IMG/VR virus record: IMGVR_UViG_3300037313_000496
Location: 1 to 41,427 of that record
Length of the DNA: 41,427 bases
Strand: one strand, 5' to 3'
From: a virus
Shown: positions 1 to 41,427 of the stretch, piece by piece
Numbering within the stretch: the first letter of the stretch is position 1
Layout of the letters: every line of letters starts with the position of its first letter
The notes under the pieces: generated by a model
Told to the model about the DNA's origin: nothing
Database searches by the model: none
The model's input: the letters and a program-made list of their open reading frames with translations, nothing else
Made by a program: the position numbers and the translations under genes

Positions 1-127
1 CTTCACGCGGGAGTGCAGCGAATTTGGCCTTGTCCGCATCAGACCATCGTGCCGGCGGCTCAATAGGCTGCACGGTCGGTGCAGGTTGAGCAGCGGGGTC
101 TTGCGCGGGTTGTGCCTCGGCCGGCGC
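1..127. repeat. Terminal overlap: 1-127 identical to 41301-41427 (circular closure of the contig)
   Basis: Direct comparison of both window ends. The duplicated block lies inside one continuous minus-strand ORF, and joining base 1 to 41300 preserves the frame. Confidence 0.95.
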
Positions 128-376
128 TGGCTCCTTATCGGAGGGCGTTTCGGCCTCGGCGGATTTCGTGGGCTTGAACTTGCCATCGGCGTACCGCGTC
201 GGGTCGCTCGGATGATCTGGCTTGGGTTCAGCCGTGGTGTCTTCGGTCGGCGGTTCCGGCGCTGCTGCTGCGGGTTCTGCCCCGTAGTTTGCCTCATCAA
301 GCGCGCCTGAGATAATAGCGTCCAGTCCGGCAGGTTCAGGGGTTTCGCCCTGAAGGCCAGCTTCAGCGTCCGACAT
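1..376 (-). CDS. Scaffolding-like protein, N-terminal part (full gene = 376->1 joined to 41300->40519, 385 aa)
   Basis: ATG at 376-374 preceded by AGGAGAA. Acidic Pro/Ala-rich N-terminus followed by a long A/Q/E-rich helical body. Lies immediately upstream of the capsid gene. Confidence 0.6.
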   Translation of the reverse strand, partial: MSDAEAGLQGETPEPAGLDAIISGALDEANYGAEPAAAAPEPPTEDTTAEPKPDHPSDPTRYADGKFKPTKSAEAETPSDKEPAPAEAQPAQDPAAQPAPTVQPIEPPARWSDADKAKFAALPRE

Positions 377-395
377 AAATTCTCCTGTATCGGGC

Positions 396-638
396 CTAGT
401 GTTCGCCGTAGACCCGGCGGCGTAGCTCTGCGGTGTGAGATGCGAAGTCGTTGCCGACTTGCTTCACGCCATTCGCTTGCTCATAGGCGCGCAATGATGC
501 GCGAGAGCTGATCTCCTTGCCGTCCTGGGTGACGAACGGCGCAATATCGGACCAGACATGAAAAACCCCGCTCTTGGGCGGGGCCTTATCCTTCAGATGC
601 CATTTGCCGTTGCGCAGCACCCACGTCTCACGCGCCAC
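396..638 (-). CDS. Hypothetical protein (80 aa)
   Basis: ORF with GTG start overlapping the upstream gene end. Protein-like composition; no motif recognised. Confidence 0.45.
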   Translation of the reverse strand: MARETWVLRNGKWHLKDKAPPKSGVFHVWSDIAPFVTQDGKEISSRASLRAYEQANGVKQVGNDFASHTAELRRRVYGEH

Positions 639-870
639 GCTGCACCCACTCGTCCGCGACAGGGATGGTGCTCACTACAACCGCCACCAGCAAAGGAACG
701 ATAATGAACAGCCGCGCCAACTCCGACAGACCGAGCGCTGCACCCACCCAATCAAGAAAGAAAGCCATCCCGGTGCAGATGGAGGACAGGGCAATAATAA
801 GCGCCGCCATCTTTAGGCTGGCGCGCGTTTTCCATCTTTCAAATTCATCCCAATCATAGCTGCCGTTCAT
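628..870 (-). CDS. Small membrane protein (two predicted TM helices)
   Basis: ATGA start/stop overlap with the portal gene. Hydrophobic stretches AALIIALSSICTGMAFFL and LFIIVPLLVAVVV. Confidence 0.55.
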   Translation of the reverse strand: MNGSYDWDEFERWKTRASLKMAALIIALSSICTGMAFFLDWVGAALGLSELARLFIIVPLLVAVVVSTIPVADEWVQRGA

Positions 871-3041
871 GCCCGCGCCTCCGGCTTTTGCTTCGCCTGC
901 TTGGCCTTCTGAGCCATCATCTCAAGCCCGGTCTGGTGCTTCACTTCCGTCGCCTCAAGACCCAACTCATGTTCGCGTTCACGCTGGGCCATATCCATCT
1001 GCTGCGCCTGCTGGTCCATCGCCATGCGCTGCTGATCGGCCTGCATTTCCATGCCGAGCTTCTGCCGCATGAGGTCCATTTCCTCACGCTGCATCGCCAA
1101 CTCAGCCCGCATCTTCTCCATGTCCATCTGGTGCTTGGCCTGTGCGGCCTGCATGTCCATCTGGGTCTTGGCCTGATCGGCTTGCGCCTTGGCCTGCTGC
1201 GCCTGCCCGTCAATCTGGGCCTTCTGCTGCACGGCCTTCAGTTTCTCTTGCTCGATCGCAATCTTCGGATCGGGCGGCTTTTGCTGCTGCGCCGCCTGTT
1301 GCAGCTTCAGCTTGGATTGCTCAATCACTTCCTCAAGCGAGCGGCCAGTCTTGAAGCGCCGCAACGCGAAGGCCAGCATCTCGAATGCCATATCCATCAA
1401 CGCGGGCTGCGCCTGGATGATCGGGAACCACGCCGTTACGAACTCCGATGCCGCCTTGAGCATTTCAGAGACGGCCTGCTTCTCGGCCTCGGCATCCTCG
1501 AACACCGTCGAGTCAGTCTCAATATCGATCCGATACGAGCGCAACTTGTCGCTGCGCATGATCTGGATCATCTCAGGCGTAATCGTGCCTTCAACGCTCG
1601 GAGGCTGGGCCGGCGCCTGCTGTGGCATCCCCGGCTGGCCTTCCATCGGCGGGCCGCCATTATGGCCCATGGCAGGCATCATCGCCGGATCAACGAACTT
1701 AAAGCCCGTCATCTCCGCGAGCTTCTGCGGCTCGAAATGCTCCGCGATGATCTCGCACTTGATGCGCAGCGTGTCGCGAATCCACTTCTGAACCTTGTCC
1801 TGCCGCTTCTTCAGCCGGTTGCCGCCGAACTGCGCCTTGATCTTCTGCGCGCCCAACGTCTCGCGCGGGTCCGAACTGCCGCGCATAATGTCGGCAATCC
1901 CGACAACCTCGTAAATCGTCTGCACCCGCAAATCGCGCTGCTGGTGCAACTCACCAAGCACTGTTGCCAATGCCGTCAGGTCTTCCGCCTGGAACGCGGC
2001 AGCCAGCCCGCCCTTGGTGCTCAGGTCGGCATAATTGTGAACCGGGACAAACTCGTTGTCCTGCGCCTTGGACAACCGCGCCAGTTCCTTGAACGTCGCG
2101 TCGTACACACCACGGCGCTTGAGCGCACGGGTCAGCTTGTCAATGCGCGCTTCGATCTCATCCAGCCCATCAGCCTGGTCCTGATAGATCGAGAACTCAG
2201 CCTTGGGGATGAACGTGTCGTTCGCCGTGATCGCCTGTAGCGGCTCGGCGTTCGGGAAAAAGTCCTCCAGCCCATACGGGTCCGGGTCTTTGCGGCACAG
2301 CTTAGGCCAGTTCGGGACAATCCAGACGCGCTCACGCTTGGTCTTGTCGAAGATTTCCCAGACCTCGGCACGCTTGAACGAGTCGGGCACCTTCTCATCA
2401 TCCGGCGCCGGGGACCAATTGAGCGGGATCGAATCCGCATCCTCAAACTGGTTGTCCCGCAAGTCCTGCCGGCTCATCTTGTGGCGGAACGCTTCCCAGG
2501 CCACCTTGTCCCATGTCTTCGCGGGTTCATGCCGGAAGTCGGTCCAGGGCCAGTATTTCTCGTACAACTCCTGCTTGGCGACGTATTCCTTTTCGTCCTC
2601 GCCCTGGGCAGTCTCTGCCTCATAGCAGACGCGGACAACGCCACGGCCGGGCAGCAGGTAATCCTCAATCGCCCGCTCTACGGCCTTCTCGCTATCGTAG
2701 GCGTCCTGACAATAGATCGCCGCGCGCTCGATGATCTCGGCCACCTGCTTGCCGATGGGATCACGGTCAGCGAACCGCCTGCGAATGTCGGGCTTCGCCA
2801 TGCGCGCGAACAGCGCGGCCTTCAGCGTCTCGACGTTCGAGTAAAGGATATTGAATTTCTTATTGGACGCGCGAACCGTCTTGTCCTTGCCGCCCTTGTA
2901 GCGATCGATGACGGCCTTGCCGTCCTTCAGGAACTCGCGGCTGTCACGCTCGGATAGCTCGATCTGCTGCTGCCAATACTTAGCTTCGCCGTCAACGCCC
3001 TCTGCCTCGGATCGGGTTTCGATGCTGGCGGATTCGGTCAT
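867..3041 (-). CDS. Portal protein with ~148-aa C-terminal Q/A/M/K-rich helical extension
   Basis: 724-aa ORF downstream of the large terminase. Size and position are typical of podovirus portals. The tail (about 870-1313) is low-complexity and coiled-coil-like. Confidence 0.75.
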   Translation of the reverse strand: MTESASIETRSEAEGVDGEAKYWQQQIELSERDSREFLKDGKAVIDRYKGGKDKTVRASNKKFNILYSNVETLKAALFARMAKPDIRRRFADRDPIGKQVAEIIERAAIYCQDAYDSEKAVERAIEDYLLPGRGVVRVCYEAETAQGEDEKEYVAKQELYEKYWPWTDFRHEPAKTWDKVAWEAFRHKMSRQDLRDNQFEDADSIPLNWSPAPDDEKVPDSFKRAEVWEIFDKTKRERVWIVPNWPKLCRKDPDPYGLEDFFPNAEPLQAITANDTFIPKAEFSIYQDQADGLDEIEARIDKLTRALKRRGVYDATFKELARLSKAQDNEFVPVHNYADLSTKGGLAAAFQAEDLTALATVLGELHQQRDLRVQTIYEVVGIADIMRGSSDPRETLGAQKIKAQFGGNRLKKRQDKVQKWIRDTLRIKCEIIAEHFEPQKLAEMTGFKFVDPAMMPAMGHNGGPPMEGQPGMPQQAPAQPPSVEGTITPEMIQIMRSDKLRSYRIDIETDSTVFEDAEAEKQAVSEMLKAASEFVTAWFPIIQAQPALMDMAFEMLAFALRRFKTGRSLEEVIEQSKLKLQQAAQQQKPPDPKIAIEQEKLKAVQQKAQIDGQAQQAKAQADQAKTQMDMQAAQAKHQMDMEKMRAELAMQREEMDLMRQKLGMEMQADQQRMAMDQQAQQMDMAQREREHELGLEATEVKHQTGLEMMAQKAKQAKQKPEARA

Positions 3042-3248
3042 TTAGCTGGCAGTCGTCACGGCAACCCACGAGGTTGCGCCATCGGAATTGATATAGGCCC
3101 GCGTCGAGGAGCTTGAGCCATCCAGCCGCAGATAGAGCGTGCCCTTGGCCGCGCTATGGCTCGGCGCACCCGTGCCAGCCTGGAAGAACATCGGATTGGC
3201 GGGGCCAGGCCCGGCCGCGATGGTGATGTTGTCGGCGTGATTGCTCAT
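3042..3248 (-). CDS. Hypothetical small protein (68 aa) between terminase and portal
   Basis: ATGA overlap with the terL stop; its stop abuts the portal ATG (TAAATG). Confidence 0.5.
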   Translation of the reverse strand: MSNHADNITIAAGPGPANPMFFQAGTGAPSHSAAKGTLYLRLDGSSSSTRAYINSDGATSWVAVTTAS

Positions 3249-4702
3249 TCGTCAGCCTGTTCCTGTTCGTATTCGGCCATCACGTCATTGAAGGTCTTGG
3301 GCTTGACCAGTTCGGCCAAGATATTCTTAGGCGTGTTCACGTCCTCAACCCAGGGCCGCGACATGCAGCCATAACGGGCTTCGTCGCCCGCATGGTCTTC
3401 ACCATCGGTGTCCACGTCTTCCGGTCTGTCAGGATCGTGCTGCAACGCCGGGACGGTGCGGATGAACTCCGAGCACGTCGAGAACACGTACAGCATCGGC
3501 CGGCCATCGGCGCCGCCCTTGAGTCTGGCCCGCATCTGGTCCCAGCCGCCCAATGCACCACGAGAACCAACGCGGCGGTTATCAGCTCGCTTGAACCAAA
3601 CCTTGCCGTTTGTGGCCTTCGCCATGCGCTCGGCAATGGACGGGCCGCCGTCTACCGAGAAGGCCGCCGGGTCGAGCACGCCATAGGCAATCAGGTCTTC
3701 GGCGTCACGGGCCTGAATCCCCAGCGCCACTTCTTCAGCGGTCAGCTTCAGCCCGACATTGGGCGCTGATGCGCCGTACCACTCGCGATAACGGATGAGC
3801 GCACCGCGCGGGATGGTTCTCCCTTGAATGACAGTATCGTCACCACAGACGGCCCACCAACCGACCGAGAACGGCTTGGCAGAACCCCAGTCCATGCTAC
3901 GGAAGCGAAGCCAATCTTTCGGTAGTTCAAAAGGCCGGATAACGTGCGCTTCGTTCGACCAGCAATCAAAGAACGCCCCCTCGATAACCGACCAGTCGCC
4001 GTCGAGCCACGCGCGAACTAGCGTTTCCGACCCAGAGGCTTTGAGTTGTTGAACGTAGCTTGGCCCGAGGTATCGGTTGTCGCCAACGCGAGACGGGATA
4101 TAGACCCGCTGTAGCCCGCTCACAGCATCCGTGATGATTTTCCATCCAGCAGGCGCAGGATCGATATACCGCGCCTTCACCCACTGATGGCCGGGACCAC
4201 CAGGGTTGCCCGTCGCTCTGAAACCAACCGGAACGCCAGCGCCAGACCGCAACGTCGCCATTAGCTTGAGGATGGGCTTATCGCTCGGGAAGTTGCCGAT
4301 CTCTTCGACGTACACGCGCGTATAGCTGTGACCCTGATAAGCCTCAGCATCCGCATCGCGCTCAAGATAGGCGAAGCGTAATCGCGCCCCGTTTGGCGCA
4401 CGCCACATCTTCTCTTGTTCGTGGAAGACCCAGCCCAGCGGCGTATAAATCGCCCTGCTGCGCTCTATCGTCTCAATCAGCTCCGTCCGCTGCCGGCGGA
4501 CCATTAACCCAATTGCGTGTTCGCCGTAGGCGTCCGCGTGCTCTAGGAAGTCCCCAAGCACTCCGTCTGTTTTACCGCCGCCACGCGCGCCACCAAAGAA
4601 CGCTTCAAATACAGGGCAGGCGATCAGTGCAGTTTGCGGCCCGGTCTGGGCCTGCCAGATGGTTTCTAGTGCGGAAGATTCGGAGAGTGCTGCTGTTGCC
4701 AT
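3245..4702 (-). CDS. terL: Terminase large subunit
   Basis: 485 aa. Walker A-like GGARGGGKTDG near the N-terminus. Acidic nuclease-type C-terminal half. Synteny terS-terL-portal. Confidence 0.85.
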   Translation of the reverse strand: MATAALSESSALETIWQAQTGPQTALIACPVFEAFFGGARGGGKTDGVLGDFLEHADAYGEHAIGLMVRRQRTELIETIERSRAIYTPLGWVFHEQEKMWRAPNGARLRFAYLERDADAEAYQGHSYTRVYVEEIGNFPSDKPILKLMATLRSGAGVPVGFRATGNPGGPGHQWVKARYIDPAPAGWKIITDAVSGLQRVYIPSRVGDNRYLGPSYVQQLKASGSETLVRAWLDGDWSVIEGAFFDCWSNEAHVIRPFELPKDWLRFRSMDWGSAKPFSVGWWAVCGDDTVIQGRTIPRGALIRYREWYGASAPNVGLKLTAEEVALGIQARDAEDLIAYGVLDPAAFSVDGGPSIAERMAKATNGKVWFKRADNRRVGSRGALGGWDQMRARLKGGADGRPMLYVFSTCSEFIRTVPALQHDPDRPEDVDTDGEDHAGDEARYGCMSRPWVEDVNTPKNILAELVKPKTFNDVMAEYEQEQADE

Positions 4703-4932
4703 GTTTCAGCGTCGGCAGCCTTCTCTGGCACACGCGCCACGTAGCGATGGGTTGTCTCAGCCTCGATAAATTGCGTGGCCTTGCCCCAGCCCCGATCAAG
4801 GAGCGCCTGGGCAGCCTGAACACGGGCAGCCGGAGGCGAGTCGGCCTGGTTCATCACCCCCACAAGCGTCTTAATGGCCGTCTCTGTGTGAGCGCGCGCC
4901 AATGATTTGATTTCTATTGGCGCTTTAGCCAC
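4666..4932 (-). CDS. terS: Putative terminase small subunit
   Basis: 88-aa ORF, GTG start after GGAGAAAG. Overlaps the terL start by 37 nt. Called from position and size only. Confidence 0.45.
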   Translation of the reverse strand: MAKAPIEIKSLARAHTETAIKTLVGVMNQADSPPAARVQAAQALLDRGWGKATQFIEAETTHRYVARVPEKAADAETWQQQHSPNLPH

Positions 4933-5058
4933 TTAGCTTTCTCCGGTCCTCATGATCTTCAGCCCTTGTCAGCGTCTTGGCTGTTATGCCGGTTTAATAC
5001 CGGCTCCTGTGTTCTCTCTAGGAGTTGACCAGGAGGGCTAGGGCGGTGCTCTGCCCTG

Positions 5059-5319
5059 TTAAATTGGGCGCTGGGAAATAATCTCGGTCGTCTTTCCCTG
5101 CGCGTTCTCGATAATTGCGCGGTCAAACACCGGCGGGAATCCCTCTGGCCGCGTCGGCTTTCCGATGTCGGCACCAACATCATAGCGCGTCGAATCTCCT
5201 CCCTTTTGATGAAGGGTGATTTCCGCGCCGCCGGCCTTGTCCCGCAAAATGGTGAAACTATCGGCCGCCAGAATGACCTGGCGCTCGCCAGGGCCCGAAT
5301 AGAGCTTGATCGTGAACAT
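5059..5319 (-). CDS. Hypothetical protein (86 aa; start trimmed to MFTIKLY)
   Basis: ATG at 5319 preceded by AGGAGAA. The longer track ORF start has no RBS. Confidence 0.5.
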   Translation of the reverse strand: MFTIKLYSGPGERQVILAADSFTILRDKAGGAEITLHQKGGDSTRYDVGADIGKPTRPEGFPPVFDRAIIENAQGKTTEIISQRPI

Positions 5320-5340
5320 CGTGCTTCTCCTGCTGCTGCT

Positions 5341-5381
5341 GAAATAGAAAAGCCGACCAAGGACGAATGCCCCTGATCGGC
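5341..5381 (-). terminator. Intrinsic terminator (11-bp stem with two G-U pairs, 8-nt loop, then TTTTCTATTTC)
   Basis: Minus strand reads GCCGATCAGGGG-cattcgt-CCTTGGTCGGC-TTTTCTATTTC. Confidence 0.65.
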
Positions 5382-5554
5382 CTATCCGCATTTGCGCGGG
5401 TTGTATCTCGCGGGCCGGGCTTGATACCGGCTTACGGCGGGCCTTGCTGGTCTAGCCAGTGGTCGATCCCCGCCAAGCTTCGGGTCCCCGCGTGTCCTTC
5501 CACGCCGCCGCGAGAATCATAAACCCGGCAGGATTTCTCCAACCGGGCGAAGTT

Positions 5555-5830
5555 CTATTTCTCTGGCTTGATGTTCCGATGGACCAAAGCCCTTACCGCC
5601 GGGTCATCAAGCCATTTGCGGACATACCCGTTTGTGCGGGCTTCCACGCCTTCGGCCAACCCGGCCGAATCTGCCGAGAACTCGTTCCCAACAGGCTTGC
5701 CCGTATCAACCTCAGCGTGCCACCCAACCGAGTCCGCTAAAAGCGTGTCTAGGCTATCGATAACCTCACCGCCGCCGGGCTCTTCCTCTTTGAGGGCCAA
5801 AATCGTCCGCCTGTTTGGCTTACGCTGCAT
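5555..5830 (-). CDS. Hypothetical protein (91 aa)
   Basis: ATG preceded by GGGAGGAG. Acidic, protein-like composition. Confidence 0.5.
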   Translation of the reverse strand: MQRKPNRRTILALKEEEPGGGEVIDSLDTLLADSVGWHAEVDTGKPVGNEFSADSAGLAEGVEARTNGYVRKWLDDPAVRALVHRNIKPEK

Positions 5831-5966
5831 TCATGAACTCCTCCCGGGTGGAGGCCCGGGAAGAATGGAAACGACGCATTTATGATGATGAAAATTCTGT
5901 CGCATAGTTCGTTACAAAAGTCAAGATTCGTTTCTCATTTGTTCACAGACGCATGTGGATAGAACG
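5831..5966 (-). promoter_or_regulatory. AT-rich intergenic region, candidate late promoter/control region
   Basis: The most AT-rich intergenic stretch of this arm. On the minus strand it has TTGACT (5924-5919), a CTATCCACA box (5962-5954) and a CCCGGG-N6-CCCGGG hairpin (5843-5860) abutting the SD of the 5830 gene. Confidence 0.35.
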
Positions 5967-6539
5967 TCACGGCACGATCCCCCACAGCTTGCACAGCACG
6001 TTCGCCCGATCCTGAACCATTGTCATAGCCGCCGCGAAAGCCTGCGGACGATTGGTCCAGCCCAGGATATTCTCGCCGGCATCCTCAAATTTCCGCTCCT
6101 CACAGACAACCGCCGTGAGAACAGCGCCGCCAATCATCCCAGCCGCCGTAATCGCCTCGCGATAGCGCTGATGATGAAACACGCCATCCTCCGACAGATT
6201 GAGGTGGCTAAATCCCCCGTCGCCGCCGAACACACGGTTGAGGTCGGCGCCCTGCCCGTAATTCGCTGTCATGCCCGCGCGGTACCAGTGGACGTAAAAC
6301 TTCCTGAGCGCCTGATATTGCCCATCGGTGATCTGCCCCTTGGCGTGCGCCCGCTCGATCGGCGCATCCCGCATGGTGTAGGCGCCGGTCTTGTCGCCAC
6401 GGCCATAGAAGTCTCTGACCTCGCCGGTCTGACGGTTGATTTCCTCGGCGCGCCCTAGCCGCTCCTTGGTTGGCCCCCGTTCGTCCAGAAGTCGCGGATC
6501 GGTCTTATAGTCCTCTAGAGCCTGTTTGACCTTTGCCAT
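5967..6539 (-). CDS. Hypothetical protein (190 aa), positional candidate for a late-gene regulator
   Basis: RBS GGGGGAA. Last gene before the AT-rich region and terminator. No motif recognised. Confidence 0.5.
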   Translation of the reverse strand: MAKVKQALEDYKTDPRLLDERGPTKERLGRAEEINRQTGEVRDFYGRGDKTGAYTMRDAPIERAHAKGQITDGQYQALRKFYVHWYRAGMTANYGQGADLNRVFGGDGGFSHLNLSEDGVFHHQRYREAITAAGMIGGAVLTAVVCEERKFEDAGENILGWTNRPQAFAAAMTMVQDRANVLCKLWGIVP

Positions 6540-6585
6540 TCATGTGTTCCCCCGATGGATGTTTACGCGGTGAGTACTGGATTAT

Positions 6586-6646
6586 TGGACAACCCGCTTC
6601 GCTAGTCAGATGCACCCGGAACGCTGACCTCACGGTTAGTGAGAGC
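6586..6646 (-). repeat. Dispersed structured repeat, copy D
   Basis: The minus strand reads GCTCTCACTAACCGTGAGGTCAGCGTTCCGGGTGCATCTGACTAGCGAAGCGGGTTGTCCA. By hand alignment 50/61 nt are identical to copy C. Confidence 0.85.
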
Positions 6647-6815
6647 GTTCGGGGTCGCGAGATTCCATGTTGCGCACAACAGCGTGCCAAGCCTCAAATG
6701 GCTTGAACTCCAACAGCCGCTTGTCGCCGCCTTCACGCAGCCACTCCATGAGTTGCTGGTGAAAACTCATCATGGCGCACGAAAGGCAATCGCCATGTTC
6801 TTTGTTCTCGCTCAT
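6636..6815 (-). CDS. Small hypothetical protein (59 aa; below ORF-track cutoff)
   Basis: GGAGCAAGGA then ATG at 6815. Translates to MSENKEHGDCLSCAMMSFHQQLMEWLREGG... The stop TAA lies in the loop of the copy D hairpin. Confidence 0.5.
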   Translation of the reverse strand: MSENKEHGDCLSCAMMSFHQQLMEWLREGGDKRLLEFKPFEAWHAVVRNMESRDPERSH

Positions 6816-6828
6816 TCCTTGCTCCTAT

Positions 6829-6892
6829 GTCTACTTACCGTGAGGTAGACGTTCCGAGTTGAGGTGGTTAGGCCGAAGGCCGGATTGTCCCA
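6829..6892 (+). repeat. Dispersed structured repeat, copy E
   Basis: Reads GTCTACTTACCGTGAGGTAGACGTTCCGAGTTGAGGTGGTTAGGCCGAAGGCCGGATTGTCCCA. Inverted relative to copy D. Confidence 0.85.
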
Positions 6893-7004
6893 ATCTCAAT
6901 TCAAAATACTCTCTCTGACTCATCTCCTTATTCAATCCACAAGAACACTCATTCCAGTATTGATCTAACCAGTACTCACAGGTGGAGGAGTGTTCTCGTG
7001 TCAT
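6831..7004 (-). CDS. Small Cys-rich hypothetical protein (57 aa; start trimmed to MTREHSS)
   Basis: TGATG overlap with the upstream gene. About 42% G+C by hand count of 6901-7000. The C-terminal 22 codons are encoded by repeat copy E. Confidence 0.45.
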   Translation of the reverse strand: MTREHSSTCEYWLDQYWNECSCGLNKEMSQREYFELRLGQSGLRPNHLNSERLPHGK

Positions 7005-7267
7005 CACGCCGCCTCGGTAGGTTTCGCCGAGGGCCGGGGTGTCCAAAAATCTTCACAAATAACATCCACAACATCATGCGTTTCAGCCTCCCCAGTCGCC
7101 TTCCAAAAAGCAGCTTCAGCACAGGCCGCCCATCTGATTGCGCGGCCAGGATCATTATCTCCACTTACAATGTCCGGGATCGCTCCAGATATTTGCTCGG
7201 CGAGCTCCCGCCACATATTTGAAACGCGCTTGCCCGCCGCCATTCCATCAAAATCATCTTCATCCAT
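7004..7267 (-). CDS. Hypothetical acidic protein (87 aa)
   Basis: GGAGG 7 nt upstream of the ATG at 7267. Confidence 0.5.
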   Translation of the reverse strand: MDEDDFDGMAAGKRVSNMWRELAEQISGAIPDIVSGDNDPGRAIRWAACAEAAFWKATGEAETHDVVDVICEDFWTPRPSAKPTEAA

Positions 7268-7300
7268 CACGCCGCCTCCGTTGTGTTGACGTAGCCAGGA

Positions 7301-7843
7301 TCAGTGACGATCAGGCGCGTCGGGGATTGCATCAAACTGCGCTCGCGAAATTCCATGCTTCTGGCAGAACACGTCGGCTGCAACCGGCGCTGCCTTTTTC
7401 GCCAGCCCCATATCGAGGCCAGCCGCTTGGCACTCCTCGATAAGCTGGGCGTAGCTTTTCCGCTTAGAGCGATCCTCCTCGGGACCGCTAATGAGCTTCT
7501 GATATTCGCGCTCGCGACGTTCTTTCTGTTGAGCGCGGCGGATCGGCTCCATTTCGGCCTCACACGCGGCCTTAACCTCGCGAGGCGTCGGCAAGAAATC
7601 TTGCTTGGATGGGATGCCCCGAACCACGTCAGTCACCCGCTCGATAACCTCGCGGGGGTACTCAGCAAGGATGCGCGTGATGCCCGCCGCGTAAGTCGTC
7701 GGGTCATTCGCCTCGCCCCGGCGGAAGCAACCGAACATCAGTTCCGCCCGATCCAGGGCAAAGGCCAGATGATCCTTGTCCAAGGAGTTGTTCTCGGACC
7801 GCCCGGATTCCATCTGTGGGAGTGTTTGCAGTTTTTGCAGCAC
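7301..7843 (-). CDS. Hypothetical protein (about 170-180 aa; start uncertain)
   Basis: Protein-like composition throughout. Overlaps the 3' end of the upstream gene by 35-140 nt, depending on the start chosen (7843, 7813 or 7738). Confidence 0.5.
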   Translation of the reverse strand: MLQKLQTLPQMESGRSENNSLDKDHLAFALDRAELMFGCFRRGEANDPTTYAAGITRILAEYPREVIERVTDVVRGIPSKQDFLPTPREVKAACEAEMEPIRRAQQKERREREYQKLISGPEEDRSKRKSYAQLIEECQAAGLDMGLAKKAAPVAADVFCQKHGISRAQFDAIPDAPDRH

Positions 7844-8828
7844 GTCGGACCTCTAGCGTCGTTTGCGGAACGATTTTGACTTCCGGCAATGGGGCGCGCT
7901 GCAAAGCAATCGCGCGGGCTATGCCGTTCTCGAAATAGTTGATCCGCGACGGCGGCCCGTCGCGCTTCCGGGCAAGTTGCTCGCGGATAGACGCGGTTAT
8001 CGTGTCGTGATCCCAGCCGGCGTTAAGCCACTTTTGGACCGTACGATTGGCGTCGTAGTACCCGGGCTCAGGGTTTTGAGGGTCTTGGCCAATGATCCGA
8101 AGAAGGGAATCCGAGAAAGCAAGATCAGGAGGCGAACCCCGCGCGTGATCACCCTCACCCTCCTTCTGTCCTCTAGCTTCTAGCTTCTGTGGTTTACCCC
8201 CGTCGCCAATATAATTGGCAAGCGGGGTTATCCCCTTTCGACGATTACATGAACGGCAAAGAGCTTGGAGATTCTCAAGATCGTTTGTTCCGCCATGGGC
8301 AATTGGGATTATGTGGTCTATCGTAAAAGCATCAGGTGCATTGCCGCCCGCCCGCTGCATCTGGCAACCACACCCCTTGCAAAGCCCAGACGATGCAGCC
8401 CACACCGCCTCAACCTTAGTTGGGTTGTCCTTCCGTGATATGCGGCGGGACCGCGCTTCCTTTGCTACTGAACCGCCAATCAAGTCAGGCGAGCCGCCCT
8501 GCTTCCCATTGGAGCGGTCGGACTGTTCCTTCTCGTAATCACGAACCATCTTTCGGCTGTAGATCGTTCCATCGGCTGTGCGAGAGAACACGCCGCAGCT
8601 TTCAAGCTCTGCGATAGCGTTGACGGTCTCACGAAGAGGCGCACCGGACAGGGATGCGAGTTGCTTTTCGTTCACCGGCAGGCCGTTAACGAGTAGATGG
8701 CCGTAAGGCTCGGCACCGTGCATGATGGAAATCATTTCCATCCAAAGACCACGCGCCGCCAAGGAGCACATGCGCAACGCCGCGTCGCCACGCCAGTTAT
8801 GAGGATAGAACTTGAACCAGGGCTTCAC
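7704..8828 (-). CDS. DUF1376-like N-terminal domain fused to an HNH endonuclease domain
   Basis: N-terminus KPWFKFYPHNWRGDAALRMCSLAARGLWMEM resembles DUF1376. Central CKGCGC...IDHIIPIAHGGTNDLENLQALCRSCNRRK is an HNH motif. GTG start in a GTGA overlap. Confidence 0.6.
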   Translation of the reverse strand: MKPWFKFYPHNWRGDAALRMCSLAARGLWMEMISIMHGAEPYGHLLVNGLPVNEKQLASLSGAPLRETVNAIAELESCGVFSRTADGTIYSRKMVRDYEKEQSDRSNGKQGGSPDLIGGSVAKEARSRRISRKDNPTKVEAVWAASSGLCKGCGCQMQRAGGNAPDAFTIDHIIPIAHGGTNDLENLQALCRSCNRRKGITPLANYIGDGGKPQKLEARGQKEGEGDHARGSPPDLAFSDSLLRIIGQDPQNPEPGYYDANRTVQKWLNAGWDHDTITASIREQLARKRDGPPSRINYFENGIARAIALQRAPLPEVKIVPQTTLEVRRAAKTANTPTDGIRAVREQLLGQGSSGLCPGSGGTDVRLLPPGRGE

Positions 8829-9007
8829 TCATCCCCCAAGGCAGCCGCCGCTCTGGCGATTGTTAACGCCTCGTCATCAACTACTGTCGTCTTGCTCAAC
8901 CGCTCACTTACCGTGAGGTCGCGCTTACTCGGCGCGCTGAGTAGCGAAGCGGATAGTCCACCCCACTCCTTCATAGTCTCATCAGTGATATGAGAGAGAT
9001 CGGTCAT
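8825..9007 (-). CDS. Small hypothetical protein (60 aa), largely encoded by repeat copy F
   Basis: ATGA overlap with the rusA stop and GTGA overlap with the next gene suggest translational coupling. Confidence 0.4.
   Translation of the reverse strand: MTDLSHITDETMKEWGGLSASLLSAPSKRDLTVSERLSKTTVVDDEALTIARAAAALGDE
8900..8961 (+). repeat. Dispersed structured repeat, copy F
   Basis: Reads CCGCTCACTTACCGTGAGGTCGCGCTTACTCGGCGCGCTGAGTAGCGAAGCGGATAGTCCAC. Same 62-nt length as C, with conserved ends and a divergent core. Confidence 0.85.
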
Positions 9008-9354
9008 GCCGCCTCCTTCACAGTCACACGACAGGCGCCTATGCCCTTTGCCCAGCGAGACGTGACAGACGCCACGTATTTCATGGAGTCGTTCTTGAGG
9101 ACGCCGTGAGCGACCAGCAAATCCTCCACAAATTTTACACGGTTGGTAATGTCGGACTGTACCGAACACGCGCTTTCATCGACCTCAATCAGCAGGTCAA
9201 CGCGGCGGGTTAATGCGACTGGCTTCTGCCGGCGAAGCATCTGTCCTGCCTCCACCTTCCAGGCGTCAACCTCTTTTGTTTTTGTCCGACCACCCCATTG
9301 ATTATTGAAATAGCCATTGTTCGAGCTTGGCGGCACCGGAAGATCGTAGGTCAT
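9004..9354 (-). CDS. rusA: RusA-family Holliday junction resolvase
   Basis: 116 aa. PPSSNN near the N-terminus and a D..N..K...D.L..H.V..DD-type acidic motif, as recalled for RusA. Confidence 0.7.
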
Positions 9355-10184
9355 ACTGCGACCCCCGTAAGTTTCCTGCCCGGCAGAAATGCCGCCTCGC
9401 CAAGATCGGCTGCCTTCTCACGCGCGATCCGACACCACACCTCCGCTTCCTTAAGCGCCCCTGCCGTGTTCGCAACTTCCCGCATGAGCGGGACACATTT
9501 GCGGACGGCGTGAAGAACTGTTGTGTGATCGCGCCCCCCAAAGCGCCGTCCGATTTCCGGCAGAGAGTGGAGGGTTAGCGCCTTTGCAACCGCCATCGCG
9601 ATCTGGCGCGGGCGAACAACCTCGCGTGTGCGCCGTGCTGATAAAAGATCGTCGCGGGTAATACCGAACTCAAGTGCGATTTGCCGCTGCACGTCCGCAA
9701 TCGTCGGGCGGGACTCGCTGGTGAACATTTCCAATTCGAGATTCGCCAGAATCGCGGGCAGGCACTTGTTCACTGGGCAGCGACGAGTGACGGCGAGGTT
9801 CACAAGGATCGGATCAATAACCTTGAGGGCGGCGGTTACGGTTTCCCGCGTCACCTGGAACATGACAGCCACGTCTGGGAGCGTCGCAATTTCAAAGCGG
9901 ACGGACAGCGCTAGAACCAGCTTGCGGGCCTGCACCACCCGGTCAATCGGCGCGCCGTTGATAATCTCATCCCGCGAGACCTTCAGGTTTTCGGCCACGG
10001 CATTGATAATCCGCGCATAGGCAAAAAACGGATCAACAATGATGGGATTCGCGGGAACGATCGGAGCCGCTTCCACATTGACAATCCGCTGCGGCTGCGG
10101 GGCTAATTTCCGCAGACGGTCACGCGCGGCTTTCGTCCGCGCCATGATCGCGTGAATGTCCTCGTTGGATTCTTGCAAACTCAT
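9351..10184 (-). CDS. DnaA C-terminal (domain IV)-containing DNA-binding protein
   Basis: [40 protein letters not shown] matches the Bac_DnaA_C signature. A degenerate second copy lies upstream. No AAA+ module. Confidence 0.7.
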
Positions 10185-10214
10185 ACCATCCCCCGATGTT
10201 GTCGGTTTGTTCAG

Positions 10215-10754
10215 TTAGCCAGCAAGGTTCAACTTCTGAGCGCGAACCAAGTCGCTGAGCGTTAAGTAGTCGCAAGCGGAAACGTCTGACGTTTCGAGAT
10301 AAAATAGGGACTTGATTGTCCGGGGCGGGATGCCGCTCAGCCTTGCCACTCGGGCCAACTGATCAGCACGAGATTCGTGCGGCATGTGCGGAAGGCTGAG
10401 CCGCCAAATCATGTCTCGGCTTTCGTCCCGCAGTCGATCATTGAGAGCATCCCGTGCCGAATAGGCGGTCATGCCCACTTCGAGAGAAGGAAACTCGACT
10501 TTCCCCGACTGGAGACCCGCAATGAAATCAAGGATTTCTTGCGCCGGTGAGAACCACTCCCCGGTTAAGCGATAACGAGAGAAACGGAGATGCAGCGCAC
10601 GTTCTGTCTTCTTCCATCCCGGAATGTGGTGGAGCAGGTACAGGTGGGCATCGCTGCCGGTCTGCAAGATAGCGAGACGACTCTGCGGCTTCCGCGCGGT
10701 GCCAATCTTAATTGGACCGTTTTCATCCCGCTGGATAAAGTAGACCGATCTCAT
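10215..10754 (-). CDS. T5orf172/MUG113 (GIY-YIG superfamily-like) domain protein
   Basis: VYFIQ..NGPIKIGTA....RLAILQTG........E..LH..F...R..GEWF pattern. Confidence 0.6.
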   Translation of the reverse strand: MRSVYFIQRDENGPIKIGTARKPQSRLAILQTGSDAHLYLLHHIPGWKKTERALHLRFSRYRLTGEWFSPAQEILDFIAGLQSGKVEFPSLEVGMTAYSARDALNDRLRDESRDMIWRLSLPHMPHESRADQLARVARLSGIPPRTIKSLFYLETSDVSACDYLTLSDLVRAQKLNLAG

Positions 10755-11158
10755 CGCGAGCCGCCCCCACTCAGGAGCGACGAGGCCCGCGAAAGATGCG
10801 TCTCAATCTCGCTAATTTGCTCAGAAGCAAGGTGAGCGCCGCCTTGCCGAGCGATTTCCAGCTCATGCGTTAATCTCGCTATTTCGGATTCAAGCTCACG
10901 CACTAACAACGCCTGAAGCCGCCCCCGGATCGTGTCGTCAATCCGCTTGACTCGCCCCCGAATTAAATTCTCGACAGTCCCAAGCCCAACCTGGAGCTTG
11001 CGGGCCAGTGTTTCACGCGCCGATTGACTGGAAACACCCCGCAGGCGTTCCCGGCGTTCTAGCGTCTGAGCGATCGATATTGCACTTGTCATCGCTGGCT
11101 TCTTTGTCCCGAAATCTGGCGACATTCTCCGCACTCCCTTCGCTATGGTTTGATCCAT
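10751..11158 (-). CDS. Putative HTH DNA-binding protein with C-terminal coiled coil (start 11158 or 11125)
   Basis: SARETLARKLQVGLGTVENLIRGR is HTH-like, followed by a heptad-like helix. GGAG lies upstream of the 11125 ATG. Confidence 0.45.
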   Translation of the reverse strand: MDQTIAKGVRRMSPDFGTKKPAMTSAISIAQTLERRERLRGVSSQSARETLARKLQVGLGTVENLIRGRVKRIDDTIRGRLQALLVRELESEIARLTHELEIARQGGAHLASEQISEIETHLSRASSLLSGGGSR

Positions 11159-11177
11159 GACGAAGGCACTCACAGTC

Positions 11178-11348
11178 TCACCGCAGTTGATGGCCTCGCG
11201 TGTGGTCCAGTCGCTCTTGCAGGAGCGCAGGACCAAGCCTGTTACCGTTTGCGTCGTATTGAATTTTGAACGAAGGACTGAGACGCGCGACCAACATCAG
11301 CGCGATCAACAATGCAGCGACAAGGATCGCACGTCCTTCAACCGTCAT
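11178..11348 (-). CDS. Small single-TM protein (56 aa; below ORF-track cutoff)
   Basis: GAGGGGGA RBS, then MTVEGRAILVAALLIALMLVARLS... Confidence 0.35.
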   Translation of the reverse strand: MTVEGRAILVAALLIALMLVARLSPSFKIQYDANGNRLGPALLQERLDHTRGHQLR

Positions 11349-11575
11349 GACGCGATCCCCCTCGCGTTATGAAAAGGCGCGCGGACGCGGCAACGAGTCT
11401 GAAGTACCGCACTCCGCGCGCCAGTCTTCCGATGCAGGAGGGAGGTGGAGGGCCTTGCACCGGGAAGGAAGTTCAAAACAGCAAGCGGGATTCCCGCACG
11501 CTCACCGCAATTTGAAGATGGAACATGCAACCGACGCGCGTTTATACTTCCTTCATATTGGTGAAGGAGCGCGTC

Positions 11576-11857
11576 ATGGGTTCCATCGCAAAGAAGGACG
11601 GCCCGCCCCTGTGCGAACCCGTCCATATTCCGACCGTGTATTGCTGCGGTATCGAACCGCCGACCAGACTTCCGGGAAATCTGTTCCTGTTTCTGTATTG
11701 GGAAGAACGCGACGGGCCGAACGGCCGGGAGCGCGTGATTGTCGATCGACAGATTTGGCCGATCAGTCGATTGGCGCAGGCGATCAGAGTGACCAGCCTT
11801 GCCCTCGCGGATATTCCGCTTGTCGCGGAAGACGATCGGGTGATGGTGATGAACTGA
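11576..11857 (+). CDS. Hypothetical protein (93 aa), counter-oriented next to the switch
   Basis: Perfect AAGGAG 7 nt before the ATG (MGSIAKKDGPP...). Protein-like composition, unlike the overlapping long ORFs. Confidence 0.55.
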   Translation: MGSIAKKDGPPLCEPVHIPTVYCCGIEPPTRLPGNLFLFLYWEERDGPNGRERVIVDRQIWPISRLAQAIRVTSLALADIPLVAEDDRVMVMN

Positions 11858-11862
11858 GGCCG

Positions 11863-12081
11863 TCATTCTTCGGCCCCGCGCTTCAAATCAAATTTCAGGA
11901 TGGTGGCGGGATCAATGCCCGTCACTTCCTCGACTTTCGGCAGAAGGGTCTTTCGAACGGACCTTGTGCCGGATTCCCAGCGGCCGACCGTCACCTCCGA
12001 CACGTCAAGCTCTTTGCCGAGAGCCTTGCGCGTCAAACCCTTGGATTCGCGATAAAGCCGTAAGGGGTGCTTGCCAACCAT
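11863..12081 (-). CDS. XRE-family HTH regulator (72 aa), Cro-like by position
   Basis: GLTRKALGKELDVSEVTVGRWESG is HTH_3-like. First gene of the minus-strand operon. The promoter -10 lies 6 nt from the ATG. Confidence 0.7.
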   Translation of the reverse strand: MVGKHPLRLYRESKGLTRKALGKELDVSEVTVGRWESGTRSVRKTLLPKVEEVTGIDPATILKFDLKRGAEE

Positions 12082-12146
12082 ACACCGTATCTAAACCAAA
12101 ACGGTAGGCTCGTCAATAGGGCCTCTTACCGATTTGGCGCGGTGAC
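12082..12146. promoter_or_regulatory. Divergent switch region with a sigma70-like promoter and two operator-like 13-mers
   Basis: Minus strand: TTGACG (12116-12111), 17 nt, TAGATA (12093-12088). CCTACCGTTTTGG lies at 12108-12096 (reverse orientation) and CTTACCGATTTGG at 12125-12137. Confidence 0.6.
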
Positions 12147-12491
12147 ATGTACCGAGATGGTTGGCAGGTTATCCACATGGTTACGCGAATTGGCCCACGG
12201 CGCCCGAGACGGACTTACATTGCCGAATGGCGCGAGAGCCGGGGTTTGACCCAAATAGAGCTGGCGGCCCGTCTGGAGACCACAGACGTGACGATCTCGC
12301 GCTGGGAGACCGGCAAGCGGCAACCGGATATAAACGCGCTGGCGGCCATCGCTGAGGCTCTGGACGTGGATTTAACGGACCTCTACCGGCACCCGGACCA
12401 GCCCAGCGCAGACGCACTGCTGCGGGACCAGCCGCAGGACGTGCGGGAACAAGCGATTAAGCTGATAAAGGCTATTCGGAAGGCCGTTTAG
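12147..12491 (+). CDS. XRE-family HTH regulator (104-114 aa), CI-like by position; no S24 peptidase domain
   Basis: GLTQIELAARLETTDVTISRWETG is HTH_3-like. Alternative start at 12177. Divergent from the Cro-like gene. Confidence 0.7.
   Translation: MYRDGWQVIHMVTRIGPRRPRRTYIAEWRESRGLTQIELAARLETTDVTISRWETGKRQPDINALAAIAEALDVDLTDLYRHPDQPSADALLRDQPQDVREQAIKLIKAIRKAV
12169..12177 (+). promoter_or_regulatory. Perfect DnaA-box 9-mer TTATCCACA overlapping the candidate ATG at 12177
   Basis: Exact match to the canonical E. coli-type DnaA box. About 0.3 exact matches are expected by chance in this window. Confidence 0.3.
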
Positions 12492-12693
12492 GACCGCGCC
12501 AGGCTTGGACAGCCAAGTAAATCTGCCGGTACCATTGATATATTAGGTACAGTAGGAAAACCGCGACCCCGAGGCACGCCCCTATAGCGAAAATGGCGGT
12601 GAACGGGATCGGGTAGTGCCAAATGGCGATTCCGAGGTCGCCGAGGCCCCGGAAGAAAGCCCGCACATACTCGGAAATTTCTGCCAGCGACAT
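12472..12693 (-). CDS. Membrane protein (73 aa; start trimmed to MSLAEISEY) inside the immunity region
   Basis: Two hydrophobic helices (IPFTAIFAIGACLGVAVFLLYLIY). Convergent with the CI-like gene, overlapping it by 20 nt. Confidence 0.5.
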   Translation of the reverse strand: MSLAEISEYVRAFFRGLGDLGIAIWHYPIPFTAIFAIGACLGVAVFLLYLIYQWYRQIYLAVQAWRGPKRPSE

Positions 12694-12770
12694 AACCAGC
12701 CCTCGCCCCTGGCGCACCCTACCGAAAATCCCCCGACCACAACACGTTGATTCTCCACGACTTTATTCTT

Positions 12771-12835
12771 ATTACCATTTTGGATAAGTTTTTTCTGTCT
12801 GCCCTATTGCAATCCTACCGTTTTGGTATAGTCTC
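12771..12835. promoter_or_regulatory. Early-operon promoter/operator region (OL-like)
   Basis: TTGCAA (12808-12813), 16 nt, TAGTCT (12830-12835). The spacer holds CCTACCGTTTTGG (12815-12827). A variant ATTACCATTTTGG lies at 12771-12783. AT-rich. Confidence 0.55.
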
Positions 12836-12876
12836 TCTCCATCGCATCGGGCATAGCCCCGGCAGGGAGAGAGAAT

Positions 12877-13239
12877 ATGAAGGAAGATTTGGGGACAACC
12901 ACCTCCTCCATTCTCAGCAATCAGCCGACTGGTGATCTGAGAGTTGAGAACGTTGAAGATTACGTTCGCGAGGCCATTGACCTTTTCCTTCGCGATCCCG
13001 CCGACAGCGATTTCCAGCGCGGCTACTTCTGCGCGCTCGTCAACGTCGCACTTGAGGGTCTCGAATTACCGATTGAGGGCAATCTTGACGTTGCCCATCA
13101 GCAGACATTGCGGATGGCAGTCACGCCGAGTGAAACCGGCCTGACGCCGCAGCAGCTTCGCGAGCAGCGGGACGAGTTGCTGGCGGCGGCCAAACTCGCG
13201 CTGACTGTGATGGCGGCAACGCAGCGGGGCCGGTCATGA
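12877..13239 (+). CDS. Hypothetical early protein (120 aa)
   Basis: GGGAGAGAGAAT then ATG. First gene of the plus-strand early operon. Confidence 0.55.
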   Translation: MKEDLGTTTSSILSNQPTGDLRVENVEDYVREAIDLFLRDPADSDFQRGYFCALVNVALEGLELPIEGNLDVAHQQTLRMAVTPSETGLTPQQLREQRDELLAAAKLALTVMAATQRGRS

Positions 13240-13679
13240 CCCGCGAACAGAAAATCCAATTCGATGACCTGATGGCAACCGCCGTCACCGCGCTCAATCA
13301 GGCGGTCGCCCTCGCTGGCATTCACTCTCTGCCCGGTCAACACGCCCTCGCCTGCGCCAACCTCGCAAAGATCAAGATGCATTGCATCGGATCATATGCG
13401 GATGGCGATGATTTACGCGCTCTGCATGGAAACGTGACCGACCTGTGCCGCGCCATTGATCCTCTCATGGAGATGATTGGTGAGGAAGCGGCGGACAACG
13501 CTACCCGCCATTTCGACCGCGAGGTTTTCAAGGACGTGATGTTCAACGCTGTCGATGGCATGGCGCTCTATGAACTTCGCAACGCTGCCGAGAATGCAGA
13601 TGAAGATGCAGCGGAGAACGAAGAGAACGACCGCGCTGACGATTATTACAAGCTCAACCGCGAAATGATGGGGGCCTAA
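13236..13679 (+). CDS. Hypothetical acidic early protein (147 aa)
   Basis: ATGA overlap with the upstream gene. Acidic C-terminal tail [20 protein letters not shown]. Confidence 0.55.
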
Positions 13680-13681
13680 TC

Positions 13682-14356
13682 GTGGGAATCAAATTCGACG
13701 TTCTCAATCGCTTCTCCGGTGCCGTCCAGTTCACGGCAGAAATCGAGTGCGACGAAAACGAGGCGACCAGCGTAAAGCTCGGGCTGGCGGTGAAGTGGGC
13801 CGTTAAAGCGCGTGCCGACCTCGCGGGTGCCAACCTCGCGGGTGCCTACCTCGCGGGTGCCGACCTCGCGGGTGCCTACCTCGCGGGTGCCAACCTCGCG
13901 GGTGCCAACCTCGCGGGTGCCAACCTCGCGGGTGCCTACCTCGCGGGTGCCTACCTCGCGGGTGCCAACCTCGCGCGTGCCAACCTCGCGGATGCCAACC
14001 TCGCGGGTGCCAACCTCGCGGGTGCCAAGGGCGCAGAACTTGCCATTGCCAAGACGCGCATCCTTCCTGACGGCGATCTGATTGGCTGGAAGAAATGCCA
14101 CAACAACGTCCTGGTTAAGCTTCGCATCCCAGCTGACGCCAAGCGTTCCAGCGCATTTGGCCGGAAATGCCGCGCAGAATTTGCGGACGTGCTGGAAGTG
14201 ATCGGCGCCACCGAGGGAATTTCGCAGCACGACAGCGAAACAAAATACATAGCAGGTCAGCGCGTCACGCCCGACAAGTTTGACGACAACTGGCACGAGG
14301 AATGCTCGTCCGGCATTCACTTCTTCATTACGCGCCTTGAAGCCGAGAATTATTGA
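13682..14356 (+). CDS. Pentapeptide-repeat protein with a C-terminal globular domain
   Basis: GTG start. About 15 consecutive A(N/D/Y)LAG pentapeptides, then a ~110-aa domain ending [16 protein letters not shown]. Confidence 0.8.
13814..14023 (+). repeat. 14 tandem 15-bp units GCC[A/G/T]ACCTCGCGGGT (coding, in frame)
   Basis: Counted directly. Units differ almost only at the 4th base; units 11 and 12 carry one extra substitution each. Confidence 0.95.
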
Positions 14357-14364
14357 GGCTGGTC

Positions 14365-14463
14365 ATGAATGCGATAACACGCATGATCGATCTATTCGGC
14401 CTCGTCACTCTAATTCTAGTCGTCTATGGCGGGGTGATGCTGCTGGAGGTCGTCACGAAATGA
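14365..14463 (+). CDS. Possible 32-aa TM peptide
   Basis: GAGG RBS, MNAITRMIDLFGLVTLILVVYGGVMLLEVVTK, ATGA overlap with the next gene. Very short, so tentative. Confidence 0.3.
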   Translation: MNAITRMIDLFGLVTLILVVYGGVMLLEVVTK

Positions 14464-14618
14464 CCCGCCTTGAACAAATCCAGGAAAGCAAGCGGCGGCT
14501 TCTCAGGCTCCAACGTGAACGCCGATGGAAAGACTACACCGTCGAGCAGATCAAGTTGAAGAACATGATCAATCGGCAGCTGCGGTTTGAAATCAAGATG
14601 GATCGGAGAGCATCATGA
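14460..14618 (+). CDS. Hypothetical basic helical protein (52 aa)
   Basis: Trimmed to MTRLEQIQ. ATGA overlaps at both ends. Confidence 0.4.
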   Translation: MTRLEQIQESKRRLLRLQRERRWKDYTVEQIKLKNMINRQLRFEIKMDRRAS

Positions 14619-14965
14619 AGGATATGGGACAATCCGCTCGCGAAACGCTCGCTCCTCAGATCAACGAGCCTCATCAGCCAGCGGTTAGCAACAGCGAGCA
14701 AGGTGCGTTTACGCCGGGGCCATGGCGTCTGCATTCAAACCTTACTGACCGTATTTGCTCGGGTCCGATTGGACCGGAAGCTATCGATATTGCTGATTGC
14801 TCGGCCGTCCGGCGTCCCGCATCTTCGGGCGAACTATCCGCCAACGCCCGCCTGATCGCCGCCGCTCCCGATTTGCTTGCTGCCTGCAAGGATTGTCTTG
14901 GAAACCGGGGTGACTGGCTAGATGTCATGGGCGCCGCGATCCGCCGCGCGGAGGGCCAATCATGA
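14615..14965 (+). CDS. Hypothetical protein (116 aa) with TPGPW...ANARLIAAAPDLLAA motif
   Basis: Motif recalled from many phage hypothetical proteins. The N-terminal ~30 codons are encoded by repeat copy A. Confidence 0.55.
   Translation: MKDMGQSARETLAPQINEPHQPAVSNSEQGAFTPGPWRLHSNLTDRICSGPIGPEAIDIADCSAVRRPASSGELSANARLIAAAPDLLAACKDCLGNRGDWLDVMGAAIRRAEGQS
14627..14704 (-). repeat. Dispersed structured repeat, long form, copy A
   Basis: Plus strand reads GGACAATCCGCTCGCGAAACGCTCGCTCCTCAGATCAACGAGCCTCATCAGCCAGCGGTTAGCAACAGCGAGCAAGGT. Shares identical blocks of 15, 11, 11 and 10 nt with copy B. Confidence 0.8.
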
Positions 14966-15243
14966 TCCGCTCTGAATCCTTGAAGCAATGGGATGGGACA
15001 GTCGCGCCCAACCTCTCGGCCATCCGAGGCCGGTGCGAGTGGCTGGCCTATTACTCGCGCGATCTCGTCTCGCTAGTCGCACACCTGCCGGTGCGCCCCG
15101 CATGGGAAACGCAAGCACGCGATGATTTAGACACGGCGGAGCGTGAACTGACGATTGCGCTCGCGAAGGTCAAAGAAGCACAGCGCCAGTACGACAACCT
15201 GCCGCGAATGATGGATGCCCCAGCCTTAGAGGCTGCGGAATGA
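14962..15243 (+). CDS. Hypothetical protein (93 aa)
   Basis: ATGA overlap coupling; protein-like composition. Confidence 0.5.
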   Translation: MIRSESLKQWDGTVAPNLSAIRGRCEWLAYYSRDLVSLVAHLPVRPAWETQARDDLDTAERELTIALAKVKEAQRQYDNLPRMMDAPALEAAE

Positions 15244-15464
15244 CCACGTTCTGCGAGAACTGCGATCACGTCCACGCGGAAAGCCGCAAGCGGAGTCCGC
15301 AATCCTGGGTGTGCGTCAAGTTTCCTCGCTTGGAAGGTCAAGGCTTTGTCGCACCGAAGGTGTGGGCGGAAATGGAGCCGTACATGCGGTGCGTAAACAT
15401 CAACGGCGGTGCCTGCCCTTTGTGGGCACCGCAGCGGAACGGCCAGAAGGATAACGGGCTATGA
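15240..15464 (+). CDS. Cys-rich hypothetical protein (74 aa)
   Basis: CENCDH...C...C...C pattern; ATGA overlaps at both ends. Confidence 0.5.
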   Translation: MTTFCENCDHVHAESRKRSPQSWVCVKFPRLEGQGFVAPKVWAEMEPYMRCVNINGGACPLWAPQRNGQKDNGL

Positions 15465-16117
15465 ATTTCTCCGGCGCACAAAAGACGATGCTGGCTGAGA
15501 AGCTGTGCACAGACAAGGTAAAGACACGCGATCAAGGTGGCCGCAAGGTTTCCTATATCGAGGGTTGGCACGCCATCGCAGAAGCCAATCGCATATTCGG
15601 GTTTGATGCGTGGTCGCGGGAAACTGTTGAATTGCGCTGCGTTGCGGAGCGCGAGCGGAAAATCGGCCGCGATAACAACCCCGGATGGGGCGTGTCCTAT
15701 ATCGCCAAGGTCCGCGTCACCGTAGGTGATCTTGTTCGCGAGGGCTGCGGCACCGGCCACGGGATCGACCGTGACTTGGGGCAGGCGCATGAAAGCGCGC
15801 TCAAGGAAGCCGAGACGGACGCGATGAAGCGCGCCCTCATGACCTTCGGCAATCCGTTCGGCTTGGCGCTGTACGACAAAGAACAAAACAACGTGGCCGC
15901 GCCGGTTGACGAGTCCACAAGGGCTTACATCGCCGCCTGTGAGTTGGCGATCAGCACAGCGACGAACGCCAAGGAATTACACGACTGGTGGATGAGCGAT
16001 GCCGAGAAATCAAACCGCCGAGCGATTGGACTTGAAGCCGAAGAAGTGGCTCGGCTCAAGCAACTCGTTCTCGACAAGAAAGAAGCCCTGAAAACTCAGA
16101 CCAAGGAAGCAGCGTAA
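15461..16117 (+). CDS. Rad52/Rad22-family single-strand annealing protein
   Basis: [23 protein letters not shown] ... [27 protein letters not shown] matches the recalled Rad52-family signature. Adjacent to ssb. Confidence 0.75.
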
Positions 16118-16569
16118 TGGCCGGATCAGTCAATAAAGTCATCCTACTCGGGAACGTCGGCAAGGACCCCGAGGTGCGCCGCACTCAGCAAGGCGCCCCG
16201 ATTGTCACCCTTTCTATCGCGACCTCGGAAACCTGGCGAGACAAAAACAGTGGCGAGCGCAAGGAAAAGACCGAGTGGCATCGCGTGGTGATCTTCAACG
16301 AAGGTCTCTGCAAGGTCGCGGAGCAATACGTCAAGAAGGGCAGCAAGCTCTATATTGAAGGCGCGCTGCAAACCAGAAAGTGGACCGACAAGGACGGGGT
16401 TGAGAAATACTCAACCGAGGTCGTCCTGAACGGCTTCAACTCGGTCCTCACGATGCTCGATGGCCGCGCCGACAGCGAAACCGAGCGCAAGAACGACATG
16501 CGAGCGGACCACGCCAAGGACGCCAAAAAAGCGCCAGCCGAAGACATGGACGACGAAATTCCTTTTTGA
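16117..16569 (+). CDS. ssb: Single-stranded DNA-binding protein
   Basis: [16 protein letters not shown]...TEWHRVV OB-fold signature and acidic C-terminal tip DDEIPF. Confidence 0.9.
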
Positions 16570-16572
16570 GCC

Positions 16573-17007
16573 ATGAAATTCCTCGCCGTGAAGCATCTTG
16601 GTTCGCTCAAGCCCGCAGACGATGCGGGGGCGCAAGAGCTTTCAAAGATCGCTCACGGCGAGTTCGTCCAGGTCGAGATCAAGAGACCGCGCAATATCCG
16701 CCATCACCGCATGTTCTGGGCACTGATGACCATCGTTTGGGAAAATATGGATCAGGAACGCTACCCGTCTGTGGAGGACTTTGTGGCGGCCGTGAAGATC
16801 GCGGCTGGTCTGCGCACGCGCATTGAGCTTCCGAACGGTGACGTGGGGTTCATCCCCGGCAGCATCGCCTTCCACAAGATGGATCAGGCCGCGTTCTCTG
16901 AGTTCTATGACCGCGTATGCGACTTGATCGCCAAGCACTTCCTGCCCGGCGTTACGGCGGATGAGCTTCGCAATGAAGTCTCGCTCATGATCGGGGTGAG
17001 CGCATGA
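16573..17007 (+). CDS. NinB/Orf-like or DUF1367-family protein
   Basis: IKRPRNIRHHRMFWALM and a later SIAFHKMDQAAFSEFYDRV parallel the lambda NinB / DUF1367 layout as recalled. Lies in the recombination module. Confidence 0.5.
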   Translation: MKFLAVKHLGSLKPADDAGAQELSKIAHGEFVQVEIKRPRNIRHHRMFWALMTIVWENMDQERYPSVEDFVAAVKIAAGLRTRIELPNGDVGFIPGSIAFHKMDQAAFSEFYDRVCDLIAKHFLPGVTADELRNEVSLMIGVSA

Positions 17008-17384
17008 CCCGCAGCGTCGAGGAATGGATCGGCAAGACGGATGACCAGGCGATCCCGCCTCGCGTGCGACTACGGGTTTTCGAGAGGCATGGCGGCATTT
17101 GCCATCTGTCCGGTCGGAAGATCATGCCGGGCGATGCGTGGGATGTGGATCATGTAATCGCTCTGGTCAATGGCGGCGAGCATCGGGAGTCGAACATGGC
17201 CCCCGCGCTGCGCACCGAGCATCGGAAGAAGACTGCGCGTGATGTTGCGCAGAAAGCCAAGGATCGGCGCATCCGGGCGAAGCATTTGGGAATCAAGAAG
17301 CCGAGCCGCTTTGCAACGGCGCGGAATGGCAAGTTCAAGCAGAAGGTCGGCGGCGGAATCGTGCCGCGTCAACATCGGGGATAG
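17004..17384 (+). CDS. HNH endonuclease
   Basis: CHLSGRKI...DVDHVIALVNGGEHRESNMAPALRTEHRKKT. Confidence 0.75.
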   Translation: MTRSVEEWIGKTDDQAIPPRVRLRVFERHGGICHLSGRKIMPGDAWDVDHVIALVNGGEHRESNMAPALRTEHRKKTARDVAQKAKDRRIRAKHLGIKKPSRFATARNGKFKQKVGGGIVPRQHRG

Positions 17385-17387
17385 GAC

Positions 17388-17783
17388 ATGAACTCGGTAT
17401 CTTGGTTTATTTATCTTGGTGACGTGGCTGGCCGAACCAGTGAGGCAGTTTCCAGCATTCTACTTGGCACCGTAGTTGCCGCCTGTTTCGCGGCAATATT
17501 CAGCCCGTTGGCACTAATGATGATGGATGACTTCAAAATATCGAAGTCAGACATAAAGAACCGCGTTGTCCGCGCCCTGAAGCCAATAGCATTTGGCTAC
17601 ACAGCTCTCTTTATCCTTTATCTGTTTCTTCCGTCGCAGAACGCACTCTATGCCGTCGCCGCATCAGAGATTGGCGAGCGCGTCGTGCAATCCGAGCAAG
17701 TGCGCGGCGTTGCCGATGATGCCACGAAGGCGCTCCGCCAGTGGATCAAGCGTCAGATCGAACCTGAGAAGCAACAGAAATAG
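17388..17783 (+). CDS. Membrane protein (131 aa, 2-3 TM), lower G+C
   Basis: Hydrophobic helices. Hand count of 17401-17600 gives about 50% G+C. Its stop codon abuts repeat copy C. Confidence 0.55.
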   Translation: MNSVSWFIYLGDVAGRTSEAVSSILLGTVVAACFAAIFSPLALMMMDDFKISKSDIKNRVVRALKPIAFGYTALFILYLFLPSQNALYAVAASEIGERVVQSEQVRGVADDATKALRQWIKRQIEPEKQQK

Positions 17784-17844
17784 GTCTCACTTACCGTGAG
17801 GTCGTCGTTCTGGATTCACCTGGTTAGCGAAGCGGATTGTCCAC
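17783..17844 (+). repeat. Dispersed structured repeat, copy C (fills the whole intergenic spacer)
   Basis: Reads GGTCTCACTTACCGTGAGGTCGTCGTTCTGGATTCACCTGGTTAGCGAAGCGGATTGTCCAC. It is followed directly by the ATG at 17845. Confidence 0.9.
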
Positions 17845-18573
17845 ATGTCTTCTCAATCAATACAGACCCACCTCGATCCAGCGACGGTAGAGGAATGCGC
17901 GAAGGTGGCGGAAGCCGCAGACCGCGATCCGCACGCGCTTTCGACGTTTCAGGGCGTGGAGATCGCCTCCGCCATCCGCTCTCTAACTGCGGGGCGAGAT
18001 ACGCAGAACTCAGCCGGGGCGTGTAAGGCCTCCCATTGCGGCCCGTTCGCTGATGGGAGTGATCCTGAGGGAACTCAGGATTCGGCCCCGGCTGGGACTT
18101 CGCCAACCGATGAAGCGATCCGGCATGCCATCGAGCAGTTTACGTCGCCGGCCATGGCAAAGGGTGATGTTCACAGCGGTCCAGGCGCAATCATCTGGGC
18201 TGAACAATGGGGCTTCATCACAACGGCCCTGCGCGATCTGTTCGGCAAACCCTCCCCCTCGCAGCCGGTCGCGGGGCTGACGGAAGTCTTGCGAGACGCT
18301 GAGAATGCAATCGTTCACCTGAATGACGAGGTCGCATGTGAAGAAACTCTTCACAGCATTCGTACCGCCATCGACCGCCTCTCGTCCTCGCCTGTGAGCG
18401 TGAGCGAGGAGGAGTTGGCGCGACTGATCGATCCCTACGCATTTGACATGGACGACGATCAAGCGTCGCCAACGGAGCGCGAGATTTGGGAGGCTCATGC
18501 CCCGCGCAAGCAACACGAGGCAACACTAAAAGCCCGCGCCCTTCTCAGCCAGTTCAGCATCGGGAGGAAGTGA
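17845..18573 (+). CDS. Hypothetical protein (242 aa)
   Basis: Long ORF with protein-like composition; no motif recognised. Confidence 0.55.
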   Translation: MSSQSIQTHLDPATVEECAKVAEAADRDPHALSTFQGVEIASAIRSLTAGRDTQNSAGACKASHCGPFADGSDPEGTQDSAPAGTSPTDEAIRHAIEQFTSPAMAKGDVHSGPGAIIWAEQWGFITTALRDLFGKPSPSQPVAGLTEVLRDAENAIVHLNDEVACEETLHSIRTAIDRLSSSPVSVSEEELARLIDPYAFDMDDDQASPTEREIWEAHAPRKQHEATLKARALLSQFSIGRK

Positions 18574-18574
18574 G

Positions 18575-18796
18575 ATGCGGTTTTGGTTTGATACCGAGTT
18601 CTACGAAGATGGTAAGACCATCGAACTCATTTCAATCGGCGTCGTGTCGCAAGACGGACGTGAGTACTACGCCGAAACGCCGGGATCAGACCGCCTCGCC
18701 CACCAACACCCATGGTTGCGTGAGAATGTGTGGCCCCATCTACTCGGCCCCAACGCACAAAAATCCCGCGCCGCCATCGCCAAGGGGAGCAAGTAG
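18575..18796 (+). pseudogene. N-terminal fragment (73 aa) of a DnaQ/Rv2179c-like 3'-5' exonuclease
   Basis: MRFWFDTEFYEDGKTIELISIGVV..DGREYYA carries only the Exo I motif. Recalled full-length homologues are about 170-190 aa. The ORF stops just before the next gene. Confidence 0.45.
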
Positions 18797-19324
18797 ATGG
18801 CGGACGCTCTCCATCAATCTCAGCTCGCCCCCGAGAACAATAAATTTCACACCGGCGTCACTGAGAACGGAAAACAGAAGTTCTATTGGCTAACGCCGTG
18901 GGGTGCGCCCGAGTTCGTCAAGCTCAAGGAAGAGTTTGGACCGTTCGACTTCGATCCGTGCCCCTTCCCCAAGCCGGAAGACTTTGACGGCCTCACATGC
19001 GAGTGGGGTCAGAACAATTACGTCAACCCGCCGTTCGGCTCAATCTGGCACCAAGGGCCCGGCGAGAAAAAGCCAAGAAAGAAAGGCCCCACAGCTTGGG
19101 TCAAGAAGTCGATCCAAGAATGGCGCAAGGGCAAGCGCGTCGTACTCGTCTACCCCGTCGATAAGTGGGTTCTGATGATCATGAAAGAGTTGGTCGGCGA
19201 GCACGGATCCGTCCGCAATCTCGGTGACGTGCGCTGGCTCGCGACCGACGACGGATCCGTCGGCAAAGGAACGGGCCGACACATCGCCTGCTTCATCTTT
19301 GAACCGAAGGACACGCCCCAATGA
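18797..19324 (+). CDS. Putative DNA N6-adenine methyltransferase (phage Dam-like)
   Basis: FDFDPCP...DGL..W....YVNPPFG (motif IV NPPF). Small, 175 aa. Confidence 0.5.
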   Translation: MADALHQSQLAPENNKFHTGVTENGKQKFYWLTPWGAPEFVKLKEEFGPFDFDPCPFPKPEDFDGLTCEWGQNNYVNPPFGSIWHQGPGEKKPRKKGPTAWVKKSIQEWRKGKRVVLVYPVDKWVLMIMKELVGEHGSVRNLGDVRWLATDDGSVGKGTGRHIACFIFEPKDTPQ

Positions 19325-19917
19325 CCACCACACCAGAGCAAGGGTTCAACGCCGGGGTAGAAGCGGCGAAGGCAAAGAACGACGAGCTGACCGAGACCGA
19401 ATGGCGGATCATCCGAGCCGCGAAAGCGGATGAGGCGCTGTCAGATTCCGGGCGCAAAGCAGTAATCGATAATTCGTTCGCAAAGATCGCAGCATTCGCG
19501 CGATCCAATCAGGCAATCCACGCCCTCAAACTCCCCGAGACAGTGCCGGCCTCTTGCCCCGCCTGCCACGATGAAACGGATTGCAGCAACGTCCGCACCT
19601 GCAATGCGATAGAAGAAGCCTACGCAGCCGAGACAGCGCCGGCCGGGGATGCCGAGAAGCTGGCTGACAAGCTAGCGCGCGACATTGCCTACGATTTACG
19701 CATGGGTCCGGTGCATTGCTTCAACCTGACGCCGACGGAACGCGACCTGATCATCGCCTCACTCCGCGCCGCGCCGCAGTGGCAGTCGCTAACATGCGAT
19801 GAGCAGTTCGCGCTCGCAAAACAGATCGCCGCGAACATCGGCTATGTGCTGACGCCCGAACCGGATCACCCCGATAGCCCGCATTGCCGCGCCACCTCCG
19901 TGCAGGGAGGTGAGTGA
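19321..19917 (+). CDS. Hypothetical protein (198 aa)
   Basis: ATGA overlap; protein-like composition. Confidence 0.5.
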   Translation: MTTTPEQGFNAGVEAAKAKNDELTETEWRIIRAAKADEALSDSGRKAVIDNSFAKIAAFARSNQAIHALKLPETVPASCPACHDETDCSNVRTCNAIEEAYAAETAPAGDAEKLADKLARDIAYDLRMGPVHCFNLTPTERDLIIASLRAAPQWQSLTCDEQFALAKQIAANIGYVLTPEPDHPDSPHCRATSVQGGE

Positions 19918-20559
19918 ATGGCGCATCGCCCCAAAGCTCTTGATCTTTGCTGCTGCGCTGGCGGTGCCAGCATGGGCTTGTGGCGCGCGGGCTTTGATGT
20001 AGTCGGCGTCGATATTAAGCCACAGCCGCGCTACCCGTTCATGTTCATCCAGGCCGACGCACTCGACGTGCGGTTTCAGGGGTTCGATTTCATCTGGGCG
20101 TCGCCGCCATGTCAGGCGCATACGCTGGCACAGCGCATTCAAAAGAATACGCACCCCGATATTATCGCGCCAATCCGGGGGCGGCTCGCATCGTCCGGCA
20201 AGCCATATTGTATCGAAAATGTTGTAGGTGCCCCGTTACTGGAACCGGTTGAGCTTTGCGGGGCGATGTTCGGCCTGCGCGTTTACCGCCACCGGCTCTT
20301 TGAGGCCAATTTTACGATCCCGGTCCCCGAACACCCGGCGCACACCGCGCCGCTTCGGAAGATGGGTCGCCGCCCTGAGCCAGGAGATTTTATGCATGTT
20401 GTTGGCAATTTCTCGGGCGTCCAGCAAGCGCGAGAAGCCATGGGCATTGACTGGATGGCGCGCGACGAGCTTCGCGAAGCCATACCGCCAGCCTATTCCG
20501 AACACATCGGCCGCGCCGCAATGGCGTTGCTAAAGCCCCTCGCACAGGCAGCGGAGTAG
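19918..20559 (+). CDS. DNA (cytosine-5) methyltransferase, short form
   Basis: Motif I DLCCCAGG, motif IV SPPCQ, motif VI ENV (CIENVVGA). Confidence 0.8.
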   Translation: MAHRPKALDLCCCAGGASMGLWRAGFDVVGVDIKPQPRYPFMFIQADALDVRFQGFDFIWASPPCQAHTLAQRIQKNTHPDIIAPIRGRLASSGKPYCIENVVGAPLLEPVELCGAMFGLRVYRHRLFEANFTIPVPEHPAHTAPLRKMGRRPEPGDFMHVVGNFSGVQQAREAMGIDWMARDELREAIPPAYSEHIGRAAMALLKPLAQAAE

Positions 20560-20566
20560 CCCCCCC

Positions 20567-20845
20567 ATGACCCGGCCTAGCGCACTCACGGCGGCGCAAT
20601 TCATTATCCTTGAACGGATGTCCGATATGCCGAAAGAATATTGGCAGCGCGAGGATGGATTGCGCTGCGAGCCGGGCGTCATCCAGCTTTCGGGTTGGCG
20701 ATACGCATGGACGCTTTGGCGGCTACGTCGCCTGCGCTTAATCGAACGAGAAAAATTCTACAGCGGGCGCCGATGGCTGTGGGCATACCGCCCCACCAAC
20801 GCCGGCCGCGCCGCTCTGGAAGGCCCGGAAGGAGAGAGGAAATGA
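20567..20845 (+). CDS. Hypothetical protein (92 aa), possibly winged-helix
   Basis: Basic, W/R-rich. No firm motif. Confidence 0.45.
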   Translation: MTRPSALTAAQFIILERMSDMPKEYWQREDGLRCEPGVIQLSGWRYAWTLWRLRRLRLIEREKFYSGRRWLWAYRPTNAGRAALEGPEGERK

Positions 20846-21042
20846 GAGAACGGATCACGTATTGGAAATGCTCGCACTGCCACGGCACCGGGAGAACGAT
20901 CTGGGGTCACGGCGATACGGCTCGCGCCGAGACATGTTTCTATTGCGATGGAACGGGCAACGCTTTCGTTGATGGCGCAACCGAATGCCACAAACGACGA
21001 CTCGAAGAAATCGACACGCGGGATCGCGGAGACCGCAAGTGA
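20842..21042 (+). CDS. DnaJ-type zinc-finger protein (66 aa)
   Basis: Two CxxCxGxG motifs (CSHCHGTG and CFYCDGTG). ATGA overlap with the upstream gene. Confidence 0.55.
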   Translation: MRERITYWKCSHCHGTGRTIWGHGDTARAETCFYCDGTGNAFVDGATECHKRRLEEIDTRDRGDRK

Positions 21043-21398
21043 AAGACCTCATAGAGAAGCTGGAGCGGGCGAGCGGCCCGAGCCGGGAGTTGGACGAGCA
21101 AATCAAGCTCGCTCTGGCCGCGCAGTCAATTTCATGTCGCGCCACATATCAGGAAACGGTCGCGCTGGTGGGCGGCAATCTCGATGATGAGCCGCTAGCC
21201 TACACCGGAAGTCTGGCGACGTGGCGCAGACTCGTTCCGCCCGACTGCTCGTTTTCGGTTGGAGATACCGGCCCTAACGATTGCCCACTGGCCTGCGTCA
21301 CGCGCGGCAGCACCGATTACACCGGCGAGGCCGCAACGCCCGAACTCGCCCTCTGCATCGCCGCTCTCCGCGCTAGATCGGATGGAGGAGAAGGATGA
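21039..21398 (+). CDS. Hypothetical protein (119 aa, GTG start)
   Basis: GTGA overlap with the upstream stop. The track ORF starts earlier, inside the previous gene. Confidence 0.45.
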   Translation: MKDLIEKLERASGPSRELDEQIKLALAAQSISCRATYQETVALVGGNLDDEPLAYTGSLATWRRLVPPDCSFSVGDTGPNDCPLACVTRGSTDYTGEAATPELALCIAALRARSDGGEG

Positions 21399-21637
21399 CG
21401 GTCGAACTGTCCGACGAACAATATGGAGCCGTAGCCCGCGCGTTGGTTGTGATAGCAGCCGGGAAGCGAGTAACCAATGAAGGACGATTTAGGCGGATAC
21501 CGCGCGCGGAAATGATTACTCGTGCAAGGGAAGTGTGCACAGCAATCAACTTGCAATACCTCGGTGATGGCAGAGGCGGTTCCAGCTTCCCTGAAGAAAT
21601 CGGCCTCGGAAACTTGCGCAAGGAGGCCCAGCCATGA
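21395..21637 (+). CDS. Hypothetical protein (80 aa)
   Basis: ATGA overlaps at both ends. Confidence 0.45.
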   Translation: MTVELSDEQYGAVARALVVIAAGKRVTNEGRFRRIPRAEMITRAREVCTAINLQYLGDGRGGSSFPEEIGLGNLRKEAQP

Positions 21638-22062
21638 CCTCTCCCACCAAGCGAGTGCCTCAAAAAATGCTGTGCCACTTTTGCCGATCCGACGATGTTC
21701 ACATTATCGAATGTGAGAACGAATCGGACGGCTGTTCGATCTTCTGGGCTGAATGCGATTCCTGCGGAGCGCGTGGACCGACCAGCGAATACAAGGATGG
21801 TGCCGCGATCCACTGGAACGCCGCCGCCCCCGAGCCTCCAGCAGAGGCGGAAATGGTCGATAAGGCCGTTGCTTGGGACACGCTTATTACCCGCAGCGGA
21901 GAAGCGGCCAGACTTCGCGAGGCCCTGACCGATGCGCTGGCGTTCATGAAAGACGTCCGCGATCAGCGCGGTGACAGCGGGGTTGGAATCCTCATCCGCA
22001 ATGCCGAAGCCGCCCTCTCCCGCCAGAGCCAAGGAGTGAATTGTGGACAATCCGCTCGCTGA
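21634..22062 (+). CDS. Lar-like restriction-alleviation domain protein with C-terminal extension
   Basis: C.FC....(beta hairpin)...C..CGARGP......AI..WN pattern, as recalled for the Lar family. Confidence 0.55.
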   Translation: MTSPTKRVPQKMLCHFCRSDDVHIIECENESDGCSIFWAECDSCGARGPTSEYKDGAAIHWNAAAPEPPAEAEMVDKAVAWDTLITRSGEAARLREALTDALAFMKDVRDQRGDSGVGILIRNAEAALSRQSQGVNCGQSAR

Positions 22063-22124
22063 AGAAGCTCGCTCCTCGCCAGCACGAGCCTCATCGCCTG
22101 AGAATTAGCGCCACCGAGCAAGGT
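22045..22124 (-). repeat. Dispersed structured repeat, long form, copy B
   Basis: Plus strand reads GGACAATCCGCTCGCTGAAGAAGCTCGCTCCTCGCCAGCACGAGCCTCATCGCCTGAGAATTAGCGCCACCGAGCAAGGT. It spans the gap between the Lar-like and excisionase-like genes. Confidence 0.8.
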
Positions 22125-22129
22125 AAAAA

Positions 22130-22477
22130 ATGAGCGTTACGTTGCCTGATTACGCCACGCCAGAGGCTCTTGCCGAACATCTTGGCTGGTCTGAGCGCCG
22201 CGTCCGGGAAGTCGCGCGACGGCTTGGCGCGTGCCGGATTTTGGGCAATCGTATGGTTCTGACACAGGCCGATGTTGATGCGATTATCGAGGCAAGCCGT
22301 CCATGCCCCTTAAAATCTACAAGCGCGGCGATACCTGGCACTTCCGGGGCACGGTTGCCGGTCGGAGATTACGTGGCTCTACTGGCGCTCAGGAAAAAGA
22401 CACAGCGGCCCGTATCGCAGCGGAAATCGAGGCGCGCGAATGGAAAGGTCGCCTTGATGGCCCGTCATCCGTCCTGA
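22130..22477 (+). CDS. Excisionase-like HTH protein; ORF runs 175 nt into the integrase gene
   Basis: LAEHLGWSERRVREVARRLG...LTQADVDAIIE resembles the excisionase/MerR-type HTH. No in-frame stop before 22477. Confidence 0.5.
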   Translation: MSVTLPDYATPEALAEHLGWSERRVREVARRLGACRILGNRMVLTQADVDAIIEASRPCPLKSTSAAIPGTSGARLPVGDYVALLALRKKTQRPVSQRKSRRANGKVALMARHPS

Positions 22478-23283
22478 CGTTTGCGCAAGCCGCGCTGAAA
22501 TACCGGGAGGCCGGGAAACCAACACGGTTTCTCGATAAGATCGAAGATTATTGGAAAGATGCGCTGATCAAGGACATTACACCTGGATCAATCCGCCAAT
22601 CGGCAACCGTTCTTTATCCAAAGGCCACGGGGGCGACCAAAAACCGCGCCGTTATCGCCCCAACGCAGGCGATCATAAACCACGCAGCCGAGCTAGAGCT
22701 TTGCTCGCGAGTCAGGGTCCGGCGGTTTCAGGTTGTCACCAAAACGAAGAAGCCGATCACATGGCAATGGATCGAAACATTCGTCGCACAGGCCAATGAC
22801 CCGTGTATCGCCGCGCTTGCCGTCTTTCTGTTCCTGACCGGCGCCCGCATATCAGAGGCGCTGGCGGTAGAATGGCGCGATATAGACTTCGCCGCGAAGA
22901 AAGTTCTGATCCGAGAAACCAAGGTGGGCAAGGAGCGTCTGGCGCACCTCCCGCCCGTCCTAATCGCCATGCTGGCAAATCTCAAACGCGGACCCGGCAA
23001 GACGGTGTTTCAGTATGCCGATCGTGGCGCGGCGCGGTACGCATGGAAGAAGGCCCTAGCGAACGGGAACATTGAGGCGCTGTCATTCCACAGCACCCGC
23101 CACGGCTTCGCGACGAATCTACTGCATGAGGGAGTGGATCCCGTGACCGTCGCTAAACTCGGAGGCTGGGCGAGCGCACAGCACGTGTTCCAGACCTACG
23201 GCCACTCCAAGGATGACCCGACATTGACCGAGCGATTAGTTGGCACAAATCTGACACAGCCGCGCGGGGTGCAAAAACGATAA
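22303..23283 (+). CDS. int: Tyrosine recombinase (phage integrase)
   Basis: 326 aa. ARISEAL (catalytic Arg region), HSTRHGFAT, and a late Y in HVFQTYGH. Confidence 0.9.
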   Translation: MPLKIYKRGDTWHFRGTVAGRRLRGSTGAQEKDTAARIAAEIEAREWKGRLDGPSSVLTFAQAALKYREAGKPTRFLDKIEDYWKDALIKDITPGSIRQSATVLYPKATGATKNRAVIAPTQAIINHAAELELCSRVRVRRFQVVTKTKKPITWQWIETFVAQANDPCIAALAVFLFLTGARISEALAVEWRDIDFAAKKVLIRETKVGKERLAHLPPVLIAMLANLKRGPGKTVFQYADRGAARYAWKKALANGNIEALSFHSTRHGFATNLLHEGVDPVTVAKLGGWASAQHVFQTYGHSKDDPTLTERLVGTNLTQPRGVQKR

Positions 23284-23440
23284 GAGTCAGTAATAACAAG
23301 TGTTTTTCTGTTTTTAGGCCGTCCCATTCTAGGACGTGATAAAAGATGGGTCTAACCCGAGAAAGTCTGAAAAACCTCAACAAAACCCTGCGGTAAAGAG
23401 CGAGGCCCGTGCGGGTTCAAGCGTGAACGTGTCGAGAACA
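23284..23440. other. Probable attP-containing region (core not identifiable)
   Basis: AT-rich non-coding stretch directly downstream of int. The host sequence is needed to define the core. Confidence 0.35.
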
Positions 23441-23614
23441 TGCGGAAAGATTGGCACATAATTGACACAGGATTCAGCCCCATGTTCTCCCCTCGTTCGC
23501 GTCCACCTACGGGACTCATGGGTGCGAAAATCTTGACGGGAGGCTCTGGGGGTAGCAGAACATACCGTGAACCCCTCCAGAGTCATTTCTGGGCGATTAC
23601 GGGCCGGTCTGTAT

Positions 23615-23908
23615 ATGGGCGTACGTCGATATTCTCAAAATCCCGTCTCCGCACGTCGGGAGAAGCTATTCGACCATTTGCAGAACCGCTGCCGATGGTA
23701 CGACGGGCTCGTGGTCGAGGAACTGCGCCGGGCCGGCATCCAGAAAGCAGAATGGGCCTGTCGGGAGTGCTGGCACACCGGGAAGGAATTCACGATCTGG
23801 AGCCTACCGCCGAAGGCGCGCGTCCAGGATCTCCGGCGCGGGCTCTATTGCTGCAAATGCGCAGCAAAGCGGCCCTATTTGAAGTTGAGCACAGAAGGAT
23901 ACGGGTGA
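23615..23908 (+). CDS. Hypothetical Zn-ribbon-like protein (97 aa; start uncertain)
   Basis: CRECWH...CCKC pairs. Weak RBS. More protein-like than the overlapping 158-aa ORF. Confidence 0.35.
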   Translation: MGVRRYSQNPVSARREKLFDHLQNRCRWYDGLVVEELRRAGIQKAEWACRECWHTGKEFTIWSLPPKARVQDLRRGLYCCKCAAKRPYLKLSTEGYG

Positions 23909-23912
23909 TCAG

Positions 23913-24107
23913 TTGACCGATCTTGAGGCGCTTCTGGCGGAATACAACCTTACACCCGGATCAACCGGCGCAAAGGCCAAGGGCTGTACCTGCGTCGAGC
24001 AAGACACCGCGACAGAGACTTATAGCGTGGACAATGATTGCCCAATCCACGGGATGGCTGCGTTGGCCGCCATCGTTGGAAATGGACCGAAGGAGGATGA
24101 CGAGTGA
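23913..24107 (+). CDS. Hypothetical protein (64 aa, TTG start)
   Basis: AAGGA upstream; acidic small protein. Confidence 0.3.
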   Translation: MTDLEALLAEYNLTPGSTGAKAKGCTCVEQDTATETYSVDNDCPIHGMAALAAIVGNGPKEDDE

Positions 24108-24230
24108 TCAATCAGATATTCCCTCTCCCCATCGCCAAGCTGGATGATAAGGGCCGCGTCTCTCGATTGGAGACGACAGACAGGATCAGGGCACCGGTTG
24201 TCGTGCGGCGGGTAGTATCACGCAATGAGG

Positions 24231-24536
24231 CTAAGCCTTCTCGCCGTACTCCAACTCCAAAATGAGCTTGCAGAAATGCAGGGCCTTGCGCACGTCGTCA
24301 GCGCCGCCCTTATCCTTGTAGCGCGATAGATATTTGATTGCGCATGCTGGCATGAACTCTATGCCGTTGGCGTGAATATATTCGACAGGCTGGATTTTGT
24401 ATTTCTTGTAGTGGTCGCCGCCGACTTGCGTGGCCAAGGCATTTCCTTCCGGCACGCGCACTCCTTCCATGTCATCAAGACTGACCACTCGCCGTGGGTC
24501 GTTCCTGCCAATCTCGGTGATGGTAGCCATCCGCAC
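24231..24536 (-). CDS. DUF3310 (SaV-like) family protein
   Basis: QVGGDHYKKYKIQPVEYI....F..C.AIKYLSRYK.KGG..D.RKA.H resembles the recalled DUF3310 signature. Confidence 0.6.
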   Translation of the reverse strand: MRMATITEIGRNDPRRVVSLDDMEGVRVPEGNALATQVGGDHYKKYKIQPVEYIHANGIEFMPACAIKYLSRYKDKGGADDVRKALHFCKLILELEYGEKA

Positions 24537-24584
24537 CTCAAGAAATCTTCGGCTTCGTGAAGCCTGACAAATGCCGCTGTTTCC

Positions 24585-24770
24585 TCAAGCGGCATCGGAA
24601 TCTTTGAACTTCCGGTGAACGAGAATTTCAGCGGCGAGCAAATCAATCATGTTCTCTTCAAGGGCCATGAAGATAGCATTCCCCTGCGCATTCGTCGCTC
24701 TGAGTTGAGGCTTACCCGCCGTATCCACAATGGCGATGACAATCGGTGTGAACTCGCGCGGGACACTCAT
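24585..24770 (-). CDS. Hypothetical protein (61 aa; start trimmed)
   Basis: AGGAG 6 nt before the ATG at 24770. Confidence 0.45.
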   Translation of the reverse strand: MSVPREFTPIVIAIVDTAGKPQLRATNAQGNAIFMALEENMIDLLAAEILVHRKFKDSDAA

Positions 24771-24778
24771 CGAGACTC

Positions 24779-25132
24779 CTAAAACGCTTTGGGATCGAAG
24801 CCATGGGCGCGGCAGACTTGCGCGGCCCATCTGTTGAATGCCGCCGAGTGCTCGACCCCCGGCTTGCAGGTGCCGGTGTGGCGCTCGTGAACGTGGATCA
24901 TCTCGTGCGCGAGCGTTTCAATCAGCGTGACGGTTTGGCCGACAAGCGCGCGGGATACCGCTATCTCGTGACGCTGGCCGTCGAAGGTGTGCCAGCCGAA
25001 GTGCTGCTTACTATCGGCAACCCGGAATTTAACGTCTTCCCCGCTTGGGAGATTCCAGCGATTAAACGGAGGCGTTTCGCACAGAAACTCATAGGCGGCC
25101 CGCAATGCGTCGGGCGTGATTGCTAGTGCCAT
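24779..25132 (-). CDS. SprT-like zinc metalloprotease domain protein
   Basis: HEMIHVHE (HExxH) in a ~117-aa protein with a SprT-like layout. Confidence 0.55.
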   Translation of the reverse strand: MALAITPDALRAAYEFLCETPPFNRWNLPSGEDVKFRVADSKQHFGWHTFDGQRHEIAVSRALVGQTVTLIETLAHEMIHVHERHTGTCKPGVEHSAAFNRWAAQVCRAHGFDPKAF

Positions 25133-25865
25133 TCTTCTTGACTGACCCGGTGAACCAATGGCCGCAGTCCTGACAGTGCAGGCGCGGTGTTTTGCGCGTC
25201 TTGGCGACGTTGAAGCCGCGCTGCTGGGTGTGTGTAGAACTACACACCGGACAGCCGGGACGCTCTGTGTAGGTGGTGAGAGCGGGATGATTGGAAGCCC
25301 ACGGCTTCAGCTTCTCATAGACCCGCTCTAGGAGATGCACGTCCTGCGCATTGTAGCGGCGCATGGTCCGCCATGACTTAGCATCGCCGCGCATACAGCC
25401 GAGCCAGAGGTCTTTGCCGGTGTGCGGAAGCTTGCGGCCGACCTGAAGATAGCGGCCGATGTTGTCCAGCTTGTTGCTATCGAACTTGAAATGCCGCCTT
25501 GCGATCTTCAGTGTATCGACGGTTTTGAATGGTGACGGCGGCTTGTAACCGTGAACCAACAGGCGCGCGTTGATCTTCTTGAAGTCGAAACTGTCGCCGT
25601 TGTGCGCGACCAGAATATCCGCGCCGTCGAGATCGGCCCAAAGGTCCGCCAGCAGCGCCTTGTCGGACTTCTTGTTGCGCGCGTAGCCGGGATAGTCACA
25701 TAGCGCCCGAGTCGTCACCCGGCTTTGTCCTACCCACTTGATGGCATAGCAAAGCAAGTAGGTCGGTTCGTTGACGTGGATCACGTTTGCTTCAAACATG
25801 GTCCAGACCAAGGCGTCTATCGGTGCGGTTTCCACGTCAATGAAGGCAATGCGCGGTTCTGCCAA
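25089..25865 (-). CDS. DnaQ/RNase H-fold 3'-5' exonuclease with C-terminal zinc ribbon
   Basis: IAFIDVETAP (Exo I), VAHNGDSFDF (Exo II-like), YNAQDV (Exo III-like), and CPVC...CQDC at the C-terminus. Confidence 0.6.
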   Translation of the reverse strand: MAEPRIAFIDVETAPIDALVWTMFEANVIHVNEPTYLLCYAIKWVGQSRVTTRALCDYPGYARNKKSDKALLADLWADLDGADILVAHNGDSFDFKKINARLLVHGYKPPSPFKTVDTLKIARRHFKFDSNKLDNIGRYLQVGRKLPHTGKDLWLGCMRGDAKSWRTMRRYNAQDVHLLERVYEKLKPWASNHPALTTYTERPGCPVCSSTHTQQRGFNVAKTRKTPRLHCQDCGHWFTGSVKKNGTSNHARRIAGRL

Positions 25866-25872
25866 TAGCCAC

Positions 25873-26052
25873 CTATGCGTTTCTGTAGATGATCTGATGC
25901 TTGCAGGGCTTCATGTACGGAGCGCCGGCAACTGACATGCCGGGAACAGCGCAGTACGATATTGATGATTTGGGAGAAGGCTTCGGGGCGGTCAGATGGA
26001 CATAGGCAAGAGCGGCTAGTGTTGCGACCACAACCGCTGCCGTGAACTTCAT
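25873..26052 (-). CDS. Possible secreted small protein (59 aa; below ORF-track cutoff)
   Basis: MKFTAAVVVATLAALAYV is signal-peptide-like. Weak RBS. Confidence 0.3.
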   Translation of the reverse strand: MKFTAAVVVATLAALAYVHLTAPKPSPKSSISYCAVPGMSVAGAPYMKPCKHQIIYRNA

Positions 26053-26149
26053 GGCTCTTTGCGAATGAGCCGTTTGATTTCCATAGACACGGCCTTTCGG
26101 CGGAGTCTGTTATTCGGTAGTCTAACGGGGCACATTTTCGGATGACCAC

Positions 26150-26839
26150 ATGCCAAAGCTGATCGACCTAGTAGGACGAAAATTCCACAGACTTTCTGTC
26201 ATTGCTCATCTCAGTGGGAGGAAGGTAGCAAGCACTTGGCTATGCATTTGTGATTGCGGGAACGAGATAGAGGCGACGGGCAACAACCTAAAATCCGGCA
26301 ATACAAACTCTTGTGGTTGTTGGAAACGCGATCAAATTCGTTCAGCGCAAAAAACCCACGGGATGACATCTAGCGCCGAATACCACTCGTGGAGCGGCAT
26401 GAATGCGCGCTGTTACAATACAAAGAACCCGAAGTATCCCAACTATGGGGAAAGGGGCATTCGTGTGTGCGAACGATGGCGCGCGGGAGACGGCGCAAAG
26501 TCGGGCTTTGAGTGCTTCTTTGAAGATGTCGGGCCGCGCCCATCAACTCGACATTCTATAGACCGCATCAATGTTGACGGTGACTATGATCCGTCCAATG
26601 TGCGTTGGGCTACTACGGTCCAACAGAACAATAATCGCCGTCACCACCGGATGGTTCGATACAAGGGCGAAGCCATGTCTATCTCGCAGGCCGCGAAGCT
26701 TGCAGGCATGTCTATCCCGGGCGCATTAGCCATCAATCGGTACGATAAGGGGTGGTCGGTTGAAGACGCCGTCAGCATTCCAGTTGACCCTGCAATCAGT
26801 GCGGCGAGACTTGCTTCGATCCGCGCAAAAGGTTCTTGA
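26150..26839 (+). CDS. HNH/AP2-like homing-endonuclease-type protein, low G+C, counter-oriented
   Basis: L.GRKF.RL.VI....W.C.CDCGN.....NLKSGNT.SCGC ... YGERGI.VC.RW ... SIDRINVDGDYDPSNVRWAT..QQNNN pattern, recalled from phage HNH-like proteins. Hand count of 26161-26360 gives about 47-48% G+C. Confidence 0.5.
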   Translation: MPKLIDLVGRKFHRLSVIAHLSGRKVASTWLCICDCGNEIEATGNNLKSGNTNSCGCWKRDQIRSAQKTHGMTSSAEYHSWSGMNARCYNTKNPKYPNYGERGIRVCERWRAGDGAKSGFECFFEDVGPRPSTRHSIDRINVDGDYDPSNVRWATTVQQNNNRRHHRMVRYKGEAMSISQAAKLAGMSIPGALAINRYDKGWSVEDAVSIPVDPAISAARLASIRAKGS

Positions 26840-27065
26840 TTTCGTTCACCCCATCCCTGACGAATTCGATATTGACCTCAAGGCGGGTGATGCGGTCGGC
26901 TTGTGGGGCGGTTGCGTCCTGCCGCTTCTCAAGAACAGAAACGCGCTCCGTCAGGCTTGATGCCCACCAGACGATTCCAATAGTTTGGATGACAATGGTG
27001 AGGATCAAGGCCAACGGGACACGGCGGTCTAGGTGCCATTGCTCGTCGTGATCGCGGGCACTCAT
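26796..27065 (-). CDS. i-spanin-like protein (N-terminal TM plus coiled coil)
   Basis: ATGA overlap with the holin stop. TM helix VPLALILTIVIQTIGIVWWA followed by a helical region. Confidence 0.5.
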   Translation of the reverse strand: MSARDHDEQWHLDRRVPLALILTIVIQTIGIVWWASSLTERVSVLEKRQDATAPQADRITRLEVNIEFVRDGVNEIKNLLRGSKQVSPH

Positions 27066-27460
27066 TTCTTGCCAGCCACGGCTTTGGCAATATCAACGCC
27101 GGACTTGCCGAGAATGTACGCGCCGATGCCGTAAGCGGACAGCGACCAAAGTTGCTCCGGGATCGCCGTGACTGCCTTGATCGTCGCATCCTGAAGGCCG
27201 AAGATCGGAGCAATGACAACCCACGTCATCATCGCGAGGCACCAATAGACCGTCATCGGGCGCGCGTTGCGGGTCATCCAGCCTTCGCTTGCCGCGTCAG
27301 CAACCATCACGTCTTTCATCGCGTTGGTAAGCTGCCCCTGACTTTCGATCAGCAGTTTGGTAATCTCTTGCTGGATTTCCATTCGCTTGTTCGCGTCTGG
27401 AACGGCCCTGCCGATGATGTTGATGATTGAGGGGACCAGCCCCAGTAGCGCCTCAAGCAC
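27062..27460 (-). CDS. Holin, 3-TM family (GTA-type)
   Basis: GTG start 2 nt after the endolysin stop. N-terminal amphipathic helix plus a coiled segment, then TM helices. Resembles the recalled Holin-of-3TMs family. Confidence 0.55.
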   Translation of the reverse strand: MLEALLGLVPSIINIIGRAVPDANKRMEIQQEITKLLIESQGQLTNAMKDVMVADAASEGWMTRNARPMTVYWCLAMMTWVVIAPIFGLQDATIKAVTAIPEQLWSLSAYGIGAYILGKSGVDIAKAVAGKK

Positions 27461-27462
27461 GG

Positions 27463-28167
27463 CTATTTCCCCCTGAACAGCGCGACCAGCGCCTTGATGA
27501 GAGCAACAAAAAACCCGCCTGTCGGGGCGGGCTGCGGAACGGGATCGGCTTCCGGCGCTGGGCCGGGCTTTGGAATATCGGGCGGCGGCAATGGCGCGGC
27601 CTGCCCGTCAAACCTAATGGACGGGTCAAGCGCCTGCATCGCGAGGATCAGCCCAGCGCAACCTAACTGCTTATCGACAATGCTGGGATCGAACTTGCCA
27701 TCGGCAACATATTTGCCTTTGACGTATTGATCGGTACCGGACCACACATAGGGCGATGGAATGCCGCGATTGGCATAGCCAAGGCCGTTATATTGTTCGA
27801 GCAAGGTCATGGTCCCGGCCGGCGACCAGTCCTTCCATTTGCTCGCATAAGGCGGGCACACCGAGAGAGCATCGATCGCCGCGTCTTCCCAACTCTTGAA
27901 CGGTCCCCTGCCCTTGGGAACGTGAACCGAGACCTTATTCCAAGGATCGCCCTGCGCCAGACTGCGCGAGAAGTCCTGCGAGGATTCCCGCTGATGAATG
28001 ACGGCGATCACGAACCACGGCACGCCAGACTTGGCGGAGACGATGCTGTAACGTGACTTTGCGGCGACGAGGCTTTTGGCGACGGCCTTCAGCTCAGAGC
28101 CGCGCGTGATCTTGGCTGCTTTCCATCGCTCGCCGTTCTTTTTGGTGAGCGCAGCAAGGTCAGCCAT
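27463..28167 (-). CDS. Endolysin (lysozyme-family, COG5526-like) with Pro-rich linker and C-terminal hydrophobic helix
   Basis: Start trimmed to the ATG at 28167 (TAATG overlap). VIHQRESS...QGDPW motif. The tail reads PLPPPDIPKPGPAPEADPVPQPAPTGGFFVALIKALVALFRGK. Confidence 0.6.
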   Translation of the reverse strand: MADLAALTKKNGERWKAAKITRGSELKAVAKSLVAAKSRYSIVSAKSGVPWFVIAVIHQRESSQDFSRSLAQGDPWNKVSVHVPKGRGPFKSWEDAAIDALSVCPPYASKWKDWSPAGTMTLLEQYNGLGYANRGIPSPYVWSGTDQYVKGKYVADGKFDPSIVDKQLGCAGLILAMQALDPSIRFDGQAAPLPPPDIPKPGPAPEADPVPQPAPTGGFFVALIKALVALFRGK

Positions 28168-28340
28168 TACAGCAGAACCTTCAGACCGGACGCCATCGAG
28201 CAAATGGCTCCGGTGCCCGCGAGCGAGAACCAAGTGACGGCTCTGAGGTCATATTCCTCGTGATGAATCCGGTAGTCGTTCAGCACAAACAGGAGGATCG
28301 CCGCCCCGAAAAGGACAGCGACAATGGCGAGGATGGACAT
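28167..28340 (-). CDS. Small two-TM membrane protein (57 aa), holin/antiholin candidate
   Basis: GGAGG RBS, then MSILAIVAVLFGAAILLFVL...WFSLAGTGAICSMA. Coupled to the endolysin by a TAATG overlap. Below the ORF-track cutoff. Confidence 0.55.
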   Translation of the reverse strand: MSILAIVAVLFGAAILLFVLNDYRIHHEEYDLRAVTWFSLAGTGAICSMASGLKVLL

Positions 28341-28422
28341 TTAAAGCCTCCGGTAGACCACCTTGCACTTTCAATCGCAGGGTGGTTGAATCAGGCGTTG
28401 CTACCGCAGGGAGGGATGACCC

Positions 28423-28608
28423 ATGGGTGCGGATAGAGACGCGGCGTTAGCGGTGATGGAGATGGCTGCAAATATGACAGCGGCCATTATTCGCGCCGAT
28501 AAGGCGATAGACACGCATGGTCGAGGTTACGCTTCAGCGGCGATGGCAGTTTACGACCAATTGCACAGTCATCTCATATACCGCTATGAGCACAGCCAGA
28601 GACGATAG
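28423..28608 (+). CDS. Hypothetical protein (61 aa), counter-oriented in the late region
   Basis: GGGAGGGA RBS 6 nt before the ATG. Confidence 0.45.
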   Translation: MGADRDAALAVMEMAANMTAAIIRADKAIDTHGRGYASAAMAVYDQLHSHLIYRYEHSQRR

Positions 28609-28725
28609 GTCAGGCGCCGCCAAACAACCCTGCCAGACCGTTGAAGAGAATGACGAGCATCGCAACAGTCATCAGTAGGTCAAGAATCAGTAGCCTTACC
28701 TGAACACGGTTTCTGCTTTTTGATA

Positions 28726-30789
28726 TCACGGCACGATCAACTCAACGCAATAGCCTTCAAGATTCACCGACTCCGCGCTGTTAGTCAGTTGGCCGGTGAT
28801 GACAAGGTCAATCGCGCCCGTGGTGTCCTGGGAGGCGGTGTTGATTGTGCCGGTGCCTAGACCGGATGATACGGTCATGCCGCAAACCTGTGAGTTCGTC
28901 GCGTTCCGGTTCTGAACGAAGCATTCCGAACCGAAGGCTGCCGTCGTCGTGACGCTCTGCGATGAGCAAACCGTTCCAGAGCTTCCGCCCCAACGGACAC
29001 GAAGTGATTTGCTGTTGGCGCTGTTGGTGTAACTCCAATGCGTCAGAATCCGCAGACGACCATTCGCGCCCATCGAGTTTGCGGGAATGCTGATTGTCGC
29101 CAGAACAAACTCTGCCGTATCGCCGGTATGGGTGACTTGAACGCCAGATGACGCGAGGACGTATGGCACCTTGAGCGCGGCAGCAGCGGCCCGCGCGGTC
29201 GCCGCCCCGGTACCGCCACGAGCCACGGCCAGTGTGCCAGCAGACACATTGCCCGCATCAAGCCCGGTGATGTTTGCGCCGTCCCCGTAAAAGCCGGTGC
29301 CGCTGTAAATCTTCTTAGCCGCCGCAATGCCGCCCGCAGACTTGAGCGGCGCGCTCGTGGACGATGCCGCATCGGTCGTATCGGCAATGGCGACCGTGTT
29401 CCCGCTCGCGACCGTAATAAGACCGGAAGATAGCGACAGTTGATTCGTGCTTGAGCCGTTATCGCCACTGAGGTTGAGTGTGTTCGCAGCGATACCAAGA
29501 GCGGCATAGCCAGCAACGGCCCCGGCCGAATAGGTAACCGACTGCAAAGACGGCGCGCTGCCCACAGAGGTCCATCGCCACCCCTTGCCGGACGTAGCTG
29601 TCCCGCTGGTGAGACCCGTCATCGAATCCGCCGTGAGCGGTGCGCCGTTTATCGCGGTCGGCGCAATCGCCGCAATGCCAGCGCTTGTTACTTGGAAAGA
29701 GGCCGTGCCAGACGACCCGAGATACACAGAGCTGCCGTAGAGCGCCAGAACCCGATAGCTGTCTTGCGCTTTGTTCGTCGCCTCAATGCGAACCTGGCTG
29801 CTGAGGTAGGCCGATCGAACACCGTTGTCAGCCTCAACAAGCCATTGCATGGGGGACGTTAGCGGCGCCCCGCTCGCGGCAAACGACCCGCCTAGCGCCA
29901 GACTGCCGGGCGTGGTGTAGTCGTAAACGCCGTAAGTCTCCGTTTCGCCGGCCGCATCTCCTGGGAAATATGTTGCAGATGCTCCGCTATCTCCAAGATC
30001 GATAAACCCGTTGTTATGAACAAGGTAGCGCTTCCCGGTAGCGGAGCCGGAATAGGTCTGGCCGATACACTGAGCCATCCCCGGCCCCGCAACGCCAATG
30101 AAGAAACTCGAAAACGCCGGGGTGCCGGTGATCGTGACCGTGTTTGAACTATTGAGAATCTTGCCGCCCTGCGCGGCGTGCATGTGCGCGACGGCGCCGC
30201 CCGTGATTGCGTAATTGCCCGTGGACTCGCAGTGCCCCCCCTGAAAAATGTTCATGTGGAATCCGGCGCAGGCGCCGAACCGAACATTTTGGTAGAAAAC
30301 CTTGCCGGCTCTCACGACATAGAAGCAATCACCAAGCGTCGTGGTGCGAAGTTCGAGGTCTTTGACCGTTACAACAGCGCCATCTTGTACTTGAATTGCA
30401 TTCGCGCTTGTCGTGGAAATGATGACATTCGCTGGAGTAGCCGCGTTGCCCTTGATGACCACGGAGGAACCCGGCGCGCCGGCCCATACACGGTCGCACA
30501 GACCTCCGGTCGTATAGGTGCCATCAGCCAGCTGTACCGTTGCGATAAATCCATTGAGATCAACCGCCGCAATCGCATCTAATGCCGCCTGAATGGTTGA
30601 ATAGGTTTGTCCACTCCCGACATTGTAGGTAGTGTTTGCAAGCAACCGTGGCCGCGTCTTGTTCAGAGCATCTTCTATGTCATCCATTACCGCATTGAAG
30701 TCGGCAGACTTTAGAGGAGTCAGCGCGACTGCGGGGCTGACAGTGTTGGATGGAAGGGTGTATGTCCCGGGCGTGCCGCTGCGAGGCAT
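28726..30789 (-). CDS. Tailspike/receptor-binding protein with predicted beta-helix (depolymerase-like) domain
   Basis: Start trimmed to the ATG at 30789 (AAGGAAACCTCA then ATG). YNVGSGQTYSTIQAALDAI is typical of pectate-lyase-fold proteins. G/T/S/A-rich body. Confidence 0.65.
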   Translation of the reverse strand: MPRSGTPGTYTLPSNTVSPAVALTPLKSADFNAVMDDIEDALNKTRPRLLANTTYNVGSGQTYSTIQAALDAIAAVDLNGFIATVQLADGTYTTGGLCDRVWAGAPGSSVVIKGNAATPANVIISTTSANAIQVQDGAVVTVKDLELRTTTLGDCFYVVRAGKVFYQNVRFGACAGFHMNIFQGGHCESTGNYAITGGAVAHMHAAQGGKILNSSNTVTITGTPAFSSFFIGVAGPGMAQCIGQTYSGSATGKRYLVHNNGFIDLGDSGASATYFPGDAAGETETYGVYDYTTPGSLALGGSFAASGAPLTSPMQWLVEADNGVRSAYLSSQVRIEATNKAQDSYRVLALYGSSVYLGSSGTASFQVTSAGIAAIAPTAINGAPLTADSMTGLTSGTATSGKGWRWTSVGSAPSLQSVTYSAGAVAGYAALGIAANTLNLSGDNGSSTNQLSLSSGLITVASGNTVAIADTTDAASSTSAPLKSAGGIAAAKKIYSGTGFYGDGANITGLDAGNVSAGTLAVARGGTGAATARAAAAALKVPYVLASSGVQVTHTGDTAEFVLATISIPANSMGANGRLRILTHWSYTNSANSKSLRVRWGGSSGTVCSSQSVTTTAAFGSECFVQNRNATNSQVCGMTVSSGLGTGTINTASQDTTGAIDLVITGQLTNSAESVNLEGYCVELIVP

Positions 30790-30797
30790 TGAGGTTT

Positions 30798-30830
30798 CCT
30801 TGAATGCAAAAACCCGCCACGATGGGCGGG
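30798..30830 (-). terminator. 33-nt hairpin-T-tract-RBS cassette, copy 1 (identical to 31830-31862)
   Basis: Minus strand reads CCCGCC-catcgt-GGCGGG-TTTTTG-CATTCAAGG, immediately upstream of the tailspike ATG. Confidence 0.6.
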
Positions 30831-30854
30831 CGGACAATGCAATTTTGTTGGTGG

Positions 30855-31820
30855 CTAGACCTGACGGATTTGCACGTCGGTATAGATTTCTGTGCTGAAG
30901 TTCGCAGATGAGCCGAAGCCATCTGACGAGCGCGTTACTGCGACTTGATGCTGAATTTCCAAGACGGACTGCGACGACAGCGTAAAGCGGCCCCGTATCC
31001 GACTCTTGCTCCACACGCCGCCAGATGCGCTCTCGGAGAACTCTGACGTTCCCAAAAGAATGTCTGTCGAATGCGTCGTGTCGTAGAGCTTCGCTCTATG
31101 GCCCTTACAGATGCCGGCCGGGGCCTCGGCGTCGATTTCATATGTGCCAGCAGGCAGGGTGATCTGATTCGATGCGAGAGAAGCCCCCGCGATCTCATTG
31201 GTTACAGCGGTGTTGAGGGTTCGGGTTCGCCAAGCCCCGGACGTGGCCGTGCCGCCAGCCGTGCCGGGGCTTTTTTGATCCTGAACATGCAGGAGGCGTC
31301 GCGACACACTCAAAACGCCGGTTGATGTATCGAGCGTCAGGCTATCGCCAAAGGTACCCGCCTGGGGCACGCCAGTGCTGCCCGTATAGCGCACAACAAA
31401 TCGTCCGGCCGACAGATTCGCCATTTTCGCCAATGTCACACTAGCGTCGGTAATTGACGCGGTGACAACAGCGTTGGCGGGAATGGTAAGGGCGGTCGGG
31501 ACAAAGGTGCCGGTATATGTGAACGTCGTCGGTGTGATGTTGCCGACCTCCGAGCCGCCCGCCGAAATGCCGACCGTGTTCGCGGCCTTGCGGAAGAAGC
31601 CGGTATCAAGATCGCCGGAGAACGAAATGCCCGGCGCAGTCGCATCGCCGGCGGATGCCTTGAACTGGCCTGACATGACGGATTGGCCGTCGCGGGCAAG
31701 CGAGTTGGTAATTTCGTCGGCAATATCCGAAAAGTTCTCGTTGTGGTCTGATGCAGTAATGGTTTCGCCCGAACTAAATGTGTTCGGAATCACCATTGTT
31801 CCTGAGCCGTTTCGGGCCAT
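30855..31820 (-). CDS. Tail fibre protein
   Basis: Start trimmed to the ATG at 31820 (AAGGGATAGAGCG then ATG). N-terminus ARNGSGTMVIPNTFSSGETITASDHNENFSDIADEITNSLARDG is typical of phage fibre N-termini. Confidence 0.65.
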   Translation of the reverse strand: MARNGSGTMVIPNTFSSGETITASDHNENFSDIADEITNSLARDGQSVMSGQFKASAGDATAPGISFSGDLDTGFFRKAANTVGISAGGSEVGNITPTTFTYTGTFVPTALTIPANAVVTASITDASVTLAKMANLSAGRFVVRYTGSTGVPQAGTFGDSLTLDTSTGVLSVSRRLLHVQDQKSPGTAGGTATSGAWRTRTLNTAVTNEIAGASLASNQITLPAGTYEIDAEAPAGICKGHRAKLYDTTHSTDILLGTSEFSESASGGVWSKSRIRGRFTLSSQSVLEIQHQVAVTRSSDGFGSSANFSTEIYTDVQIRQV

Positions 31821-31829
31821 CGCTCTATC

Positions 31830-31862
31830 CCTTGAATGCAAAAACCCGCCACGATGGGCGGG
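31830..31862 (-). terminator. 33-nt hairpin-T-tract-RBS cassette, copy 2
   Basis: Exact 33-nt repeat of 30798-30830, immediately upstream of the tail fibre ATG. Confidence 0.6.
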
Positions 31863-31887
31863 TCATGAAGCGGATTGTTTGTTTCGA

Positions 31888-33147
31888 TTATTGCGGTTGA
31901 GGGACCGCGCCAGAGAGCAACATGCGCGCCGTTGCGCGAGTCATCTCACCCGGAACGTAAGGCGCAGGCAGCGCGGACTGAGCGAGTGGGGAGTTCGCGC
32001 GCACCATTTCATCAAGCAACTGCGCCTGACGGCGCACAGACATATCGCTGATTTTCTTCAGGCCGTATCCGACTGCGGGAAGCGCGGCGCCAAATCCGCC
32101 CCAAGGAGCGGTTGCGGCCCCGCCTATGCCCGCCGTGATGACTGCACCAAGGCCCCCGCCCCCGCCGAGAAGATTGCCGGCGAAGCGAGTTGCGTTCCCC
32201 GTCAGCGTCCCGTCTCGAACGCGCTCCATTTGCGCGATTTCGTCGGGCTTGAAGCCTGAACTGGCTCGATCACTTTTAAGGATGCTGTTGAATCGCTGCC
32301 GAATGGCATTGCCGATGTTTTGTCCCGAATTGGCGGCAGCGGCGTTGCCGTCTGCTGTTTCGAGAGCATCTGTGACTGTCGATGAGCGGCGAGCAGCCGC
32401 ATAGTTTCCTCGGGCGTCGGAGAGGATTCGTGCTGCGGCCTGTGCATCGCCTTGGATGAGGTCTTGGGCCGGAAGCTCTGCCAGATAATTGTCCAGATGC
32501 TTGATGGCTTGAGACGCGGCCTTTTGTTCAGTCGGATTGGTGAAGTCGCGAGCGGCGTTGCCGAGGGTGCGACGGAGCGTGTCGAAATTGGAGGCCGTTG
32601 CGTAAGAGCCTTCGGGCGGGTCACCGAGCTTGCGGAGGACCGAGAAGGTTTTTGGAGCCAATTCGGCATTGATGCCCTTTTGCTCAAGATCGCCGGAGAC
32701 AATCGCGCCAAAGTTTTTGACGGCCTCGGGCTTGATCTGAAGCTCTGCGACCGCTGGCGCAGTATAGCCGGAGCGGGCAGCAGATTCCAGTTGCTCCAGC
32801 GTCGGGGCAGCGCCCGCCTTTGTGGCTGCAATGGTTGCGCCAACGCGCGGCACGGTCGGCCCAAGCCCTGACAATTCAAGCACACGGCCAATGTTAGCCG
32901 TGTTTTCCTCGCCCATATTGGCCGATTGCGGGACGGCGGCCTTCCCCTGATACACGTCACCCGGAAGCGTTGCCGCGCTGAATAGGCCTTTTGCGACCTG
33001 AGCCGGCCAAGTATCGCCCAGGGTAAACGGCTTCTTTTTCGGGGCGGCCCCTTCCAGCACAAAGCCGGCTGGCAATTCCGGACCGCCGGAAGGCTGATCC
33101 GCTAGAATGAAGCCGGGCGGTAGTTCGCTCATTGCACCGGCACCCAT
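31888..33147 (-). CDS. Internal virion/ejection-like protein (419 aa)
   Basis: Position between other internal proteins and the fibres. A/G-rich, with a Gly-rich hydrophobic C-terminal segment. Confidence 0.45.
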   Translation of the reverse strand: MGAGAMSELPPGFILADQPSGGPELPAGFVLEGAAPKKKPFTLGDTWPAQVAKGLFSAATLPGDVYQGKAAVPQSANMGEENTANIGRVLELSGLGPTVPRVGATIAATKAGAAPTLEQLESAARSGYTAPAVAELQIKPEAVKNFGAIVSGDLEQKGINAELAPKTFSVLRKLGDPPEGSYATASNFDTLRRTLGNAARDFTNPTEQKAASQAIKHLDNYLAELPAQDLIQGDAQAAARILSDARGNYAAARRSSTVTDALETADGNAAAANSGQNIGNAIRQRFNSILKSDRASSGFKPDEIAQMERVRDGTLTGNATRFAGNLLGGGGGLGAVITAGIGGAATAPWGGFGAALPAVGYGLKKISDMSVRRQAQLLDEMVRANSPLAQSALPAPYVPGEMTRATARMLLSGAVPQPQ

Positions 33148-34820
33148 TGGCCGCCCTTGAGGATGATTTTTTCGTTAGTCTTCGGATTTACCGCGATTGC
33201 GCCCTCGGCGGGGGCTGACTGCGCCGGAGCCTGCGGTGCAGATGGGCGGGATAATGTGGGTGAAGCCGGAGTTGCCTTCACATAATCGTCGTAGCTGATC
33301 GGCTCATCGTATTGAAGGAACGGCGCGACCGTCTTTAGTTCAGGCTGCGCTTTCAACATGCGCTCGCCCATGCGATTGGCGCGGCCAACCGCCTCGCGCG
33401 CCCAGCGCTCTTGCATATCCAGCAAGCGACGGATCGAAGCTTCCTCAAGCTTGATTTGCCCGCCGACAACCTTCTCGATGTAATCGCGGTCGGCGTTGGA
33501 CGGGTTCGCGCCGAGGGTCTTTGCCTTCTCAAGAACACTCGTGCCAAGCGATGCCCGCAAGGTTTCAGTATTGGCGGCTTTGTCGGACGGAATGCCGAAC
33601 AAGCTACCGACCTTCGCCCCGAACAGGCTTGCATCGCCAGCAATGCCGGTGAATGCCCCACCATCGAGCGCCCGGCGCGCCTCATGAATCGACTTAACCT
33701 GCGTTTGCGCGCTGTCTGCCGCGTCCTGTGCCGCATTGAACCGATCGCCAATGCCCTTGAGCACCGGATTGATCGTGTTGTTGATAACGGTTTCGGGCTT
33801 ACCGGCTTTAGCCAAGCGCTCCTTCTGCGCAACAGCCTCTTCCGGCAGCACGTCGCTTTTCTCGATGGCCTCCATCTTGCCGGTCGTGAGATTGCGCTGA
33901 TAGATCGAGCCGTTGTTATTGCGCTCCTGCACCCATTGCTCGGTAGGCTTCGCGTACTGCATATAGAGTTGCATCGCCGCCGCGCTGGTGCGCGGATCGG
34001 CACCGAGGCGCTTAATGGTGGCTGCAACGTCTGGCGGAATCTGCACCGAGGCTCGATTTGTAGCGGGCGGCGCCATGGCCGCAGGAGACTGCGCTGGAGT
34101 ATTCGCCTGCGCCACCTGGATCGGGCGCCCGTTCTCAACTTTGCCCATCGACATGATGAGCGCCTGCTTGACTGTCGGATTGCTCATATCGAGCGGCTGG
34201 GCCGGGTCTACGCCCAAGTCCTTCGCCACGGACGCCGCATAAGCGGAGACATTGTTTCCATCACCAGCAGGCGCCCAACGTCCGACGATGCCCTGCACGG
34301 TATTGAGGCCGTACTTATTGCTATAGGTATCGAGAAGCTTGGACGCGGCCCCAATTCCATCATCAGCGCTGGCGAACTTGGCAAAGCGGCCGTCCGAACC
34401 AGCAAAGCCGGGCTGAGATTGAGTGAAGCGCCCCGCCTCGATGTTGAGCGGGTTATTGTTGCGCAGACCGCGCGGCAGGTTCATGTCCGCGCCATTCACC
34501 GCGACATTACCCATCGGCTGCGCAACGGACACTGGCGAAGGCGCGGCACTATCGGTCGAAGGCGCTGGCGCAGACGCAGACGCAGGGGATGCCGGAGTTG
34601 GAAGTCCAGGCAGCGAATTGAACATAGCGGCACGTGCCGCCTTGTCATCTTCCGCCGACTGGTTGGCAATGTAACCCCCCATCGCCCCCTGAAGCGCACG
34701 CGCAACGGCCTGCAATGGATGCTTGACCGGCGAGGCATCGCCAGCACCTTGCATTTGCAGCAAGGCCCAGCGTTTGCGCAGGTCAAGGTCTGGTGATGTG
34801 CCGAGAATGTCAGCGGCCAT
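33129..34820 (-). CDS. Internal virion protein (563 aa) with RNNNPLNI-type domain
   Basis: LPRGLRNNNPLNIEAG...GRFAKFASADDGIGAASKLL..Y....GLNTVQGIV.RWAP. Motif recalled from phage structural proteins; function unverified. Confidence 0.45.
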   Translation of the reverse strand: MAADILGTSPDLDLRKRWALLQMQGAGDASPVKHPLQAVARALQGAMGGYIANQSAEDDKAARAAMFNSLPGLPTPASPASASAPAPSTDSAAPSPVSVAQPMGNVAVNGADMNLPRGLRNNNPLNIEAGRFTQSQPGFAGSDGRFAKFASADDGIGAASKLLDTYSNKYGLNTVQGIVGRWAPAGDGNNVSAYAASVAKDLGVDPAQPLDMSNPTVKQALIMSMGKVENGRPIQVAQANTPAQSPAAMAPPATNRASVQIPPDVAATIKRLGADPRTSAAAMQLYMQYAKPTEQWVQERNNNGSIYQRNLTTGKMEAIEKSDVLPEEAVAQKERLAKAGKPETVINNTINPVLKGIGDRFNAAQDAADSAQTQVKSIHEARRALDGGAFTGIAGDASLFGAKVGSLFGIPSDKAANTETLRASLGTSVLEKAKTLGANPSNADRDYIEKVVGGQIKLEEASIRRLLDMQERWAREAVGRANRMGERMLKAQPELKTVAPFLQYDEPISYDDYVKATPASPTLSRPSAPQAPAQSAPAEGAIAVNPKTNEKIILKGGQWVPVQ

Positions 34821-35627
34821 TTACTTGCCCCCGAATCCCTTGAAGCCGCCCATGCCCCAGCCGCCTAGGGCTGTGCCAGCCATCGAGCCAAGCGCGCCGT
34901 AAAGGGCGCCCTGCTTTTGCTGGTCGGCGGTATAGGCGGCCATCTGGCCCTGATAGTTGTTGTTAACGAGGCCCGTGTAATCGATGGGGGCGACGGTTGG
35001 CTGTGGGGTGTTGGTGAAGTTCGGCTGCTGCACCTGGCTATTGCTCATCAACGCCGAGATTTCATTCAAGGGCTGGTTGCGCTGGGCGGTTGCTTCCGTG
35101 GCCGCCTGCCCGCGAGAAGCCAGCAAAGCAGAGTTATAAGCATTGTCGCGCTGCATCCCGTAATCACGCATCGCGTTGGTATAGGCCTCGGAGCCGACAT
35201 TGATGCCCTGGTTCGCGAGCTTGGATTCCATCTGCGCATCGCGCGCCTGCCAGACCGGATCAAGCAACTTGCGCTGAATGTCCGATTGCTGGTTATTGAT
35301 GGATGAGTTGAGGTCGAAGGGCGTATTGAGGAGGTTGCGAACCTTATCCGACTGCTCGACGCCGATCTTGGCGAGATTCGTCTGCGATTGCGTGCCGAGG
35401 TTGTAGAGTTGCTGCTGTTCCGGTGAGAGGGTCTGTGTCGCCGTGTAGTGCGGCGTACCGTCCGACCACGGCGTGCCCTGCGTATAGCTCAGTTTCCCAT
35501 AGGGGGTGACCTGATCGGCCGCGCCGAGGCCGTATTGCGCGATCGCCGTTTCCTTGTTCATGGCGCCTTGCGCCTGAGCGGTCGCTACGGGATCGGGTGC
35601 GGGAGGAGGAGACGATGAGCCGCCCAT
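34821..35627 (-). CDS. Internal virion protein (268 aa), Q/N/G-rich
   Basis: Position and composition. The C-terminal GGWGMGGFKGFGGK tail is typical of ejection-type proteins. Confidence 0.45.
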   Translation of the reverse strand: MGGSSSPPPAPDPVATAQAQGAMNKETAIAQYGLGAADQVTPYGKLSYTQGTPWSDGTPHYTATQTLSPEQQQLYNLGTQSQTNLAKIGVEQSDKVRNLLNTPFDLNSSINNQQSDIQRKLLDPVWQARDAQMESKLANQGINVGSEAYTNAMRDYGMQRDNAYNSALLASRGQAATEATAQRNQPLNEISALMSNSQVQQPNFTNTPQPTVAPIDYTGLVNNNYQGQMAAYTADQQKQGALYGALGSMAGTALGGWGMGGFKGFGGK

Positions 35628-36041
35628 TTATGTCATCCACTTTCTTGCTTGTTCGGGAAAGAGCACAAAGCGCAGCCCATCATCGGCCTTGGACGGGCCG
35701 AAGAACCGCTTGCTTGTGCCTTCAAACTGGAAACCAAATCGCGGCAATAGCCGCTGCATTGTCTTGTTCGAGCGCCGCGTGATGGCTGTCAGCCGTTGCG
35801 CGCCGGTCTGCTCGAATGCGTAGTGATACACAGCACGAATGGCGCCGCGCCGGAGAGCGCCTGGGCCATAAAGCGAAATGTCCAGGTTCGATCCGTTCCA
35901 CTGGTTGAACACGGCGCCGATGCACAGCGTCTCACCGTCAACCGTCCCGCCGATCGCCGTATAAGGCGGGACCATGATCTGCTGGAGGTTCGCGCCGACA
36001 TAGGATGCAACGAGGTCATCAGCACCGAACACCAGCCTCAA
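35628..36041 (-). CDS. GNAT-family N-acetyltransferase-like protein inside the virion module
   Basis: GALRRGAIRAVYHYAFEQTGAQRLTAITRRSNKTMQRLLPRFGFQFEG fits the GNAT motif A/B layout. 137 aa. Confidence 0.5.
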   Translation of the reverse strand: MRLVFGADDLVASYVGANLQQIMVPPYTAIGGTVDGETLCIGAVFNQWNGSNLDISLYGPGALRRGAIRAVYHYAFEQTGAQRLTAITRRSNKTMQRLLPRFGFQFEGTSKRFFGPSKADDGLRFVLFPEQARKWMT

Positions 36042-37672
36042 AGGAACTCGCCCCCTTCAAGGATCAGGTTGAAGGCGTTTATCCGCATCACAACGTCGTT
36101 GTTGTCTATATCGAGACCCCAGATGCCGGAGTCCCATTGCGACAAGTCCCAGATGCCATACACATTGCTGCGGGACGTTTGCGCGCGGAAATGAACTGAT
36201 GCCGCCTGCCCGATGCCGTTAACAAAGGTCCAATCCGCAACGGTCTGTGCCTCAGTCGGATATGTCGAGAAATCCCAGATGGCGTTATCGTAGGTCGCTG
36301 CCGGGTTAACCGCCGCCGTTGGCGTGCCGAGCGAAGCGTTGGCCTTAAAGTCTGTCGAGATGCCGACCGCAGGGCGAGAGTCCGAACCCGTCGTGACCAG
36401 CGGTTGAATCATCTTCCACTGTTTGAGCCGGCCCTTCTCGCGGAAATATTGGTACGAGGTCTGCCCGACCGCATCGATGGCTTGATCGTCGTCGGCTGCG
36501 CCAACATCAGCTTGGTGCAGCGTGCCGTCATTGCTGCCGAAATAAAGATTGTCGTTGAACACTTCGAAGCAGTTGGCGTTCCAGCCCTTGAAACGGCACC
36601 ACGCGCCAGTCAGCGTGTTCATCACGTACTGATGGGACTCACTGCCTTCCGCAATCGGCACGTTGAGAATTGCCATCGTGCGCTTGGCATAAGGGATAAG
36701 CTGCCAGCCGAAATTATCCTGATACTGGCTCGCCGCCGCGTTCATCGCGTTGTTGATGTTCGCGGTGATGGCGATGCCCGCTGCCGCGCCGCGATCCGTC
36801 GTCAGCGCCTTAGACAGCGGCAGCACACCATCAATATTGACCAGCGCTACGTCGCCCGCGACTTTGGTAAAGCAGCGGCGGCCCAGCGGAGCGCCAAGGT
36901 CGTACACGCCGACAAGCGCCCAATCATCGGTCGATGAAGGATCAGTGCCACGATAGACCGCCACTTGCCCGCGCGAGGTGATGAAGACAGCGTGGTCATC
37001 CGACCCGTTGCCGCCATCATGCGTCCATGTGGTCATCGCGACCAGATAGCCGCCTTTATTGCAGACAGCGCCGAGCGGGAATTTCGCAGCGGTGCCGGAT
37101 ATTGAATTGACTGGCAGATAGGCCGCGTCCATCGAGTCGCGGACCACAAACCAGAGACGGTTCTGATGCGCGTTGACGTGGATAAAGTCTTCAGGGGTAA
37201 TCCCCGACCCCGTAATGGTCGGTTCTGACCATGCGGAGCCGTTGTAATTCTGCGGCGGGTCTTCCCCGTTGACGCAAACAAGGTAATGACCGCCCGAGGT
37301 GGTAAAGTTGGTGTATTGCCAGCGAGCATTAGATAGGCCGGTGACAACCTCAATTGCAGTGCCGATCAGTGAACAATCGTAAATGCTGCTATCCGCAGCG
37401 GAGAACATTTTGGAATTGCCGACAAGCCCGGCATTGTAGACCATCAGGCTTTCAATCGGCCCATCGCTATTGCCGATCGAATAGGGCCGCGAGCCGCGCC
37501 GCACTTCGATATAGCCCGGCTGCGGAAACCAGTTATCCAGCACCAAGGCGCGATCAGGCTTCATCGCCGCTATGGGAGAGACTGCATCCCAGCCGCCAAC
37601 GGGCGCGGGAATCGACTCGCCGGTAGACACCCGCCCTTGCGGTGCGGCTTTAGGGCGAAGTGGCCTGCGCAT
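36038..37672 (-). CDS. Tail tubular (nozzle) protein B-like
   Basis: 544 aa following a ~230-aa adaptor-like gene. N-terminus GGWDAVSPIAAMKPDRALVLDNWFPQPGYIEVRRG recalled from podovirus tail proteins. Confidence 0.5.
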   Translation of the reverse strand: MRRPLRPKAAPQGRVSTGESIPAPVGGWDAVSPIAAMKPDRALVLDNWFPQPGYIEVRRGSRPYSIGNSDGPIESLMVYNAGLVGNSKMFSAADSSIYDCSLIGTAIEVVTGLSNARWQYTNFTTSGGHYLVCVNGEDPPQNYNGSAWSEPTITGSGITPEDFIHVNAHQNRLWFVVRDSMDAAYLPVNSISGTAAKFPLGAVCNKGGYLVAMTTWTHDGGNGSDDHAVFITSRGQVAVYRGTDPSSTDDWALVGVYDLGAPLGRRCFTKVAGDVALVNIDGVLPLSKALTTDRGAAAGIAITANINNAMNAAASQYQDNFGWQLIPYAKRTMAILNVPIAEGSESHQYVMNTLTGAWCRFKGWNANCFEVFNDNLYFGSNDGTLHQADVGAADDDQAIDAVGQTSYQYFREKGRLKQWKMIQPLVTTGSDSRPAVGISTDFKANASLGTPTAAVNPAATYDNAIWDFSTYPTEAQTVADWTFVNGIGQAASVHFRAQTSRSNVYGIWDLSQWDSGIWGLDIDNNDVVMRINAFNLILEGGEFL

Positions 37673-38373
37673 TAGATCGTCCAGGAGCCATCAGGAATGG
37701 CCGGGACTTCGTTGCCCATGTCGCCACCCATATCCACAACGCGATTGCCGCCGTCCGGCCCGAACACCGCAACAAGCGCGCCTTCATAGGTTCGCATTTC
37801 CTCCGAGTAGTCGAAGCCCTTGGCCTTGAGAAAGCGCCACTTGACGCCGAGCGTCACAATGTCTTCATCGATCAGGCATGTGTCGTCGTCGGCAGTGAAG
37901 GTTTCCTTGGCCGTTCCAGCCGATGACTGCACCCAATATTTGCTGATGTATTCGAAATAGATAGAGTCACCGGCATTCGGCGTGGGATAGAACAAGATCG
38001 CATCGCCCCGAATGCGGAATGAATTGCGCACGCCGACTTGCGCCCCAAGCGAACGCTTGCGCTGCCAATCCGTAGGCGACAACGGGCCATCCACAGGCCA
38101 ATGCTGCGTGCGGTTGTTCATTGAGCCGTCAACCAGCCGCTTGAAGTCAGCCGCCACAGTGCTCAGCGTGGTTTGCGTTTCGGTCGCAACGGTCGTGAAC
38201 GTCGCCTCTTTGGTCAGGGCCTGCCAATCAAAGCGCCGGATCAGGTCTTGCCCCTCACGCTTCGCGAGCGAGAGAAGCTGAATGGTCAACTGATCCGAAG
38301 ACGTGATGACGGTGCTCGGGCGAACAAGGTTGAGATCGGTCGCTGCATCCCGGATGATCGTCAACAGCGACAT
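37672..38373 (-). CDS. Tail tubular protein A / adaptor-like
   Basis: 233 aa. TAATG coupling to the downstream tail gene. Called from position only. Confidence 0.45.
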   Translation of the reverse strand: MSLLTIIRDAATDLNLVRPSTVITSSDQLTIQLLSLAKREGQDLIRRFDWQALTKEATFTTVATETQTTLSTVAADFKRLVDGSMNNRTQHWPVDGPLSPTDWQRKRSLGAQVGVRNSFRIRGDAILFYPTPNAGDSIYFEYISKYWVQSSAGTAKETFTADDDTCLIDEDIVTLGVKWRFLKAKGFDYSEEMRTYEGALVAVFGPDGGNRVVDMGGDMGNEVPAIPDGSWTI

Positions 38374-38379
38374 ATCGGC

Positions 38380-38949
38380 TTAGTCCTTCTTCGGGCGTCC
38401 GGGCTTCTTCGGTGCGAGAGCCAGCACCAGCGCCGCCACGTTCTGGCTCAGGTCGGCAATCTGCGTCTTGACTTCCGCCAGATCGGTTTCGCTGGCGTAT
38501 TTCTCGGCTGGGCGCGATCCAATGGAAGCGCTGGCCTGCGAGACCATCTCGCGGGCCTTCTCGTCCTGCTGCATTTTCTTGAGCGCCAGATACTCGTGCG
38601 CCGCCTTGCGCAGCGTCAGAGTGCCGTGACCGAGCGCCTGACATTGCGCATCGTTCAAAACGGCCAACTCTTCCATGTTGTGAACATTGCGCGCGGTATA
38701 GTGCGCTGCGCGTTGCTCATCCACGCCGCTTAATTCCGTGAGCGGCGTTCCCTTGCGGGGCTGCATCGGCGTGCCGTCGCAGTAGGAATCCCATTCGGGC
38801 CGGAACCGGGCCATATGCTCCGGCGTTACCTTCTTGATGATCGTGTCCTTGGCCCCGACGAACGAGATTTCAACGAAATCCCGATCATCCTGGCGAAAGA
38901 AACGCGCGTTTTGCGCCATCGGTTGCACTTCAGGCAAATCGATATTCAA
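38380..38949 (-). CDS. Hypothetical virion-module protein (189 aa)
   Basis: AGAGGTG RBS. First gene after the capsid-module terminator. Confidence 0.5.
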   Translation of the reverse strand: MNIDLPEVQPMAQNARFFRQDDRDFVEISFVGAKDTIIKKVTPEHMARFRPEWDSYCDGTPMQPRKGTPLTELSGVDEQRAAHYTARNVHNMEELAVLNDAQCQALGHGTLTLRKAAHEYLALKKMQQDEKAREMVSQASASIGSRPAEKYASETDLAEVKTQIADLSQNVAALVLALAPKKPGRPKKD

Positions 38950-38964
38950 ACAGCACCTCTATGT

Positions 38965-38995
38965 AAGAGAAAAGCGGGGAGCCGAAGCCCCCCGC
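38965..38995 (-). terminator. Strong intrinsic terminator after the capsid/decoration genes
   Basis: Minus strand reads GCGGGGGGC-TTCG-GCTCCCCGC (9-bp stem, UUCG loop) followed by TTTTCTCTT. Confidence 0.75.
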
Positions 38996-39006
38996 CCCTA
39001 TTTCGC

Positions 39007-39519
39007 TTAGTCGTCCGCGCCGTCAGTGACACGCGGGTAGAACAGTTCGACTTCCGCAAGGCCAGTGGCCGGCGTGTCGAGAGCCGACGCGCCTTTCATG
39101 CCCACGATGAAGTCGCCCGCCACGTCAGCGTCATCGATGCTGCCGGCGGTCGAGGTCAGATAGCAATCGCCATTGTCCGCGAACGAGGCCAGAGCCTTCG
39201 CCGCGCCCTTGCCGAACACCTGATACCAGCCGTACTGGTTGGCGATGTTCGCTGACATGGCCACGCCGATCTCGCCCTTGTCGTTGGCGGTCGCTAGCGT
39301 GGTCGTCCAGCCGTCCTGATCGAACAGGACAACCGAGCCAACCACGGTTGAGCCAACGCCCTTGGCATAGACGAATTCGCCTTCGCCATACGCGGTCGCG
39401 CCGGTATCCTTGGCACGAACGCGCTTGCCGAGTTCATGGTTCTGCGTGGTGGAGGTGTCAGCGATGCGCTGAATCGCGATCTCGGGAGTCGAGACGCGGT
39501 AGCTACGAGTATCAGCCAT
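39007..39519 (-). CDS. Putative capsid decoration/auxiliary head protein (170 aa)
   Basis: Directly downstream of the capsid gene and upstream of the terminator. Beta-rich composition. Called from position only. Confidence 0.35.
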   Translation of the reverse strand: MADTRSYRVSTPEIAIQRIADTSTTQNHELGKRVRAKDTGATAYGEGEFVYAKGVGSTVVGSVVLFDQDGWTTTLATANDKGEIGVAMSANIANQYGWYQVFGKGAAKALASFADNGDCYLTSTAGSIDDADVAGDFIVGMKGASALDTPATGLAEVELFYPRVTDGADD

Positions 39520-39532
39520 TGTTCATTCCCCC

Positions 39533-40489
39533 TTAGGCGCAGACCACGGCCTGACGGGCGCGGTTGGATATCGTCATGTTGCCCGCCCAAACAACGGGCA
39601 TCACCATGGCGTCCTGGTTGACCGAAGACTTCTCGCCCAGCGGCTTGAACTCGCGGCCCTTGGCGGGACGCAAGAACAGGTAATCCGTGTTCAGGAAGTA
39701 CATGTGCGAAGCGGGGCACTGGTCGTCATAAACAACCGGAACGTTGCCCTGATAGACAAGGTTGGTGAAGCCAACGCCCGCGCCCTTGTCGTCCATGAAG
39801 CGCTGGTTCGGCGTCAGGGACTCAAGGTAGTAGAGGTAGTAGACCGAATCCGCCGGGATAATGTCCGGCTTATCCGAGCCACGGATCGTGTTGATCCACG
39901 CCAGGTTCATCGCGTGCTGGATCGTGGTGGCCGACGCCGTGACCGCGTTGGTCGAGAAGTCATAGACATAGTTGCGCCACCACGAATAGGTGGAGCCGCT
40001 GATGCCGCCGACCGAGTTGGTGTTCACGTCCGCCACAAGCAGCTGAAGGCCGCCGATTTCCTTGGACGAAGAACCCGTGCCATCGGCGTAAAGGCCGGTC
40101 GCAACGGTGTTGGTCAGCGACTTCTCAAGGTTGCGCACGCGCGACTTGAGCAGGTTGTGGATCGCTTCTTTGCCGGAGTTCTGAATCTGCTCAAGGCCCG
40201 TGATGACCACGTTGCCGGCGAGCTGCTTATAGTTGAACTCCGCAGCGGTGAAGGTCTCGGACGGCGAAATGTCCAGAGTCTCGGCGCCGCTGTAGTACAT
40301 GACCGTCGAGTTCTGAGCGTATTCCAGCTCCTGAACGATCGTGCGGCCGGTCGCAACCTGCTTGTTGCCCTTCTTGTTGATCTGACGCAGAAGAGCGTTA
40401 TGGTTCGTGACGTTATCCGCCAGCTCGCCGGAATAGCCCTGCAAGGTGGTGGTTACGATGTCCGTGAAGGACGAGTTAGGCGAAGCCAT
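39533..40489 (-). CDS. Major capsid protein
   Basis: 318 aa. AGGAG RBS. Follows the scaffold gene, with a terminator downstream of the module. Confidence 0.7.
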   Translation of the reverse strand: MASPNSSFTDIVTTTLQGYSGELADNVTNHNALLRQINKKGNKQVATGRTIVQELEYAQNSTVMYYSGAETLDISPSETFTAAEFNYKQLAGNVVITGLEQIQNSGKEAIHNLLKSRVRNLEKSLTNTVATGLYADGTGSSSKEIGGLQLLVADVNTNSVGGISGSTYSWWRNYVYDFSTNAVTASATTIQHAMNLAWINTIRGSDKPDIIPADSVYYLYYLESLTPNQRFMDDKGAGVGFTNLVYQGNVPVVYDDQCPASHMYFLNTDYLFLRPAKGREFKPLGEKSSVNQDAMVMPVVWAGNMTISNRARQAVVCA

Positions 40490-40518
40490 CTCGGCTTGCT
40501 CCTATGATGGAGCACCCG

Positions 40519-41427
40519 TCAGTCTGCTAACCCCGCGCGAGCCATTGCGCCTGCGATATGAGCATCCAATCCCTTCAATGAAGCCGCGCCCTTTGGCGAA
40601 CCATCAGACGACTTCACGGGCTGCGCTTTTTTGGCCTTTTCGACGGCCGCGAGACGCGCCTTTTCAGCATCCGCAGCGATCTTGGCTTGTTCGGCCGCAA
40701 TCGTCTGCTGATACAGTTCATCATCGAGACGAACTGATTTGCTGTAAGCGTTGTCCCAAGTATCGGCCTGCCCGGATGCAACCAGTTGGATCATGGCTTG
40801 GCTGACCCGCGCAAAGTGCGGGTATTTAAGCTGGCCACTGTCGTCCTTGGCTTGTCCGAGCGCGTCAAATTCGGCTTGCGCCCGCTGGCGTTCATGAAGA
40901 GCGGCTTGCTCATTCATCTGGCGCAACTGCTGTTCGAGGCTTGTGACCTTCTGGTGCAATTGCGGAACGACTGGATCGGCCACGAGGGCGTCACCAGTTT
41001 GTGAAATCGGAACACCCAGCGCGGTCAGCACATCAGCGACCGGGATTTGCCGGTGCTGAACGAGGTAAGCGATGGCTCCGGCGCGGTCCCGTGGGTTTCC
41101 TGACAGAAGGTTGCTTGCCACCTGGCCCGACTCCGCAATGAACTGCTGCGGTGTCATGCCCATGTGCTGAAGCAACGGGTTCAGTCGTTGAAACTCTCCT
41201 AGAACCGGCTCGATGCCCTTGCGCGTCTCGGCTACTTCTTGGGTCTTCCGTGTGTAGTCGGCTTCCATCGCCTTCGCGCGATCGGCCACAATCTCTTGGG
41301 CTTCACGCGGGAGTGCAGCGAATTTGGCCTTGTCCGCATCAGACCATCGTGCCGGCGGCTCAATAGGCTGCACGGTCGGTGCAGGTTGAGCAGCGGGGTC
41401 TTGCGCGGGTTGTGCCTCGGCCGGCGC
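40519..41427 (-). CDS. Scaffolding-like protein, C-terminal part (41301-41427 duplicates 1-127)
   Basis: Open frame to the window end. Continuous in frame with 376->1 once the 127-nt overlap is collapsed. Confidence 0.6.
   Translation of the reverse strand, partial: APAEAQPAQDPAAQPAPTVQPIEPPARWSDADKAKFAALPREAQEIVADRAKAMEADYTRKTQEVAETRKGIEPVLGEFQRLNPLLQHMGMTPQQFIAESGQVASNLLSGNPRDRAGAIAYLVQHRQIPVADVLTALGVPISQTGDALVADPVVPQLHQKVTSLEQQLRQMNEQAALHERQRAQAEFDALGQAKDDSGQLKYPHFARVSQAMIQLVASGQADTWDNAYSKSVRLDDELYQQTIAAEQAKIAADAEKARLAAVEKAKKAQPVKSSDGSPKGAASLKGLDAHIAGAMARAGLAD

Follow-up and report, generated by a model that had tools for sequence, protein, structure and literature searches.

A six-copy repeat in the early-gene region of an uncultured temperate phage, tentatively read as a boundary element for gene cassettes

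The PeSLs of phage T4 are the published analogue of the element described here, and have been proposed to serve as homology patches for cassette exchange (PMC2839356). Regarding the hairpin motifs that it carries, GCGAAGC and CCGAAGG are documented as extraordinarily stable DNA mini-hairpins, and such motifs occur at the G4 primase site, at ssiA and at the N4 promoters (PMC13037366). The uncultured temperate phage analyzed here possesses, among its early genes, six copies of a 55-80-base repeat for which a boundary role similar to that of the T4 PeSLs is proposed, but this repeat is devoid of any promoter or terminator.

Anatomy and distribution of the repeat

The window, i.e. the whole 41,427-nucleotide stretch of phage DNA, contains the six copies at the positions and on the strands given in a preliminary description (Table 1), and their assignment to one family conserved at the nucleotide level is supported. 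They lie only in two early operons, in line with the reported restriction to the early/regulatory arm; a bare 9-mer (2315-2323) and a 12-mer (31867-31878) listed in the same description are both present. As aligned, the unit is ordered as CTWACCGTGAGGT, a semi-variable core of ~22 nt, (T/G)AG, a hairpin of variable length and GGRTWGTCC, followed in one orientation by the RBS-like GAGCAAGG. After the four antisense copies (A, B, E and F) comes GAGCAAG(G), an RBS-like extension belonging to the conserved unit, the GAGCAAGG motif being found also at the ends of A and B and after F. Across relatives, CTWACCGTGAGGT is invariant, as is the presence of a variable-length hairpin immediately 5' of GGRTWGTCC, and blocks of 13 and 10 nt are unchanged in all short copies of all relatives. 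The core, first described as not conserved, is indeed partly free, but CGTTC(C/T)G and CTG(A/G)NTAG recur in it.

Table 1. Repeat copies and associated features in the window
Feature	Position	Strand	Description
Conserved island downstream of D	6533..6585	-	Leader, RBS and ATG of the next gene
Copy D	6586..6646	-	Short form; sense (box L to box R follows local transcription, - strand); 66.7 bits
D/E cargo	6636..6815	-	59-aa ORF between inverted copies E and D; unrelated ORFs in relatives
GAGCAAGG after copy E	6817..6824	-	Part of the RBS of gene 6636-6815
Copy E	6829..6892	+	Short form; box R hairpin GGCC-GAA-GGCC; antisense to local transcription; 61.9 bits
60-aa ORF carrying F (ORF60)	8825..9007	-	99.5% identity over 184 nt in L049
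Copy F	8900..8961	+	Short form; 9-mer GGATAGTCC; antisense to local transcription; 56.6 bits
Copy A	14627..14704	-	Long form; box R GC GA GCG-TTT-CGC GA GC; antisense to local transcription; E=0.006
Slot between HNH gene (17004-17384) and copy C	17388..17783	+	Variable; 131-aa ORF in the window
Copy C	17783..17844	+	Short form; sense; 71.4 bits
Copy B	22045..22124	-	Long form; box R GC GA GCT-TCTTC-AGC GA GC; antisense to local transcription; E=0.035

The statistics of the window set the family well apart from chance. The pattern ACCGTGAGGT-N25-45-GGRTWGTCC, which combines box L and box R, returns 4 matches against 0.00 in 100 shuffles, and GCGGATTGTCC with at most one mismatch returns 7 against 1.48 expected, six of these being the copies. 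Copies C and D form an inverted repeat (I1; 59 nt, 83% complementary), and E, F and C a direct-repeat family (D6). Pairwise identity reaches 81% for C-D, 77% for C-F, 76% for C-E and 80% for A-B, and amounts to 50-58% between short and long copies. A model trained on sequence alone, from 9 short copies and with A and B left out, retrieves all four short copies as well as A and B, and reports no late-arm match and nothing beyond the six copies in the window.

The stop codon TAA of gene 6636-6815 falls within CTAACC of copy D, ORF 6831-7004 takes its C-terminal tail and stop codon from copy E, and copy C entirely fills the gap between a stop at 17783 and an ATG at 17845. ORF 21634-22062 ends in the first 18 nt of copy B, whose last bases (GAGCAAGGT) lie 5 nt upstream of the ATG of the Xis-like gene 22130. 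Copy F is embedded in frame within ORF60, and copy A encodes residues 5-30 of the 14615-14965 product. That the copies are read in different frames had been taken as a sign of nucleotide-level conservation; since A, B, E and F share one frame at box R', giving GQS or GLS, this argument holds only in part.

The repeat is confined to a small phage lineage, namely a few metagenomic relatives of this phage, a mosaic temperate group whose hosts are probably alphaproteobacteria. No Rfam family matches it at E<=10, in agreement with its having first been reported as unrecognized; it has 0 real matches in 185,579 species genomes, which speaks against a generic REP/MITE family of the host, and it is absent from PLSDB plasmids and from cultured phages. 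The suggestion of a CRISPR-repeat-like decoy likewise finds no support, as there is neither a Rfam CRISPR-DR match at this threshold nor an array, the short-form stems comprise 2 bp, and the best hairpins are antisense to the operons.

Gene replacement beside the copies

In the relatives, whole ORFs are replaced, gained or lost exactly beside copies. The D/E slot encloses a 121-aa YAcAr-like ORF and a 76-aa ORF in L027, L046 and L047, a 99-aa ORF in L049 and other ORFs in L034, and the four cargoes, compared with one another, display no similarity at E<=1. L046 is 99.1-99.6% identical to the window across 13 kb and yet differs in this cargo, so the swap must be recent. In L040, D, cargo and E are missing; instead, a single copy is located upstream of the 57-aa gene, not downstream of it. 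The island downstream of D, whose AATAAT resembles a -10 element and belongs to a 9/12 sigma-70-like match, accompanies D in L027, L034, L046 and L049 although different genes follow it. Beside C, the slot holds an unrelated 58-aa ORF in L049 and is empty in L037 and L038, the HNH gene of L038, which lacks gene 17388-17783, lying 22 nt from C.

Breakpoints also fall within genes and within the repeat. From the ATG of ORF60 through F to GAGCAAG extends a 125-nt island, conserved in 6 relatives, whose flanks differ, as does the C-terminal third of the ORF, the N-terminus and F being combined with C-termini of four different kinds. Likewise, the A-encoded leader MKDMGQSA...SNSEQG is joined to unrelated protein bodies (P0018 and P0042, versus PF27050 members) and is absent from most PF27050 homologues. 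Right half copies occur in L034 (854-893) and L049 (982-1017 and 1907-1950), a left one in L049 (1246-1280), and L051 holds half of copy A. The L040 copy is chimeric (left part C-like, middle D-like, right F-like), as are L034E and L070E, which combine an E-like left part with a hairpin of the long-form type and the 9-mer of F. The copies are islands of near-identity amid diverged or unrelated genes: orthologous copies agree at 98-100% in phages where the genes beside them are unrelated or 67-91% identical.

Gene junctions are generally sites of recombination in this lineage: L049 and the window have 17 short high-identity islands in common, 12 of them overlapping the start or stop of a gene (3.0 expected, P<1e-4). 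Besides supporting cassette exchange, this generality would fit copies that had no function of their own and were leftovers of a repeatedly duplicated intergenic junction (tail, stop, RBS), shuffled with cassettes and kept alike by gene conversion. A second, shorter junction repeat, GAGGCGGC(A/G)TGA, at three gene ends, and the lack of thermodynamic or covariation signal, box R excepted, fit such an origin, and common descent of a tail-stop-RBS adaptor would account for the frame and the GAGCAAGG RBS piece shared by the four antisense copies. However, the 13-nt and 10-nt blocks are invariant in paralogues that are 66-81% identical, the box R hairpin is maintained over at least six length variants, C and D run against the adaptor orientation, so placed that a tail and RBS make no sense in them, and neighboring genes do not share the near-identity of the orthologous copies. 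We therefore regard this origin as very doubtful.

Mobility would also explain why the repeat position varies between relatives, as in L040. The copies would then be a non-autonomous element resembling MITEs, REP/PATE sequences or IS200/IS605 ends, spreading within the phage lineage with an enzyme supplied in trans, and E'...D a cargo-carrying derivative with 60-nt inverted ends. The outward-facing GGACAATCC...GGATTGTCC ends of the inverted pair that brackets varied cargo, the in-frame copies A (in 14615-14965) and F (in ORF60), which recall Rickettsia palindromic elements, the lack of the A segment in most PF27050 homologues, and a sub-terminal hairpin beside a conserved single-stranded motif with a conserved TTAC all agree with this. 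On the other hand, individual copies lack terminal inverted repeats, target sites are not duplicated, the 'empty site' of L040 is not clean, and no transposase, RAYT or HUH gene was found in the phage. Together with the absence of the repeat from species genomes, plasmids and cultured phages, and with positional orthologues fixed in every sampled relative, this makes a mobile element distinctly improbable.

The box R hairpin and its possible readers

The preliminary description proposed selection on a fold, which is weakly supported. The box R hairpin stays paired through at least six length and sequence variants that invariably abut GGRTWGTCC, with one clean compensatory change (G-C in A, T-A in B), and short copies carry the GCGAAGC or CCGAAGG motif. 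However, no copy folds better than its shuffles (z close to 0 on either strand, between -1.35 and +0.8), RNAalifold reports 0 compensatory pairs for the short form, and the long-form 'hairpin' can equally well be seen as the quasi-palindromic hexamer GCGAGC repeated in direct orientation. The proposed box L hairpin is not supported: its 5' arm, on the variable side, is unconserved (CCAAC, TCTAC, TCTGC and CTCTC in relatives), CTWACCGTGAGGT being invariant, and E lacks the CTCAC ascribed to C-F, reading GTCTAC-TTACCGTGAG-GTAGAC.

An RNA element in early transcripts is unlikely, be it a site of RNA processing or stability, an antitermination signal or a decoy against a defence protein that binds RNA. 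The two long early operons contain every copy, and only C and D are sense, one per operon, each ~5.5 kb from the divergent control region. Sense and antisense copies may also pair in trans or in cis, with E' and D forming a stem that encloses the cargo ORF; a single transcript carries 27 nt of E-D complementarity at 81% (I4), and in L068 both changes in the core of F yield G.U pairs only on the mRNA strand. Against these points, those in L049 and L069 go in the opposite strand sense, and in L049 E has only half a D copy to pair with. Moreover, four of the six copies are antisense, three of these four being translated, the long-form mismatches turn into U.C in the mRNA, a 2-bp GC-GAA-GC stem makes no stable RNA hairpin, and the flat fold scores, the uncompensated short form and the empty Rfam search offer no help.

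Recognition by a DNA-acting protein is a somewhat better, although still rather unlikely, possibility. The copies would form an array of sites either for a regulator that, as with stoperators, binds both early operons at several points, or for single-strand priming or hairpin promoters of the G4 ori, RSF1010 ssiA or N4 type, in which the mini-hairpin repels SSB and presents the adjacent 9-mer. The core drifts between two invariant blocks, copy orientation is independent of transcription, the tandem G.A mismatches are restricted to the box L to box R strand, and the GCGAAGC/CCGAAGG motifs are those of the G4, ssiA and N4 sites (PMC13037366). The hairpin length shifts only via self-complementary insertions, which leave the flanks juxtaposed only if the hairpin is extruded. 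Candidate binders encoded by the phage are a protein with two copies of DnaA domain IV, two HTH and two HNH proteins. However, the divergent regulatory region (12081-12147) has no copy, the copies are unchanged between the window and L046/L049, which have a different DnaA-domain protein, and neither a phage primase nor a single-strand-dependent polymerase was found. With three copies on each strand, the six would not all lie on one displaced strand, nor all on the lagging-strand templates of one origin, and nearest-neighbor folding shows no excess stability, although such models are known to miss mini-hairpins. If such sites are present, point mutations in the 9-mer or CTTACCGTGAGGT would be expected to show a phenotype.

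A possible role in the exchange of early-gene cassettes

Among the roles first suggested, a boundary or recombination element for small gene cassettes best fits the comparative data. The unit would sit where small exchangeable cassettes begin and end in both early operons, and a Rad52-like single-strand-annealing recombinase would use the copies; a Rad52-family annealing protein and an SSB are encoded at 15461-16569, whereas L049 has copies and no Rad52-family match in the same region. Mosaic junctions at many copy-free gene boundaries indicate that the element is unnecessary for exchange, and the association of copies with breakpoints may merely reflect an element that is both conserved and intergenic. 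Block-wise conservation is not expected from homology-driven recombination alone. The two invariant blocks, the drifting core and the exclusively self-complementary changes in hairpin length suggest that the element has a candidate sequence-specific reader of its own, which most likely would recognize hairpin plus 9-mer on single-stranded DNA (or RNA), in which the mini-hairpin motif GCGAAGC/CCGAAGG is stable; a search of the phage for such a reader turned up neither a HUH or Y1 enzyme nor a primase or Cas protein.

No circle, deletion or inversion between copies was observed, and all four phage variants share copy places and orientations. Since direct and inverted repeats should destabilize the genome, some other benefit must pay for the copies. 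Tentatively, and at somewhat less than even confidence, we read the repeat as a lineage-specific boundary (linker) element for the exchange of early-gene cassettes in highly mosaic temperate phages, whose 55-80-nt copies would act as portable homology patches by which cassettes are swapped or moved while genes are left unbroken.

Anatomy of the repeat and its place in the genome

All six copies of the repeat family reported in the preliminary description are present at the positions listed there (Table). The pattern ACCGTGAGGT-N25-45-GGRTWGTCC matches four times in the window as compared with 0.00 times in 100 shuffles, and GCGGATTGTCC, with at most one mismatch, occurs seven times against 1.48 expected, six of these seven being the copies themselves. 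Alignment of nine short copies from the window and its relatives returns two invariant blocks, C-T-(T/A)-ACCGTGAGGT and CGG-(A/G)-T-(T/A)-GTCC, with the semi-conserved CGTTC(C/T)G and CTG(A/G)NTAG between them, in a unit of 55-80 nt. A sequence-only covariance model of nine short copies, from which the long forms A and B were left out, retrieves the four short copies of the window as well as A (E=0.006) and B (E=0.035), and reports no further match, with zero in the late arm. The 9-mer GGRTWGTCC is always directly preceded on its 5' side by a small palindrome, the length of which varies solely through self-complementary additions. The palindromes of L034 and L070, two metagenomic loci of relatives, bridge the short and long forms. 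In all four copies antisense to local transcription, the unit is followed by GAGCAAG(G), which is the ribosome-binding site of the next gene or adjoins it.

Repeat copies, box R palindromes and other features (sense and antisense refer to the box L to box R direction relative to local transcription)
Feature	Position (strand)	Box R palindrome	Description
Copy D	6586-6646 (-)	GC-GAA-GC	Sense; holds the stop codon of the preceding ORF, then a conserved 53-nt leader
Copy E	6829-6892 (+)	GGCC-GAA-GGCC	Antisense; supplies ORF 6831-7004 with its C-terminal tail and its stop codon
Copy F	8900-8961 (+)	GC-GAA-GC	Antisense; in frame within a 60-aa ORF (ORF60) with translational coupling on either side
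Copy A	14627-14704 (-)	GC GA GCG-TTT-CGC GA GC	Antisense; codes for residues 5-30 of the 14615-14965 product
Copy C	17783-17844 (+)	GC-GAA-GC	Sense; occupies the whole 61-nt gap from a stop codon to the next ATG
Copy B	22045-22124 (-)	GC GA GCT-TCTTC-AGC GA GC	Antisense; terminates one ORF and abuts the ribosome-binding site of the Xis-like gene
Relatives, C/D/F type		GC-GAA-GC	
Relative L040		GCC-GAA-GGC	
Relatives L034 and L070		GC GA GC-GAA-GC GAT GC	
Relatives, five contigs		GC GA GCGC-ATC-GCGC GAA GC	
Relative L056		GC GA GCG-CATCA-CGC GAA GC	
Junction repeat GAGGCGGC(A/G)TGA	9004-9015, 7267-7278, 7004-7015 (-)		Ends three genes
HNH gene	17004-17384 (+)		126 aa
Integrase gene	22303-23283		Pfam Phage_integrase match; an ordinary phage integrase by Pfam
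Terminator-like hairpin	5348-5383 (-)		Strong; 15 pairs and a T-run; 92-100% conserved in L027, L046, L049 and L040 despite differing flanking genes
TTGACA-containing stretch	5504-5555 (-)		Upstream of the hairpin; conserved likewise
Gene upstream of these	5967-6539		A 194-aa alternative in relatives
HNH/replication fusion	7704-8828 (-)		374 aa; both termini resemble a replication protein (phrog_3926 'replication initiation protein', residues 251-318), and residues 150-199 form an internal HNH endonuclease domain; at this position after ORF60, L049, L068 and L070 have an HNH-less protein of 277-289 aa
DnaA-domain-IV protein	9351-10184 (-)		277 aa; two Bac_DnaA_C matches (E=4e-33), no other DnaA domain; same-place proteins of L046, L047 and L049, with a DnaA C-terminal domain, are shorter (191-199 aa) and largely different
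Tandem repeat	13763-14077		At least 15 tandem 15-nt units within gene 13682-14356, whose product is a pentapeptide-repeat protein with a C-terminal DUF5758 domain
33-nt exact repeat CCTTGAATGCAAAAACCCGCCACGATGGGCGGG	30798-30830, 31830-31862		Late arm
Hairpin AAAAACCCGCC...GGGCGGG	561-584, 27509-27532		Two looser copies
12-nt box R fragment	31867-31878		5 nt after a CCTTGAATGCAAAAACCCGCCACGATGGGCGGG copy; listed in the preliminary description

Bases 1-127 are an exact direct repeat of 41301-41427, indicating that the window is circularly closed or permuted and that the genome comprises 41,300 bp; the GC content of the window is 58.7%. The late genes, on the minus strand, run across the window ends. 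A minus-strand unit starts at about 12081, runs leftwards through genes for an HTH protein, a T5orf172 protein, the DnaA-domain-IV protein, RusA, the HNH/replication fusion and small ORFs, and continues into the terminase and virion genes. Just ahead of the terminase genes, the layout of 5348-5555 resembles that of a Q-type antitermination unit, late promoter plus early terminator, and the gene upstream may encode a late regulator. The plus-strand unit, from 12147, encodes the pentapeptide protein, a Rad52-family annealing protein, SSB, DUF1367, HNH and methyltransferases, then Lar-like, Xis-like and integrase proteins. In the late arm, the CCTTGAATGCAAAAACCCGCCACGATGGGCGGG and AAAAACCCGCC...GGGCGGG repeats look like (bidirectional) terminators.

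Regarding the coding context, flanking ORFs had been said to read the copies in different frames, and conservation at the nucleotide level had been deduced from it. This argument is weakened, as the four antisense copies are read in one frame at box R' (GQSARE, GQSAR*, GQSGLR, and GLSASL), but it retains some force in that the encoded peptides vary (GQSARETLA, GQSASRDALA, GQSARETVA) while the palindrome is kept. The shared frame suggests that the antisense copies descend from a common tail-stop-RBS adaptor.

Breakpoints in related phages

Copies of the repeat occur in a small set of relatives, from metagenomes and Logan assemblies. They were found on one contig among the 2.9 million of IMG/VR, and zero copies were found in PLSDB plasmids and INPHARED phages. 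Searching IMG/VR for relatives via neighbouring proteins gave no useful yield, an exact-protein look-up of the cargo between D and E returned no context besides the same one, and a literature search for the motif strings returned unrelated primers only. The phage itself is present in four JGI samples (L045-L048), L046 and L047 being a variant with a different immunity/replication segment. L049 is a more distant phage of 44.7 kb, and further relatives are about fifteen short contigs. The comparisons rest on about a dozen independent sequence variants. Bradyrhizobium, Paracoccus, Sulfitobacter, and Caulobacter are the hosts of the cultured phages nearest in protein sequence or, weakly, in DNA, so an alphaproteobacterial host is likely. 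The preliminary description had named, as an outcome that would refute it, a REP or MITE family scattered through the host chromosome. No such family emerged from an exact-pattern scan of 185,579 species genomes (one genome per species), which would miss diverged versions and which returned six loci, all single chance-like matches devoid of core and hairpin. REP/BIME elements, chromosomal and multi-copy, are further characterized by a 5' GTAG, a 20-40-nt imperfect palindrome and a Y1 (RAYT) gene; here, GTAG is seen solely in F and L040 (GAGTAGC), the remaining copies having TTAG or CTAG, the short-form stems are 2-4 bp, and no Y1 or HUH gene is found in the phage. This identity was dropped.

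The comparison with relatives is the most informative evidence on the repeat. In the C slot, the space between the HNH gene and copy C, the two are separated by 22 nt in L037 and L038, by a 58-aa ORF in L049, and by an unrelated 131-aa ORF in the window. The HNH gene lies zero or one gene upstream of a C-type copy in every relative seen, and its nucleotide identity between the window and L049 (91%) is far above that of its neighbours, as might be found in a recently exchanged or selfish endonuclease gene. The D/E slot, the cargo space between the inverted copies D and E, holds a 59-aa ORF in the window, 121-aa YAcAr-like and 76-aa ORFs in L027, L046, and L047, other ORFs in L034, and a 99-aa ORF in L049, and no similarity is detected between any two of these cargoes. 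As L046 is otherwise 99% identical to the window, its cargo swap is recent. L040 is devoid of D, cargo and E, and bears one copy upstream of a 57-aa gene. A non-autonomous mobile element is decidedly unlikely: a single copy viewed as a MITE has no terminal inverted repeats, and for a mobile unit made of E', cargo and D, the 'empty' site of L040 differs by an unrelated 14 nt without target-site duplication.

The copies themselves are broken or recombined in several relatives, with half copies in L034, L049 (n=3), and L051, and chimeric copies in L040, L034, and L070. Copy A, together with the 12 nt preceding it (window 14615-14707), encodes a leader of 31 residues, MKDMGQSA(S)R(E/D)..SNSEQG, that heads at least three unrelated protein bodies from different metagenomes (P0018, P0042; L052-L054), while most PF27050 homologues are devoid of it and L051 has only its second half. 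In ORF60, a 125-nt island from the ATG to GAGCAAG, with F inside, is kept in front of four different C-termini and behind unrelated upstream flanks. The window and L049 share 98-100% identity in orthologous copies, whereas the flanking genes are 67-91% identical or unrelated. A functionless duplicated junction, compatible with the common descent suggested by the shared frame, is very unlikely as an account of copies so conserved amid such flanks. Over 5000-23000 of the window, similarity to L049 is a patchwork of 34-115-nt islands of 87-100% identity, and 12 of the 17 high-identity islands overlap a gene start or stop versus 3.0 expected (P<1e-4). Three genes in a consecutive-operon arrangement are closed by another, shorter junction repeat, GAGGCGGC(A/G)TGA; their proteins end in ...EAA* and the next start codon is overlapped (GTGATG / CATGA). 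In L034 and L049, this junction is fused directly to an E-like copy. The whole lineage is mosaic at gene junctions, a regular mosaicism at conserved boundary sequences that extends beyond the repeat family.

These arrangements show the repeat to lie where cassettes have been replaced, gained, lost or fused, and to have been itself broken and recombined. The reading that we tentatively prefer is that of a lineage-specific boundary or linker element, the 55-80-nt copies of which would serve as portable homology for the Rad52-family annealing recombinase of the phage. Published work on lambda Red and Rad52-like recombinases indicates that the Rad52 family tolerates short, diverged homology. Such a role leaves the block-wise conservation and the hairpin unexplained, and we therefore also infer a sequence-specific reader that would recognise the extruded hairpin and the 9-mer.

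Pairing in box L and box R

The evidence for selection on a fold is weak overall. The CTCAC/GTGAG hairpin attributed to box L does not hold: E has GTCTAC...GTAGAC instead, the 5' arm is CCAAC, TCTGC or CTCTC in relatives without compensation while GTGAG is constant, and shuffling the 20 nt upstream gives an equal or better fold in 5-85% of trials. As the D-side homology in the D/E-slot swaps stops at 6640, the CTAACC edge, the 5' arm of box L belongs to the variable side. The box R hairpin is more convincing, and of the paired substitutions attributed to it, what stands is that it stays paired across the length variants and that a single compensatory pair (G-C to T-A) separates A from B. Against this, fold z-scores of the individual copies as DNA range from -1.35 to +0.8 on either strand, and RNAalifold analysis of the short form returns nine pairs with zero compensatory changes. 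In same-base shuffles, the hairpins of E and L040 alone stand out (p 0.004-0.04), those of the long form giving p 0.05-0.45; an alternative reading of the long forms is as the quasi-palindromic hexamer GCGAGC repeated in direct orientation. Three further pairings were considered and dropped: a long-range CGTTCCG/CGGATTG pairing proposed by RNAalifold, which shows one-sided changes only and is disrupted in F; the long-form RNAalifold consensus, which competes with the box R hairpin and has one doubtful covarying pair; and a core hairpin, found in F, L040 and partly D, and not in C or E. The latter seemed compensatory between F (CGCGC/GCGCG) and L040 (CGTCG/CGATG), but F orthologues change in contradictory strand senses and this stem is missing from C and E. 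An RNA element is distinctly unlikely; Rfam reports zero matches at gathering score over the whole window and zero on any copy at E<=10 across 6000-23000, and a tRNA/tmRNA search found none.

At the DNA level, box R of C, D, F and relatives is GCGAAGC, while E and L040 contain CCGAAGG. Both are DNA mini-hairpin motifs, with a Tm of 76.5 C that is beyond nearest-neighbour models, and are known at the G4 primase site, RSF1010 ssiA (CCGAAGG), and the N4 hairpin promoters (PMC13037366). In the long forms, tandem G.A mismatches are confined to the box L to box R strand. The mini-hairpin motifs and these strand-limited mismatches favour reading as single-stranded DNA, and the variable length of the hairpin speaks for its extrusion when the flanking boxes are read. 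The copies share with the G4, ssiA and N4 signals a GCGNAGC- or CCGAAGG-type motif and a conserved single-stranded stretch directly after the hairpin, as in priming and hairpin-promoter signals. However, these signals depend on a primase or polymerase of their own and occupy one defined strand, at an origin or an early promoter, while no cognate primase or single-strand-dependent polymerase is found among the early genes and the copies are split 3:3 between strands over 16 kb, with no single switch point fitting all six. An array of protein sites or priming signals is unlikely. A lagging-strand logic was dropped: an origin between D and E would suit the four short copies but neither A nor B, and 5/16 patterns would fit by chance.

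Other identities for the hairpin and 9-mer were tried. The hairpin followed by GGATTG presumably resembles the ends of type I-C CRISPR repeats; among the Rfam CRISPR-DR families, no match is reported at E<=10. A solitary CRISPR-like repeat would be transcribed in its own sense with a stable hairpin, whereas the stemmed copies A, B and E are antisense to the operons and the sense copies C and D have 2-bp stems. The sequence TTGTCCACA, that is the 9-mer and its flank, matches the DnaA box consensus at 8/9 positions in C and B, but its CACA portion is not kept by the other copies. This DnaA box, an alphaproteobacterial LexA box (GTTC-N7-GTTC), CcrM GANTC sites (confined to the core of C), a hammerhead core (CUGAUGA in A, but GCGAUGA in B), and an RfaH ops-like GGTAGCG were dropped on inspection by eye. 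So was a possible similarity of ATTGTC to the R388 nic site. Matches for a promoter or terminator role are at chance level.

Comparison with known repeat systems

Among published elements, the PeSL (promoter-early stem-loop) of T4-type phages comes closest (Arbiol et al. 2010). It is a dispersed composite repeat of ~60-100 nt in plastic early regions, occupying the space from a stop codon to the ribosome-binding site that follows and flanking small orphan ORFs that differ among close relatives; PeSLs were proposed as linker homology for recombination, with crossovers mapped within the motif (PMC2839356; PMC4122927). The genomic behaviour of the present repeat is the same: the copies flank small variable ORFs in plastic regions, and differences between relatives map to them. 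PeSLs are, however, defined by a strong sigma-70 promoter and a terminator stem-loop, all co-directed with transcription, whereas our copies are mixed in orientation (two sense, four antisense) and three lie within ORFs. Promoter-like sites number 6 in 19 kb versus 7.0 expected, the sole promoter-like copy being D with its flank (9/12 match, CTGACT-17-AATAAT). No terminator stem-loop of PeSL type is found in the copies, as the T-run is absent and fold z-scores are those above on both strands; C alone receives a terminator-like call, for its 5-bp box L stem on the antisense strand, and matches of this kind are as frequent as chance predicts.

Lambdoid boundary sequences share the concept, being short patches that stay conserved at the gene borders where non-homologous modules meet, as summarized in a later paper (Susskind and Botstein; Clark et al. 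2001, cited in PMC3029335). The early region here is lambda-like, with a nin-like stretch carrying rusA. Classical boundary sequences occur once per junction and lack internal architecture, unlike the present unit, which has invariant boxes and a hairpin and recurs, in either orientation, at six junctions. The start-associated sequences (SAS/ESAS) of Cluster K mycobacteriophages and the stoperators of Cluster A are lineage-specific short repeats across non-structural genes, found by comparative genomics, with a role unknown or regulatory (PMC3203893; PMC3029335). Like SAS, C and the L040 copy stand immediately before a start codon (in L040, GTCC(A)C ATG after the 9-mer). But SAS are 13 bp long, share the orientation of the genes and invariably lie 3-8 bp upstream of a start, and stoperators are 13-14-bp sites of the immunity repressor in one orientation, as compared with a 55-80-nt repeat of mixed orientation. 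As to an operator array, zero copies lie in the immunity control region (12081-12147).

In a further, highly improbable reading, the copies would be the sites at which an integron-like cassette system carried by the phage recombines. A putative phage or host enzyme would recognise the folded single strand (the mini-hairpin with GGATTGTCC, and CTTACCGTGAGGT), then cut and join, and small early genes would be taken up, inverted, shifted from slot to slot and traded among phages as site-bounded cassettes. The attC sites of integrons are likewise imperfect structured repeats, of 57-141 nt, that end promoter-less cassettes, have conserved outer boxes and a variable centre, and work as a folded single strand; here, a tyrosine recombinase gene adjoins copy B. 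However, the copies have neither the R' core GTTRRRY (C has GTTAGCG, D ACTAGCG, and F AGTAGCG) nor the R''/L''-L'/R' symmetry, no inverse R'' RYYYAAC with L'/L'' pairing is found at the other end, a single element forms no long imperfect palindrome, and the cassettes are not arrayed head-to-tail. Because it behaves like a PeSL without promoter and terminator, and differs from the other systems, the repeat is classed as a phage interspersed boundary repeat.

The origin of tailed-phage mosaicism has long been debated, between random illegitimate recombination filtered by selection and exchange at conserved linkers. Few reusable linkers are clearly documented, PeSLs in T4-type phages being the main example. 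Read as a boundary or linker element, the repeat makes this lineage a compact, testable linker case in a lambda-like temperate phage, resting on one unit at six junctions, several natural before/after arrangements, half and chimeric copies, and a nearby Rad52-type annealing protein gene. Recombination alone leaves unexplained why two boxes are invariant and why the unit has a DNA mini-hairpin motif that is elsewhere encountered at priming sites and hairpin promoters, and the repeat may point to a new factor recognising single-stranded nucleic acid. If it is merely a conserved junction, it still documents an unusually regular boundary-sequence mosaicism.

What the first reader, a model, noticed from the sequence alone, without database searches (positions are those of the whole stretch)
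13682..14356. Early pentapeptide-repeat protein encoded by 14 near-identical 15-bp tandem repeats that vary at a single nucleotide
The interval 13814-14023 is 14 units of GCC[A/G/T]ACCTCGCGGGT. Units differ almost exclusively at the 4th base, which gives A-N/D/Y-L-A-G pentapeptides. Only the residue after the conserved Ala therefore varies.

Such DNA-level identity implies very recent expansion or ongoing slippage and gene conversion. It predicts copy-number polymorphism.

Pentapeptide-repeat proteins such as Qnr and MfpA are beta-helical DNA mimics that act on DNA-binding enzymes. Here one is fused to a ~110-aa C-terminal domain (ending [14 protein letters not shown]). It is the third gene of the first early operon, a position typical of anti-defence or host-takeover genes.
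Basis: partly seen in the sequence, partly recalled or inferred. Interest (0 to 1): 0.65.

Follow-up and report, generated by a model that had tools for sequence, protein, structure and literature searches.

The report
Length-variable phage pentapeptide-repeat protein with DUF5758
An early gene of a temperate phage encodes a beta-helix protein whose middle part is written in 14 almost identical 15-base repeats that gain and lose copies very quickly; it belongs to a very large, catalogued but unstudied viral family, and its function, possibly countering host defences, is still untested.

Summary
Window 13814-14023 holds 14 in-frame units of GCC[A/G/T]ACCTCGCGGGT inside a 224-aa ORF (13682-14356, GTG start).

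The protein has three parts: a ~44-aa N-terminal cap, a pentapeptide-repeat beta-helix (PF00805) and a C-terminal DUF5758 domain (PF19062). This architecture is already catalogued, with more than 6,700 relatives in phages and prophages of many bacterial phyla.

The predicted copy-number polymorphism is confirmed in silico. Sister metagenome contigs show 0 mismatches over 4,047 nt and differ only by one 15-bp unit (13 vs 14).

In 86 related arrays, silent sites are homogenised within an array but differ between arrays (concerted evolution). Exposed residues (N/D/Y and positions 4-5) stay variable. Copy number ranges from 9 to 33, and up to 59 in one genome.

152 mycobacteriophage homologues have diverged repeats and a fixed gene length, which serves as an internal control.

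The DNA-mimic idea (Qnr/MfpA-like) is not supported: Qnr/MfpA models score far below cut-off, the tract is nearly neutral, and its length is unconstrained.

DUF5758 has no solved structural relative, and in other viruses it follows other repeat scaffolds (LRR, HEAT, MORN).

The closest functional precedent is Vibrio phage 24 gp60, an anti-defence pentapeptide-repeat protein with a different C-terminal domain. Function here is inferred, not shown.

The parts
13682..14356 (+). Complete CDS of the pentapeptide-repeat/DUF5758 protein (224 aa, GTG start, TGA stop)
   Evidence: ORF list. Pfam PF00805 and PF19062 both score above their gathering cut-offs. Gene callers used the same start in sister contigs (P0001/P0388).
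13682..13813 (+). N-terminal cap (aa 1-44): beta-hairpin plus helix, conserved across the family (..NRFSGxVxFxAEI.. / ..KLGLAVKWA..)
   Evidence: AF2 model has pLDDT 93-97 here, with strands 2-9 and 15-22 and a helix at 29-42. The conserved columns are listed.
13814..14023 (+). 14 in-frame 15-bp units GCC[A/G/T]ACCTCGCGGGT encoding A-[N/D/Y]-L-A-G (aa 45-114), about 3.5 coils of a right-handed quadrilateral beta-helix. This is the length-polymorphic part.
   Evidence: TRF and unit parsing. The 13-unit allele is in L004/L005 and the 14-unit allele in L089/L090. AF2 plus Foldseek match Np275/276 at rmsd 0.4-0.7 A.
14024..14068 (+). Last degenerate unit (AKGAE) and linker helix (aa 115-129) between the beta-helix and the C-terminal domain
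   Evidence: AF2 helix at 118-125 with lower pLDDT of 61-78.
14069..14344 (+). DUF5758 domain (Pfam envelope aa 130-221). Near-invariant residues are K137, R155, R161-K162-C163-R164, Y189, G192, E207-C208, G211-I-H213-F214 and E220-A221.
   Evidence: Pfam 2.6e-23. Conservation over 145 diverse members. AF2 model pLDDT 85, pTM 0.77. No PDB neighbour. BFVD neighbours with TM 0.62-0.79.
11863..12491 (.). Divergent pair of HTH_3 regulators (72 aa on the - strand at 11863-12081; 114 aa on the + strand at 12147-12491). This is the immunity/switch region upstream of the operon.
   Evidence: Pfam HTH_3 at 9e-12 and 8e-17.
12877..13679 (+). Two upstream ORFs of the same gene string (120 aa and 147 aa, unknown function). 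Their stop and start codons overlap or abut those of the target gene.
   Evidence: ORF list. No Pfam, PHROG or PADLOC hit.
15461..17384 (+). Downstream genes of the same string: Rad52-like annealing protein, SSB, NinB/Orf-like mediator and HNH endonuclease. The string continues to the integrase at 22303-23283.
   Evidence: Pfam Rad52_Rad22 at 1.9e-38 and SSB at 1.6e-36. PHROG NinB and HNH. The integrase is placed through the collinear sister contig L004.

Best explanation
The gene encodes a three-module accessory protein of a temperate phage.

Shown: the modules are a conserved N-terminal cap, a right-handed quadrilateral beta-helix made of A-[N/D/Y]-L-x-x pentapeptides, and a conserved C-terminal DUF5758 domain.

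Shown: the beta-helix is encoded by an in-frame 15-bp minisatellite. Units are gained, lost and copied over one another, presumably by slipped-strand mispairing or unequal recombination. Silent sites are therefore kept identical within one gene but differ between genes.

Each gain or loss keeps the reading frame. By the known geometry of this fold, each step changes the helix by a quarter turn and reshuffles the exposed residues.

Shown: exposed positions stay variable among units while silent sites do not. Copy number is unconstrained.

Inferred: the beta-helix is a rapidly evolving recognition or decoy surface, or a spacer. DUF5758, with its invariant Arg/Lys/Cys/His/Glu residues, is the constant effector or ligand-binding module. 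The protein is made early in infection to bind or neutralise a host factor that is itself under conflict, most likely a defence component. The precedent is the pentapeptide-repeat protein gp60 of Vibrio phage 24, which counters the RexAB-like Sucellos system.
For: Architecture:
- Pfam hits.
- AF2 full-length model pLDDT 88, with the one-residue-per-five strand pattern.
- Foldseek matches to pentapeptide-repeat structures.

Repeat dynamics:
- Sister contigs L004/L005 vs L089/L090 have 0 mismatches in 4,047 nt and one 15-bp gap.
- Two prophages in Agrobacterium pusense CP050898.1 have identical flanks, 17 vs 18 units, and a rearranged unit order.
- 94 of 100 protein pairs with >=90% identical C-flank differ in unit number.
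- 79 of 80 IMG/VR relatives have a period-15 array of 4.5-33 copies at 81-96% match, with different consensus units.
- Within-array diversity at third codon positions averages 0.044, against 0.39-0.65 between arrays at four of the five third positions (0.046 at codon 2, where C is fixed). It is 0.49 at codon 2 position 1 and 0.20-0.28 at codons 4-5 positions 1-2.
- CAC (His) is equally reachable by one mutation but makes up 0.3% of codon 2, against 52% AAC, 33% GAC and 10% TAC. Selection therefore filters the variants.
- Control: 152 cluster E mycobacteriophages have diverged repeats and a constant 843-nt gene.

Modularity:
- DUF5758 is almost always C-terminal. It also follows BspA-type LRRs and HEAT, MORN, RING and pentapeptide scaffolds in phages and giant viruses.
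- 22 positions are >=90% conserved, including R155, R161, K162, C163, R164, Y189, E207, C208, H213 and E220.

Context:
- The gene sits promoter-proximal in an early recombination/integration gene string here, in Rhizobium phage RHph_TM3_3_14B, in Agrobacterium prophages and in mycobacteriophage 244.
- It has no conserved partner gene.

Precedent:
- Deleting 24_60 makes phage 24 highly sensitive to Sucellos. Escapers carry Y112R and N115D in the repeats, and its repeat region was 'difficult to assemble' (bioRxiv 10.1101/2024.07.02.601686).
- The deposited gene has a 7.7-copy 15-bp array at 93% match.
Against: - No experiment exists for any DUF5758 protein, and no paper in the library mentions the domain.
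- The 24_60 protein has a different N-terminus and a C-terminal domain with no detectable similarity to DUF5758. The analogy rests on the repeat module only.
- All sequenced carriers seen here are temperate phages or prophages, so expression from the prophage (a host-protective role) is not excluded.
- Copy-number differences come from assemblies, mostly short-read. Collapse or expansion of identical units is a known artefact, and eight IMG/VR contigs end inside the array.
- The identical-flank pair statistic is biased, because that database merges sequences >=90% identical.
- High non-synonymous diversity among units could partly reflect old unit types being shuffled rather than ongoing positive selection.
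Confidence: 0.4

Rival explanations
1. Prophage-encoded host-protective factor (superinfection exclusion or defence). The protein would be made in the lysogen, and its variable beta-helix would recognise components of incoming phages, as repeat sensors do in bacterial NLR-like proteins.
For: - The gene lies between the repressor and the integrase, on the repressor's strand, in Agrobacterium prophages and in Rhizobium phage RHph_TM3_3_14B. Prophage defence genes often sit in such a region (established knowledge).
- All carriers seen are temperate.
- Pentapeptide repeats, LRR and HEAT are listed as predicted sensor modules of bacterial NACHT proteins (bioRxiv 10.1101/2022.07.19.500537).
- Rapid diversification fits a sensor as well as it fits an inhibitor.
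Against: - No PADLOC model matches.
- There is no effector-type domain of known defence systems and no conserved partner gene.
- In mycobacteriophage 244 the gene is on the strand divergent from the repressor, among early lytic genes.
- In the window it heads a string of recombination genes typical of early lytic expression.
- The domain also occurs in giant viruses of eukaryotes.
Confidence: 0.2
2. Qnr/MfpA-like DNA mimic that binds a DNA enzyme (gyrase or topoisomerase IV, or a RecBCD/AddAB-type nuclease in the manner of lambda Gam) to protect or favour phage DNA.
For: - The fold is the same as MfpA, QnrB1 and AlbG (Foldseek E 7e-4 to 8e-3).
- The gene sits upstream of Rad52-like, SSB and NinB recombination genes, where lambda and P22 carry anti-RecBCD genes (placement of gam/abc is established knowledge).
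- 40 of 121 relatives have a tract net charge <=-5.
Against: - NCBIfam Qnr/MfpA models score 16-30 bits against cut-offs of 240-500.
- The tract is nearly neutral here (-2) and >=0 in 35 of 121 relatives.
- Qnr and MfpA act as dimers joined by C-terminal helices with a defined length (PMC10886550). Here the C-terminus is a 95-aa globular domain, and helix length varies from 9 to 33 units with no mod-4 preference (p=0.31). That is hard to reconcile with a fixed DNA-like geometry.
- Recombination genes neighbour the gene in only about 10 of 84 loci.
Confidence: 0.12
3. The repeat polymorphism is an assembly artefact or neutral noise. The array would be an unstable but functionally irrelevant spacer, and only the N-cap and DUF5758 would matter.
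For: - Arrays longer than a read are hard to assemble, and eight IMG/VR contigs end inside the array.
- Many Salmonella 24_60-like entries are annotated 'partial'.
- The phage 24 authors needed PCR and Sanger sequencing to resolve their repeat.
- Copy number shows no preferred value or phase.
Against: - Each allele (13 and 14 units) was recovered twice in independent samples with identical unit order.
- The 17- and 18-unit genes lie on one 3.1-Mb contig of a complete chromosome.
- The A-x-L framework is 99.4-99.6% conserved. Exposed positions use a restricted residue set and His is excluded, which indicates selection on the repeat protein itself.
- DUF5758 proteins with at least 5 units make up 103 of the 147 best representatives.
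Confidence: 0.1

Closest known systems
Pfam architecture Pentapeptide (PF00805) + DUF5758 (PF19062): 'pentapeptide repeat-containing protein' of phages and prophages, e.g. Rhizobium phage RHph_TM3_3_14B EVB67_031, Mycobacterium phage 244 gp59, Ralstonia phage BOESR1 HIBIKMCM_00009
   Same: The three-module layout is the same. The Rhizobium phage protein is 72% identical. The position in the early region is also the same.
   Different: Nothing essential differs, since this gene is a member. The family has no studied representative. The mycobacteriophage branch has diverged repeats and a fixed length.
Vibrio phage 24 gp60 (SBVc24_0060), an anti-defence protein against the RexAB-like Sucellos system (bioRxiv 10.1101/2024.07.02.601686)
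   Same: It is a small phage protein built from ANL/ADL pentapeptides. These are encoded by a homogenised 15-bp array (7.7 copies at 93% match in KJ572844.2) and are followed by a globular C-terminal domain. Adaptive changes map to exposed repeat residues (Y112R, N115D).
   Different: Its C-terminal domain has no Pfam family and shows no similarity to DUF5758. Its N-terminus is of a different type. It comes from a different phage group and its relatives are Salmonella prophage proteins.
Qnr / MfpA / AlbG / McbG topoisomerase-protecting pentapeptide-repeat proteins
   Same: They share the right-handed quadrilateral beta-helix fold.
   Different: - They have fixed-length, diverged repeats.
- They dimerise through a C-terminal helix and have an electronegative DNA-like surface (PMC10886550).
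- Here the family models score far below cut-off, the tract is near-neutral, the length is variable, and a C-terminal DUF5758 domain is present.
NleL / SopA type III effectors (N-terminal pentapeptide beta-helix plus C-terminal HECT-like E3 ligase)
   Same: They have the same logic of a beta-helix recognition module followed by a catalytic or effector domain. The beta-helix part is hit by Foldseek (E 5e-3).
   Different: The C-terminal domain is unrelated. They are bacterial effectors that act in eukaryotic cells, and no DNA-level repeat homogenisation is known for them.
In-frame intragenic minisatellites of bacterial proteins, e.g. E. coli tolA (PMC3477136, from its title and abstract)
   Same: They share in-frame copy-number variation that changes protein length without switching the gene off.
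   Different: Those are cellular envelope or surface proteins. Here the array encodes a regular beta-solenoid in a cytoplasmic phage protein, and the behaviour is seen across a whole family of thousands of genes.

Membership tests
Pentapeptide-repeat proteins (PF00805) | Tandem A(D/N)LXX pentapeptides scoring above the Pfam gathering threshold | tested here: met
   67.6 bits against a cut-off of 20.2. All 14 units match A-[NDY]-L-x-x. PDB sequence hits to Np275/276 and HetL (All3740) have E 1e-16 to 1e-17, and hits to synthetic beta1 solenoids reach about 1e-24.
Pentapeptide-repeat proteins (PF00805) | Right-handed quadrilateral beta-helix fold | tested here: met
   This rests on a predicted structure only. 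The AF2 model has pLDDT 90-97 across the tract. Foldseek matches 2j8k, 2j8i and 5dns at rmsd 0.4-0.8 A over 65-71 columns.
DUF5758 (PF19062) | Match to the family model above the gathering threshold, over nearly the whole model | tested here: met
   82.4 bits against a cut-off of 26.9, covering model positions 8-105 of 105 and aa 130-221.
DUF5758 (PF19062) | Family signature residues (RKCR ... Y..G ... EC..GIHF ... EA) at the C-terminus of the protein | tested here: met
   All 22 positions that are >=90% conserved in 145 diverse members are present in the window protein. The domain is C-terminal in nearly all of the 150 best representatives.
Qnr / MfpA topoisomerase-protecting PRPs | Score above the NCBIfam family cut-offs | tested here: not met
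   QnrA 29.9 bits against 450, Qnr 23.2 against 240, MfpA 23.7 against 360.
Qnr / MfpA topoisomerase-protecting PRPs | Dimeric rod of defined length with an electronegative, DNA-like surface | tested here: not met
   Tract net charge is -2 and whole-protein charge is -3. Unit number in the family runs from 9 to 33 with no phase preference. The C-terminus is a globular domain, not a dimerisation helix. The oligomeric state itself was not testable.
Qnr / MfpA topoisomerase-protecting PRPs | Binds gyrase or topoisomerase IV and alters quinolone action | not testable with these tools
   This needs biochemistry or susceptibility assays.
Phage 24 gp60-type anti-defence PRPs | Phage protein with a DNA-homogenised pentapeptide array | tested here: met
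   Window array at 94% match. The 24_60 array is at 93% match.
Phage 24 gp60-type anti-defence PRPs | Homologous C-terminal domain | tested here: not met
   24_60 has no DUF5758 hit in Pfam. A search with its C-domain returns only Vibrio and Salmonella-type proteins that lack PF19062.
Phage 24 gp60-type anti-defence PRPs | Counteracts a RexAB-like (Sucellos) abortive-infection system | not testable with these tools
   This needs infection assays.
Diversity-generating retroelement (DGR) target | Template repeat elsewhere plus adenine-specific variation at both A positions of AAC codons | tested here: not met
   No second copy of the repeat exists in the window. Only the first base of codon 2 varies; diversity is 0.49 there and 0.044 at the second base.
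Phase-variable contingency locus | Repeat unit length is not a multiple of 3, so copy changes switch the frame on and off | tested here: not met
   The unit is 15 bp. All alleles seen stay in frame.

The most novel reading that the evidence does not exclude
PRP-DUF5758 proteins may be one face of a pan-viral class of modular conflict proteins. In this reading DUF5758 is a still-unknown enzymatic or ligand-binding effector with an invariant Arg/Lys/Cys/His/Glu site and a fold without solved relatives. It would be carried on interchangeable 'superstructure' repeat scaffolds: pentapeptide, LRR, HEAT and MORN, from phages of many phyla to giant viruses.

In phages, the in-frame 15-bp minisatellite would be a selected evolvability device. 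It would let the recognition surface and length change within a few generations to track host immunity. This would be a recombination-based counterpart of DGR or antigenic variation for an intracellular viral protein.
Probability: 0.22. Interest if true: 0.75.

Novelty: new member of a known kind. Interest (0 to 1): 0.45.

Why it matters
The gene itself is an ordinary member of a catalogued family. The family, however, is very large: more than 6,700 hits in the protein search, and 4,768 clusters at 50% identity carrying DUF5758. It is found in phages and prophages of many phyla, and structurally related C-terminal domains occur in giant viruses. It is completely unstudied.

The analysis shows that its beta-helix module evolves by concerted, in-frame repeat turnover while exposed residues stay diverse. 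This is a signature usually associated with molecular arms races.

If the proposed role is right, the family would be a widespread source of anti-defence or host-targeting activities. It would also be a natural system for studying how solenoid length and surface tune recognition.

There is a practical point as well. These arrays break short-read assemblies and are probably mis-sized in many deposited phage genomes.

Tried and rejected
- **Structure search for DUF5758.** The best Foldseek PDB hit had E 1.4 and TM <0.3. A profile search of PDB sequences gave a best E of 0.21. No functional lead came from either.
- **Literature.** No paper in the library mentions 'DUF5758'. Searches on cluster E mycobacteriophages and on phage early pentapeptide-repeat proteins gave nothing relevant.
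- **More alleles of this phage.** Exact searches with 27-nt flanks of the array found nothing in metagenome contigs (two scans) or viral contigs. Extra alleles came only from the protein-indexed contigs.
- **Conserved partner gene.** Clustering 1,296 ORFs from 84 loci showed that the commonest neighbour, an HTH/S24 repressor, occurs in only 11 loci.
- **Defence-system membership.** No PADLOC hit.
- **DGR.** Rejected.
- **Phase variation.** Rejected, because the units are in frame.
- **Tail-fibre role.** The PHROG 28766 hit (9e-6) covers only the repeats, and the gene lies in the early region.
- **Link between the second PRP of locus L011 and the 24_60 C-domain.** L011's second PRP has the same N-cap and a different C-terminus. 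A shared short motif (V[KR]AGC..[FY]T) looked suggestive, but BLASTP finds no alignment and the 24_60 C-domain search does not retrieve it. I do not claim homology.
- **DNA-level function of the repeat.** This is unlikely, because silent positions differ freely between arrays.
Full report
**1.

Window 13814-14023 consists of 14 consecutive 15-bp units. Twelve are GCC-[A/G/T]AC-CTC-GCG-GGT and differ only at base 4. Unit 11 has GCG-CGT and unit 12 has GCG-GAT. No unit carries a silent difference.

Tandem Repeats Finder reports one array in the whole 41.4-kb window: 13808-14028, period 15, 14.7 copies, 94% matches, score 379. A two-unit probe with up to 3 mismatches hits 13 times, all inside the array, against 0 expected in shuffles.

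The array lies in frame in a 224-aa ORF (13682-14356, + strand, GTG start). The start agrees with homologues and with gene calls on sister contigs. Long ORFs on the opposite strand and in the +2 frame through the array are repeat by-products.

**2. What the protein is**

Pfam finds Pentapeptide (PF00805, 67.6 bits, aa 45-~115) and DUF5758 (PF19062, 82.4 bits, aa 130-221). Both are far above their cut-offs. PHROG matches are to families of unknown function.

AlphaFold2 with a 50-sequence alignment gives a confident model (mean pLDDT 88). It has four parts:
- a cap of a beta-hairpin and a helix (aa 1-44);
- a regular solenoid (aa 45-117);
- a short helix;
- a mainly beta C-terminal domain.

The solenoid superposes on solved pentapeptide-repeat proteins. 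Np275/276 match at rmsd 0.4-0.7 A, and MfpA, QnrB1, AlbG and NleL/SopA are also hit.

The isolated C-terminal domain was modelled at pLDDT 85 and pTM 0.77. It has no neighbour among solved structures by fold (best E 1.4, TM <0.3) or by profile.

**3. The family**

The full-length search returns 6,734 proteins at E<=1e-5. The top 120 all share the same three-module layout, with lengths of 203-369 aa.

A profile of the C-terminal domain finds 4,768 clusters at 50% identity, and the domain is almost always at the C-terminus. Of the 147 best representatives read, 103 have at least five pentapeptide units. Others have fewer units, other N-terminal regions, or none. One has BspA-type leucine-rich repeats.

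In the viral predicted-structure library, the same fold (TM 0.62-0.79) follows HEAT, MORN, RING or pentapeptide regions. These hits are in phages and in giant viruses such as klosneuviruses, mimiviruses and pithoviruses.

Across 145 diverse members, 22 positions are >=90% conserved. They include K137, R155, R161-K162-C163-R164, Y189, E207-C208, G211-I-H213-F214 and E220. Such a polar invariant set suggests a catalytic, metal-binding or ligand-binding site. That is an inference.

Named phage relatives are:
- Rhizobium phage RHph_TM3_3_14B (72% identity);
- Ralstonia phage BOESR1;
- 152 cluster E mycobacteriophages, e.g. 244 gp59.

In bacterial genomes the family occurs in Alpha-, Beta- and Gammaproteobacteria, Firmicutes, Actinobacteria, Saccharibacteria, Chloroflexi, Verrucomicrobia, Planctomycetes and others.

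**4. Repeat dynamics**

*Direct evidence of polymorphism*
- Four sister contigs from related JGI samples carry this gene. L004 and L005 have 13 units; L089 and L090, like the window, have 14.
- L004 and L089 show 0 mismatches over 4,047 nt and a single gap. The gap is one GCCTACCTCGCGGGT unit, at the place where the window has two identical neighbouring units.
- A single 3.1-Mb Agrobacterium pusense chromosome contig carries two related prophages. Their copies have identical flanks (0 mismatches in 459 nt) but 17 vs 18 units in a different order.
- Among 121 family proteins, 12 pairs have 100% identical flanks and 11 of these differ in unit number, by 1-10 units. Of 100 pairs with >=90% identical C-flank, 94 differ.
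- Caveat: the database merges sequences >=90% identical, which inflates these fractions.

*Concerted evolution*
- Of 80 IMG/VR relatives at 46-79% protein identity, 79 show a period-15 array. The arrays have 4.5-33 copies at 81-96% match, each with its own consensus unit.
- Over 86 arrays of at least 8 units, mean pairwise diversity among units of one array at third codon positions is 0.026-0.064.
- Consensus units of different arrays differ by 0.39-0.65 at four of the five third positions (0.046 at codon 2, where C is fixed).
- Silent sites are therefore homogenised within a gene and free between genes. This also argues against a conserved DNA-level motif.

*Retained surface diversity*
- Within arrays, diversity is 0.49 at the first base of codon 2.
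- It is 0.20-0.28 at the first two bases of codons 4 and 5. These are the three outward-facing residues of the pentapeptide.
- Codon 2 is AAC 52%, GAC 33%, TAC 10% and CAC 0.3%. His is mutationally as accessible as Asp or Tyr but is excluded, so the variation is filtered by selection.

*Control*
- The mycobacteriophage branch has diverged repeats (no TRF array).
- All 152 of its phages have the same 843-nt gene at 94-100% identity.
- Copy-number instability therefore goes with DNA-level identity, as a slippage or unequal-recombination mechanism predicts.
- Most arrays in genomes of distant phyla are also homogenised, with third-position identity of 0.9-1.0. A minority are diverged. One Adlercreutzia gene has 59 units.

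*No length constraint*
- Unit numbers of 9-33 show no preference modulo 4 (30/36/33/22, p=0.31).
- The relative rotation and distance of the cap and DUF5758 are therefore not fixed.

**5. Genomic context**

The window is a temperate-phage genome. A divergent pair of HTH_3 regulators lies at 11863-12491. A 385-bp gap follows, containing one weak promoter-like match.

After the gap comes a tightly packed + strand string:
- two unknown ORFs;
- the target gene;
- five small or unknown ORFs;
- a Rad52-like annealing protein, SSB, a NinB/Orf-like mediator and an HNH endonuclease;
- further downstream, the integrase, placed through collinear L004.

This resembles the lambda pL-type early recombination/integration operon. 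The comparison rests on established knowledge, not on a test here.

The same relative position, just downstream of the immunity genes, is seen in the Rhizobium phage, the Agrobacterium prophages and phage 244.

Clustering ORFs from 84 loci reveals no conserved partner. The commonest neighbour occurs in 11 loci. No PADLOC defence model matches the protein or its neighbours, apart from generic HTH hits.

**6. How it most likely works**

Shown:
- the three-module architecture;
- in-frame expansion and contraction with homogenisation of the solenoid-coding array;
- selection that keeps the A-x-L framework while preserving diversity at exposed residues;
- a constant DUF5758 module;
- stand-alone gene behaviour in early regions.

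Inferred: the solenoid is a fast-evolving recognition or decoy surface and DUF5758 is the effector or anchor. The protein would act early against a host factor in conflict with the phage.

The only experimental precedent I found is Vibrio phage 24 gp60. It is a pentapeptide-repeat protein whose deletion makes the phage highly sensitive to the RexAB-like Sucellos system. Its escape mutations, Y112R and N115D, lie in the repeats. The authors note that the repeat region was hard to assemble (bioRxiv 10.1101/2024.07.02.601686).

The deposited gene has a 93%-identical 15-bp array. The double change ..LYGAN.. to ..LRGAD.. looks like a unit-to-unit conversion; this is my inference. However, its C-terminal domain is unrelated to DUF5758. 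This is an analogy of the repeat module, not family membership.

I put 0.4 on the early anti-host/anti-defence reading. Separately, outside that rival scale, I put about 0.9 on the structural and evolutionary description.

**7. Rivals**

- **Prophage-expressed protective factor or sensor (0.2).** It fits the temperate carriers and the location next to the repressor and integrase. It has no support from known defence models.
- **Qnr/MfpA-like DNA mimic acting on gyrase or a RecBCD-type nuclease (0.12).** It shares the fold and sits near recombination genes. Against it, the family models score 16-30 bits against cut-offs of 240-500. The tract is nearly neutral (-2 here, and >=0 in 35 of 121 relatives). 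Qnr/MfpA function as helix-joined dimers of defined length (PMC10886550), whereas here length is free and the C-terminus is a globular domain.
- **Assembly artefact or neutral spacer (0.1).** Eight IMG/VR contigs end inside the array. However, both alleles were recovered twice with identical unit order, and one chromosome contig holds two different lengths.

DGR targeting and phase variation were tested and rejected (the 15-bp unit keeps the frame).

**8. Novelty and verdict**

The gene is a new member of a catalogued but unstudied family. I found no description of the family's repeat behaviour or of DUF5758 in the searchable literature.

The functional reading as a DNA mimic is not supported, and the anti-defence idea remains a reasonable, untested hypothesis.

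Interest is moderate at 0.45. The single gene is ordinary, while the family-wide pattern and the unknown DUF5758 module deserve experimental follow-up.

Noticed in passing
window 13260 (boundary); L004 8339, L089/L090: Sister phages are 99.4-99.6% identical to the window from 13260 onward (10.85 kb with L004). Upstream they are unrelated or only about 83% similar. The immunity/regulator region and the ORF directly upstream of the target gene have therefore been exchanged, with a mosaic junction inside ORF 13236-13679.
   Followed up: partly
L027, L033, L049, L059, L066, L069, L071, L080 (arrays start at base 1-3 of the locus): Eight of 80 IMG/VR contigs end inside the 15-bp array. Many Salmonella 24_60-like proteins are also annotated 'partial'. 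These arrays break short-read assemblies, so deposited unit numbers may be unreliable.
   Followed up: partly
L041 3160-3489 and 4118-4567; L137 and L157 (2-3 genes each): Some phages and prophages carry two or three tandem PRP-DUF5758 paralogues. In L041 these are 22 and 30 units with different unit types.
   Followed up: no
L011 about 5100-5700 (second array 5204-5467): About 0.7 kb downstream of the PRP-DUF5758 gene lies a second pentapeptide-repeat gene. It has the same type of N-terminal cap and a homogenised 17.6-unit array, but a different ~75-aa C-terminal domain with no Pfam family. This suggests C-terminal domain swapping on a common chassis. A short motif resemblance to phage 24 gp60 was not confirmed by BLASTP.
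   Followed up: partly
L087 601-1437 (- strand), Agrobacterium pusense CP050898.1 prophage: The prophage that carries the 18-unit gene also encodes a Gad2 (anti-Gabija, PF26128) homologue in the divergent operon. This element therefore carries a homologue of a known anti-defence family.
   Followed up: no
L129 (Adlercreutzia shanghongiae NZ_JAYMFI010000009.1), match 3001-3948: This is the extreme case: 59 pentapeptide units with 94% mean DNA identity between units.
   Followed up: no
window 14367-14618: Two very small ORFs (about 32 and 52 aa) directly follow the target gene and are conserved in all sister contigs. The first is hydrophobic (..LFGLVTLILVVYGGVMLLEVV..). They have no family match.
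   Followed up: no
window 13676-14320 (-) and 13812-14081 (+): Long ORFs made of GTREV and PTSRV repeats run through the array on the other strand and in another frame. They are artefacts of the repeat and could be miscalled as genes.
   Followed up: yes
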